From Moniliella sp. 'wahieum' (Eukaryota): 64,000 nucleotides of DNA. The DNA lies in contig RSEE01000004.1 of assembly GCA_003971905.1 (NCBI GenBank), positions 310,001 to 374,000 of the forward strand, in the 5' to 3' direction. Numbering within the stretch: position 1 is the first letter of the stretch; each line of letters starts with the position of its first letter. Under the pieces are notes generated by a model. It saw only the letters and a program-made list of their open reading frames with translations, had not been told where the DNA came from and did not search any database. The position numbers were made by a program, and so were the translations under genes. Of the stretch, positions 1 to 64,000 are shown piece after piece.

Positions 1-657
1 GCTCGGACGCACCAACCAGCCTAAGCCCGAAACTACCGTGAGTCGACCTACCGCCACCTAAGGGATTGTACCCCAAAACCCCAGGGCGGGCCCCCTGGCG
101 GCGCCCGCCCATGACACGTAGCAGGCTACACTCAGCTCCTTGGCACGCTCTGCCGTACTGACAGAGAACTTGTTGTTCATTGCCGTCTCCTAGGCCAATT
201 TGGCCACCTGTGTAAGCTTATCCTCCATCGACATGTCTACACGTCCAGAGTTGCAAGCCTCGATGCGGTCACCGAGTGGTTGCACTATAATTTAGGTTGG
301 CATGCGAAAGAACCCCAGTGCAAAGCCTGCACAGTATAGGTTGCTAACCCCACCTGGGCCACATTCTGAATGGCGGAATTGGGCTACAGAGTCACGTGAC
401 CGCAATTGCGGCGCCGAAGCTGACGCAGACCGCGGGGTGGTGGGCTACTGGTTTGGGATTGGCGGCTTGCATGTCTTGGCAGGGCGGCTACACGGTCTTG
501 GCATTTCTGGTTTACCGGGTTTACCTGCCGTGACACACCCCACCGTCCGTTACTAACTTGGCGTGGTTGATGTCGGGACGATGGCCATGTCTTCGCCACC
601 ACCTCTATCACCTCCACCCTCATCGCCTCCGCCAGCGTAACAGCTGTAAGGAGAGGC

Positions 658-1249
658 ATGCACATTCTCCTTGTCCTTTGCTCCTGGCTGTTCACGTGCA
701 GTTCGCGCTCGCCCTGCCCCATCTTGCACGCGCTGGCAGTGGTGGCAGCTCTGACGACGGCTCCTGTGCCACCGCCTGGTCCGACGTGGGCTTGATTGCC
801 CCCGGTGCCCTCAGTCCTGGCACATGCGCTTGCTAGTATGTTGCTATTCATCGATAACCCCTCTCCCAGTACTGCTACTGACACGGCTGTTGCAGCTTTG
901 ACCAGGTGACGGCATATTGCTGTCAGTACCTTGGAGGGCAGGAACAAACATCAACCTTTATCCGGGACAATACTACATTAACCTACACAACCTGCTCTCC
1001 ATCGGGATCGTTTAAGGACATGCTGGCCTGCTTCAACACAGCTACGGCTCAGCATTGTGGGGACTCCAACCCTGTATTCCCTACGGGACTGTGTAACTCG
1101 ACTAATTCAGTCACGACCACCCCCAATCCTCTCTCAGTACTTCAGCATCCCATCCTCTCCTTTTGCATGAAGCTTTCGTCCGAAGGAGGGATGCATGTGC
1201 ATTGCTTCTGGGTCTCCTCATTTCGCTTGGTCTAAGTTGGTTCTGGTGA
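658..1249 (+). CDS. Small secreted Cys-rich protein, probably GPI-anchored (one intron, two apparent frameshift errors)
   Basis: ATG 658 opens a hydrophobic leader (MHILLVL/LLLAVHVQFALA, needs one extra T in a T-run). Intron 836-895 (GTATGT..CTGAC..TGCAG) removes the apparent stop and joins GTCAC-Y-FDQVTAYCCQY. Nine Cys in the mature part, a Ser/Thr-rich stalk, and a hydrophobic tail LLLGLLISLGLSWFW* ending at TGA 1247-1249. Confidence 0.6.
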
Positions 1250-3575
1250 ATTCACTAGTATTTATCCCATTGAACCTAATTACTATTACCTTATCCAGCC
1301 TCAATAACACCTTACCCTGCTGGCATTTGTATCCTCTTTGTCTATTACATCCATTCTTGACTTCTACATCTTGCTTGGTACTCCCAGAGCTCAGATGTGA
1401 ACCAGGATAGGAGCTTCCTGTATACCATACTTAAGTCAGGCCTAAGCAAGGTAGGCCAGTGGCAGGCCCAGACTCAAATCCAGTTCAAGGCGGTTTGATG
1501 GCATGATCGGCTCAACAGCCTGAGAAGGGCGCAAGAGAGAGACACTTTCAATATTCATCCTCATTGAGCAAGGCCAAAGGGGGAAAACAGGAAGAGCGAG
1601 ATACGAATTCGAAGTGGAGATCAAGTTGCGAAATACCAATATTTGCTTGGCGCATCATGCACGCATCATTGCGACATGTTGGCGCGGTTCAACTCGTCAC
1701 GTTTACTTTCGCACATCCGCAGATAATGTCTCTCTTTCTCGCGTCTTCTCCGGTCACGGGCTCAAATTTCTCCCCCAGCTGCCAGGATCACTCGCAACAT
1801 GTCTATCGCAGGTCATCGAGTATACGTTGAGGGTAAGATGATGATTGAAGTGGGCGAAAATGCTCCAAGGATGATTGCGACCGCACGTTTTCCATGCGGG
1901 CATTGAATGGCAACCTGGAACAGAGGAACATTGACAACGCATTGCGCCACTTGGAGGACATTATGCTATAGGTATACAGTTCCGATGGGCCTCCTTCCGA
2001 CGTCCCCGAGAACCATATGTGGGCATTGGCATCAGATGCACCTTTTGCACGAGATGGACGAGGATGATCGATGAGCTGTGAGATCGATGAGATCTAATCT
2101 CTCCCTGCTATCACAATGAACGAAAACCTTAATAGTGGCTGCATATACCACAGTGATTCCAACAAAACAGCTCAACCTTCGCTCCATGCCAGTACCACAC
2201 ACACATGTAACAAACTCTAAACCAAAAATCCTCATACACGGCACACAGTCCAGGCCTGATATAGTCGGCTCGGTGTGGTCCTCTTAATCTTGTTGGTAAA
2301 ATGTGGGGAGTGTGTTATAGACGTGTGGGGCGGAAAGACCTTATTTTTGCTTCTCGGTGTCATGACATGCGGGCGCGCGATCGATGGTTCTGTACACAAC
2401 AATCTTCCAATCTGCTGGTCCCTCAGGGCCTGAGCCTCAGGCCTCATCGATCATCTCTATACTGCACCATGATGCCTCCCTCTCCTGGCAGGATTTGATG
2501 CCCCTGAGAGGCCTGAGGCGTCAGGTGCGCATGTATGCTCCGGGGGTTTTTATAGTATTTTGCCGGAGAGCGGGGTGCGCAAAAGGCGTCGAGACCCCCC
2601 CGCTCTCACGAAAACCTGTTGTGACATGTGATCATCGATTATGCAGCCCAACAGAGGCACTGCAACTGGCAACAGAAGTGCGTTTGGGGCTAGCAAGAAA
2701 AAGAGGGGTGTGGTCAGGCTTCAGCCTGCTGCTATATTACCATTGAATATTGACATTAATACGCCCACAGAGGGGGCGATCCATTTGGTGACAAGGGAAA
2801 TATATGGCGTGGAAGAGACCAGTATGAGAGAAAAAATGAGGTGGCAGCGAGAAAAGGGGCCGCGAAAGAGGCATATGTGCAACGGAGCGCACTCTGATGC
2901 CTCGCTGTTCTCCCCATTAAAACTATCAGCCTGGGTTGCTGAGGTGGTAAGGTGTAACCTCAATTGAACTTCAGCAAGAGACTCGCTGGCCCCGCGGCAG
3001 GCTAGGTTATACACTCCATGCCGCCACACACCTCTACTGCCCGTGTGGTTTACGCCTTTTTCGAGCGTTTGGTGCCGAAGGTCATCGGCATGCCGTCGCG
3101 CACGAGAGTAGGAACAACACCCAGCTCGGCACCCGAAACCTCTGCCAGAGCGCGCAGGGACGGTGGGATGTGCGCTGGCCCTAAGCACTTGGTTAATTAC
3201 CGGTTAGTAACCGGCTATAGCCAGACCAACACAGGCAGGGCTTTGCGCAGCCTCGCACAGGGGCGGTCGTGGTGAGTGGTGGCGCAGCGGGAAACACTGC
3301 CCCTGTGCCTGTCTGTGGCGCGCGATTCTTGGAAGTCAATATAGGTGCAAAGCGGGCGTTGGCGTCTTCCCACGTCCCAACCCCTGACGCTTATAACTTC
3401 CCCCATCGTTCTCTTGGTCAATCCTCTTCTCTTCCCCACCACATCTACCCCATCCCCCATCTACTATCCCCCATCACGCCCCCACGACCCTACACGACTC
3501 ACGTTCACGAACCCCCCCTCCACGATTCATCATTCTGCCCCGGTTAAGCACGCACCCGAGCCCGACCGGACGCCC

Positions 3576-6500
3576 ATGCCCCTCCTCTCCCCTGGCCCAA
3601 CGCCGGGCCTGAGGAGGACGCCCTCCCATGGACCTCTCCATGGAAAAGATTGGTGATGCGGCTGTCTCACCTGACAGCCCAAAGCCACCCCCCACAAGAC
3701 CAAAGTGCGTGTGACGGGCACCCCCCAGCGCACCCCCGCTTCCCCCCGTCACCCGCCCGTCAGCGGGCGGACCCCAGGTCATCAGCGCACCCCCTCTGCT
3801 GGCCGCCGTCCCTTACCGCTCCCGCTCGAGCGTCCGCTGCGAAATCCCTTTGCCCAGGGCTCGACACCGGGTATATCCCATGGCCAGACAGAGGGCCGCC
3901 GCTCGTCGACAATGGGCCATCATGCTAGCCACTCTTCCGGTTCTGGCACCAATGGCAACCCTCTCCATGTTTCCGCTCCACGCGCATCGGTTGTCACAGC
4001 GAGTGCGGTTCTTGCTACCGGCACCCCAGCACCCACGGCACGCAAGATCACCAGCTCCATCCCTTCCCACCGTGTCCAACGCAACACCACCAAGCCTGCC
4101 CGCGCCTCGGTACCTCCTGCCTCTGGCCCTGCAGCAGGTGCCGCTTTGACTTCTTCCAAAGAAAGACGAGTTGCAGGAAAGTTGGACAAGGCATTGTTGG
4201 AATTGAGTGAGACCAAAAAGGCCCACCAAGCGGCCTTGGATGAATTGACCCGTCAACACCGTGAGGATTTAGCCCGCACCCGTGCCACTTCCGAGGAGCT
4301 GGAGGCAGCCAAAAAGGCGATCCAAGAAGGCAAGTCAGCTCATGCTCAGGCCGTGAAAGACTTGACCGAAGCCCAAGCCGTTCACCTGCATCAGGTGCAG
4401 GAGGAGCAAGCCCAAGCCTTTCAACTTCTCACAGCAGAAAAGGAGCAGATTGCTGAGCGCTCTAAGGCGGTGGAAGAGAATTTGCAGCAGCCAAAAACGA
4501 GTGTTTGGCCCTGCAAACTGATCGGGAAACTCAACTCGCTTTGTTGAAAGAAGCTCACGAGGCTCAATTGGCTGCCCTGAAGGCTGCTCATGCCGAGTCT
4601 TTGGCTGGGCGCGAGGAGGAAATCGCATCCCTCCGTAAAGAGCTGGAGGTTGTACAGCAAGCGCAGGAACAGTCTAGCAGCGCTGTGGAGGAGCTCAAGA
4701 AACTCACTGCTGCCTACGCTCAAGAGGAAAAGCAGGTTCAAGCAGCGCAGCAAGCGCTACTTGTTGCTGAAGAGGGAAAGAGAAAGAGCGACACCCTTCT
4801 GCTTGAGATGCAGGGTAACGTTCAAACTCTGGAGGCTCAACACGAAGAGCAGCTCTCTGAGATGACCCCCGCCGTCTCGAGAAGGAGCTTACGACGGTGA
4901 AGGAGGCTCTTGCAGAAGCCGAAAAGCAGCATCAACTGACCCTTGCTACTCTCACTGAGGAGAAGGGAAAGTTGAAACCGTGTCGCGAGAGGGTGCAGAC
5001 ACAGTCAGCAGCTGAAACGGCCTCTCTTTCTCTGAAGGCTGCACAGAGCTTGCCACGGTCCAAAAGTCTCACGCTGATGCACTTGCCAAGCTCACAAAGG
5101 AAAACGAGGAAAAGATCCGCACCCTTCTTGAGGGGAAGGACAAGGAAGTTAAGGAGGCAGCCCAAAAAGCTGAAGAACAGCTGCTGCTTGCCCAGGCTAC
5201 TCTACGCTCCGCACAAGAGGAACATGCCCTTACCGCATCCAAACTCGAGGAGGAGCAAGGCTGTTCTTGCTGCACATGTAGAGCAGACGCAAAGCACCGC
5301 CAAGGCTGCCGCGGAAACAGCTGAAAAGGAACTCTTGTCGGCTAAGGATGCCCTCACCCAGGCCGAAGGAGTTTGATACTGCAAAATCCAAAACGGCGGT
5401 GGAACACGAGGTCAGATCAAGCTTCTAACTGAAACTCATGACAAGGCATTGAAAGAGGCACTTGCCAAAGGGGAAGCCGATGTTCATGCTGTTCAGGATG
5501 CCCTTACCATGGCAGAAGAGAAGACCAAGCAACTTGGTCTCGAGTTACAGAGCAAAGAGGAACAGATTCTGCGGTTGACGGAAGCGCAGGAAAACCACAC
5601 TCTTGCCTCAGGAAGAGATCAAGTTGGCCAAGGAAGATGCAGCCTCGGTTCGAGCCGAATTGGATCATGCGTTGAAGGTCTCTGCCGGTCGAGCGGCAGA
5701 TCACCACGCTCACCGCCCTGGACCAGACTGCATCTAAAATTGCCGAGGCTGAACAGGCGGCGAAGGCACTAGCTCAGGATGCGTTCGCCAAGGAATTGGA
5801 AGGCCTGCGGGACACCCTCACTAATGATCACCGGACGGCGCTGGAAGGGCAACGGAGCGAGATGTCTCGACTGCGCCTTGAGTCGAAACCGCGGAGCGGT
5901 TCATGCCAAGGCGCTTCAAGATGCTGAGGCTCAGCGCTCGACCGAAGCCGCAGCCGCCAAAGCCGACCATGACCACGTTCTTCGCAGCTGGAGGAGTCCC
6001 AACAACATTTGGCTATCGAGGAGACAAAGCGGGTTCAGGCTGAGAAAGACCATACCGCCCTTCTTGCTCAGCTGAAGGAGGTCAAGTCGACGTACTTACC
6101 CCCCAGGAAAAGAAGGCACTCGAGGCCCGACTGGCTGCCATTGGCAAGGACCTTTCACAGGCACAGGCCGAGAAAAATAAGTCCGTGCAGGAGGCTGCTG
6201 AGCATATTGCTGCTCTTGAGAAGGCTCGAGATGAGCCGCCGTCCAGGCGGCTGAGAAGCGCGCTCAAGATCAAGAGAATACCCGGATGGTGGTATTGGAA
6301 AAGGAGGGCGTTTGCCGCTGAACTCAAGGAGAAGGAGGCAGTCTTGACGGTATGTCCATTTCGCTTGTGCCCACCCCAAGGGCGAAGAACACTAACAGGC
6401 GATACAGGCAACCAAAGAGCAACTGGCGGATGCATCACAGGAGCGGGACAGTGCCTTGGCCAAGCTTCTTGCGCGAGAGGAACCAGTGGAGGTAAGCCGG

Positions 6501-9500
6501 GTACAATCTGACGACGACCCGGCCGACTTAGTGGAGCAGCATGCACGGCACGTGCGCGAGGTGGCTGCACTGACCAAACCCACGATGCGCGGATCACGGA
6601 GCTGCAACGGCAGCTCCAAGCGGCGCATGAACAGAAGGAGGCGCTGGCGGCAAAGCTCCATGCGGCGCTCGTCGGGCCACCTCCAACACCAACTCCCATA
6701 CCAAGCCCAGCAACGCAGGTGAGTGATTTGTCCAGGAGGCGTGACGCGCGTGTGACGCGTCACCGTGGCTTGCGGCAACTTGAATACTGACGTGGATTTT
6801 GCACCTTCCGCTTTTACCACCACCAGAGTACCGACAAGAAAGATGAGCCCGTTGAGGACACAAGTGTGAAAGTTGCCTCTTTGGCTCATGCCCTGCTCAA
6901 GAACAATGCCGAGGCCGCAGAAGCATCCAAAAGCATCAACAGCCAAATTGAAGACAGGGAACTGAACATTGAGGTCGAACAGGCTACTGGCGCTACGGCC
7001 AAAGAGGCTAATGTTCAGGCTGCTCCCGTTGCCCCCAAGGAGGAGGCCAAGGTCGAGGAGAAACCGGCTGCTCCCAAGGAGGAGGCCAAGGTCGAGGAGA
7101 AGGCTGATGCCACCAAGAAGGAGGTCAAGGTTGAAGCCGCCCCCGCTGCTCCCAAGGAGGAGGCCAAGGTCGAGGTGAAGCCTGCCCCCAAGGAGGAGGC
7201 CAAGGTTGAGGCTGCCCCCGCTGCTCCCAAGGAGGAGGCCAAGGTCGAGGTGAAGCCGGCTGCCACCAAGGAGGAGGCCAAGGAGAAGCCTGCTGCTCCC
7301 AAGGAAGTGAAGGCCGAGGAGAAGCCTGCTGCCCCCGCTGCTCCCATGGAAGTGAAGCCCGAGGAGAAGCCTGCTGCCCCCAAGGAGGAGGTCAAGGTTG
7401 AGGCTGCACCCGCTGCTCCCAAGGAGGAGGTCAAGGTTGAGGCTGGCCCCGCTGCTCCAAGGAGGAGGTCAAGTTTGAGGCTGCCCCCGCTGCTGCCAAG
7501 GATGAAGGCCGAGGAGAAGCCCGCTGCCACCAAGGAGGAGGTCAAGGTTGAGGCTGCCCCCGCTGCTCCCAAGGAGGCCAAGGTCGAGGAGAAGCCGGCT
7601 GCCACCAAGGAGGAGGCCAAGGAGAAGCCTGCTGCTCCCAAGGAAGTGAAGGCCGAGGAGAAGCCTGCTGCTCCCAAGGAGGAGGTCAAGGTTGAGGCTG
7701 GCCCCGCTGCTCCCAAGGAGGAGGCCAAGGTCGAGGAGAAGCCGGCTGCCACCAAGGAGGAGGTCAAGGTTGAGGCTGCCCCCGCTGCTCCCAAGGAGGA
7801 GGCCAAGGTCGAGGAGAAGCCGGCTGCCACCAAGGAGGAGGTCAAGGTTGAGGCTGCCCCCGCTGCTCCCAAGGAAGTGAAGGCCGAGGAGAAGCCTGCT
7901 GCTCCCAAGGCGGAGGTCAAGGTTGAGGCTGCCCCCGCTGCTCCCAAGGAGGAGGCCAAGGTCGAGGAGAAGCCGGCTGCCACCAAGGAGGAGGCCAAGG
8001 TTGAGATTGCCCCCTCTGCTCCCAAGGAAGTGAAGGCCGAGGAGAAGCCTGCTGCTCCCAAGGCGGAGGTCAAGGTTGAGGCTGCCCCGCTGCTCCCAAG
8101 GAGGAGGCCAAGGTCGAGGTGAAGCCGGCTGCCACCAAGGAGGAGGCCAAGGAGAAGCCTGCTGCTCCCAAGGAAGTGAAGGCCGAGGAGAAGCCTGCTG
8201 CCCCCGCTGCTCCCATGGAAGTGAAGCCCGAGGAGAAGCCTGCTGCCCCAAGGAGGAGGTCAAGGTTGAGGCTGCACCCGCTGCTCCCAAGGAGGAGGTC
8301 AAGGTTGAGGCTGGCCCCGCTGCTCCCAAGGAGGAGGTCAAGTTTGAGGCTGCCCCCGCTGCTGCCAAGGAAGTGAAGGCCGAGGAGAAGCCCGCTGCCA
8401 CCAAGGAGGAGGTCAAGGTTGAGGCTGCCCCCGCTGCTCCCAAGGAGGCCAAGGTCGAGGAGAAGCCGGCTGCCACCAAGGAGGAGGCCAAGGAGAAGCC
8501 TGCTGCTCCCAAGGAATGAAGGCCGAGGAGAAGCCTGCTGCTCCCAAGGAGGAGGTCAAGGTTGAGGCTGCCCCGCTGCTCCCAAGGAGGAGGCCAAGGT
8601 CGAGGAGAAGCCGGCTGCCACCAAGGAGGAGGCCAAGGTTGAGGCTGCCCCCGCTGCTCCCAAGGAGGAGGCCAAGGTCGAGGTGAAGCCGGCTGCCACC
8701 AAGGAGGAGGCCAAGGAGAAGCCTGCTGCTCCCAAGGAATGAAGGCCGAGGAGAAGCCTGCTGCCCCCTGCTCCCATGGAAGTGAAGCCCGAGGAGAAGC
8801 CTGCTGCCCCCAAGGAGGAGGTCAAGGTTGAGGCTGCACCCGCTGCTCCCAAGGAGGAGGTCAAGGTTGAGGCTGGCCCCGCTGCTCCCAAGGAGGAGGT
8901 CAAGTTTGAGGCTGCCCCGCTGCTGCCAAGGAAGTGAAGGCCGAGGAGAAGCCCGCTGCCACCAAGGAGGAGGTCAAGGTTGAGGCTGCCCCCGCTGCTC
9001 CCAAGGAGGCCAAGGTCGAGGAGAAGCCGGCTGCCACCAAGGAGGAGGCCAAGGAGAAGCCTGCTGCTCCCAAGGAAGTGAAGGCCGAGGAGAAGCCTGC
9101 TGCCCCCAAGGAGGAGGTCAAGGTTGAGGCTGCCCCCGCTGCTCCCAAGGAGGTGAAGGCCGAGGAGACGCCTGCTGCTGCCAAGGAAGTGAAGGCCGAG
9201 GAGAAGCCGGCTGCCCCCAAGGAGGAGGTCAAGGTTGAGGCTGCCCCCGCTGCTCCCAAGGAGGAGGTCAAGGTTGAGGCTGGCCCCGCTGCTCCCGGAG
9301 GAGGCCAAGGTCGAGGAGAAGCCGGCTGCCACCAAGGAGGAGGTCAAGGTTGAGGCTGCCCCCGCTGCTCCCAAGGAGGAGGTCAAGGTTGAGGCTGGCC
9401 CCGCTGCTCCCAAGGAGGAGGCCAAGGTCGAGGAGAAGCCGGCTGCCACCAAGGAGGAGGTCAAGGTTGATGCTGCCCCCGCTGCTCCCAAGGAAGTGAA

Positions 9501-12500
9501 GGCCGAGGAGAAACTGCTGCCCCCAAGGAGGAGGTCAAGGTTGAGGCTGCCCCCGCTGCTCCCAAGGAGGACGCCAAGGTCGAGGAGAAGGCTGCTGCCA
9601 CCAAGGAGGAGGCCAAGGAGAAGCCTGCTGCTCCCAAGGAAGTGAAGGCCGAGGAGAAGCCTGCTGCCCCAAGGAGGAGATCAAGGTTGAGGCTGCCCCC
9701 GCTGCTCCCAAGGAGGCCAAGGTCGAGGAGAAGCCGGCTGCCACCAAGGAGGAGGCCAAGGAGAAGCCTGCTGCTCCCAAGGAAGTGAAGGCCGAGGAAA
9801 GCCTGCTGCCCCCAAGGAGGAGGTCAAGGTTGAGGCTGCCCCCGCTGCTCCCAAGGAGGAGGTTAAGGTTGAGGCTGCCCCCGCTGCTCCCAAGGAGGAG
9901 GCCAAGGTCGAGGAGAAGCCGGCTGCCACCAAGGAGGAGGCCAAGGAGAAGCCTGCTCCCAAGGAAGTGAAGGCCGAGGAGAAGCCTGCTGCCCCCAAGG
10001 AGGAGGTCAAGGTTGAGGCTGCCCCCGCTGCTCCCAAGGAGGAGGCCAAGGTCGAGGACAAGGCTGATGCCACCAAGAAGGAGGTCAAGGTTGAAGCCGC
10101 CCCCGCTGCTCCCAAGGAGGAGGCCAAGGTCGAGGTGAAGCCTGCTGCCCCCAAGGAGGAGGCCAAGGTTGAGGCTGCCCCCGCTGCTCCCAAGGAGGAG
10201 GCCAAGGTCGAGGTGAAGCCGGCTGCCACCAAGGAGGAGGCCAAGGAGAAGCCTGCTGCTCCCAAGGAAGTGAAGGCCGAGGAGAAGCCTGCTGCCCCCG
10301 CTGCTCCCATGGAAGTGAAGCCCGAGGAGAAGCCTGCTGCCCCCAAGGAGGAGGTCAAGGTTGAGGCTGCACCCGCTGCTCCCAAGGAGGAGGTCAAGGT
10401 TGAGGCTGGCCCCGCTGCTCCCAAGGAGGAGGTCAAGTTTGAGGCTGCCCCCGCTGCTGCCAAGGAAGTGAAGGCCGAGGAGAAGCCCGCTGCCACCAAG
10501 GAGGAGGTCAAGGTTGAGGCTGCCCCCGCTGCTCCCAAGGAGGCCAAGGTCGAGGAGAAGCCGGCTGCCACCAAGGAGGAGGCCAAGGAGAAGCCTGCTG
10601 CTCCCAAGGAAGTGAAGGCCGAGGAGAAGCCTGCTGCCCCCAAGGAGGAGGTCAAGGTTGAGGCTGCCCCCCTCCCAAGGAGGTGAAGGCCGAGGAGACG
10701 CCTGCTGCTGCCAAGGAAGTGAAGGCCGAGGAGAAGCCGGCTGCCCCCAAGGAGGAGGTCAAGGTTGAGGCTGCCCCCGCTGCTCCCAAGGAGGAGGTCA
10801 AGGTTGAGGCTGGCCCCGCTGCTCCCAAGGAGGAGGCCAAGGTCGAGGAGAAGCCGGCTGCCACCAAGGAGGAGGTCAAGGTTGAGGCTGCCCCCGCTGC
10901 TCCCAAGGAGGAGGTCAAGGTTGAGGCTGGCCCCGCTGCTCCCAAGGAGGAGGCCAAGGTCGAGGAGAAGCCGGCTGCCACCAAGGAGGAGGTCAAGGTT
11001 GATGCTGCCCCCGCTGCTCCCAAGGAAGTGAAGGCCGAGGAGAAACCTGCTGCCCCCAAGGAGGAGGTCAAGGTTGAGGCTGCCCCCGCTGCTCCCAAGG
11101 AGGACGCCAAGGTCGAGGAGAAGCCGGCTGCCACCAAGGAGGAGGTCAAGGTTGAGGCTGCCCCCGCTGCTCCCAAGGAGGAGGTCAAGGTTGAGGCTGG
11201 CCCCGCTGCTCCCAAGGAGGAGGCCAAGGTCGAGGAGAAGCCGGCTGCCACCAAGGAGGAGGTCAAGGTTGATGCTGCCCCCGCTGCTCCCAAGGAAGTG
11301 AAGGCCGAGGAGAAACCTGCTGCCCCCAAGGAGGAGGTCAAGGTTGAGGCTGCCCCCGCTGCTCCCAAGGAGGACGCCAAGGTCGAGGAGAAGGCTGCTG
11401 CCACCAAGGAGGAGGCCAAGGAGAAGCCTGCTGCTCCCAAGGAAGTGAAGGCCGAGGAGAAGCCTGCTGCCCCCAAGGAGGAGATCAAGGTTGAGGCTGC
11501 CCCCGCTGCTCCAGGAGGAGGCCAAGGTCGAGGAGAAGCCGGCTGCCACCAAGGAGGAGGCCAAGGAGAAGCCTGCTGCTCCCAAGGAAGTGAAGGCCGA
11601 GGAGAAGCCTGCTGCCCCCAAGGAGGAGGTCAAGGTTGAGGCTGCCCCCTGCTCCCAAGGAGGAGGTTAAGGTTGAGGCTGCCCCCGCTGCTCCCAAGGA
11701 GGAGGCCAAGGTGGAGGAGAAGCCGGCTGCCACCAAGGAGGAGGCCAAGGAGAAGCCTGCTGCTCCCAAGGAAGTGAAGGCCGAGGAGAAGCCTGCTGCC
11801 CCAAGGAGGAGGTCAAGGTTGAGGCTGCCCCCGCTGCTCCCAAGGAGGAGGCCAAGGTCGAGGAGAAGCCTGCTGCTCCCAAGGCGGAGGTCAAGGTTGA
11901 GGCTGCCCCCGCTGCTCCCAAGGAGGAGGCCAAGGTCGAGGAGAAGCCGGCTGCCACCAAGGAGGAGGCCAAGGTTGAGATTGCCCCCTCTGCTCCCAAG
12001 GAAGTGAAGGCCGAGGAGAAGCCTGCTGCTCCCAAGGCGGAGGTCAAGGTTGAGGCTGCCCCCGCTGCTCCCAAGGAGGTGAAGGCCGAGGAGACGCCTG
12101 CTGCTGCCAAGGAAGTGACGGCCGAGGAGAAGCCGGCTGCCACCAAGGAGGAGGTCAAGGTTGAGGCTGCCCCCGCTGCTCCCAAGGATGTGAAGGCCGA
12201 GGAGAAGCCGGCTGCCACCAAGGAGGAGGCCAAGGAGAAGCCTGCTGCTCCCATGGAAGTGAAGGCCGAGGAGAAGCCTGCTGCCCCCAAGGAAGTGAAG
12301 GCCGAGGCGAAGCCTGCTGCTCCCAAGGAGGAGGTCAAGGTTGAGGCTGCCCCCGCTGCTCCCAAGGACGAGGCCAAGGTTGATGCTGCCCCCGCGCTGC
12401 CCACGGAAGTGAAGGCCGAGGAGAAGCCTGCTGCCCCAAGGAGGAGGTTAAGGTTGAGGCTGCCCCCGCTGCTCCCAAGGAAGTGAAGGTCGAGGAGAAG

Positions 12501-15500
12501 CCGGCTGCCACCAAGGAGGAGGTCAAGGTTTCGGCTGCCCCCGCTGCTCACAAGGAGGAGGCCAAGGTCGAGGTGAAGCTGCTGCCCCCAAGGAGGAGGC
12601 CAAGGTCGAGGAGAAGCCGGCTGCCACCAAGGAGGAGGCCAGAGAAGCCTGCTGCCCCCAAGGAGGAGGTCAAGGTTGAGGCTGCCCCCGCTGCTCCCAA
12701 GGAGGAGGCCAAGGTCGAGGAGAAGCCTGCTGCCCCCAAGGAGGAGGTCAAGGTTGGGCCCCGCTGCTCCCAAGGAGGAGGTCAAGGTTGAGGCTGCCCC
12801 CGCTGCTCCCAAGGAAGTGAAGGCCGAGGAGAAGCCGGCTGCCACCAAGGAGGAGGTCAAGGTTGAGGCTGCCCCCGCTGCTCCCAAGGAGGTGAAGGCC
12901 GAGGAGACGCCTGCTGCTGCCAAGGAAGTGAAGGCCGAGGAGAAGCCGGCTGCCCCCAAGGAGGAGGTCAAGGTTGAGGCTGCCCCCGCTGCTCCCAAGG
13001 AGGAGGTCAAGGTTGAGGCTGGCCCCGCTACTCCCAAGGAGGAGGCCAAGGTCGAGGAGAAGCCGGCTGCCACCAAGGACGATGCCAAGGTTGATGCTGC
13101 CCCCGCTGCTCCCAAGGAAGTGAAGGCCGAGGAGAAACCTGCTGCCCCCAAGGAGGAGGTCAAGGTTGAGGCTGCCCCCGCTGCTCCAAGGAGGACGCCA
13201 AGGTCGAGGAGAAGGCTGCTGCCACCAAGGACGAGGCCAAGGTTGAGGCTGCCCCCGCTGCTTCCCAGGAGGAGGCCAAGGTCGAGGAGAAGGCTGCTGA
13301 CCCCAAGGACGATGCCAAGGTTGAGGCTGCCCCCGCTGCTCCCAAGGAAGTGAAGCCCGAGGAGAAGCCTGCTGCCCCCGCTGCTCCCATGGAAGTGAAG
13401 CCCGAGGAGATGCCTGCTGCCCCCATGGAGGAGGTCAAGGTTGAGGCTGCACCCGCTGCTCCCAAGGAGGAGGTCAAGGTTGAGGCTGGCCCCGCTGCTC
13501 CCAAGGAGGAGGTCAAGTTTGAGGCTGCCCCCGCTGCTCCAAGGAAGTGAAGGCCGAGGAGAAGCCGGCTGCCACCAAGGAGGAGGTCAAGGTTGAGGCT
13601 GCACCCGCTGCTCCCAAGGATGTGAAGGCCGAGGAGAAGCCGGCTGCCACCAAGGAGGAGGCCAAGGAGAAGCCTGCTGCTCCCAAGGAAGTGAAGGCCG
13701 AGGAGAAGCCTGCTGCCCCCAAGGAAGTGAAGGCCGAGGAGAAGCCTGCTGCTCCCAAGGAGGAGGTCAAGGTTGAGGCTGCCCCCGCTGCTCCCAAGGA
13801 CGAGGCCAAGGTTGATGCTGCCCCCGCTGCTCCCACGGAAGTGAAGGCCGAGGAGAAGCCTGCTGCCCCCAAGGAGGAGGTTAAGGTTGAGGCTGCACCC
13901 GCTGCTCCCAAGGAGGAGGCCAAGGTCGAGGAGAAGCCGGCTGCCACCAAGGGGAGGTCAAGGTTGAGGCTGCCCCCGCTGCTCACAAGGAGGAGGCCAA
14001 GGTCGAGGTGAAGCCTGCTGCCCCCAAGGAGGAGGCCAAGGTCGAGGAGAAGCCGGCTGCCACCAAGGAGGAGGCCAAGGAGAAGCCTGCTGCCCCCAAG
14101 GAGGAGGTCAAGGTTGAGGCTGCCCCCGCTGCTCCCAAGGAGGAGGCCAAGGTCGAGGAGAAGCCTGCTGCCCCCAAGGAGGAGGTCAAGGTTGAGGCTG
14201 CACCCGCTGCTCCCAAGGAGGAGGTCAAGGTTGAGGCTGGCCCCGCTGCTCCCAAGGAGGAGGTCAAGGTTGAGGCTGCCCCCTGCTCCCAAGGAAGTGA
14301 AGGCCGAGGAGAAGCCGGCTGCCACCAAGGAGGAGGCCAAGGAGAAGCCTGCTGCTCCCAAGGAAGTGAAGGCCGAGGAGAAGCTGCTGCCCCCAAGGAG
14401 GAGGTCAAGGTTGAGGCTGCCCCCTGCTCCCAAGGAGGAGGCCAAGGTCGAGGAGAAGCCTGCTGCCCCCAAGGAGGAGGTCAAGGTTGAGGCTGCACCC
14501 GCTGCTCCCAAGGAGGAGGTTAAGGTTGAGGCTGCACCCGCTGCTCCCAAGGAGGAGGCCAAGGTCGAGGAGAAGCCGGCTGCCACCAAGGAGGAGGTCA
14601 AGGTTGAGGCTGCCCCGCTGCTCACAAGGAGGAGGCCAAGGTCGAGGTGAAGCCTGCTGCCCCAAGGAGGAGGCCAAGGTCGAGGAGAAGCCGGCTGCCA
14701 CCAGGAGGAGGCCAAGGAGAAGCCTGCTGCCCCCAAGGAGGAGGTCAAGGTTGAGGCTGCACCCGCTGCTCCCAAGGAGGAGGTCAAGGTTGAGGCTGGC
14801 CCCGCTGCTCCCAAGGAGGAGGTCAAGTTTGAGGCTGCCCCCGCTGCTGCCAAGGAAGTGAAGGCCGAGGAGAAGCCCGCTGCCACCAAGGAGGAGGTCA
14901 AGGTTGAGGCTGCCCCCGCTGCTCCCAAGGAGGCCAAGGTCGAGGAGAAGCCGGCTGCCACCAAGGAGGAGGCCAAGGAGAAGCCTGCTGCTCCCAAGGA
15001 AGTGAAGGCCGAGGAGAAGCCTGCTGCCCCCAAGGAGGAGGTCAAGGTTGAGGCTGCCCCCGCTGCTCCCAAGGAGGTGAAGGCCGAGGAGACGCCTGCT
15101 GCTGCCAAGGAAGTGAAGGCCGAGGAGAAGCCGGCTGCCCCAAGGAGGAGGTCAAGGTTGAGGCTGCCCCCCTGCTCCCAAGGAGGAGGTCAAGGTTGAG
15201 GCTGGCCCCGCTGCTCCCAAGGAGGAGGCCAAGGTCGAGAGAAGCCGGCTGCCACCAAGGAGGAGGTCAAGGTTGAGGCTGCCCCCGCTGCTCCCAAGGA
15301 GGAGGTCAAGGTTGAGGCTGGCCCCGCTGCTCCCAAGGAGGAGGTCAAGTTTGAGGCTGCCCCCGCTGCTGCCAAGGAAGTGAAGGCCGAGGAGAAGCCC
15401 GCTGCCACCAAGGAGGAGGTCAAGGTTGAGGCTGCCCCCGCTGCTCACAAGGAGGAGGCCAAGGTCGAGGTGAAGCCTGCTGCCCCCAAGGAGGAGGCCA

Positions 15501-17432
15501 AGGTCGAGGAGAAGCCGGCTGCCACCAAGGAGGAGGCCAAGGAGAAGCCTGCTGCCCCCAAGGAGGAGGTCAAGGTTGAGGCTGCCCCCGCTGCTCCCAA
15601 GGAGGAGGCCAAGGTCGAGGAGAAGCCTGCTGCCCCCAAGGAGGAGGTCAAGGTTGAGGCTGCACCCGCTGCTCCCAAGGAGGAGGTCAAGGTTGAGGCT
15701 GGCCCCGCTGCTCCCAAGGAGGAGGTCAAGGTTGAGGCTGCCCCCGCTGCTCCCAAGGAAGTGAAGGCCGAGGAGAAGCCGGCTGCCACCAAGGAGGAGG
15801 TCAAGGTTGAGGCTGCACCCGCTGCTCCCAAGGAGGAGGTCAAGGTTGAGGCTGGCCCCGCTGCTCCCAAGGAGGAGGTCAAGGTTGAGGCTGCCCCCGC
15901 TGCTCCCAAGGAAGTGAAGGCCGAGGAGACGCCTGCTGCTGCCAAGGAGGAGGTCAAGGTTGAGGCTGCACCCGCTGCTCCCAAGGAGGAGGTCAAGGTT
16001 GAGGCTGGCCCCGCTGCTCCCAGGAGGAGGTCAAGGTTGAGGCTGCCCCCGCTGCTCCCAAGGAAGTGAAGGCCGAGGAGAAGCCGGCTGCCACCAAGGA
16101 GGAGGCCAAGGAGAAGCCTGCTGCTCCCAAGGAAGTGAAGGCCGAGGAGAAGCCTGCTGCCCCCAAGGAGGAGGTCAAGGTTGAGGCTGCCCCCGCTGCT
16201 CCCAAGGAGGAGGCCAAGGTCGAGGAGAAGCCGGCTGCCACCAAGGAGGAGGCCAAGGAGAAGCCTGCTGCTCCCAAGGAAGTGAAGGCCGAGGAGAAGC
16301 CTGTGCCCCCAAGGAGGAGGTCAAGGTTGAGGCTGCCCCCGCTGCTCCCAAGGAGGTGAAGGCGAGGAGACGCCTGCTGCTGCCAAGGAAGTGAAGGCCG
16401 AGGAGAAGCCGGCTGCCCCCAAGGAGGAGGTCAAGGTTGAGGCTGCCCCCGCTGCTCCCAAGGAGGAGGTCAAGGTTGAGGCTGGCCCCGCTACTCCCAA
16501 GGAGGAGGCCAAGGTCGAGGAGAAGCCGGCTGCCACCAAGGACGATGCCAAGGTTGATGCTGCCCCCGCTGCTCCCAAGGAAGTGAAGGCCGAGGAGAAA
16601 CCTGCTGCCCCCAAGGAGGAGGTCAAGGTTGAGGCTGCCCCCGCTGCTCCCAAGGAGGACGCCAAGGTCGAGGAGAAGGCTGGTGCCACCAAGGACGAGG
16701 CCAAGGTTGAGGCTGCCCCCGCTGCTTCCCAGGAGGAGGCCAAGGTCGAGGAGAAGGCTGCTGACCCCAAGGACGATGCCAAGGTTGAGGCTGCCCCCGC
16801 TGCTCCCAAGGAAGTGAAGGCCGAGGAGAAGCCTGCTGCGACCAAGGACGAGGTCAAGGTGGAGGAGAAGCCCGCTGCTCCCAAGGAAGTGAAGGCCGAG
16901 GAGAAGCCCTCTTCCCTCATGGATGATGCCAAGCTTGGTGATACGGCGGCTGCTCTGCCGCAGGTTGAGCAGGAGCACTCTCAGCCGGTTCGTTTGCTCT
17001 CCCCACTTCCTGCGGCATAACTTCTCTGACCCTTCTCATTTTGTTCGTTCTTTCGGATCTGTTCCCCTGCTCCGCTGCTTGTTCCCTTTTCGTATTGTTT
17101 TCTTTCCATCTCAACAGTTGATGGATGTTGTCCCTGAGGTTTCCAAGGCCACTCATTCTCCTTCCGATAGGTCTGCACGCGACCAGTCGGCCTCGCCTGT
17201 GGGCTCCTTCTCCTCGGTCTGGGCCGTGATCCCGCCCGGCAAGGACATTGATGCCAGCTCCACTGACACGCTGCACGGGAGCCCGCTTTGGTCAAGCCCG
17301 AGCCCGAGCCCCTTGTCGCCCAGCATACTGAGTACGAACACCAAGGTCAGCCATGATGTGCATGATTGCTTCAAGCGCTCAAACCCACATGCGCCAATGG
17401 ATTTTTATCTTCAGACCAAGTACCAGCTCTGA
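3576..17432 (+). CDS. Giant (~4,500 aa) protein: Pro/Ser-rich head, long Ala/Glu/Lys coiled coil, ~3,300-aa PEVK-like tandem repeat, short Ser-rich C-terminus
   Basis: Chain of overlapping + strand ORFs (3705-4547, 4505-4900, 5449.., 6866-8122 ... 16391-17020) with continuous coiled-coil or repeat sequence across frameshifts. Introns with canonical signals at 6350-6407, 6719-6826 and 16988-17117. Last exon ends FYLQTKYQL* at 17432. Start codon inferred. Confidence 0.7.
7015..16910 (+). repeat. Coding minisatellite array (~9.9 kb) of 33-39 bp modules encoding KEEVKVEAAPAAP, KEEAKVEEKPAAT, KEVKAEEKPAAP and KEEAKEKPAAP
   Basis: Directly visible: hundreds of near-identical units such as cccaaggaggaggtcaaggttgaggctgcccccgctgct, with lengths in multiples of three. 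Confidence 0.97.
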
Positions 17433-19931
17433 TCCATATTGATCCTTTTTCGTAGTAAAACGGCTGTTAAACGCAACCCGCTGTAAATGCTTAGAGAACA
17501 TAGGCTCCCATCTGAAAAATGATTATAATGAACGGTTGAACTTCAACCTTGAAGCTTGAACCCTTGCATCTTGGCCAATCTATTAGCGTAGCAGATCGCT
17601 ACTATACATGCATGTTCCAACCCAGGAAAGTAATAGGAGCTGAAGGATTGACGGTGATACAGGCCGGCCTGTTCTGGTTCCATCGTGCATCGTTCCATAG
17701 CATCGTGGTCCGTTTTGATTAAAATGATTTGTGCTTGCTCGTGTTGCGAATCCATATTCACAGTAGGAGACCAATGGAATCGGGTCTTTATAGACCCTCT
17801 CTTTTTTGCCTCTCCCGCCAGCATTCGCTTCCAAACTGAATGATCCACATGTGTATACGCACGAGCGCATTGGAAATATAGAATGATGGGCCATGCTGGC
17901 ATAGTATTATGCGCGTCGTCACAAATAAACCAAGAGGATGACGAATGGCTCTATTGAGTGCGTCCCTGCTGACATTTGTTGGCATTCTTGTCCAATTGCG
18001 GTTACGCAAAACAGTGAAAACAACTCTCCTTTTTCTCCCGAACGGCATTCGCACGCTTTCCCGTTTTTCCCTCTCGTGTTGAGAGCCACCGCCCCTCCGG
18101 TACGTAACCATGCTTTATCTTTCCCGAGAGCTCCTGCACATGTGGTTTACCTCCATTCCTACTCCTACCAACGCGCCCAGGAGTAGTCCCATTATGCCGT
18201 AGCCCGTTCGTCTCGTCTTCTGCCCATACCGCAGCTATCATAACATCACCGTCCCAGAAGAGCGTACGAGCTGGAGGATCTGGTACCCAACAGCCTCGTG
18301 CAAAGCGCGCTAAACTTGGATTGGGTGTGTGCTGGTGCATAAACAAGATGTACTCAAGAGATAACACTACTTCCTCATGAGCACGTTAAGTAATCAGTCA
18401 TCGTCAGTCCCTACTACCTAAGGATTCTCGTTCCCCCGGATCCGCCGACACCCCACATACAGATGAAAACATCACTCTTTTGGCCAACATTGCTCACCCC
18501 CTTCAATAACTGCTTTAATATCTGGGAGGAAGCAAGTGGCAAAGCTGGTTGATAGTATAGAGTAAAATACCGTCATATGCATCCCTTTCGAATTGAAGGG
18601 TTACCGGTAATTAATAATTGGTAATCATTCTATCACAATTGAACTTGGACATATGCGTTCCTGCCTTATTGCCTCTCGCTCATGGTCCCGAAGGACCATG
18701 ACGCATGACAGGCACAATCCTCATTTCCCAATGCAACGGACCCGCGGGACGTGGTTGCTGGTTTGGGCCACACAGTGTTTCGGTCGGCTGGTTTTGCCCA
18801 CGGCAACCACAGAGTTTTGTATTTTAGCACGGAGGGATCGCTGTGACACACGTTTTTACGCATTATTTTTGTATACCCACACAGCCTGAGAAGTAACTCT
18901 CTCTCCGTAGTGAACTTGTCCACATGTCTGGAGATGAGGAGATACACAAGCCGGCGGGGTCTCATATCTCACCCCTACACCGAGACTCCCTGAAATAGAT
19001 CGATGATCGATGAGGCCTCAGACTGAGGCGGGCCTGAAGCCTGAAAAGGGCCTGAGATCACTGACCTCTGTGTGAGAACAAAAACTCGATGAGGCACCAC
19101 CCCCAGTTTCTTTCGAACTCCCAATGTCACCCGCACAGCGCATATATATTAACGCGTAAAAGGTCCAAGGCTGCTTTTACTATTCACTGTTCCACAGTGC
19201 AGCAGTCACATATACCCCTGTCTGGCGGCTGCGGCATCGTGGAGGGCGATGGATACATAATGCAGGAACACAGGGGCCGAAAACGGCAAGGTAGTGGAAG
19301 GATGCAGTGCGGGGCTCAACGTATAGTTAAAGCGAATAACGTGGGGTTTTATATGCGGTGTGCATGTGCATATGTGAAGCTTTTGATAAAGTGAGTGATG
19401 CAGTGACTTCGAGATGGTCGATGGTGGATGTGCCGGAGGGCTGGGCGTGGTAGAGGATGGAATATGGAGGCCACGGGGCTGTGTGAGATGGATAGGTGGA
19501 CTCAGGTGTCGGTACCTGTCGGTACCTGTCCGTGTACTCAGTGTCGGACTTATGAGGGTTAGCGCTCAGGGTGACCGGTGATGCTGGTGATGGGCGGTAG
19601 CCGGTGCCAGGCGGTAGCCTCGGGTTGATAGGGTGTCCGTGGGACGAAGCCGCTGGGTTCCAGAACCCTCCGCAGTGGGCCTGCCTGATATATGATAGGA
19701 CTTGATCGTCTCCGAACGGGCCGGCTGCCGAGACATGGTTGCGACACATGGGAGGTGCAGGCCAAGTCCACCGTGTGGAGCTGGCAGAAGCGGAGCCAGT
19801 GGAACCCACGCACCTGTCGAGTGTAAGCGCCTGATGATCAATGACCTGTGATGCACGTGACGTGTGATGCGTGATGATCGATATACTATGCGTCCATCTT
19901 CGTCCGATGTGCGCGTGTTGCAGGATGTGTG

Positions 19932-20032
19932 TGATGCATGACGCATGCAGCCAATCGATCATCATGCATGTCATGCATCATGCACATCATGCATGTCATG
20001 CATCATGCACATCATGCATCATGCATCATGCA
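19932..20032. repeat. Imperfect (TCATGCA)n heptamer palindrome array
   Basis: tgatgcatga at 19932; tcatgcatcatgca runs at 19971-19984, 19996-20009 and 20012-20032. Confidence 0.9.
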
Positions 20033-20525
20033 CCCTGGATGCAGAGGCCAGGGGTGTGCAGGTGCCCCCGTGGCCTGTGAGACATGTGACAAGTCGGATC
20101 GGGGTGGGGTGCTACGCGCGAAAAATGCATAATGCATCCAACGCCCAACAGCCATCCAATATCCACCCGCCATTCTCGGCCGGCCGCATCAGCACCAACG
20201 AACTGAGTGATTATAATCACAGTGAATACTGCATTGCTGATCGAAATGCCCCCCCCCCTTCTCTGTCTGCGTCGCACATACCAGCCGCCTGTCTTCGTGA
20301 CCTTAATTCTTTGGCCCCACGCCCTTTGGCCATCGCGCTCGCTTCCACCCATGGGCCTCCCCCTGCCTAGCTGGGCCACCGCTCCAGCCTCCGCCCATTT
20401 TGGAAGACGGGATGCTCCTTCGCCCCCATCCGCTTCCGCCACGACCCCACCATCCCTGCCGCCATCCCTCCCACTCCTCCGCCCCGCCTCCATCCTAGTC
20501 TGCCCCCCCCTCCAGCGATACAGCG

Positions 20526-23500
20526 ATGGCTAGACGCAAGGCCCGCGTCCGGACCCCTCATCAGACTACTCGTGCCTTTCAGAACCGCTGCAGCTATCGC
20601 GTCGCCAACAGAAGATGATAGGAAGAAGCGCCATTCCTTGTCTCTTTTCCGCCGCTCCTCCCGCTCTCGCCACTCCTTTTCCCGCCGTTTCTCTCTGGAC
20701 CACCCCTGCCGGACAACAATCCTCAATCATGCCTGGATGACAAGCTCGAGAATGGGCCATCGCTGGAGGTTCAACTACCGCCTGACATTCTCACAGCGAA
20801 TGGACTTGTGTCCCATGCACTGCTTCCCAGCCCCAGTCCCAGCTCGGGCAGCGCAGACGTTAGTGGTAGCGGAAGCGCTAGTGACAGCGTCAGTGGCAGC
20901 TCTGTGTTGGGATCAGTTTCGCCCCCTTCCTCAGATGGGGAGTTCAATGTTCTCCCCCGGCCCTCTCCTTACGTGGTGTACGCTCTCTCCTGTCTTGTGA
21001 CCAATCGTTTGGATCCCCATCCGCCGGCAAGTCAGCTGCCCCAAAGATTTCCCACCGCTGCACCGTCAGCTGGGGACATGCCACACGTGGCTCCCTCACA
21101 AACCCTTCCCACCACTGAGGGAATCGAACCCTTTCCTCGCTCTGGGACTGCACGACGGCCCTTGCCCCTCGCGTCTGCTAGGGCTAGGCGCCCCTCACGA
21201 CCTCACGCCCCGATACCTTCCGCGTGGAATTGCCCTAGTGTGTTGGCCAATGGCCCTCTTGCAGCCCGCCGCCCGCACACTGTAAACAAGTCCACCCCAT
21301 TACCCTCGCCAAGGCCAGCGACCAGGTGGGGGCAGGCGGGGGTTCCAACATGGATACCGCCCAGTTCTTCCAACAATGTGTTTGCCTCTAACACAAGCCC
21401 ACCAAGGATAATTCCCTACCGGCAATGGCGTGGTGTGTCATGGAATCAGCCTTGGGAAAGTTCCGCCAAGCCACCCTGCGAAAAGAGCAGGAAAGCCCAC
21501 ATTTGAGCGCGTCAAAATCCTCGGATGATCCTCGAGCCCTTTCTGGCAATGGAACAATGTCGCCCTCTTGTTCGCCCGGATTCAATCGCCTCCGCCTCTG
21601 CTCCGGTTAGTGCCGCAGGAAGTACAAGCGACCTTAGTTCCCCTCCTTCTCTCCCACTCAGTCGGCTGTCACGCTCGCTCCCTTGACACCTACGTCCCCG
21701 CTGCTGCCGCTGCCTCCCGTTTCGCCCGCGTATAAGCCTGATGTACACCTGGACGGGTTCCGTCGATTCAGCGATGGCAACAAGCGCCGCGAACTCATTC
21801 TGACTTGGATAAACGAGCTTATGGTTGCTGTTCAGACGGCCAGCGCCCCCGCCGACCGGATCGCCATGCTCGACAACATTTGTCTGCTTCTCGAAGCGCG
21901 CAATTTGAGTAGCATGGCCCTGGATGCAGATGGGGAAGTCTGGTTCTTTGACACGCTCTATCATGTCTTGAATACGCCATTAACGAAATTAACAAAAAGC
22001 GTTTACCACAGCAACCTCCTCTTTGCTGTCGACTGCTTGCCTTGGCCTTGATCCGCATCCCTGGCGTAGCAGAAAAACTGCTGACCAACCTTCCCATCAC
22101 TCGTCCGGTGCTTCAGCGCATGGCCAAGGAAGCTCAATGGGACCGCATCCGCCCCCACGCGGGAAAGAATGGCACGTGTTTCTCACTCTCATTTTCCACC
22201 TTACCTTCGGGCCTTTTGTTTCGACGATGCCGCCTCTATCTGTCACGTGTGCGCGCCCTACGTCCTCCGCGCAACCCCGACACAGAGTCTTCCCGTCGCA
22301 ACAGGCGTACTTGGTGTTCGACAGGGGTAGGGGCAGGGGAATTGCCATGAAGGGAAATTGGCTCACTCGGTTCCAGTCAGACGACTCGGAACTCATCTTC
22401 TCTTTTCTCCGCAACTTCCATCGCAACCTCGAACGTCTTGTTCATACCCACCTTCCCTGGGCTCGCACCTCTTCTTTGGAGCACCGGGCATGGCACATAT
22501 CGCAGCGCTGATCCAGGCCAAGTGCCTCGCTCTCGTCCATCGGTCCCTTACCTCGGTCACTACGCAGCATCGGTTTCCTTCAATTTGTATGTCACTTCTT
22601 TTTTTGACAGTGTGAATAACGACTGACGTACGCGTTAGCACCCGGGTGATACAGCAAACGTCCTATTGGGTAGCACAACGGGTAAACCAAATGAGCTTGA
22701 GGCAGCGACACGCAGGTGTGTAGCCGCAGTATTGGATACTTCAACTTTGGTGATCCTGCTAGCAACACATTGCGCACCCACATTTTTCTCCCCTTCATTC
22801 AATGGCACCTCGCCGCCTTGGTCCGTGGCACTTCCCTCTATGATGTACAAGGCATTTTGTTTGTTTGACTGGGCAGACGCGCTGTTGGAAAGCATGATGG
22901 GGCTCTCGCTCCAGCCGGCGGAAGTGCTGGATCTTCCCTTTGTCATCGACATTTGCCGGCGCATTCTCCAAGAGACCGACCATACCGTCAATATCATCCG
23001 CACTCTATCATTCCTCTACTGTCACTTTGGTCTCTTGGTCGCCACACCGGGCTTACGCGAAGACCTTGCCACTCACACCCTTCTTCGCCCTGATATCTTT
23101 TACAAACTCTTCCTTTCCTGGTCTCCGACCATCCGCGCTTACTTTCTGCATACCATTGTTTTTCGCTTTGGACATCTCACCGAGTTTCCCCTCCAACAAG
23201 AAACGAACGGGAGAGAAGTGTTAAATTATACTCTTCTCCTGCACCAACGTCTGCAGGACGCTCGCGACCGGTACCTCTATCTGGCCGCCTTAACCCCAAC
23301 GGGAGCCGGAAGAAGCACTGCCACCGCTGAGGTGCGGACGCTATGCCCCCCAGCCTACCAATCCCCTGCCCGCATCACATCTCCCGCCAAGACTGAGGAT
23401 AGGGCGATGGCGTCCACGAAGCAGGGCCTCAATTGGGCGCGTTTCAAGCTGCGTACTGGTAGTACACCGGCTGCGCCTCGCACGCTCAGTGCACGACCCT

Positions 23501-23998
23501 CCACCCCCCGTGCTGGATCCGAGACGTGCATGAACAAGAGCATCTTGCTTCCAACGCGTTTGACCTTCAGGCCGCTACGTTATCGTCCATGCATCCGGCC
23601 AGCTTGCCTTTCCCACCGCCCCACCCTTGTGTCTGGGCCCGCAGGACACTGCCTCATCGTGCTCTTAGAAACTTGTCCTGTACTTCCAGCACGGGGAAAG
23701 TACGAGTACCCCCAGTCACTTCAGCCGTACGCTAGCATGTGTCTGCGCGAGTTGGAGGCGACGATTGCTGTACGTCTTGGTCCCTATTACACATGACCTC
23801 TCTCCAGCAGAAGAGAAGAAGTTGGAATTTTTTGTGTTGTCGGAGGTTGTCAGAGAGTTTCGCATGCTGACCTTCTGCTGTGTTGATGGGATATAGGAGC
23901 ACGACAACCTTTTTGCCTCGCGCCCGTTGGAACAACAGACTGAGGTGCCCAACCTCATTGTCGCTTGGCCTGCCGTGTGGGTGAGGCTTCCGGAATGA
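20526..23998 (+). CDS. DUF1765-like fungal protein with a disordered Ser/Pro-rich N-terminus (introns and frameshifts)
   Basis: ORF 22666-23796 contains ...IRTLSFLYCHF...FYKLFLSWSPTIRAYFLHTIVFR, which resembles the DUF1765 core as I recall it. Upstream fragments (DGNKRRELILTWINEL, WLTRFQSDDSELIFSFLRNFH) are contiguous. Probable end TEVPNLIVAWPAVWVRLPE*. Boundaries inferred. Confidence 0.6.
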
Positions 23999-24869
23999 TT
24001 TCTGGCTAGTACGACCTGCAGCATGTTTCGTACACCTACCCGCTTCCTACGGACAAAGAATGGAGAGAGGCACCTGCCTCTCACTTGTTCTACTTGTTCC
24101 TTTTTGGCATATCGCCTCAAGTGCTTCATGCCCGTTCAGTGTGCCCATCATGTTTCACGACCCTCCACATGTTTCAGCCTAAGAACTAGGAGAGCCCGAA
24201 AGGAGACCTAGTGACGACCTTTTGTTTTCATCGAGTCATAACCTGCCCCCCCATTCTCTCATCATCCGCGTACCATTTGGCTCACTTCCGTCGTTTTTCC
24301 CTCCCTCCCGCCATGCTGCATGCCCCCCTTTAGTCTCTTTTCGAGACATGCTTTGTATCTATTCCTCTGCCTTCCGATCTTCGTCTCCTCCATATCCGTA
24401 AGCATCCACCAATGTCCACCTGCAACTTTATAGGCAGTTGGCAAGTACGACAAAGGAGATCGACGGGGGCCTGGCCAGACAGCCTCCATGTCTCTAGATT
24501 GTGGAAAGGTGCCAGACCATGATTATTGGAAGTGGAAAAGGAATCCTCAGGAACACTGCGAGAGGTCGTACAGCCAGAAAGAGCGATGAGCGGCAAGCCA
24601 ACGAAGCAGAAGTACAGGAAAACAAAAAAGAGTTGAGAGGGATCCTCGGGCGCAGTGGTACTTTTGAAAAGACCCAAGAGTCAAGCCAGTACCACACGGG
24701 TCCATACAGACGGAACGATTCACGGAGAGATGTGGATGTATACACAAGAAAGGAGCGGGACACACGGCAAAAAGAGACCCAGTGCAGGGTTAAGTGTATC
24801 ATAATGAGTAAAGAGGAAGCGAGGCCCAAAAAATGTTGGCTCAGCCAAGACAGAGCAGATTGGCTAAGC

Positions 24870-26094
24870 CTGGGCTAGGTTCTACATCGCGGGCTGCTGG
24901 GTAAAGACAGACCCTTGTGGGAAGAGTCGTTGTGGGATGGCGGGTGGGTGGAATGCAGGCTGGCGGGGCCGAGCGGGTCATGTGGGCCGAGAGTTCATCG
25001 ACTGAGCTGCGCTTGGCTCTCCAAGTTGGCCAGGTAGGCCAAAGCCAGGCGAGAAGGGGCCTCCTTCTCTTGTGAGTGCTGATACGCACCTCGCTTGCAC
25101 AAGGGGAGGATAGACTGGTGGGGGGTTGCGCTGGGAACTTCTCCGTTGGGCCGAGGCAGAGAAAAGCATGGGCTTGGTGCCGGTCGTTGTTTGGACCCAT
25201 GCGCCCCATAGATTGCTTGTACGGGCTGCTTTGGGCGGACACTCATCGGCTGATGAAGTTGTGAAGCCGTCAACAGTTCCGATCCACTTCGGCGCGTGTT
25301 GAGCGTCGACAAGATGAGTTGGTATAGAGCTTGGGCATGATCACACAGAAGAGTACGTGCAACAGGTTCGCAGGCTATCACATCACATGGTCAGTTAGCC
25401 CCATCGCTCTGATCAGTCAAAGCCCAGAATGGCAGGGGGGGGGCGCACCTCAATTGCTACGATGATAAGGTGGAGAAGATCGATAATCATGGTCAGGACC
25501 GAGGTTTGGAGAATGAGGTTCTTCATCTTGACCATCTGCGAATCGTTGTTGTTAGAGTATTGATATCTTTGCGTAGCGTCACGACCAAGGTAGAAGTGGT
25601 GATCATATCGCACAGAACACCCCGCAGCACCAAACGAGAGTGACGGATTGGATCTCGTTCCACTTGGCCACATATTGCAGGATGGAAAGACCGATCATCG
25701 TGCCAATGCTACCCAGCAGCCCGCACAGCGACAACGCCACAATGATGGCAGTCAACCACCATTGACGGCGTAGCCGATGCACTCTCCACGCCAAAAAGCA
25801 TTGCACCAGGCAGGCCGCTGCGGCACCTGCCTGTACGGCACAGATGAAGCTGCGCGTGACTTTTTCGATGCGACGGCTCACCGAAGTACCTCACAAGCAG
25901 GTGAAGATGCCACACAATCCGCCACACTGTTGACCACATCCAAACACACAAGAGCCACCACCAAGTTTGAGGACCCAGGGTCCTTGCGGTAGCGGTGTTT
26001 ACAACCAGCTTTGCACCAGGGTCACGCCAAAGAGGGCGAGGTTGATGTAGACCCCAATGAGGACGTAGCCCACACCTTTCGCAGGAGAGCCCAT
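24870..26094 (-). CDS. Multi-pass membrane protein, DUF6534-like family
   Basis: MGSPAKGVGYVLIGVYINLALFGVTLVQSW..., LVQCFLAWRVHRL.., CDMITTSTLVVTL.., LILQTSVLT.., ILSTLNTR. This hydrophobic pattern and these motifs are typical of the basidiomycete-expanded family. The 3' end is uncertain. Confidence 0.6.
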
Positions 26095-26527
26095 ATTCCA
26101 AAAGTGAGGGAAGTGCCGGGTAGTGGTGTCGGAGGGAGGAGTTCCCTTGCTGTGGTGGTGAAGAAAAGAGAAGAGATAAATGAACTGCTGCACCAACTCA
26201 CCCCTAAGCTGCAGTGTTTTGTAGCGGCGCTTGGTTGAGGCTGGAGTTTGGAAGCTTGCTATCTAAGAGCAGTAGTAGTAGCTATTTACAAGCAGGTACA
26301 AAATCTAAAAGCCTCAGGGGCCTCAGGCCTCTGGGCATCTGGGCTGCCTCTCGGATCTCACTGGGCCTGGTGACCGGTGACCGGTGACCGGTGAGATCAC
26401 CAGCCTCACCGCCTCAGTCTCTCGCTACAGCCTGCTGCAGCACCACTTTTGTGTGTGATACGTTTACCGTTCCAACATCATAGGTTCGCTTCTTCAGGGA
26501 TGGTCGGATGGATGGTCGGAACAAGTC

Positions 26528-27037
26528 GCAGCGCCCCGCCGAGTTTCTGAAGGCGAGGCGCTGGCGTGTGGCGCCAAAGAGTATCGCCGCTTTCTTTGGT
26601 CTTTCGGCTCTTCTTGGCGTAGGTTTGGGGTCCGCCTCTGGACCCCACGCCATGGCGCCATGGTGCCATCGACCATCGATCGATCGTCGACACGCGTCTC
26701 AGATCTCATGGGAGTCACGCGTCACGCGTCACATGTCACGCGTCACATTTCATGTCGCATTCAATATGGCGGTAAGCTGCACTAGAAATCTTGAGTGGCT
26801 AGTGGCTGGTTCACATGGCACATGTCACCGCAGCCACAGCAGAGAAGTATTTGTGCCACGCTCAGCTTTCACTAGTCACTAGTCACTAGTCACTAGTGGC
26901 TAGTGACCGGTGACCGGTGACCGGTGAGCAGATGTGAAAGATGCGCCCAAGAAGAGCCGCAAGACCGCAGAAAGCGGCGATGCTCTTTGGCGCCACACAC
27001 TCGCGCCTCGCCTCTAGAAGCTCGGTGGGGGCGCTGC
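26528..27037. repeat. Imperfect inverted repeat: arms 26528-26619 and 26944-27037, ~320 bp spacer
   Basis: Left arm gcagcgccccgccgagtttctgaaggcgaggcgctggcgtgtggcgccaaagagtatcgccgctttctttggtctttcggctcttcttggcg aligns to the reverse complement of the right arm, gcagcgcccccaccgagcttctagaggcgaggcgcgagtgtgtggcgccaaagagcatcgccgctttctgcggtcttgcggctcttcttgggcg. Confidence 0.9.
26869..26927. repeat. Phased heptamer palindrome array (TCA-CTAG)4-TGG-CTAG-(TGA-CCGG)3-TGA
   Basis: Read directly from the sequence; unbroken 7-bp register. Confidence 0.95.
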
Positions 27038-27606
27038 TACTGAGCAACTGAGCACTCAGACTGTTTTTGCTCCACCGCCCCACCAGCCCCCCCCTACCTT
27101 CCCCCTCCCAGTACGTTGAAGCTTGAAGCTTGAGGAGCTTGAGGCCTTGAGGGGGCTGAGCGAGGTCACCGGTCGCAGCACCCTACCCGTCACCGCGTCA
27201 CCCCGGTTACCTACACCGCCTTTCCCCATTTCTAGATGTGGAAGCTACATTTTATCAAGTTGAGCGCCTGAAGCGTGCAGACCAGCCACGTGCACATCCC
27301 TATTCCCTTTCCCTTTCGTTCATCACGTGTATCGCGAACTTCGTACTTGTTTACCACTGCCGATCAGTCTGCGCTAGTAGAGATATAGACCAGAGCCTTC
27401 TACTACGCGCCGCTCCGCCGTAGTGAGATTTGGGAGATGTGGCAATCTCAGTCCATTGGGTAACAACTAGTGAATGAAGTGACTAATATGGCCAGCAGAG
27501 GTCTGAGTTCGGCGAGGATGTGGTGAGGTGAACAGAAACAGATGCTGCGGTCATATAGCGCGTAACGTGTAAATGTGGAAACAAGTAACGAAGGAAGAAC
27601 CAGATA

Positions 27607-29998
27607 CTATACTGAAGCGCTGGCCAAAAGAAAAACGACAAAAACGTGATGAGGCTGCGAGGGAGAGTGCCAGTATTCCTCCATACCTTTACCAGTCCAC
27701 CTGTTCCATAGGGTCAACAAGAGGAGGCACGCCCTCGAGGGATAACGGAACACAGTCCCATAAGACGGGGAAGGAGGAGGCTGTTCGGTATCCGCGCCCC
27801 CATCCATCAGGGACCAGACGAACGAGCCTAGTGAGTCGATGGAGTCGGGATCCCAGAGATCCGTCGATTCGAGTCCCGCCGATACCCCTGGTGAAGCTTC
27901 CGTCGAAGTGCCCGTCGGAGCGCCCGTCGAAGGTCCTGTCGGAACAACGGTAGGGGCGGAGGGGGAGGAAGACTCGGCGGGGATGCCCATCGATGATGCC
28001 CAGGGCACGGGGAGCCAAGCGGTAGTCAGCTGCCCGTCAGGAAGCAGATGAGCGAGCTGCCCAGCGTCCAGTCCGATGACCGATGCCAGTGGTTCAAGCA
28101 CCCCCTTAAGTCGGCGGAGGAGATCAATAAGGGATTGCGCTTCTTGAGCTGGAATTGGGGATGCTCGGGAGGTGGACACAATGCGTGTCGCCACATAGTG
28201 CTGCAGTAACAGTGCACAGGGTAACACCTTATGTGCCATCATGAACTGCCATTGCCCCTTACTGGGGTTGTTTTCTTCCGTTAGTTCTGGTGGTGGCGTC
28301 CATGCAGTGTTGTCCATGCAATCAAGGAACGCCTCCACGGAATACCGTGCCGCGGGAACACATCGCTCCTCTGCCTCGTGTTGCCGAGGATCATCCATCC
28401 ACCACGTGAGGACGAACCGGCCATAGATGGAGAGCATCAGTATGTTCAGTGCTAGCTCCATCCTTTCTTCCATGGAAATCGACAACAAGGCGTTTTCCCT
28501 GCCCTGGTACTGGGCCTTGCGCCGTTGACCCGGATGTGCTGGTCTTGACTAGCAAGTCGGAGGTCGGCGGGGATATGGTCCAGCAGCTCATCCACTTGCG
28601 TTTGAATCTTTTTCGTTTCCGCCCAGGATGCATCGAGGGATAGACTGGCATGCTGCATATTGAGCGTCAAGGCCTGATTCATGATCAAAGTCGCCTCAAA
28701 TGCAATCTGAGGTGAGGAGAAATAAGTTAGTATGCGCCTCTTCCCTCAAAATCAGAGGGTGCCGCACCTTCAGAATTATATTCCACCCTTTCTCTTCCTT
28801 CCAGCTAACGGGCGAATAGATGAAGGAAGGCGTGTTGTGTGTTCCCCGTGCGGAGATCAAAGGACAACGGGCGGGGCGGAAATGGGAAGCAGTGAAAGAA
28901 TCGAGTATGGTGACGAAGACCCATAGGCGCACACGATCCAGCACTTGATCCCGTGGGAGCCCTGGCGGAGGCTCAAGGTGAAGCCCTGCGGAAAAGGCAT
29001 TGCTTACGGTTAAGAGAGTCAACGCCATGAGTGCCCGATCCGAGCGGAATAGCATCATGCTGGTCAGAAGCAAAACCTGACCACGAACCGACTCGATCGT
29101 GGCCACTTGAAAGGTCTGCGAGGCGTCCAGGGCATGGATCGCCATGTCAAGAAACGCTGGTAGGTCACAGCCGGCAAGCAATGAGGAGGGAAGAGCGTCA
29201 ACACCGGTCTCAACCATCACGATGGCGCCCATGGCACAGATCAAAGCACAAAAGTCGACGTGGTGTTGCACCATCTCATGAGACAGATGAGACAGAAGAG
29301 GGAGCTGGCGCAATTTGTGGAGAGCCTCAAGGCGTGATCGAGAGAGGGAACGGTCAATGATCCAAGACAGGAACGGGACATCAGCAAAAAAATGTGGGCA
29401 ATGGCAGTAATGGCAAGTGTCGGTGGAAGCATCTGTAGCAGCTGGGCTAGTACCTCGGCTTTGTTTTCAGTAGGGAAAAGACGGTTGGACAAAGCTTCCG
29501 GGGGCGGCCCAGGAGGGGAGAGCACATCGGGGGTGAATGAGTGGGGGTGTAGATGTGAGCGGGAATGGGGGTGGGAATGGGAATGGGATGTGGATGCGAT
29601 CAAGGTCGATTGAGGAGACTGAGCATTGGGTGTGGGTAGGGCGGAGTAGCGGAGGCAGAAGCGGAGGCGGAAGCGGAGGCAGAAGCGGCGTTGGTGCCGA
29701 CGCCCAGGTGGCGGGCGAGGGAGAAAGCCAGGTGCTCGATTCGGTCCAGACGACTCTGGACGGCGGGGGTTAAGGCGGCGGCGGGTGGGCTGGGGCGAGC
29801 GATGGGGTGGGTTCCCGGGGGCCAGATGCAGCGGTCAGTCTCGTTGCGACTGATGCACCCAGAACAGGGCTGGTGGCGATCGCATTTGAGCTTGCGCACC
29901 CGGCAGTTCTCACAGCTTTGCCGGGTGCTAGGCCGGGGGAAAGTCCGGACGCGCTTGCGCTTGGCAGGCCGCTCTGCCTCGCCCAAGGTGCTGCTCAT
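27607..29998 (-). CDS. Zn(II)2Cys6 (GAL4-type) transcription factor with a fungal TF middle region
   Basis: CENCRVRKLKCDRHQPCSGCISRNETDRC binuclear cluster preceded by the NLS-like PAKRKRVR. Downstream fragments include NAFSAGLHLEPP..DRVRLWVFVTILD. His/Ser-rich linker, probable intron near 28710-28765, frameshifts. Confidence 0.85.
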
Positions 29999-32731
29999 GG
30001 CGCACATGCTGGTGGTTCAGCGTCAGTATGCAACCTGAGCAGACGCTTCTTCTGCGATGATTTAGAGCCGGAGCTGGCTCGGGGGACCTCGGCGAACGCG
30101 GCGACGCCGAGGATGATTTGTGAGTCGTTGACAGTTAAGCGGCAGCCCAGCGGTTTAACTTCAATCAACGTCAGTGTCTGAACGATGATCGATGAGGTGC
30201 CCCTGGCAGGACAGACTGGCCTAGACCGAAGCAAGGCTCAAGTGCTCAGGTGCTCAGGTGCTCAGTTTTGCTCAGGGGTGGGGATGAGGTGGTTGAGGGG
30301 TATTCGTGGAGCAGAGAAAGGAGGCCGTGGCCACCAGCGCACCTCGTTGCTGAAATAGCCCAGCAACGTGCAACGCCAGCTAAGTGCAATGGGGTTCTGA
30401 ACTGTGGACTGCGCCTTAGCTTCAAGCCTTGTCACGCATCGCGCTGCAAGCTTCAAGCTTTACTATCACTAGTCACTAGCACTCTCCCTTCCCAAACGCT
30501 CTCGCGCCGCCTCACGCTCCGCCAGGCGCTTCCCTGCTCCTCCGCGGACTGTTAGGACACTAGTGCAGTGTGCCCGGGGCATTGCCAGACTCTGGCGCTC
30601 CCAACTACTTCCACCCGACTGCTAGCTCCGCTAGTTTCGCATGTGCGGAAGTCTGGCAGTCCGACGTGCCTCCCTCTGGTCAAAGCTTCGGCAGTCGTAG
30701 CTTAGTCTTCCCTCTCTTCCACTCCCTCTTCCTCCCTCTCTCTACTATCGCTCACCAGCAATCAATCCCTATCGTCTATTTGACGTACTGCTCTTATTGA
30801 GCAGCTTGATTAATGATTGCCGTTTCACTTGGCATCGGGATCCGGTCACGTGCCACGCATGTCACATCAGATCTGAGCTGGTTGGTGGCTCCGAGAGGAA
30901 CTAGGGACAAGGAGTGGCCTCTCAGCGTATAGCAGAGGCGGCAGACGCAGGCGTGTGGCGAGCTTGCGTATACACCGGCTTCTTGTTCGGCAGTAGTGAC
31001 TAGTGATGCTAGTGACGTGTCTGAATCCTCCGGGTCTTAGATACGGGGAGGCAGCAGCAGAGGACAACCAATGCCAGAGCTGAGCGCTGTGAGATCTGAG
31101 ACTCGAAGGAGACGGGTTACGCGTTACGCGTTACGGCGAGGGGGAGAGAGAGCCCACGCGCCGAGGCTGTTGGGACTGAACTGGCCGTGGACAAAGGAGG
31201 ACTCGCCCGAATTGACTGTGATGGGGCTGAGACTGAGAGCGGAGGACGGGAGCTAAAAGGCGGGGACGGATGGAGAGAAGGCAACGAAGGGGAGAAGATG
31301 TTGTCTGAGACCTGGATCAATTGGATGAGAAGGAGCATGTGGTGAACAGGATGGAGGAAGGGTACGAAAATGGAAGGCGAGAAAAGATCCCCACCAAGAA
31401 CCATTAGGGGTACAAAGTAGGTCTCATCTATATGATAAAAGGGGAAACAGACTCGCAATATGGGCGCGTAGAGAGGAATAAAGAAACGGGGGCTTGGTTG
31501 CCACAGGCATAAGAGAGAAAGATACTAGAGGTAAGCAGGGACGCGACGACAATTGTCGCAAAGATACCAACGGCCTCGTGGCCTCATTGCGATGACCGAC
31601 TTGTTCAACATGAGCACGACAGACAAATATAAGTTGTCGCGCGGATGCGTGGCCATTCGGGCCATGGTAAATGTTGGTTTGCACCAACAACGGTCAAACT
31701 TAGTTTTAGGCTTGGAAAAGCACGCTCTACTTGGAATGGGTAGAGTATAGGCATGCCTTAGCCCCATTCAGACTTCCATCTCAGGTCCGTCGCCGCCTGT
31801 AACACAAAGCCTCAAACGTTGTGCTGAGGAATAGAAAAGTGAATCGCTCCATCACACTCACTGCCAACACACCTTTTTGGCAGCGAGACTTGGGGACGAG
31901 ACAAGGCCAAGAAGTGATGAGGGTTACACAACTGGAGACACCCACACCTCTGGAGAGTGAGGGAACAAACATTAATGCTTGCGAAGGCGGATTGCGAGAA
32001 AAAAATGGTGAAGAACAGTACACCAGACGGAGGGACGGGGATGCAAAAAAGTTGTGTTTTATTTATATACCCTCACTGCGGCAAAATGAGACGAAGGCGC
32101 CAGAGACTTAGCCACCAGCATTGAGCAACGAGGTGGGGCGCGTAGTATCTCTGTGACTATAATAAGGTTCTTACCGTCTCTCTTCAGGCCTTTCAAGCCC
32201 TTCAGACCCGTAGGACGTTTGCACACTATGCGATGGCGATGGTGACGGTCAAGGTAGTCAAGGCTTCGTAGAATCCCACCCGTAAACGGTTAAACGTTGA
32301 ACCCGGCGTATATGCGACACACTGACCAGGTGAGGCGAGCAAGCGGTTGCGGCCCATGTCCGGCAGACACTGCCCCTGCGCTAAACTCTGAAATGCCCTG
32401 ACAGCACAGGCCGTTTGCCCGCCCCTGGGGAGAGTACCCCTGCGCCGTAAGAGATGGCACACAGGCGCTGCTGCAGAATCTACGTCACATTTCCGAAGGC
32501 GCTTGGCTCGCTTCGTGCGTCCCTGCCCCGCACCCGCTCGTGGTGCCAGCCTCCAAAAACTGAACGATGATTTCGATTTCGATGATTGACTGCCCAGTGT
32601 GGCCGCAGCAACACTCTCGGTCGAACCTCGCCCCACCATCTCCCCATCTGCCCGCACCACACCACCACCACCGCTACTGCCATCGCCTCCTTCGACGCCC
32701 CTCTTTCCTTCTTCTATCCCATTGAGACAAG

Positions 32732-33483
32732 ATGACCTCCCGCCATAGTTTTGGCGACGGAAAGCGCACCTCGGGCGTTGGCCCGCGCGTATCGTTCGCA
32801 GAACCACCTCCGGGCGCCGACCCGATCATCTGGTGTGTACCGATTTGAGCACGCGCTCTCCTCCGTCTCCCATGTTCAACAGCTCACCTCTCGCCTCGCT
32901 CATCTGTTTTCCTCTAGGAAATACTTTATTGCTGTTGATACCAACCGGTCGGGTGCGATCGATGCCACCGAGTTGCAACGTGCACTTGTCAATGGCGACT
33001 TCACCCATTTTGACTTTGCTACGATCACCATGCTGTTATTCCAGTTTTCAGGCCAGAGGTCGGGCGAGTTGGTGTACGATGAATTCGCGGCCCTGTATAC
33101 TTACATTCTCCAGTGGTCTGACTGCTTTCGGAAAGCGGATCGGGATGGATCGGGGACAATTGATGAGCAAGAGATGGGAGTTGCACTGCGCAACTTTGGT
33201 TTCAACCTGGACCCCACCACGCTCCACATCATCATGCTCAAGTACAGAGGGGTTGATGCGCAACCAGGCATCACGTTTGACCGCTTTGTTCGCGCATGTG
33301 TGGTGGTCAAGAGCTTGACTGAGAGCTTTCAGCGCTTCGATCCCCAACGGAAAGGTTATGCAACGATGTCCTACAAGGACTTTATGGAAACCCGTGCGTC
33401 TACCTTTTCCTGCCTACATTTATGTGCGGGGACAATGTGCTGATATGTCATTCACTGCATACCCAGACTTTAAAGCGCCTTGA
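32732..33483 (+). CDS. PEF1: Penta-EF-hand protein (peflin/ALG-2 family)
   Basis: ATG 32732; intron 32833-32917 gives PPPGADPIIWKYFIAVDTNRSGAIDATELQRALVNG. EF hand DRDGSGTIDEQE and FDRFVRACVVVKSLTESFQRFD. Intron 33394-33466 gives C-terminus HFKAP*. Confidence 0.88.
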
Positions 33484-34331
33484 AGCTTGAATCGCCCCCG
33501 TTGTTCCTTGGAGCTATCCTTGGAGCTATGTACCAACCGAGCAGACTGGGCACCAAGCACTAGAACCCCACCCATCCTCGGATCTGAATATGAGTCCCTG
33601 TATACCTGTGTTTGTTTGGTTACGAATCCCTTCTTATGCTTGTTTTCAAGGCGCCCCTACCTTCCCTTGGTCTTACCTTAGGAGTGCTCTTTAACGTACC
33701 TTTCGCACAATCGAGTCGGGCGAATGCCTTAATGAATTTGCCCTCCTAATATCGGTGCACTCAACTATTCCGCTCTGTGCCCCCCCAGCGGGCCCCGTAG
33801 AGTGTCAAGATCAATATGTTACTAGGGCTGATGTGAAACCTGGCATCCCCGATGGCCCTTTTCTCTAAGTCTTCGGTGCTAGGGCGAAGGATAACAGTGC
33901 TCATCTCGTCATAGACTGAGTGCAGCTGGGCGAGAATGCCGGGGCGCGCGACTTGCGTAGGAAGCATAGTTGATCTGGAGGGTCTCGAGACCATGTTCAA
34001 TGAAGGATCTGTGGTTTGTCTTCCAGCATGCGGTCCTTAAAGCTTGGGACCATGATGTTAGCTGTGGACCCCCAGCCTGGCCTAGTACCCCTTTTGGCGG
34101 TTTGCACGGCCAACCAGAGCCAAGTCGCAAGTTGGTCCCGACAAAGGGAGGTCACGTGAGCACGTGATCAGTCCAGCGCCAACAACCATCACACGTCACC
34201 GGTCACCGGTCACCCCGCCCGGACCATTCCGCCTCCCCATTCCGCAACTTCTTAGAGCCCACTTTAGCAACAGTAAAACAAACAAGCGCCGCATTCGGGG
34301 GTTTCCCTCAAGTCCACCCACGCCACCTCGC

Positions 34332-35553
34332 ATGAGCCGCCCCGGGTCTGCCCGCGCGCAGCCGCCACGCTGCTCCGGCTGCCGCGAAGGCGGTGGAGAT
34401 TCGCACCAGGTCTCCCCTCGTCACGATCCTTATCTTCCTCCGCCGCCTCGGCGCACATCAACCCCTCCGCTTCTGCTGCCACCGACACATGGGATTTGGG
34501 CACCATGGGCATGCCTTACGAGTTCCGGGGCAATCTGCCCTGTCCACGCGAATCCGGCACCACCTCCCTCGCATCTTCCCTTCATGTTCCTGGATCTCCA
34601 CGACCGCTAATGTCCGCAGGCGTGCTGGTGCCCGAAGACCGCCAGCCCATCCCCGCTTGCGTCTTGCTCACCAACTGTCCCCATAGCATCCTTCCTATTG
34701 AGGTACAGCATCTCGCTGGTACTCACCTCGCCGAAGAGGTGAAGTCGGTGGAGTTGCTGTACGATGGTGCGGCCACATTTCGCGGTAATGTTGTGGTAAC
34801 ACTTTCCTCGCCACAGGCAGCCCAAAGGTATGCCGCGTGGCCTCACGCTCCTTGATGTCCGGCCGAGCACTCTCCTCCTCCATCCTCACACTGGCCGAGG
34901 GAAAAGACTTGGTCTTTCCGTTTGACCCAACCTGCCACGCGTAAAACGGTACAATGGTTTATCAGGCAAATCCCTCTTTGCTTCCTTTCTCATTTCCCGC
35001 TTTGGGGGGCGCATCGCTCTCCTCACTGGTATGCCGCGCGGCGAAACCAGAAGAATGGGCCAGCTCTTGTGGCATGGCTCCTGGTCGCTTGAACCATCAA
35101 AACGCAATACAGAATGGAACCTCCTCTTGACCCGGCAGTATTACCGTATGCGCGCTGCACAAGCCAGGCCCGAGGACTTCCCCCCCAACGCGCTCGAGTC
35201 CATCATCCGCTCTTCCCGTGACTCGGGCGCCCGGTCACGAGGACTGCACCTGAATGAGTATCCTACCAAGGAAGGTCTTATCGATGCAGGTCGATTGGAT
35301 GCAATCTTCCCCTTTAACCCGTTCGTCCTCGCCCTTCTTTCTTTCATTTCTTTTCCTTTCCTTCGCTCTCCTTCGCCCCCTGACATTCTCTCTTTCTCTT
35401 TGTAGAATGATAGACTTGCATGCGTCCACGTTCTTGGTTGTGCTGGCGACCGAGGCGGAAGCGCACCGTTTTTATCGTCGCTTCCACGAACAACCCTTTG
35501 CTCCGGCGGTACATGGCTGGGAGCATATTACCACAGCCCGCATCTTGCAATAA
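34332..35553 (+). CDS. Hypothetical protein, possibly with degenerate RRM-like domains
   Basis: Fragments CVLLTNCPHSILPIEVQHL..VELLYDGAATFRGNVVVTLSSPQAAQR and TFLVVLATEAEAHRFYRRFHEQPF suggest RRM topology. Intron-like GT..AG segments are present; the structure is uncertain. Confidence 0.4.
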
Positions 35554-36004
35554 CCCACTCACCTCGCCCAACCCGGCCTGCAGGGGTCGGGGATTTTGCT
35601 TACCTTGGCACTGTCGAGGTGCCCCCTCGCACTCACATCTTTATGCATACCGTACTCCCCACTCGGGTGCCCCGACTTTTACTGAAATGGTTCGAGCTAC
35701 AGCACCAAAAGGGAAACGGTGACAAACATTCCAAAAGAGGGATGAGAGAAACAAGAGAATATCTAGGCTAGCTCTGGTCAGATGGCAAAGGGGAACGTGC
35801 TGGGTAAAAAGGAGGCGATGCTCCCGGGTTGCCCAGATGCGAAAGAGAGCTAACAAATGGTAGTGGAGAGAGGCGACGACCGAGACATTCGACGTCGAAC
35901 AGAAACAAAACGAATAGGTAACGGTGTGGGGTGTGCATCCGAGGTACCAGACTGTGTTGTGTGAAAACGTGGGGCATCAATGTATGATACCCCTAGTCTT
36001 TACT

Positions 36005-37988
36005 TCAGATGTGTCTGGAAAAAGTCCTTGACCAGGTACGCCGAACCAAGGTACGTCCGCGGCAGCTTGGGCTGAGTGTAATCGACGCTTTGCAATCCAA
36101 ACCGGGGCTCCTTGCCCACTTCCCACTCAACGTTACAGGTAGCGGACCAGAGCCAAGCACCCGAAATTTTGATCCATCAGTCTGGATGGACTCGAGTATC
36201 TGGTTGAGGTAGCCGTAATAGTACGATTGCCGCCCTGCGTCCATAACCAACTGATGGAACGACGTCTTCTTTGCTTCGTCGCGTTCGGCCCAGCCAAATT
36301 CAGAAATGACAATCCCATTAGGGGTAGGCCAGCGCTTACTAAGGTACTGCAAGTGGGACCGCAGTGCGCCCGGGTGGAGGAGAGCCAGGATCCAACCGTG
36401 TCGTCCGGGTACTCCTCTGCGATGGGCCAACCATCGGACAGTGTGTAGTTGCCCCGGTTGCACTCAGGCCAACTCGGATATCCACATTGCCAAAGCAACT
36501 GTCCGCTTTGGATTTGGGCATGGAGCGGATAATGGAGCTAGAATAATAGTCCGTACCATAAAAGTCCCGAGTTTTCGAGCCGCTGCTTGTCTTGGTCCGT
36601 CAAGGCTGGCAACCAGGCCGATGGAACCTCCTTCTTGACTATATCCGGATAGTCGTGCGAAGCAGAGTGGATGGGATCGCTGAACAGTCCCAAGCCAAAG
36701 TCCAAATCCCGCTCCACGGCATCGACATCGCGTTGGTTGTTCTGGTCCCAGGGAAGTTGAGGCTGCCACTGTTCTTGAAGGACAGCAAGGCCGACTTGGA
36801 GACCGTCCCGGTTTTTTGGTATTTGCGGAATAATTCGTTCATCCGTCCGTGGGCTTTGATCGTCGTGGCCGAACACGTCCACCGCGTGGATTGGGGGGCT
36901 GAACCGTACCCATAGATGCCGGTAAGCACAAGGAGGTAGCGAATGCCGCAATGACTTGTGGCTCATTGTGAGAGACCCAATGCTAAAAAGAGGTGATGTG
37001 AAATGTCAGATGTAGTCAATAAGGCAGAACGGGAGATGCAGGTGGGGGTGGGGCATGGAGGAACAGAATCAAAAACATACTTTGACCCCCATTGGACCCA
37101 ATGCTTTGAGCATCACATCTGCGTACTCGGCGAATGCATCAGCATACGTAGGTTCTGCATCCATTTTCTGCAATCTGTAGGTAGAGTGGAAGGTCCCAAT
37201 GCTGGAGCGTGACGGCAGCTTCCATCCCGTTGTTGTGGATTTCAGTCACCAGGTCCTTGTAGAACTGCAGCCCCTGTTGCGACACGTATCCGCGGCCCAG
37301 CGGCATGACACGAGACCAGAGACTGTAAACGAGTACAGCTTGGCACCCATTGTGGCAACCCGTTTAATGTCAAGTGGATACATGTACCGGAAATTGGTCG
37401 CCACATCAAACGTGTCGTTATCGCGCATGCCATTGGTGCGGTGCGCGTACCAGTCCCAGACTGAGGGTCCACGCCCATCAGCTTTCACCGCACCTTCGAC
37501 CTGGCACTGGCAGATGCATATCCCCACAAGAAGCCGGATGGCAGGGTGACATTGTCCTGCGTTGTACGACGAAAATCAACCTGGTATGGACGAGCACTGA
37601 TGTCGGTCGAGAGCATTCTGTACTCGTTTTTGGTGAAGTTGCGGTACTCGTACTCAATCGCGGCATGCTCGACTGGCTTGTACTTCTCCACTTGTGACCA
37701 GAGGTATTTGACACGCCCTTTGACTGCGGCCTCGTTGTTGTAATCGATGGGTTCAGCGCCAGAAGGGACCGTTCCACCAGCTTGGACGTTGGGATTGCTA
37801 TTGGAGCTGCTGGTGGTGGTTTTGGCTGCATGCTGTGGGACAGCGTTGGGATGACGGGGACTTCTACGGCCCAAGACGCCCATGTGCCCCAAAGGGGACG
37901 CCGACGATGCAGAGGCACCTGTGGTTCCGTGCAAAACAGTGATGGCGGCTGTCATGCCAGCGGCCATGGCAGCAAGAGAGAGGCGCAT
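36005..37988 (-). CDS. Secreted glycoside hydrolase family 1 (beta-glucosidase-like)
   Basis: Signal-like N-terminus MRLSLAAMAAGMTAAITVLHG. GH1 motifs LPSGFLWGYASA, QVEGAVKADGRGPSVWDW, acid/base WVSHNEP (~36960-36980) and nucleophile IVISEFGW. Intron near 36983-37080; multiple frameshifts. Confidence 0.85.
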
Positions 37989-38762
37989 GATGGGGAAGGA
38001 GCGGCGGTGGCCCGGGCTGCGTGTGCGATGGAGGAGATGAGAGGATTGGGCTGCCTGGATGTGCACAGGGCAATCCGTCGGCCCGTGGCCTATTGTTGTA
38101 CGTTGAATGCCCACCGCCGTGTGGGGCCCTGGGCTAGGCTCGGCCGGCCCCCCACGCCGCGCCACACACACTGTCCCTATGCTTGCTTGGCGTGTGTCTC
38201 CACCCACGCAGCAGGGCAGTGTGGATGTCTCGGCACAAGCGCGTCCGCTGGCCTGGTACCTGGGCGATCGTAGAGGTCGCCCGCTCGGTCATCGATCATC
38301 GAGATCATCCTGCATGCATACTCCTAGGTCATGGATTAGCGCTCAGCGCCAGCGCCCAGCGGAGGCAAGCAGAGCCCAGAGCTGCCAGCGCGCCGAGCCA
38401 CCTGTCAGGATTGCAGTCCATACGGCCCGCTTTGAGCCCCATGGCGTAGCTCCAGAAGAGCCAGCTGATTGTAGCCGCCTTTCTTCGGGGCTTGGGCTGA
38501 GCTTCGAGCGTTTGCGAACACATGTATCTCCAGAGGAGCCATATATCCTCTTTCCGTGCTGTTTAGCTGTCCACCTACAGCACTCCTGTCTTTCAGTGGG
38601 CAGGCAATCCTGGTCGTCTTTTGGTGCGAGGTTACGTTACAATCAGGTATCCCCCTGGCCAACCCCTATTAGGAAACAGTTGGCACAAGCCGACCAGACA
38701 CTGGATCAACAGCTTTATCTAAAAGGAGCATATTCAATTCGGTGCCGTAGAGGCAGATATAT

Positions 38763-41700
38763 CTACTTCGGCACCTTGGATTCGAAGTACGCGTACGCCG
38801 CTTTCAGTGCCTCCTCAAGCTTGGGCTGGTCACCCACACCCTGCGCCGCATCGTTCTTTCCACCGCCACGACCACCAACGACCGACGTCACTGCAGCCAG
38901 CCAGTCCTTGGCGTTGACCCCATGCTCGCGATCCTGCTCCGACACGTAGTTGGCATGGACCACCTTCGTCTTGCCTGCGATGGTTTCCTGGGAGAAGAGG
39001 TAGACCGATTTGCCCAACTTGCGCGCATTGCCAATCCCCCCCGTCAGGGCCTTCGCATTGGAGCCAACATCAAACGCCTTGATTAGGACAGGCGCATTGG
39101 GTTGCTCTTTCTGGAAAAAGTTGGTAACCCCATCGGCAACAGTCTTCAGCCCAGCCTTTTCCTTGGCCTTCGTTTCGGCATCGAGCGCTTTGCGAATCGT
39201 GCTGAATCGCGCCTGGATTGCCGCCTTCTCTCGTACACCGATTTCGAGTTGATCGAGCTCGTTTGCAAATGCCTTGAGCTCCACATCCTTGGCCGCCTTG
39301 TCTGCCACGCCATCGATCCGAGTCAACTTGTCCTCAGCCTCCTTGCCCGACGGACAACTTCCTTGGCCTCATTGCCTGTTACAGCAACAATACGACGAGT
39401 GCCCTTGGCAATCCCACTCTCTTCGATGATCACCAGGTCCTTAATGTCGCCCGTCGACTTGACGTGCGTGCCGCCGCAAAATTCGATCGAGGTGCTGCGC
39501 CACTTGGGGTTGGTCAGGTCCTTCTCAATATCCTCAATTGGGAATTCGAGTGCCACAACGCGGACCGGGTCGGGGTAGGCCTCGCCAAAGACCGCACGAA
39601 GCCCCGTAATCTTGCTTGCCTGTTCAAGCGACAAGTCCTTAGCGTACACCTTGACATCCTTCTTGATCCAGTCCTTGCTCAAGTCCTCGATCTTGGCCAG
39701 GTCAGCCACAGGGATCTGGGTTTTGTGGCTAAAGTCGAACCGCAACTTGGTCGGGGCAACAAGCGAACCTTTTTGGTCACATGGTCGCCCAGCACCTCAC
39801 GAAGAGAATAGTTGAGAATGTGGGTGCCGGTGTGGTTGTTGCGCAGGGGCCATCGGCGCAGTTCGTCGTACGTGGCCGTCGCCTTGTCCCCAACCTTGAA
39901 TACACCGGGCTCGACGCCCTTCTCAAATTGACCCGAGTGGAGTACATAGCCACCGTAAATTTGCACGTCCTCCACCAAAAGTCGGTTTCAGTCTGGTCGA
40001 CAGCGATGAGACCAGTGTCGGCCTGTTGACCGCCCTGCTCGGCATACATGTTGGTCTTGTCGAGAACAAGACCGAGAGGCTTGGTCAAATCTGCCTCGTT
40101 CGTCGACTGGAAAAACTTCCCACCCTGGAAGATAGCGACGATGGACGCCTCAATACTCTCTTCAGTGAACTTGTACTTGTCGTCCGTCTTGGGAACCGCC
40201 TCGTTGTGGTCAAGCGCCGCAATGTCGTGCACGTCCAGCTTGGGCATCTCGTCGGAAACGGCCTTGGGACCACCCTTGGACGCCTCCTTGGATGCGGCCT
40301 GTGCCTCATCGAATTCCTTCTGGTTTACGCCAAGACCCTGCTCCTCGGCCATGAGCAACGTAAGGTCAACGGGAAAGCCATATGTATCGTACAAACGCCA
40401 AACATCCTTGCCGTTCAACTCCTTCCACCCAAGCTTCTTGGCCTTGGCCGCGTACTGTTCAAACAGCCGCTCCCCACGGTCCAGAGTACGGGCGAAAGAT
40501 TGCTCCTCCTCGTCGAGGATTTCCTGTACATCCTTGACGTGACTGGGGATTTCGGGGAAGAAGGGCCCCATCTGCTCCGCCACGGTCGGTACCAGCTGGC
40601 TGAAGAAGTGGCCGATGGGGACGTTGAAGTATTTGCGTGCGTAGCGCGTACCACGGCGCAAAATCCGACGCAGAACGTACCCACGGCCATCCTTATCCGG
40701 CACACCACCATCCGAGATGGCAATGGTGAGCGTACGCACATGATCCGCAATCACACGGTACGCCGTGTCGATCCCGTCTTTGTCGTCGGCACCGAGTAGG
40801 CCAGCGTACGGCCGGGCATTCGTCAGCTCCTGGATCTTAGCGAACAGGGGTGAAAAGACGTCCGTGTCGTAGTTCGACCGACGGTCTTGCAGCACCGACA
40901 CAAGTCGCTCGTACCCCATACCCGTGTCAATGTGCTTGGCCGGCAACGGACGGAGACTGCCATCGGCCTCGCGGTTGAACTGGATAAAGACATTGTTCCA
41001 GATCTCGAGCACGTCGGGATCGTCCATGTTGACCAAATGAGCCGCGTTGCGGCCCCCGATGCGGTCATAGTGGATCTCCGAGCACGGTCCACACGGACCT
41101 GTGGCTCCCATTTCCCAAAAGTTGTCCTTGGCATCACCAGTAAGGATGTGGTCGTCAGCAACGCCCACAGAGCGCCAAATGTCACGGGCCTCTGTGTCGG
41201 CCTCGAGTCCTTGTTTGGCATCGCCCTCAAAGTAGGTCACGTAGAGACGATCTTTGGGAAGACCGTAGACCTCAGTCAAGAGCTTCCAGGCGAGCGCGAT
41301 GGCCTCAGACTGGGGGTGTGGAAGAGACGGGGTGTTAGCGGCAACAAAGAGAAAGAAAGAAAAAACAGGCCAATCATACCTTGAAGTAGTCGCCAAATGA
41401 CCAGTTACCAAGCATCTCAAAGAATGTATGGTGATACGAGTCTTTGCCGACATCGTCCAGATCGTTGTGCTTGCCACCGGCACGGATGCACTTTTGCGAA
41501 TTGGCAGCGCGCTTGAGAGCGGCCAGATGAGAAGAAGCTTCGACGGTGCCAAGGAAAATACTCTTGTACTGGTTCATACCAGCGTTGGCAAAGAGCAGGG
41601 TCGGATCATCATAAGGGATGGTGCTGCTCGAGGGCACAAACGTGTGCTCGTGCTCCTTGGTGAAGAAGTCGATGAACGTCTGGCGGACCTTTGCGGCGGG

Positions 41701-41856
41701 CCAGTCGCCAAACTTACTCTGCGTCGACACAGAGATGGGCGTCGGCGCGTGCGTAGACGTGGACGTCATGGCGGAAGGGCAGATGCGGGTGGTGGAGGGG
41801 GCGACGGAAGGGAGACGAGCTCGGGCTGCCAGTCGTCGAGGGAGGCAAGCAAGCAT
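38763..41856 (-). CDS. ALA1: Alanyl-tRNA synthetase (probably dual cytosolic/mitochondrial)
   Basis: [72 protein letters not shown], editing-domain HTGTH and EFCGGTH, and C-terminal GGRGGGK. Intron 41310-41379. Confidence 0.97.
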
Positions 41857-42106
41857 GCCCGAGTCCCGTTTTAGCTCAGAAGCAGCCGCCTTGGTGCTTC
41901 GAGTCAGAACAGGTCGGAACCGGAACCCCCGCCACCCCCTTCCGCCCGTGGGCGGAATTCGAAAAATGATAACCGCAACTGGTAACGCTAACGGGTAACG
42001 CGTAGCGGGTAGCCCCCACGACAGGCCTGGCTTTTGTTTCGGTTCCGGGGCCTGCTGGTCGTTGCGTTTGCCTGCCACCGCTCATTCCCTTTGCTTTGTC
42101 AGTGAC

Positions 42107-42471
42107 ATGGTATGCGCTATCACTGCTTTGGCTCTCGGTCCTCCTCCCTAACTCTCTTCTGACGATGCCCACTCCCCCCTCTAGATTATTCCTGTGCGCT
42201 GCTTCTCTTGCGGGAAGGTCGTGGGCGACAAGTGGGACCTGTTCATGGGCATGATCAACGTCGACATTGAGGAGGGCCAAGCCCTGACCGAGCTCGGTCT
42301 CAAACGCTACTGTTGTCGCCGTATGGTTCTGACTCACGTCGATTTGATCGAGAAGCTACTGCACTACAACAGTACGTCCGTTTTTGCTTGCCATCGCAAG
42401 CACCTTCAGCCTTATCCTGCTACTACTAATAGTCTATGCCCCCAGTCCACGACCGGTCCCAGGACGAGTAA
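42107..42471 (+). CDS. RPB10: RNA polymerases I/II/III shared subunit RPABC5
   Basis: Exon 1 is only ATG (42107-42109), then intron 42110-42184. Exon 2 is [43 protein letters not shown]. After intron 42372-42445 the protein ends IHDRSQDE*. Confidence 0.95.
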
Positions 42472-43305
42472 TCAGTCCGCTGGTCCTCACCAAAACGTGT
42501 ACCATATCCTTATTGTACCCTCCCCCAAAATGCACGTGGCTTACTTAGTGTTCAACATGGTGCCAAGTGCACCGCATGCTGTGCGTGCACGCGTGATTAT
42601 ACGATAGCCGTACAGACGCGCTTCTGAAGTCATGGGAAGGCAACATCTCCCTTATGTCAAGGCAAATTTTTCCTTCCCGCAATGGGAAGATCGAAAAGTC
42701 GAGGGAGAGGTATAATCTCCCAGGCCGGAGGGAGAAACAAGGGCATGGAGACAGCAACTTCCCTACCCCACGCGGCAATAGCGGTCACTACATCCGATTT
42801 TTCACATGAGAGCCTGAGATATGGCAGCAGCACGAACCCGGAGAGGTGGTGCTAGGTGCAATGCCTTGGTCGCCTCCTGACCCACCCATATCGGAAGAGG
42901 CGTGAAAAAACAATTGTACTAAGCTGGCTGTGGGCTGGACGAGCTTGACTGCGACCCCCACGAGCTAGTCCCTGAGAGTAAGGATGAGAAGGATCAACTG
43001 CATTGTGGTGGTGGTGGGCTGGAAAAGCCCAATGACTCTGTGATCCCATCCCCCCCCCTTCCTCCCTTTAAAGCCCTTGTCCAGTTGAGCGCAACCGCTT
43101 ATCGATGTCACACATAGGCGCATAGGCCCTCTCCATTTCAATATTCATCCAATCCACTTTTCTGCGCGAAGCCTAGCAGGGCGCTGCATGCCGGGACAGT
43201 GGCCCTGTGCTGTTGTTGGGCGGAATGGAGCGGAATAAGAGAGGGGTGGGGTTAGTAATTGTTAGACAGCCCTTGAGGCTGCCATGCTGGGAGCGGACGC
43301 AGGCA

Positions 43306-43639
43306 ATGGGCTCGGGACCTACAGCTCTGGGACACGGCCAGCGCACCACCAGCTTTGACGATGCCCAGCCCGTCGTCCCCGCGCTGGCCAAGTTGGCCAT
43401 TCGCTCCAACGGAAACGCCCTCAACGTGCCCCGTGTGAACCCCTGGATCTTGCGTACGAAGGCGATCGGCGTGTCCGCTGTGTTTGCCAGCTTCGCGGGC
43501 GCTGTCGTCTACAAGATCGCAACCCGCCGTATGTCGGTTTCTGCACATCTACCTACCCCTCTGGATCTACTGACCAAGCATGTATCTTTACAGCAAGAAG
43601 GAGGAGCCTTGGGTCCGGGTGAGGTCCTACGGCTTTTAG
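43306..43639 (+). CDS. Small hypothetical single-pass membrane protein
   Basis: ORF with hydrophobic AIGVSAVFASFAGAVVYKIA followed by a canonical intron 43529-43593 (GTATGT..CTGAC..CAG). Start and last-exon frame are uncertain. Confidence 0.4.
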
Positions 43640-43996
43640 GCGGGACACCAGATGCAGCCAGCTTCCTAGCATGGCCGCGCTCCACTGTCAAATCAAAGAC
43701 TGCTGGGGGAGGAGCCGCCAAGGCTTGTCTTCTGCAAGGCAATGACAGTAGTGAATGTTGTTCTATGCATCGCACATCTCCATATCTCTAGACCACGAGG
43801 CGTAATAGACACGTTGAGGCAGCCTTTCGTCCTTTCGATGGACGTGAGCATGGGGGGTACGGATAGGTCATGTGACTTGGTGTCAATTTGAACGGAATTG
43901 GGCATGCGAAGCAGACGTCCGAAGTGCAAACCACCAACTTCGCTTCTCACGCTTCCCCTCTCAAGTGTCCCTTGTCTCTGCGCCCAAAACATACCA

Positions 43997-44569
43997 ATGA
44001 AGGGGCCTGCTCCGCCTACACGGTCGGCCGGCACGCCGTCGACCAAGAATGCCCCACCCATGAAGAGTCGCCCTGCCTTGCGCAGCAACTATAAACCCCC
44101 TCCCCCCCGCCCGCCTCCCTGGCTCTATTACGCAAAGATCTTCGCTGTCTCGACCGCCATCACCACTGTCGCTGCAGGGCTGATCTTTACGGCAAACGAG
44201 CGCAAGGTAAGCCTGCTCCATGGGGTAATATTCTGTGGCTAACGTCTCTTTCCAGTTGCAAGAAATGTCCCAGCAACAAGAGGAACTGCTACAGCCGATT
44301 GCCCCGGAACCCGCTGCTACGCGCACGACAGCCCATGCCCCCGACATCCTCTCGTCTGCTATGGCCAAAGACGAACCGCCGCGCAAAGTTGGTTTGGCTG
44401 GGGGCGCACCCCCTCTGCTCCCGGGCCTGCCCAAAAGAGTTCCGAAACCACGCCTGAGATACCGACAACCGCCGCGCTTTCAGCGCCTGACGTGACTGGG
44501 GTGCCTACCGAACGAGATGCCGAACCTAATCGATCCAGTCGGTGGAGTTGGCTGCCATGGAAAAAGTGA
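43997..44569 (+). CDS. Small hypothetical single-pass membrane protein
   Basis: Basic/Pro-rich N-terminus and TM-like WLYYAKIFAVSTAITTVAAGLIFTA. Canonical intron 44207-44255 (GTAAGC..CTAAC..CAG) joins in frame to LQEMSQQQEELL. 3' end uncertain (44495 or 44569). Confidence 0.45.
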
Positions 44570-44798
44570 GGCCTACTTCTAGCAAGAACGCCATGGCTTT
44601 GTCTCTGCAACGTGCTTATTCGCTTGGGTGTCTTGTACACCCTTTCACTCATACAGGTGTATTGATTGAGAAGCACTTTTGGGGAGAACTAACCAAAACC
44701 AGATGCAAGAGAAAAGGCTAGTGGGATAATTAGGAATAAGGTGTGTGGATGTGACATAGGACGTGCTTGAGCCTGCATGTCCTAAGCGAACAAATAGA

Positions 44799-46041
<1,243 letters not shown>

Positions 46042-46125
46042 CTACTACTATAGAGTGAGAGCGTGCTCGTGACACACAGAGTTACAACCACAAGAACGCA
46101 TGTATGCAAAGTGCGGGGAACCACA

Positions 46126-47747
46126 TTACTCGATGTCGTGTTGCTGGATCACATCATCAATCTTGAGCACAGCGCGGACGAGCTGGGTGGCCAGCAGCAG
46201 CTGCCGCTTAGACACCAGCGGGTCCCATACATACGCTTTCTTCATGTCGCCCGCCCCATCCGCCGAGGTGCCCATGCAGTCGATCCCCAATCGCGGGTTG
46301 GACTCGAGCGCTTGCCTGCTCTTCGCCGCCGCCAGGCTCTCGATTGGGCTCAAGCCACTGTTGGCCGCCAGAGCGAGAGGGGTGGCATCCAGCGCCTGGC
46401 TGAAGGCACGGATGGCATACTGTTCCACAGATGGCTCCTTATCCGCCACAGCGCTCACTGCAAGGCCAGCGAAATCTCGGCCGCACCACCGCCATAGACG
46501 ACGCGGTTGTCTCGCACCAACGAACGGACGACACTCATGGCATCGTGCAGGAGCGACGGGCCTTCGACAATCATCTTGTTGCTCCCGCGGACACAAAACA
46601 GTCACCGCACGCGCATTGGCGCACTCCTCAACCACAAGCATCTTGTCCCGCGTCGTGCCAAAGCCCACCTGGCGCACCACGCCAGCCCGTCCTAACTTGG
46701 CGGGAGCTAGGTCCTCGAATCGAGGAACAATCCGACCCCCGTCGCGATCGCAACAAGCTCCATCTCAGGTCCACCAACCCATCGGACGGCGGGGAGATTG
46801 TGTTGGAGCAGCAGGTGGTTCGCTTCGTCATCAAAGCCCCACTGGCACACGACCAGGTTGGCTCCCGCATCTTTGACTTGCTGGATCATCTTTTCGAACG
46901 TCTCCCGTTCGTACGTCTCAAGCTTACGGTACTCTTCAACGGTCGTGATGTCGAGCTTGTGCTTCGTCTTGGGCGGGGTGGCTCGAAGGGGCACGTGAGG
47001 ATCGCAATGCGGGCATCATGAACTGCCCGGGGCATTTGCGGGTGGCTAAAGTCCTTGTCGAGTACCACGCCATGCACCAATGTGGTGTCATCGAGGGAGC
47101 CTCCGACCTTGCCGTCGACCTTGATCAGCTCGAAGTCCACATCCCGCCGCTCCAAGTCAGCAACAGAGAGAACTGCATCAACAGCAATCTGAGCAAACTT
47201 GTCGCTTGACTTGTTTACAATCTTGGATCCCAGCGACGTCTTGGCTACCTTGAGCAGCTCGCTCGTGTTCTCACGGCTAAAGGGGATCGTGTCGGCAACT
47301 TTCTCCAGCTCAGCGACCGCGATCTCGCAGGCACGGTCGTAGCCATCTGCAATGCGGATGGGGTGGATGCCTTGTCAATCAAGGCCTCCGCCTGCTCGAG
47401 AAGAGCCCCGAAGACGACGACGCCCGTCGTACCATCGCCGATTTCGTCGTCTTGGGCCTTGGAAAGCTCAACAAGTAGCTTGGCCACCGGATGCTCGAGC
47501 TCCATGTTGTTCATGATCGTGGCGCCATCGTTGGTGACTTGAATGTCGCCATCGGGGCCGATGAGAATCTTGTCCAAGCCACGCGGGCCGAGGGAGGTCT
47601 TGACAATGTTGGCAACCGTCTTGGCAGCGGCGATGTGAGCCTTAATCGCCTCAACACCATGGGCACGTGTCTTCTTGCCTTGCTCACGCACGACAATAAA
47701 CGGACGCCCGTATTCGTCCTGGCGTATGCCACCTGCGGCTCAGCCAT
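46126..47747 (-). CDS. CCT5: Chaperonin CCT/TRiC subunit epsilon
   Basis: [58 protein letters not shown] and [26 protein letters not shown], the last being characteristic of the epsilon subunit. Confidence 0.95.
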
Positions 47748-48426
47748 GATTGACGTGGTGGTGGCGAAGAGGGGGGCAGTGGTGGGAGAAGGAGGAGAAA
47801 AGACGAATTGGACACGACGGCTGCCGCGCTACCAGTGGTGCACCGCAGGCTCGCGCCCTGCTGGTGGGCGGAACGCTTCGGCTTGCTTCTTCCCGCCCGC
47901 ATTAGCATAGCATGCCCCCACTGCCCCAGCGCCCGGCACCCGTGGGAGCACAAGACAGTGTACGCGCGTCTTCAATGTTCAATTCCCAGCCACAGGACAT
48001 TTGGCGCAGGCCGCTTCTGCCTTCAGACAGAGGCTGGGCCACCCCAGGCAAGCCCCCGCCGCTTCCTTTCCCCAACACCCAGTCCATCCAAGCATCTCAC
48101 GTTTTGCGCTTCTCCCACAAGCTGTACGAACGCCAAGTGGGACGTTGGAAAGGGCATCGAGCATGGCGGCGCTCACAACTATCGCCTAACAATTGTCTGT
48201 CAATAACGCATACGAAAAAGAGAGACGAACACAACTCCTCGCAACAAGAAAGTCCCACATGCATGCAATGCGACAGGCGATGGCCCACATGTAGGAAGGT
48301 ACGAGGCGGGATTTATGGTGGACAAGGATGACAATAACACCAGTTGGAGCACAGATGTTGTTGGCGATTCGATGCCCCGGTAGCAAGGGCAGGGAGACCG
48401 AAGGGTGGCGCTGATCGTGTTCACAT

Positions 48427-49361
48427 TTACTTGTAAACCTTGCCAAACAGCACTTCCTGGAGCTTGTCGTAGCCCGAAAGCACACCAGCGCCGGCCACAC
48501 CACGAAGAATGTTGGCACCAGCACCCTTGAAGAGCGACTTGACGCCCTCCTTGGCGACAATCTGGCGGCCGGCGTCGAACATGCCGGTTGTAGGGTCTTG
48601 CCGCCCGAGGTCATCATCATGCGACGGCGGGATCGTGTCCAGAGGGTACGACGCAATGCCGGCACCGGTGGTCACAACCCAGCCGAGAAGGAAGGAGGCA
48701 AGGAACGAACCCTCAAGAGGGCAGTGATAATAACAGGCTTGACCGAGTCGTACACACCGAAGTAGAGACCACGGTAGACCACAATACCGACAACCGAGGG
48801 GATAAAGCCACGGTACAGACCAGCGATGCCGTCGAAGCAATCGTCTTGCGGTAGACGTCAATGAGGCCGTTGAACTGGCGCTCACCACCTTGCCGGCCGA
48901 CTTGGCGTCGTTGGCAAGAGGGTACGGGCGTAGTCGAGGGAGTAGACAAAGAGAAGCGACGAGGCACCGGCGCGGCACACCCGAGGCAATGTTGCGCTGA
49001 GCTTCTTGACGTAGGGAGCATCCTTGGGCACCTTGAACAGAGCCTTGAAGTAGTCCTTGAAGGCAAAGTTAAGAGCCGGGGTGGGGAAGTAACGGATAAC
49101 GTTGGCCGTGTTGCCGCGCCAGAAGGAGACAAGGCCCTCCGACTTGTAGGTGCGGGTAAAGGTGTCGCCGAGACCGCTGTAGGGGCGGTCGAGACGGCCC
49201 TGCTTGATCATCTCATCCTGGTTCTGGATGAGGAGCTTGACACGCTCAATGGGGGCAGCCGCCGTCTTGGAGACAGCGGCCGAGATGCCACCCATCATGA
49301 AGTCGGTGAAGAACGACGACGCCGTCTTGGGCTTCTGCGCAGGGTCGACAACGGCACCCAT
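48427..49361 (-). CDS. AAC: Mitochondrial ADP/ATP carrier
   Basis: [47 protein letters not shown], the RRRMMM signature (across a frameshift) and [20 protein letters not shown]. Confidence 0.97.
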
Positions 49362-50009
49362 GGTGGAAATGGAGAGGTGGTGGTGAGAAAAAGATGCCGG
49401 CAGCGCCGCAGTTCAGCTGGTAGATAGCAAGAATCCAGGCGATACACGGGCGCTGTGCCGGGCAAGGGGGCTGGGTGGGTGGGTGGCACGGGGGCAGTAT
49501 GTTTAGGAGCTGGCGGTGCTGGCTGGCGCCGTGCCGGCAGGCTGTCTGCTGTTGCTGCTGTGCTGTCCAAAGGTTTTGAAATCGGCTTCGCCTTTGGAAT
49601 CGAAGATCCAACCAGGCCCGGCAGTGGCCCGGCCGGTCCAGCTGGTCCGGCTGGTCCGGCCTAGCTTTCGCCGGCTATGACGCGTGACGCGTGACGCGTG
49701 ACGCGATGACGTTTGCATATAGGTAAGCGGAGCTATGCACGACCATCTATGTGGCGCTGGAGCCCGCAAGCACACGAGAAGGAGGGACTGCTGTGCGATT
49801 CGCTGCTCCCAAAACAATCCATGGCGGTTTCCCTGAGGATCTTTCTGCTCGGCCGTGTTCCATTCCTCGGGCAACAACCGCCATGCAGTCGGAGAAAGCC
49901 TATGGTGGCGGTTGCACGCATTCATCTTCCATCACAGGGATCATTGTGGGAGCCAGGAGTAGAGAGGCACTCCATATAGTAGAGGGGAAAAAGATACACA
50001 TAAACTAAG

Positions 50010-50505
50010 ACGACCACACGCTGCGCGACACGCGATCACTGGCAGCGCAGAGCGCGTTCCGGAGGGTGATGCATGCGAGCACCGCAACCCCCTTGGAGCG
50101 CCGGGAGAAGGAGCTGCTTCGGATGCTTGAACAAGCAGAATGCGACAAGAACGCCAAGTACCAGGGACGCACTCAAGAAACGTTTTTCCCCCTGGTTTTG
50201 ACGACACGAGGATACTACGGCACCAAGACGGCGAGCAAGTTGTTTGCGCATTGGAAGGAGTTGGCTTCTAAGTCTCAGTGGAAATGGTTTCTCGCTCGGA
50301 TGTCAACCACGTTCCTCCGTGTCCACACGCGCTTCCTAGGGTACGGGACCGGATGGCGTGAGCCGGGGGTCCTGATATCCTGGCGATCCCCCTGGTTCCT
50401 TGACCCTGGTGGCGCCCCTAAGTAACCCCGCAAAATGAACGGTTAGGTTAGACGTAGCGTTCCCCCTGTCCCAGCCTTCTTAAGTCTGCCAATGAAATGG
50501 ACGAT
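50010..50505 (+). mobile_element. 5'-truncated non-LTR retrotransposon fragment, restriction-like endonuclease C-terminus (CRE clade; Cnl1/MoTeR-like)
   Basis: Open frame 50009-50425 reads SLAAQSA..LEQAECDKNAKYQGRTQETFFPLVLTTRGYYGTKTASKLFAHW..FLARMSTTFLRVHTR. This matches the AExxKxxKY / FxPLVxxxxG / LSxxLLRAR pattern of the RLE tail. AACTAAG direct repeat at 50003-50009 and 50506-50512. Confidence 0.65.
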
Positions 50506-50577
50506 AACTAAGGCCAATAACCGCACAGAATCGTCGTCACAAAGTCGGAGAACGGAGGAAAAAGGACAGGCTATCCA

Positions 50578-52110
50578 TCAGTACCATGCAACGCACCGAC
50601 CTTTGCGTCCAGAACCAAAAGATTCAGCACGGAAACAACACGAATAGATAACCCAGCCAGCGCCACCACCACCACCGCGGAGACGTCCAGGGCGCTTTCC
50701 TGGTCTCAGCTTGGTCCCTTTCCGGTTGGCCTTCGATGGTATCCAACGCCGCCGATGTGGGTGGAGAGCAATGCTGAGTGGACAAAACCAACGGCGACCT
50801 GAATTGCACATGATAGCTCTCGCCCGTTTCCTGGGGAGGAAGGCTGATGGAGGAAGGACGTCCTACCACAGCTTTTCCTCCTTCGGATTTAATTCGAAGG
50901 ATGTACCTCCTGTGGTGCTTGAAGGAATGGCTTCTCCCCTCTCGCCATTACTTCGTTGAAGGACCAATACGGAGCCCATTTGCCTCGGCTGAATCTGGGA
51001 ATCTTTCTCTTCGTTGGTGCGATGAAGAACTGTACTATTAATCGGAAGGGACGCCTCGTCTGAAATTGGGATCTCAGCACGGTCAGAAGGCACAGGCCGA
51101 GTGGTTGGGGAGGAATGCTTGGTGTTTGGGCCATCCTGCATTGCGCCAACACGATCGTGCCCCCCTTCCGCAGCGATGCCCCCACTGCGCGTGCCACAGC
51201 GATCGCCAATCAACTTGGAAAGTGATGGAAGAGGAGGGACTTGGTTCCAAGATGATTGACTTCCTGAGACGGGCAGTCGCTTGCGGCGCTTAGAACGACT
51301 ACTCGGAAGGGATGCGATGCTGTTGTGCCGGATGGATGGATGATGCAAAGGCCCACTTATTCTTCCAGTACTAGACACGGATTGCGGGCTCCATGGCTCT
51401 GCCCCAACTGATGGGAGAGGAGAACTGGAGCAAGTTGGGGATATGGCAGAGCCAAAGAGAGTCGAGCCTAGCACATCAGGGTAAGGTAAACTTTGACCTG
51501 TTGCAGGACTCTCGCAAAGGTTGGTAGAGCCAGCGGGGATTGTGAGCGCTGCAGGCTTATGGCGCCTGGGGGCCGATTCAAAATCGCCCACGTTATGGGC
51601 ACTGTCGGTCTTGAGCATAGTGCCAGGTGAAGGGTGAACAGAAAGGGTGGATGTCGGACGAGTATGTTGGCTGGAGGTGGCCGAAATGTAGCTCAAGTGT
51701 GGCCTGAGGCTCATGACCCGCATTCCTTCCCCAGTTCTGTTCAATTCTGGGGCGACCATACCACGCTCCATGAAGTTATGATACTGGGAGAGGGACAGGT
51801 GGCCCTCTGCACCAGGAAAAACCACGCCGGAATTGCAGGATTGGCGTATAACGAGGCAGGAAGGACATGGCCAAAGATGGCAGATGACGATGGGGAGGCC
51901 AGCCACTCTTCCCCAGCATCGTCGGTGCTGGCGGTTAGCCTTCTGTCGGTCTCTTGGCTGTAGACAGATGTCGGTGTTGGCATAAAGTCGGGAGGACGAA
52001 GGATAGATGGAAGAGGATGAAATGATATTGGATACTCGTTCTTTGGATGAACATCGTGACGGAGACCCCGATCCGCAGTTCTCAATAAGCACCGGAGGTG
52101 CCGTGGTCAT
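50578..52110 (-). CDS. Hypothetical Ser/Pro-rich protein
   Basis: 415-codon ORF 50863-52110, probably continuing by frameshift to 50578. No recognisable domain. Confidence 0.35.
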
Positions 52111-53956
52111 CTTCGTTGTGTCCTATATTGTGCCCGCCAAAGCGACTACAACTCTATAAGGAGAAAGGGACAGAGCACAGGTTTGAAGTTGAATGGCGAC
52201 GTTATTCGAAAAGCAGTTGGTTTTTCCTGTTGCGCTCCGGACCCTCCGACGGAGAGTATTCAATGCGGTTCCTTGCAACAAGGGCTAGTGGTGTTTCTAT
52301 GGGGAATACCGCGTGAGGATGATCGATGACCGGTGACCGGGGAACTCACCGATGAACGGCGGTCGACCAAAAGCGCTCCGATCGCAGTACAAGCTGAAAA
52401 CGCTTTTTCTTGTTCTCAGCGCTTCCGGCATCGCCGTGTGACATGGGCATCACATGTAACGCGTAACAATATTGCAAAACAAGTGGTGCACTCCCGACGG
52501 GATGAGGTCGATGAGGGGCTGTATGCCGATGATCGATGAGCATAGCCGGAGACTAGCTCGCTCGCTTGTGCCCGTTGAGCTCACCATTGTCCACAAACCA
52601 CCACGACCACCGAGAGCCACCTGAGGTTGAACGCGTATGCAATCCACGCGTAGCTTTCATTGAAGGACCCAGCATGGTCACTTCTCCCGGGCAACAACGG
52701 AGGATGAAAGTCCCAACCCAGTTTCCGCGGGCAACCAAGGCCGGCGTGCAACGTGCCACCAGTCCACCAGTCCACAAGCCCAGAAGTGCACAAGTCCAGA
52801 CCATATTGCATGTTCTTGCCAGGGTGAAACCAGCAGGGGGGGGGGTTCACGTCGATGTGATTGCTCTCATGGATCGCAGGTCTAGGATGAATGGTTGGGA
52901 GACATGGGGGTGCAGATGCGCCACTTCTTGGGCGGAGTGTTTGGCAAAGACGTCGCTCGCGTCACTGGGCGTATTTATGGCCACCCATATGGCCGCAAGC
53001 TGGCACCACGGTCCCTGGGATCGCGATGATTCTAGAGGGAAGAGGTGCAATGGCACATTTTAGAGGTGGTGGTGGTCTAAACCAATAAGACACCTACCGA
53101 GGGACACCCTGCAGTAAGTCTCCACCGGGTCTGGCCGCAGAACTGAGAAGACGGAAACAAGAAAACAGTGGAGCTTCCAGGCCTGAAGGGATGTTGACCA
53201 ACCGCACGAGCCACCCGGCACGAATTCGTGGTGGATGCCTATCCTTCTCGCTGATTTGACGGTAACAGGACGTGGTGTGCGTGTATCCTCTCAACGGCCT
53301 GTTGGGACACCTGTTGTCGTGCAACATAAGCGTGCCTGTCATACGCCTAACTATCCTCATATGCTCATCTGATACGCTCCCAATCCGCCAAGGTACGCCG
53401 ATTATCACAGGTCAACGTAGTACTATATCACAGCTATGTGCATATCTGATCGAAAACCCGTCTTTTTGATTCTTAAGTGCAGACTGGAAACTTTGGGAAC
53501 AGCAACCGCGGTCGGAATGATGGAGAATGGAGGTTGCCCCTCCTTCCACTGCGAAAGGGGGGGTGCGAATCAGAAGGGTATTCGGAGATGTCGACTTTGC
53601 GGCGGTTGAGATTAGCCTTGGTGAAGCTGGGAGACATGACCCCGCTGTGGAAGATGGTACAGGGGACATGGACCTGTCTACTCGATTCAATGGAATGAGA
53701 CTATACAGCGGAAACGCTGGATCTATTTAAAGAGAGCGGGGCTAAACACCGGCACGTCAGGATTGTACACGCAGCGCACAAGCGCCACGAATCGATTACG
53801 ATCACGAGGTGTGGGCATCGGTGCGGTAGGCAGGGAAGAAATCTCAGCCGTAGAAAGGAACGTTCAGCAGAGCGAAACGTATTTAAGAGAGGAGCAGGGG
53901 GATGAAAACATGGGGTAACGAGAAGCAAGAGAAAGGTCCAAGTAAGGACGACAGGT

Positions 53957-56034
53957 TTACTCCTTCTTCTCCTCAGCGTTGGGGCTGCTGGCTCTCGGCG
54001 TTGCGCTTCTCGTAAATCTGCTTGAAGAGGCCGAGCGAAGCTTGCTGGGTCTCGTTGATCTGTTCCCGCACTTGGTCGGGGGTGATGTCCGAGTCGCCGT
54101 TCTGGGCCTTGGCAGCCAGCTCCTCCGTCTTCTTGATGAGCTCGTTGAGCTTGTCCTTCTCCTCCTGGGGAAGCTGGTCGGCGAACTCGCCCAGAGCCTT
54201 GGAGGTCTCGGCGCACACACCCTGCGCACGGTTCGCCTCCTCGATCAACTCCTTCGCGCCTTGTCAGCCTCGGCGTGCTTCTCAGCATCTTGCACCATGT
54301 CTCAATCTCCGAGTCAGACAGACCCGACGAGGCAGCAACAGTAATGTTGGCGTCCTTGCCGGTGGCCTTGTCCTTGGCGCTGACGGAAAGGATACCATCG
54401 GCATCAATGTCAAAGGTCACCTCGATTTGAGGCACGCCACGAGGGGCGGGAGGAAGGCCGCCAAGGTTGAAGTTGCCGAGGAGCTTGTTGTCCTTGACAA
54501 GCTCGCGCTCGCCCTGGTACACCTGGATCTCCACCGCAGTCTGGCCATCCGCGGCAGTCGAGAAGATCTGCGACTTCTTGGTCGGGATGGTGGTGTTGCG
54601 GTTGATGAGACGAGTGAAGACGCCACCAAGAGTGTTGATACCCAGCGACAGAGGGGTCACGTCGAGGAGGAGAATGTCAGTCACATGACCCGAGAGGACA
54701 CCACCCTGAATGGAAGCGCCGATGGCAACAGCCTCGTCGGGGTTGACACCCTTGCTAGGGTCACGCTTGAAGATATCCTTGACCGTGGTGAGAACCTTGG
54801 GCATACGGCTCATACCACCAACCATGATGACAGCGTCAATGTCCGAAGGCTTGGCACCAGCGTCAGCCAGGGCCTTCTTGCAGGGCTCAACCGTGCGTTC
54901 CACAAGCTTGCCGACGAGCACCTCGAGCTGAGTACGAGTGAGCTTCTGGTTGATGTGCTTGGGGCCGCTAGCATCGGCGGTGATGTAGGGCAGCGAGATC
55001 TCGGTCGAGGGGGCGGACGAGAGCTCAATCTTGGCCTTCTCCGCGGCCTCACGAATACGCTGGATGGCCATGCGGTCGCCCGACAGATCAATGCCGGACT
55101 CCTTCTGGAACTCCTGGACAAGGTGCTCAACAAGCACAATGTCAAAGTCCTCACCACCCAGGTGAGTGTCACCGTTGGTCGACTTGACCTCGAACACGCC
55201 GTTCTGCATCTCGAGGATCGACACGTCAAACGTACCGCCACCCAAGTCGAAGACAGCAATCGTCGCCGCCTCGTTCTTGTCAAGACCGTAGGCGAGGGCA
55301 GCAGCAGTAGGCTCGTTGATCACACGCAGCACGTCGAGACCAGCAATGGTACCAGCGTCCTTGGTGGCCTGACGCTGCGAGTCGTTGAAGTAAGCAGGCA
55401 CAGTAATGACGGCGTGCTTGACGGGCTTGCCGAGGTAGGCAGCAGCAGTTTCCCGCAGCTTTCCGACAACAAACGCACCAATTTGCTGGGGCGAGTAGTT
55501 CTGGCCGCGCACCTCGAGCCACGCGTCGCCGTTGGAGTGGGCGACAATCTTGTAGGGAACGTTCTTAATGTCCTTTTGCACCTCAGCGTCCTTGAACTTG
55601 CGACCAATCAAACGCTTGGTGGCAAACAGAGTAGCCTCGGGGTTGACGACGGCCTGACGCTTGGCAGGCACACCAACCAGGCGCTCGTTGTTCTTGGTGA
55701 ACGCAACGACCGAAGGGGTGGTGCGGCCACCCTCCTCGTTTTCAATCACACGGGCTTGTTGGCCCTCCATGATGGAAACGCACGAGTTCGTCGCTGTGAA
55801 TTGTAGCAGAAATAGTCAATATCGGAGCAAAGAGAAAGGGAGGGGTGGGGCATTAGGATGATACGCACTGCCAAGGTCGATACCGATGACGGGGCCGCTG
55901 ACCTTGCCGGTGGAGTTGAAGCGCACAGCACCAAGACGGGCGGCATTAAAGGGGGCAGCGGATGCGCCAGCCGAGCGAGCGGCCAGGAGGCGAGCCGATG
56001 GGAGTGCAGCCTGGCGGAGGGTGCGGGCGAGCAT
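53957..56034 (-). CDS. SSC1: Mitochondrial Hsp70 (mortalin)
   Basis: Arg/Ala-rich presequence [20 protein letters not shown]. Intron 55794-55868 joins VIGIDLG-TTNSCVS. Motifs [27 protein letters not shown] and [13 protein letters not shown]-terminus AEEKKE* reached through frameshifts. Confidence 0.96.
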
Positions 56035-57145
56035 GATGGGGGTGGAAGAAGTGGTGGTCGTGATGCCAACCCGAAGCTTGGCCAGCCGCGCATTAAAGAC
56101 GCCCCAGCTCTTGAAGCTTCAAGCTTCACCTGTAGAATAGAAGGAACGGGCAGGATGGAAGAGCGGACACTGCCCCGTGCTCAAGTGCGGGGCGGCGGAA
56201 TGAAGCGGAATCCAAGTGAACACCGGAACCGAAGCAGGTTTGAAGCACGGCGTCTGTGTAGTGGGCACCGAACCGGCCTTGGCGTCATTATTCTTCGGTG
56301 CAACCCAGACTCATTTAATTGTTTCTGGCGGCACGCAGCGAAAGCTTCTACAGAAGCTGGGTGCTGTCCAACAGGACTGTGTGGGAGGGGCATATCTCGA
56401 AATCAAGATGCGATCAGCACAAAAGGTTGGAATACATGCGGCTGCAAGAAGTGCCAAAAACGCAAAGGAAAGAGGACAGCCGCTTTCGGTACATCGGCCT
56501 CTTCTGGTGTAGGGCGAAAGATTTCCAATGAGAGTATAATTGCACCCAAGAAAACGATGGCTTTTATTGACACAATTGAGATGCTGTGTGTCATGTTGTG
56601 CTTTGTTTAACGTTTACGTCCTTCCAAAATGTGTAGAGCGTCCCTCCATCTCCATAGTTGGGAAAAGGGATGGGATGCAGATTATGCCAGTGGGCAGAGT
56701 AATGCCCCCGTCATATGCAATCCATCACCCAGAGAGAAGATCGAATGCCCGGCACGCACACATGTGTAATGGGCGGTTAATTGGTATGCAATTGCTTGAC
56801 AACTCAGGCAGCACCGGCATTACGGCAACAAGGCTCTTGGCCTCGGTCGTGTACGCGCCGTAGTCGCAATCGCCCCCCGAAAGGTATGTGCCGCGCAAGC
56901 CATTGATATTGACTGCCTTAAGATCGACTTAGACGACCTATGCGGGGCGGTTGGGCGGAATGCGACTTCCGTGAGAGTGGTCACCGGTCACCGGTCACCG
57001 GTCACCGACCACATACCACACACACGCATGACAGGTCAGGCGTCGGCTCGTGGTTGATATTTTTTTCGGCAGAGGATATTGGGAGGCCCCACAGCAATTT
57101 GGCATCGTTTGTGGGTGCCTCTGCCCCCTCTGGGGCTTCTCCACC

Positions 57146-58642
57146 ATGGCCGTTTCCACTCTGCGCAAATCGACCGGCGCTCCGGCGGGGAAGAGCGGAT
57201 CGCGGAAGACCAAGACTGCCTGGCGCAAAAACATCGATCTTACCGATGTCGAAGCCCACCTCGAAACGACGCGCGCTGCCGAGCGCGGCGACACTACTCG
57301 CTCTTCTCCATGGACACCCAGGGCGATTCGGCGCTTCGCCCCAACGGCCCGCGGCCCCTCAAGTCGCTCGACATTCTCCAAAACAAATCCGCCGTACCCG
57401 CTGTCACGCACTTGCGTGGCCGAAGAAACGTGGTGAGCGCGGCTGACGATGCGGATGCGGTGGCTCGCTTGCGTCGGGCGGCGTGCCAGCCAAAAAAGTG
57501 CGTGACCGTCTGCGTCGGGCAGCGGGCAAGGTGGTTACCGATGCAATGGGCGGGATAAGCAAGGCGGACCAGGACAAGCTGCAGGATTACCGCGGGGTTG
57601 ACCGGGTGGCTGATCGGGACTTGTGGGCCGACGAGGGGCGGAGGAGGGTCCGAGTGCACCAACTCGAATCAATTATGATCCTGAGTGGGTCGCCGACCCG
57701 AGGGATGAGAAGCCCAAGCCCCCCAAGTCGCTCTCGGCGGCCATGGAAGATATGCGCTCGGCGCTGGGAAAAACCCACAAGGCCAATGCGGGGCATGAGC
57801 AAGTTGTATTGGCGCGCAAGCTGGCTGCTGTACCTCTCCCTCACCCAGGCATGTCGTACAACCCCGAGGCCGAGATCCACGAGGCGCTCATAAATAGAGC
57901 ATTTGTGGTGGAGATGGCTCAGGCGCAGGAGGGATGCGAACGACAAGGTGCGGGCGTTGTGGGAAAAAATGAGTGCTGCGGAGCGGGCAGAAGTACTTGC
58001 CAGCAATGGCGCTACTGCTACCTCTTATCGGGGGATGCAGATTGATGTGCCACCGGAAGAATCCGAGTCCGAGTCGGAAGCCGAGGCAGAAGCGAGGCAG
58101 AATCGGAGATGGACCACGAAGTGGCGCTGTTGAGGGAACAACAGCGCCAAAAAGCCATCAAGGGCAAGCGTAAGACTACCGCTCAGCGGCATCGTCATGC
58201 TCGGGCTCGGGCCCAGATGCATTTGCACCACGAGGCCAAATCGTACAACCGGTACATGTCGGCCATGCCAGGCAAGTTGCGCGAGACATCGGAAGTGGAT
58301 GCAATGTCCCGGGCCCGACTGCTGGCGGCACAGCGCCGGCGTGAGGCCAAACTGGCGATCCTAGCCAAGACGGGGATGAAGGGGCAGAAGGTGGCGGGCC
58401 AGAGGCTCGATGACTATGGGACAAGGACACGATAGCGTCCAATTGCCTGAACACTTGTCGGAAAACTTGCGCGCCATGAAGACCGAGGGCAACTTATTCC
58501 GCGAACGCTTCCAGTCGTTGCAGACCCGTGCTCTTACGGAGCCAAGCGCACCATCTCGGCTCGTGAGCTGAAAAAGGCTAAGGACTCACGCAACTACGGC
58601 TGGAAGGAAGTTGAGCGGTTCGCCTTCAAGAACTTTCAGTGA
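57146..58642 (+). CDS. NOP53: 60S ribosome biogenesis factor Nop53 (GLTSCR2/PICT1)
   Basis: SRKTKTAWRKNIDLTDVE, AIM-like LFSMDTQGD, PLKSLDILQNKSAVPAV, PHPGMSYNP, and C-terminal VQLPE..LRAMKTEGNLFRERFQSLQTR. Confidence 0.9.
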
Positions 58643-58983
58643 TAAGTGCTGCCGCAGGCTATACATGTATTTCGTTCATTTCGTACGCAATGGGCTAACA
58701 TATGTTCTGGCACCGGTATGTGCCTTGCAGGCTGGGAGGGGGAAAGATGCGAGAATGAATTGAGAGAGCATGACTGTCCTGAACAGGGCAACAAAAGCCA
58801 GACCATTTGACCCGGAGCATGAAAGAAAAAAGAAACGGGGAGAAAAAAGTGTTCGGGAGGGCTATGTCCACGCAGATGAAGAACCGGGGGTATGGATGGT
58901 GTTGAGAAAGGCATACAAACTGAAGCCTTGACTCGTAATGCATAATGCCTCGGGGCAAAAAAGGGCGTGGAATAGGGAGGGCG

Positions 58984-61900
58984 CTACTTGACCTCCAGAT
59001 CACCAAAGATATGCTCCACGTCCGGCCACTCGGCGGCTGCCTCGTCTTGCGCTTGGAAGCGCAGAGCGCCCACCTTCTCGCGGGTCCAATACGTGGGCAC
59101 ATTCGGCGCCTTGCCTGACAGAGAGCGGGAAGGCTGCCCGTGTCCTTGGGACACGATAGGGTCAAATACACGACGATCGTAAGGTTGCTTATGGGGTGCC
59201 CAAAGGGTGTCCCGTGAGTCAGGATCGATGGTGCGGGTGAACCAGCGAGGCTTATGCGGGGGCATTTCGCCCGCTTCTCGCTTCCGTCGTGTGCCCGTTG
59301 CAGCTCCTCCAACTCAATCTTAAGAGTGTTGGCGTCCTCGAATCGGCCTGTTTCAAACGCACGTAGATCGGGCCGCAAGCGGCAATCGGTGGGAGGCAAC
59401 CAAAGATGCAGCCCCTTGGGCAAGTCATTGAGCGTGATCGCAAATGGCGGTAAGTTCTGTATCATCGTCAGCACGCTGCCAGGGAACAACAGGGACAGGA
59501 AGGAAGAGAAACGTACGAAGGGAGCCGGTGGCTTCTCACTATTCTTCCATAGTAGGAGGTACTTGGCCTTCTCTTCAGGCTTAGTTCCAATGGGGGCGGA
59601 TGTTCGAACAGCGTGGTCAGGATTGAGTTCGCCCACATCCGTGCCAATGCGTCGAGCAACCAGTTGGGAATTCCATCTCCCAGCAATCTCCCAGCGAAGG
59701 TTCCCCTGGGCATCGTACACGGCACCTTTGATACCATACGCGTCCTTAGAGCGCCAGCCACGCTGCTTAAACGTGAGCACACACCTGTCGCCTGTTGCGT
59801 GGTTGATCACCTCCATGTCGCCAAAGTGATCGATAGTTGTTTGGCCGATCAGGAAGCCACTAACACACGTCGTAACCTTGTTCCATGTGTAGTGCTCAAA
59901 GTACTTGGGCGGCTCATCGGGCCCAAGGATACCTGGCTGTGGCTCCACTGACGCCAATTTTTCCTTGGTCCACGACGCCTCGGCCCAATCCCGTGGTACT
60001 TTGAGGTTGGCGTGCGCCACCCCCGTTGGGCGAATCTCGAACGTCCTCCCAAGGAACTTGGACTTGGCATCAACACAGCCAAAGTATTGCCATCCAGGAG
60101 ACTCGGCAAAGCAAGCCGAGATGGGCGGATGGTGGGAGACTTGCTCGCTCAAGTAGCGGAATTCCTTGCTACGAGAGACGTACTCAAACGTCTCCCCCAA
60201 CATGGGGTTGAACGGCTTGGCAATCCGGCCAATGGTGGACGAGTAATTGGACATGGCGAATGCTGCCACATAGGCGATCCGCTTGGTTGAATCTTCGGTG
60301 CGCGACGCAGCGTCGAGGCACTCGCTGAATTCCATATCCTCCGCCATACGCTGGAGCATCGAGGTGGGTTCGTTGAACGAAACTGGAAAAGAGATCTTGG
60401 TCAAGTCCTTACCAATGTTGTTCCTCAGAACGCCCCAGAGTGACACTGAGGGCCGCACATCTCGTCCGATTGGCATCTCGTGTCGGACGTGGTCATATGG
60501 CTTGATCCCCTCCATGTGGATCAGACTCGGGTCAATCTTTTGAAGCTCCGATGGGGGCTCGGTAAGTTGCGACTCGACCGTCACATTGGCCAATGTGCCC
60601 CGTTCCACAGCGTCGTAAAACTCATCTTCCGAATCCGATGCTTCCTCTCCCGCAAGACCAAGGGCACCTTTTCCGGCCTGAAGGGACGGCCGTTCCAAAG
60701 AAGCTTTCGGTGTTTCCTGCGTCACGTTGGTAGTGGCATTGTCCTCGGACACGGGGGCATATCAGCGCCGACTGGGGTACGGAGAGCCAGCTGGTTGCGG
60801 AGCTCCTTGATCGTCCTCCGTTTCTGTGCTCCGTCGTCCGTCAGACGGGCGAGATTGTGCTCCATCTGCTCGTACTGCTTAGCCAGAGTCTTGAGGTTCT
60901 CCTCCCACAGAAGTTTGGCCGATATCTCTTGGCTGTAGCGGCGGCGGAGGTACGCTTCCCTTCTCTCAACCGACTGATACTGCGCCAAGAGATCGACGAT
61001 CGAGATCAAGTCGTCCCGAATGGCCAAACGAGTGGACAGTGTATCGACAGGCCCACCATCCGACACAAGTCCACCGTCCGAATCGCGCAAGATTTCCGTC
61101 CCATTCGCACAGCGATCTACCATTAACTCGGAAAGAGCCTTGGCCAGCTCAGCACGAGTGGTAAGCGAATTGGTGAGCAAAGAAAACTCATTGTCGAGGG
61201 TAGACCATCCTGCATCAACTTGGGATTACTCGCGTTGGACTTGCCATACAAGTCGCCCGTCATTGTGCTTCCATGATCTTCGCCATAGAGAAGAGATGCA
61301 TCGTCCGCCTCCCTGGATCATGTGGTGGGGTCAAGTCCGTACCCGTGTATGACACGGCATAATTCTCGTACCTAGAGGCAGGCGTAAGGGCCCGTATCAC
61401 TCCGCTACTCTTTCCCCCATCGCCAGACATCGACGAAAAGGAGGGGAACGCAATGGGAGAAGAGATCCGGCTTGGGGTTTTGACCCTGCTGGTGATGCTG
61501 CTGGCTATACGGGACAAACGGTTGCCGGTCGCCGAGGCTGGGCGGGTGGGAAGTGGGGCACTAGTAACATCCTGGGACTTAGGTCCGCTTTCCCCGCCGG
61601 ACAAAGACGGAAAACCTCCGTTACCGTAACCGACACTGGTGTCCGCGCCCTATATTGAACTGACCAATCGTCGTCGGGTTCGCCACAGATGCCACCCTGG
61701 GCTTGGGTGCTACAATAGGGGGTTGCTGGTAGGGGGAGTGTTGGCGGTTGGCGACCTGGGTGAGATGGAAGGATGAAGGCTGGACGGTGCAGAACCACCA
61801 ACGAGGGGGACCTGGAGGCTGAGGCTCGGCCTTGAAACAGGTGATGCTCTCCGCATTCCAGGACCAGGTTCGAGATTCTCGCCCAACTCTTGCGGGTGAG

Positions 61901-63250
61901 CGCGGAAGTAGGCTTGCGTCTGGAACAAAAGCTGGACCCAACGGGCGCGTTCGGCCGGGTGGGATCCACGCAGCAAGAGTTTCGAGTCGACGACGCCCTT
62001 CTTGCCTGGCTCGGACAGAACCTCAAATCGCAATGGGTCAGACGGGTCTGCATTCACGGTCGCGTACTGCAGGTTAATCGAACCGCGAATCTGGCGACCT
62101 TGGTCCGATGGCGAGTGGTAGTAAGACAGGGCACCGTTCTCTAGAACAAACCACCGGGGCTTGTACCGCATATTGGTCAATTTCCCCAGCCAGCCTTTGA
62201 ATGAGGGTGGTTTGATGGGGCCCGGCGACTGTTCATTTGGAACAGGCTCAAATTGGCGTTGCCCAGTTGACGCAAGAGGGCACGGAGACGCTCGTCCTTG
62301 GTGGCTTCCAGACACGGCTGGCCGTCCCTGTCACCAGCAAAAACATCGGCCCCCTTGGCGGCGGCCAACTCGATCATGGCAGTGTCCTTGTAGCGGACTG
62401 CAGCATGAAGCAAGGTGCCACCCGTCTCTGGCGAAGGCGCGTTGAGATCAAGGGCGCGGTACCGGTTGAGCGTTAGCAAATCGGTCAGCTTGTAGGCACC
62501 TTCCTCGCGGGATGTCTCGTATAAAGTGAGCGCACGAAGGAAGGAGGCGTTGAGTTCGGCACGGGACACTTGGAACAAGCTCGCGATGCCAGGGTTGGCG
62601 GCGACCTCCATCGGCTCTTGGCCTTGGTAGTTGCGGATCAAGTCGTCAATGTCGCGGCGCTGGAGCAGCTCTTTATGGCATCGGAACGTCCACAAATGCT
62701 AGCAAGGTGGAGAGGCGTGTTACCATGCTGGATTTCCTGAGTGTTGACGTCGAGGTCTTGGTACTCAGCATGCGAGCAATGGTGGTGTCCTCGGCACAGC
62801 GCATGGCAAGATGGAGGGGCGAGGTGAGCTCGGTGACTTCGGCGGCGGGTACGATGCCGATGGAATCGGAAGGGAGGGGGGGCAGGTCAGTGTTGACAGA
62901 ACTGGCTGTGTTGGCACGCTTGCGGGTTTTGCGAGCAATGTGACGTGCGCGAAGAAGGAAAGGCTCGAGGACCTGCGGGTCGCCGGTGCGAAGGGCGTCG
63001 AGAAGCTTGAAGGAATAAAGGGTGTCGTTGACGCGTACACTCGCCGCCCGTGAAGGAGCAGCAGGAGCAGAATCGGGGGAAGCATCGGGGGCAGGGCTGG
63101 GGCAGAGTCGGGCGGCATCGGCGAGGGGTTGGTCACACCAGCGCCTGCTTCATGCTCCTCCGGCACGAGGGGGGGGTGGGAGCCACGGCGTGGGCTGGGG
63201 CGGGTGTTGATGGCCTGGCGGCTGGCGCGGTGGCGCATCTTGCTGTACAT
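58984..63250 (-). CDS. Long oxysterol-binding protein (Osh1/Osh2-type: ankyrin + PH + FFAT + ORD)
   Basis: Ankyrin-like TSPLHLAMR and GGTLLHAAVR; PH domain KGWLGK..RWFVLENGALSYY..RGSINL; FFAT motif SDSEDEFYDAVE; DLTKISFPVSFNEPTSMLQRMAEDMEF; OSBP fingerprint EQVSHHPP. Intron 59457-59516. Confidence 0.93.
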
Positions 63251-64000
63251 GGCCGCCGCGCAGAGGGGGTGGGGAGGAGGGGGTGATGGATGGCGATGGG
63301 GGCGATGGGCGATGGGGACGACGGCGGGCAGGCAGGCTCAACTCAGCATGGAGCTGGCTGTGCTGGCTGCTGGCCACCGTCCTGCGGATCTGAGATCTGA
63401 CGGGCTGACCGATGAGCACGAGTGAGCGCTGAGCCTCAGCGGTGTGCTGGACGGGCAGCTCAGCGTGGCTGGCGCCCTGCCGAGCCGCGCCTTCAGCGTG
63501 CATGCACCCATGTCACATGTCAGCCTGCTTAGCTTGGGCTCAGCGTGCGCGCGTGACGCTGAGCGCCCGGCCGCCTCAGCCCTGGCGAGCTCAGCCACGC
63601 AGTAACTCAGCGCTCCGCTGGCTAGTGGCTCAGTGTTGTTAACTGTGTTGAGACTCACGGAGTGCCTGGTGTTGTGTGGGCCTGCAACCAGGTCCCACCC
63701 ACCAGTTACTAGTAACTAGTAGCCCAGTCCCAGCGCCATCCCAGTGCGGCACTCAGACCGCGCACCCACCCGACCCCCCAGCCCCCGCCACGCGCGCGGC
63801 GAGCGCGTCGCTGACATCATCCTCTCTCCCGCCGCACAAAGGCGCTGCTGCTCCGTGGCCTGTTCTGCCTCAACCAACGCGCCGCGTTCTCGGCATCCAC
63901 CACGCCTGGTGATGGCCCGACGCGGCAACCCTGGCCAGCACCGCAGATCATGCATCATGCATCATGCATGTGCACCATGCCCCATAGCATCATGTGACTC

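Follow-up and report, generated by a model that had tools for sequence, protein, structure and literature searches.

The window analyzed here is a 64-kb stretch of DNA from a basidiomycete close to the Ustilaginomycotina, and the counts given for it cover this single stretch. Its genes, which include those for HSP70, Nop53, a mitochondrial carrier and an oxysterol-binding protein, are separated by spacers in which one short pattern recurs: a T-N-A trinucleotide, a 4-bp palindrome and a second T-N-A. A sequence-only reading had counted about 55 palindromic TSA-N4-TSA 10-mers at about 30 loci, against about 4 expected. We find that 60 of the 212 TSA-N4-TSA in the window have a palindromic N4. 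These 60 form 35 loci, compared with 3.6 10-mers and 3.6 loci (maximum, 10) in 100 dinucleotide shuffles. Adding TWA brings the total to 80 TNA 10-mers at 47 loci (6.5 and 6.4 expected; shuffle maximum, 13 loci). The pattern is real, and stronger than had been claimed; the coordinates given earlier hold, with a single 1-base shift (30187 to 30186).

The excess is narrowly specific. When spacers of 0 to 10 nt are scanned across the window, enrichment appears at 4 only, with none at 2 (18 versus 28) or 6 (3 versus 2). Of the trinucleotide classes compared, 32 in all, just two are in excess, TSA (60/212) and TWA (10/24); GAT/ATC comes next (12/76), and C-N-G, G-N-C and A-N-T centers are at background. 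Palindromes in general are not overrepresented in the window (870 palindromic hexamers versus 928 expected). The cores comprise 14 of the 16 palindromic tetramers, used fairly evenly, with CCGG and TCGA together at 18 loci. Because 14 cores are in use, a single slipping microsatellite or a single transcription factor motif is insufficient, as the sequence-only reading had argued. Its statement that AT-only cores are absent was wrong: ATAT occurs three times, TTAA twice and TATA once. One nonpalindromic YCGR case was also noted, at 63406.

Location is equally restricted. We judged 17,720 nt (28% of the window) to be intergenic, and 75 of the 80 10-mers fall there. The histogram of TSA-to-TSA distances peaks at 7 in intergenic DNA (86), with no such peak in genic DNA (26). 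Elements lie on the promoter (5') side and the 3' side of genes alike, and either orientation is found inside one spacer between genes.

The true unit is a 12-mer rather than the palindromic 10-mer: a direct copy D (TNAxy), the reverse complement P of its last two bases, and D again. This direct-inverted-direct structure was missed in the sequence-only reading. Perfect D-P-D 12-mers number 71 at 33 loci, against 0.22 expected, with a maximum of 2, in 200 block shuffles, and on the plus strand 35 of 51 D5-P2-D5 matches begin with TNA. Direct repeats of TNAxy likewise concentrate at a distance of 7 (79 repeats); distances 5 and 6 give 7, and distance 10 gives 4. Of the 80 10-mers, 64 carry one and the same N in their two TNAs and 6 carry complementary Ns; only 6 are true palindromes over their full length. 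Among 27 isolated same-N 10-mers, the 2-nt extension is present on the left only in 13, on the right only in 9, on both sides in none and on neither in 5 (Fisher P = 0.00058), so that half of the filler is identical to the 2 nt adjacent to one TNA in 22 of 27. The inverted bases lie at the end away from TNA; matches at the opposite end (2/36) are at chance level. Half of the isolated 10-mers with differing N (6 of 12) have no flank extension and are background.

Copies decay from this unit. Copies that satisfy all 9 constraints number 71 (0.25 expected), one-off copies, which satisfy 8, number 68 (8.2 expected), and two-off copies (7 of 9) number 217 (109 expected); together they form a decay series of the 12-mer. 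The palindrome constraints are the rarest to be broken among one-off copies (2/68 and 4/68). In four of the extended copies with unlike Ns, the two Ns are related by a transition (2632, 30453, 32291 and 38336).

Single 12-mers on the minus strand are found at 2063..2074 (GATGA TC GATGA), 2620..2631 (core CATG), 2742..2753 (the AT-only core ATAT), 17548..17559 (AGCT), 19002..19013 (GATGATCGATGA, followed by TGAGGCCTCA), 19570..19581 (CCGG) and 30184..30195 (GATGATCGATGA), and on the plus strand at 18608..18619 (TAATT AA TAATT; a TWA site, core TTAA) and 19686..19697 (TATA). Further minus-strand 12-mers lie at 30995..31006 (CTAG), 33479..33490 (AGCT, 36 nt past the stop of an EF-hand ORF), 52528..52539 (GATGATCGATGA), 56117-56128 (within TGAAGCTTCAAGCTTCA, 56112..56128), 56605..56616 (a TWA site, ACGT), 63389..63400 (GATC) and 63511..63522 (CATG). 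Further plus-strand copies are TCACT AG TCACT (30466..30477), TGATT AA TGATT (30807..30818), TCATC GA TCATC (38289..38300), TGAGC GC TGAGC (63423..63434) and TAATG CA TAATG (58936..58947), the last in the oxysterol-binding gene's stop-to-stop frame and outside its Pfam domain. Both sides of a single TNA are used at two loci: at 2435..2455, CCTCA GG CCTCA and TCATC GA TCATC have one TCA in common, and at 52318..52340, GATGA TC GATGA and TGACC GG TGACC have one TGA in common. About 14 loci carry the 10-mer only (848, 1436, 1548, 3197, 6753, 19150, 19559, 19932, 30453, 30867, 32291, 38336, 43138, 44911 and 63706, spanning 848..63715); they are a mixture of chance hits, decayed copies and full palindromes, the last at 6753, 30867 and 63706.

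Elsewhere the unit is repeated in arrays. TCATGCA units lie inside a 25-bp tandem repeat at 19971..20030 and form an array at 63948..63969. A 26-nt array at 26369..26394, (D P)x3 D with D = TCACC on the minus strand (GG, TGACCGG x3, TGA), makes a hairpin with a TGA loop. At 26697..26746 the 12-mer TCTCAGATCTCA precedes a mixed TCACGCG/TCACATG array, and at 26869..26927 (TCACTAG)x4 is followed by (TGACCGG)x3, with a single-strand fold of -18 kcal/mol (z, -5.0). The remainder are TGAAGCT x2.4 (27117..27133), TGAGA TC TGAGA with a TTACGCG array at 31116-31135 (31090..31135), a TCACCGG array of the form D P D P D (34196..34214), (TGACGCG)x4 upstream of the mitochondrial-carrier gene (49678..49705) and (TCACCGG)x3.9 in the divergent promoter region between HSP70 and Nop53 (56979..57007).

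The pattern could reflect ordinary microsatellite birth and slippage favoring hairpin-capable heptamers, in which self-complementary units would grow and survive better with no site-specific event. Polymerases reportedly elongate palindromic repeats in vitro via hairpins (Ogata and Miura), which would suit this explanation, as would the Tandem Repeats Finder output, in which 13 of 17 period-7 rows are rotations of TNA plus a palindromic tetramer, and the G+C-rich cores of the longest arrays. Arrays do fold, into hairpins with TNA triloops: of eight stretches folded, five gave z-scores of -5.0 to -2.1, and three were no more stable than shuffles. However, slippage predicts runs of at least 7 in any register, and the observed period-7 run lengths (3 nt in 3 cases, 4 in 2, 5 in 16, 6 in 7 and 7 in 7) have their mode at 5. 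All seven run-length-7 (two-copy) cases are in register (0,4) or (4,0), starting exactly at T or finishing exactly at A, and registers (2,2), (1,3) and (3,1) are absent among the period-7 two-copy cases of the window; the register is therefore fixed at 5' of T. Slippage also fails to explain why only T-N-A centers are used, when the other centers at background are equally hairpin capable, or why palindromic units of even length show no enrichment (spacers 2 and 6). We consider it quite unlikely.

A second possibility is that the heptamers or hairpins/cruciforms are selected cis-elements marking promoters, terminators, insulators or origins, read perhaps by proteins that respond to DNA shape or to an extruded hairpin instead of the base sequence. 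Their strictly intergenic placement, the significant folding of some arrays and the good preservation of the palindrome halves are consistent with this. So is the recurrence of GATGATCGATGA, seen 7 times among the 33 loci, with five copies creating CGATGAG, the yeast PAC promoter core. Yet complementarity with free base identity is unreadable by a duplex-contacting protein, the full site is seldom a dyad, and binding gives no reason for a one-sided 2-nt extension in fixed register. Occurrence up- and downstream of genes in both orientations, the decay series and the stem of only 2 bp in a minimal 12-mer also count against cis-elements, which we regard as improbable. Given the direct same-N copies, the one-sidedness, the placement on both sides of genes and the decay, two other candidates of the sequence-only reading, a system that reads symmetry or shape and dimeric readers of one family, are not supported.

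Excision scars of cut-and-paste transposons offer a third explanation. PIF/Harbinger- or IS5-like elements are tied to a 3-bp TNA target duplication, and a duplicated TNA with two terminal nucleotides per inverted end would leave TNA, a 4-bp palindrome and TNA, a gain of 7 bp. Footprints of this form are textbook for Tc1/mariner. The gain in the window would likewise be exactly 7 bp for a 3-bp TNA duplication, the TNA pairs are direct copies, and intergenic placement suits many DNA transposons. The rice MITE mJing also counts for this reading: after one excision in Arabidopsis, one TAA duplication and two element nucleotides remained (PMC6850418). However, the filler should be constant per element family, whereas the window palindrome is free and is templated by the neighboring 2 host nt; because half of the filler matches the flank, retained element ends cannot explain it. 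A search of the window for inverted-repeat elements with flanking TNA duplications gave four hits, all of them the arrays themselves, and its 150 longest ORFs contain no transposase, integrase or reverse transcriptase domain. This origin, too, seems unlikely. For all three of these readings (dimeric protein readers, slippage and transposon footprints of the classic kind), a tested prediction fails. An assembly, polishing or base-calling artifact, for which we found no supporting point, is very improbable given the intergenic restriction and the point-mutational decay; we know of no sequencing error mode that makes 5 direct and 2 inverted nucleotides at TNA.

Parallels exist among hairpin-derived palindromic (P) nucleotides, which remain in the footprints when hAT, Transib, Mutator and CACTA transposons excise and which also occur in V(D)J coding joints; they are typically 2 nt long, and the Transib/RAG duplication is 5 bp. 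As in those footprints, two direct copies of a short target enclose a palindrome with no spacer, and its second half repeats the adjoining flank end as an inverted complement. Unlike them, the inverted part in the window is always exactly 2 nt, with no nibbling, and always away from TNA; the target always starts with TNA, and the window holds no element. At a larger scale, DUP-TRP/INV-DUP and "small inverted triplications" arise when replication forks switch templates; they range from about 150 bp (PMC13334657) to megabases. The segment order is the same, with TNA duplicated and xy triplicated with an inverted middle copy, but the window events are of 2 to 5 nt, have no spacer at the inversion point and no microhomology at the return junction (0/27 in register [2,2]), and are bound to one trinucleotide.

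We also compared the window with bacterial heptamer simple-sequence repeats and heptamer-armed hairpins, which share its 7-bp units, intergenic placement and hairpin potential. A control set of 120 mostly prokaryote-like metagenome loci, retrieved with TSA-YCGR x3, does not favor palindromic cores (43 arrays have palindromic cores throughout, 61 nonpalindromic ones), and its arrays often form long inverted pairs (L110 and L081). In the window, the palindromic YCGR cores (CCGG and TCGA) make up 18 loci, beside the one nonpalindromic YCGR case. The unit TGACCGG is identical in the window and in metagenome contigs. The multicore grammar is missing from the metagenome flanks, which (for loci of at least 1 kb) hold between 0 and about 1 pattern locus per kb, except for 1.9 in the AT-rich L056; the intergenic DNA of the window has about 2.6 loci per kb.

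Taken together, the anatomy of the copies suggests, with about an even chance in our estimation, that the grammar was left as a scar by a micro-insertion that recurs at specific sites, and does not serve as a protein-binding code. We found no description of such a mutational habit in the published literature, and to our knowledge no nameable enzyme or repair pathway yields exactly 5 + 2 nt at T-N-A and invariably places the inverted part away from TNA. The recurrence of GATGATCGATGA, or the rarely broken palindrome constraints, could instead point to selection or to a motif with a function, in which case the copies would not be neutral scars. Under the micro-insertion reading, TNAxy at an intergenic T-N-A site would become TNAxy-y'x'-TNAxy, gaining 7 nt: five as a direct re-copy of TNA and its two neighbors, and two as the inverted complement of those neighbors. 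A nick or break would fall 5' of the T, and the spacer-free palindrome xy|y'x' would arise as from opening or copying a hairpin-capped or turned-around (U-turn) DNA end, giving a miniature duplication-inverted triplication. Here the sequence-only reading came close, having listed a localized template-switch process in open chromatin among its candidates. Because the site is symmetric, either side of one TNA could fire. A transposase-like or 5'-attaching nuclease, or replication-fork turn-around, would be candidates for the activity. Further events or replication slippage may then build (TNAxyy'x')n arrays, whose units would fold as pal4-TNA-pal4 mini-hairpins that should promote continued growth of the array and help it evade loop repair.

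The sequence-only reading had proposed that intergenic DNA in the window carries TSA-N4-TSA words (TSA, T(G/C)A) whose four-base core is palindromic yet variable in identity. This excess is borne out: N4 is palindromic in 60 of 212 occurrences, at 35 loci against 3.6 expected, with a maximum of 10 across 100 dinucleotide shuffles. When any middle base is allowed (TNA), there are 80 10-mers where 6.5 would be expected, and these form 47 loci, compared with an expectation of 6.4 and a shuffle maximum of 13. Of the spacers from 0 to 10 nt, 4 alone shows enrichment, and the 32 trinucleotide classes yield an excess for just two, TSA (60/212) and TWA, or T(A/T)A (10/24). The window has no general excess of palindromes (870 hexamers versus 928 expected); hexamers of the form A-NNNN-T number 251 against 162.5 expected, a surplus due to the 80 in which T occupies -2 and A occupies +2. 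The cores use 14 of the 16 palindromic tetramers and include ATAT, TTAA, and TATA, so the earlier statement that AT-only cores are missing was wrong.

All window counts describe one 64-kb stretch with a G+C content of 57.6%. Its genes, assigned by ORF and Pfam analysis, include those for HSP70, an oxysterol-binding protein, alanyl-tRNA synthetase, a PRMT, TCP-1, a mitochondrial carrier, Nop53, an RNA polymerase subunit, a Zn2Cys6 factor, and an EF-hand protein. Scanning the window for Rfam families and tRNAs gave no match. One protein has its closest named relative in Pseudozyma flocculosa (61%) and a second in Moesziomyces antarcticus and Testicularia cyperi (74%). These relatives are Ustilaginomycotina, which places the organism among the basidiomycetes, in or near that group. 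A frame antisense to HSP70 (54016-55803, plus strand) stays open for 596 codons and matches Pfam NAD-GH (PF10712; E=5e-144), presumably an artefact family derived from the HSP70 antisense strand. Also present is a giant gene-like repeat (6791-17035, plus strand), in which a 39-bp unit recurs in tandem about 263 times at 72% identity (7025-16909); it encodes a 13-residue repeat rich in Pro, Ala, Lys, and Glu and belongs to no Pfam family. Its sub-repeat TCAAGGTTGA raises raw TNA-N4-TNA counts and was left out of most tests.

The preference for noncoding DNA likewise held, as 75 of the 80 10-mers fall in DNA classed as intergenic by the ORF/Pfam map, which totals 17,720 nt (introns are not delimited in this map). 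A histogram of TSA-to-TSA distances peaks at 7 nt in intergenic DNA (86 pairs) and has no peak in genic DNA (26 at 7 nt). Loci occur between convergent 3' gene ends (26.1-27.6 kb), between divergent promoters (30.0-32.7 and 55.8-57.0 kb), and also in spacers separating tandem genes. In the convergent spacer, two arms about 95 nt long and about 87% complementary (26527-26623 and 26947-27040) form an inverted repeat around the cluster where heptamer arrays are most dense; no RNA family or tRNA matches this repeat, and its arms show no 7-nt presence/absence difference. An artefact of assembly or sequencing is an unlikely source of the elements, being disfavoured by their intergenic restriction and by the decay described below.

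The two TNA triplets of a 10-mer share the same middle base in 64 of 80 cases, have complementary middle bases in 6, and differ otherwise in 10. Because the triplets are direct copies, the 10-mer is usually part of a 7-bp direct repeat rather than a palindrome. The dimeric readers suggested earlier, taken as dyad-reading transcription factors, fail on symmetry: they would call for a dyad spanning the whole site with conserved half-site bases, whereas full palindromes account for 6 of 80 and there are 14 cores. Exact period-7 identity has a modal length of 5 nt (3 cases of 3 nt, 2 of 4, 16 of 5, 7 of 6, and 7 of 7, followed by arrays of up to 22). Among 27 isolated 10-mers with the same N, the extra 2 nt lie on the left only in 13, on the right only in 9, on neither side in 5, and on both sides in none (Fisher p=0.00058 for one-sidedness). 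Left and right forms are mutual reverse complements and therefore reduce to a single canonical 12-mer, D-P-D, in which D is TNAxy and P is y'x', the reverse complement of the last two bases of D.

We counted 71 such 12-mers at 33 loci, against 0.22 expected (maximum of 2 in 200 block shuffles), and half of the filler repeats the flanking dinucleotide in 22 of the 27 isolated cases. The 2 nt preceding TNA show no same-element match to the filler end (0/27 both-sided). An independent target preference of the half-sites would produce both-sided matches, and was rejected on the same 0/27. P lengths of 1 or 3 are not enriched. Of the 12 isolated 10-mers with different N, 6 lack the extension and look like background; of those that are extended, four differ by a transition. 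About six D-P-D elements stand at TGG/CCA rather than TNA (26796, 63619, 26666, 19424, 38349, and 20165), among them TGGCT AG TGGCT twice and CCATC GA CCATC twice, which suggests that TGG/CCA is a near-cognate secondary site. Solo odd palindromes y'x'TNAxy were considered as a precursor pool and set aside, their enrichment being mild (86 outside 10-mers versus about 60 expected in all).

Each of the seven two-copy cases has register (0,4) or (4,0), and arrays start at T or finish at A; together these place a fixed boundary of the structure directly 5' of T. This bears on plain microsatellite birth followed by slippage, which would readily give the head-to-tail copies of one unit seen in 13 period-7 arrays. 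Slippage predicts an arbitrary register and a full tandem two-copy stage, whereas identity has a mode of 5, is anchored at TNA, and takes the (2,2) form in 0 of 27; it also predicts arbitrary unit sequences, whereas 13 of 17 period-7 arrays fall in one structural class. Array lengths of 12, 19-20, and 25-26 nt match (D P)nD. Those of 28-29 nt do not match exactly, so slippage is probably also acting. Direct repeats of TNAxy number 79 at a distance of 7, 30 at 14, 42 at 9, and 21 at 8, with background values at 5, 6, and 10 (7, 7, and 4); many of those at 9 can be interpreted as a 7-nt form to which a duplicated dinucleotide has been added. At 19960-20033, three copies of a 25-bp tandem repeat (96% identity) consist of TCATGCA units linked by TG or CA, the final copy lacking one dinucleotide.

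Given this palindrome and direct-repeat anatomy, we interpret the element as an insertion of 7 nt that turns TNAxy into TNAxy-y'x'-TNAxy. Complementarity in which the identity of the bases is unconstrained can come from copying or pairing of nucleic acids, not from a protein reading duplex DNA. A spacer-free palindrome xy-y'x' is impossible from one strand folding back and needs two strands. Two routes would supply them: a covalently closed hairpin end nicked off-centre, leaving P nucleotides, or a polymerase switching from one template strand to the other. Off-centre hairpin nicking and strand turn-around by polymerases are both established. The 5-nt direct repeat could arise by fill-in of a 5-nt staggered break or, alternatively, by rejoining of a 5' strand end that had been displaced over 5 nt, with the initiating nick or break lying 5' of T. 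Two compound loci use one TNA on both sides, at 2435-2455, where CC-TCA-TC would have become CCTCA-GG-CCTCA plus TCATC-GA-TCATC, and at 52318-52340; both fit an event that is one-sided at a site that is itself symmetric.

When single-stranded, the arrays form hairpins whose three-base loop is TNA and whose stems are the palindromic tetramers. Folding z-scores for five stretches were -5.0, -2.9, -2.7, -2.6, and -2.1, and three further stretches were indistinguishable from shuffles. A looped-out 7-nt unit would itself be a mini-hairpin, and Nag, White and Petes reportedly found that palindromic loops escape mismatch repair in yeast. Such escape would aid the fixation and expansion of units.

Three known classes of event come close. 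Excision footprints in which transposon termini are retained, of the Tc1/mariner or PIF/Harbinger type, have the correct shape and length (7 bp) and duplicate the target directly on both sides of a filler, as the 64 of 80 same-N cases do; an excerpt of PMC6850418 describes one mJing excision after which TAA and two bases of the element remained. That filler should be constant within a family and independent of the flank, whereas we found 14 kinds, templated by the host flank (22/27). Neither intact elements nor MITEs carrying this duplication occur in the 64-kb window, which also has no transposase domain. Classical hairpin, or P-nucleotide, footprints (hAT, Transib, Mutator, and V(D)J-like) account for both the palindrome and the direct repeat, as P inverts the end of the adjoining flank with no spacer in the 71 12-mers. 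These footprints place P at either or both ends, in variable lengths and with frequent nibbling, features that D-P-D elements lack. The exact length, the absence of nibbling, and the placement of the inverted bases away from TNA are thus left unexplained; the TNA end carries P in 2 of 36 cases, which is the chance level. Period-5 duplications without filler, also considered and rejected, number 7, or about chance. Inverted triplication by replication template switching shares the direct-inverted-direct order of TNAxy, y'x', and TNAxy. These triplications have microhomology junctions, span tens of base pairs to megabases, and contain a spacer at the turn, in contrast to D-P-D, which is 7 nt in size, has no spacer, and shows no match between the filler end and the 2 nt preceding TNA (0/27 both-sided).

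We also weighed neutral scars against selected elements. All nine constraints hold in 71 windows (0.25 expected), eight of the nine in 68 (8.2 expected), and seven in 217 (109 expected), the lower classes partly consisting of "wrong-side" windows of good elements. This series favours ageing scars. The palindrome constraints are the ones least often broken (2 and 4 of the 68 one-off copies), which counts against a neutral scar. The 12-mer GATGATCGATGA, or its reverse complement, recurs seven times (2063, 2444, 19002, 30184, 38289, 52318, and 52528) and is followed by G in five, giving CGATGAG, a word with 10 occurrences in intergenic DNA that we take to be the PAC ribosome-biogenesis promoter core of yeasts. 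TCATC is the most frequent TNAxy word (61/1817), so a hot spot is an alternative account of this recurrence. Selection for three-frame stop codons was rejected by reasoning: an array has TGA on one strand only, and the palindromes would go unexplained.

As a control, we scanned metagenome contigs with TSAYCGRTSAYCGRTSAYCGRTSA (three TSA-YCGR units) and recovered at least 120 loci. Uniform arrays among the matches listed comprised 28 of CCGG, 15 of TCGA, 40 of TCGG, and 21 of CCGA, with 16 mixed, so these loci show no preference for palindromic cores. In the window, on the other hand, 18 loci have CCGG or TCGA cores, and one nonpalindromic YCGR case was noted (63406). The matches listed lie mostly on prokaryote-like contigs, with heptamer arrays between genes and gene-dense examples, and include neither a multi-core grammar in their flanks nor a relative of the fungus. 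In six of these loci (L110, L081, L082, L031, L049, and L086), runs of TGACCGG/TGACCAG heptamers directly follow genes on prokaryote-like contigs. L110 and L081 carry arrays as inverted pairs, and one such pair in L110 flanks a stretch that by appearance resembles a tRNA-like sequence.

We found no description of the TNAxy-y'x'-TNAxy rule in the literature, supplements lying outside the search, and six literal array strings matched nothing beyond two papers on unrelated subjects. The "palindromic microsatellites" of Fusarium mitochondria (PMC7218506) and Replitrons (bioRxiv 2022.12.15.520654) differ from D-P-D in the excerpts of these sources. P-nucleotide footprints, retained-termini footprints, and inverted triplications (the last in an excerpt of PMC13334657) come closest in concept; D-P-D has some features of each and in every case lacks a defining one. 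Templated or hairpin-type micro-insertions that seed microsatellites are an already-known frame for D-P-D, and there is a real chance that the underlying process is new.

It is possible, though we would stop short of calling it probable, that this fungal lineage harbours a hitherto undescribed DNA-writing process that acts at T-N-A in open intergenic chromatin, adds exactly 7 bases each time (5 direct and 2 inverted), and continually seeds hairpin-forming heptamer microsatellites. Candidate agents would be a nuclease, a domesticated transposase, or a fork turn-around mechanism. The rule is simple and can be counted in any genome, and the density of putative scars here is about one per 500 bp of intergenic DNA. 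If the elements record a mutational process, it would be among the sharpest sequence-specific indel signatures in a eukaryote, would show the birth and not merely the expansion of hairpin-forming microsatellites, and would imply a candidate nuclease or repair pathway capable of producing micro-palindromes without a spacer. Such a process would also give the fungus a steady supply of new promoter and terminator sequence. Should the DNA-writing reading be true, it would amount to a new enzyme-specific mutational signature shaping promoters and terminators genome-wide.
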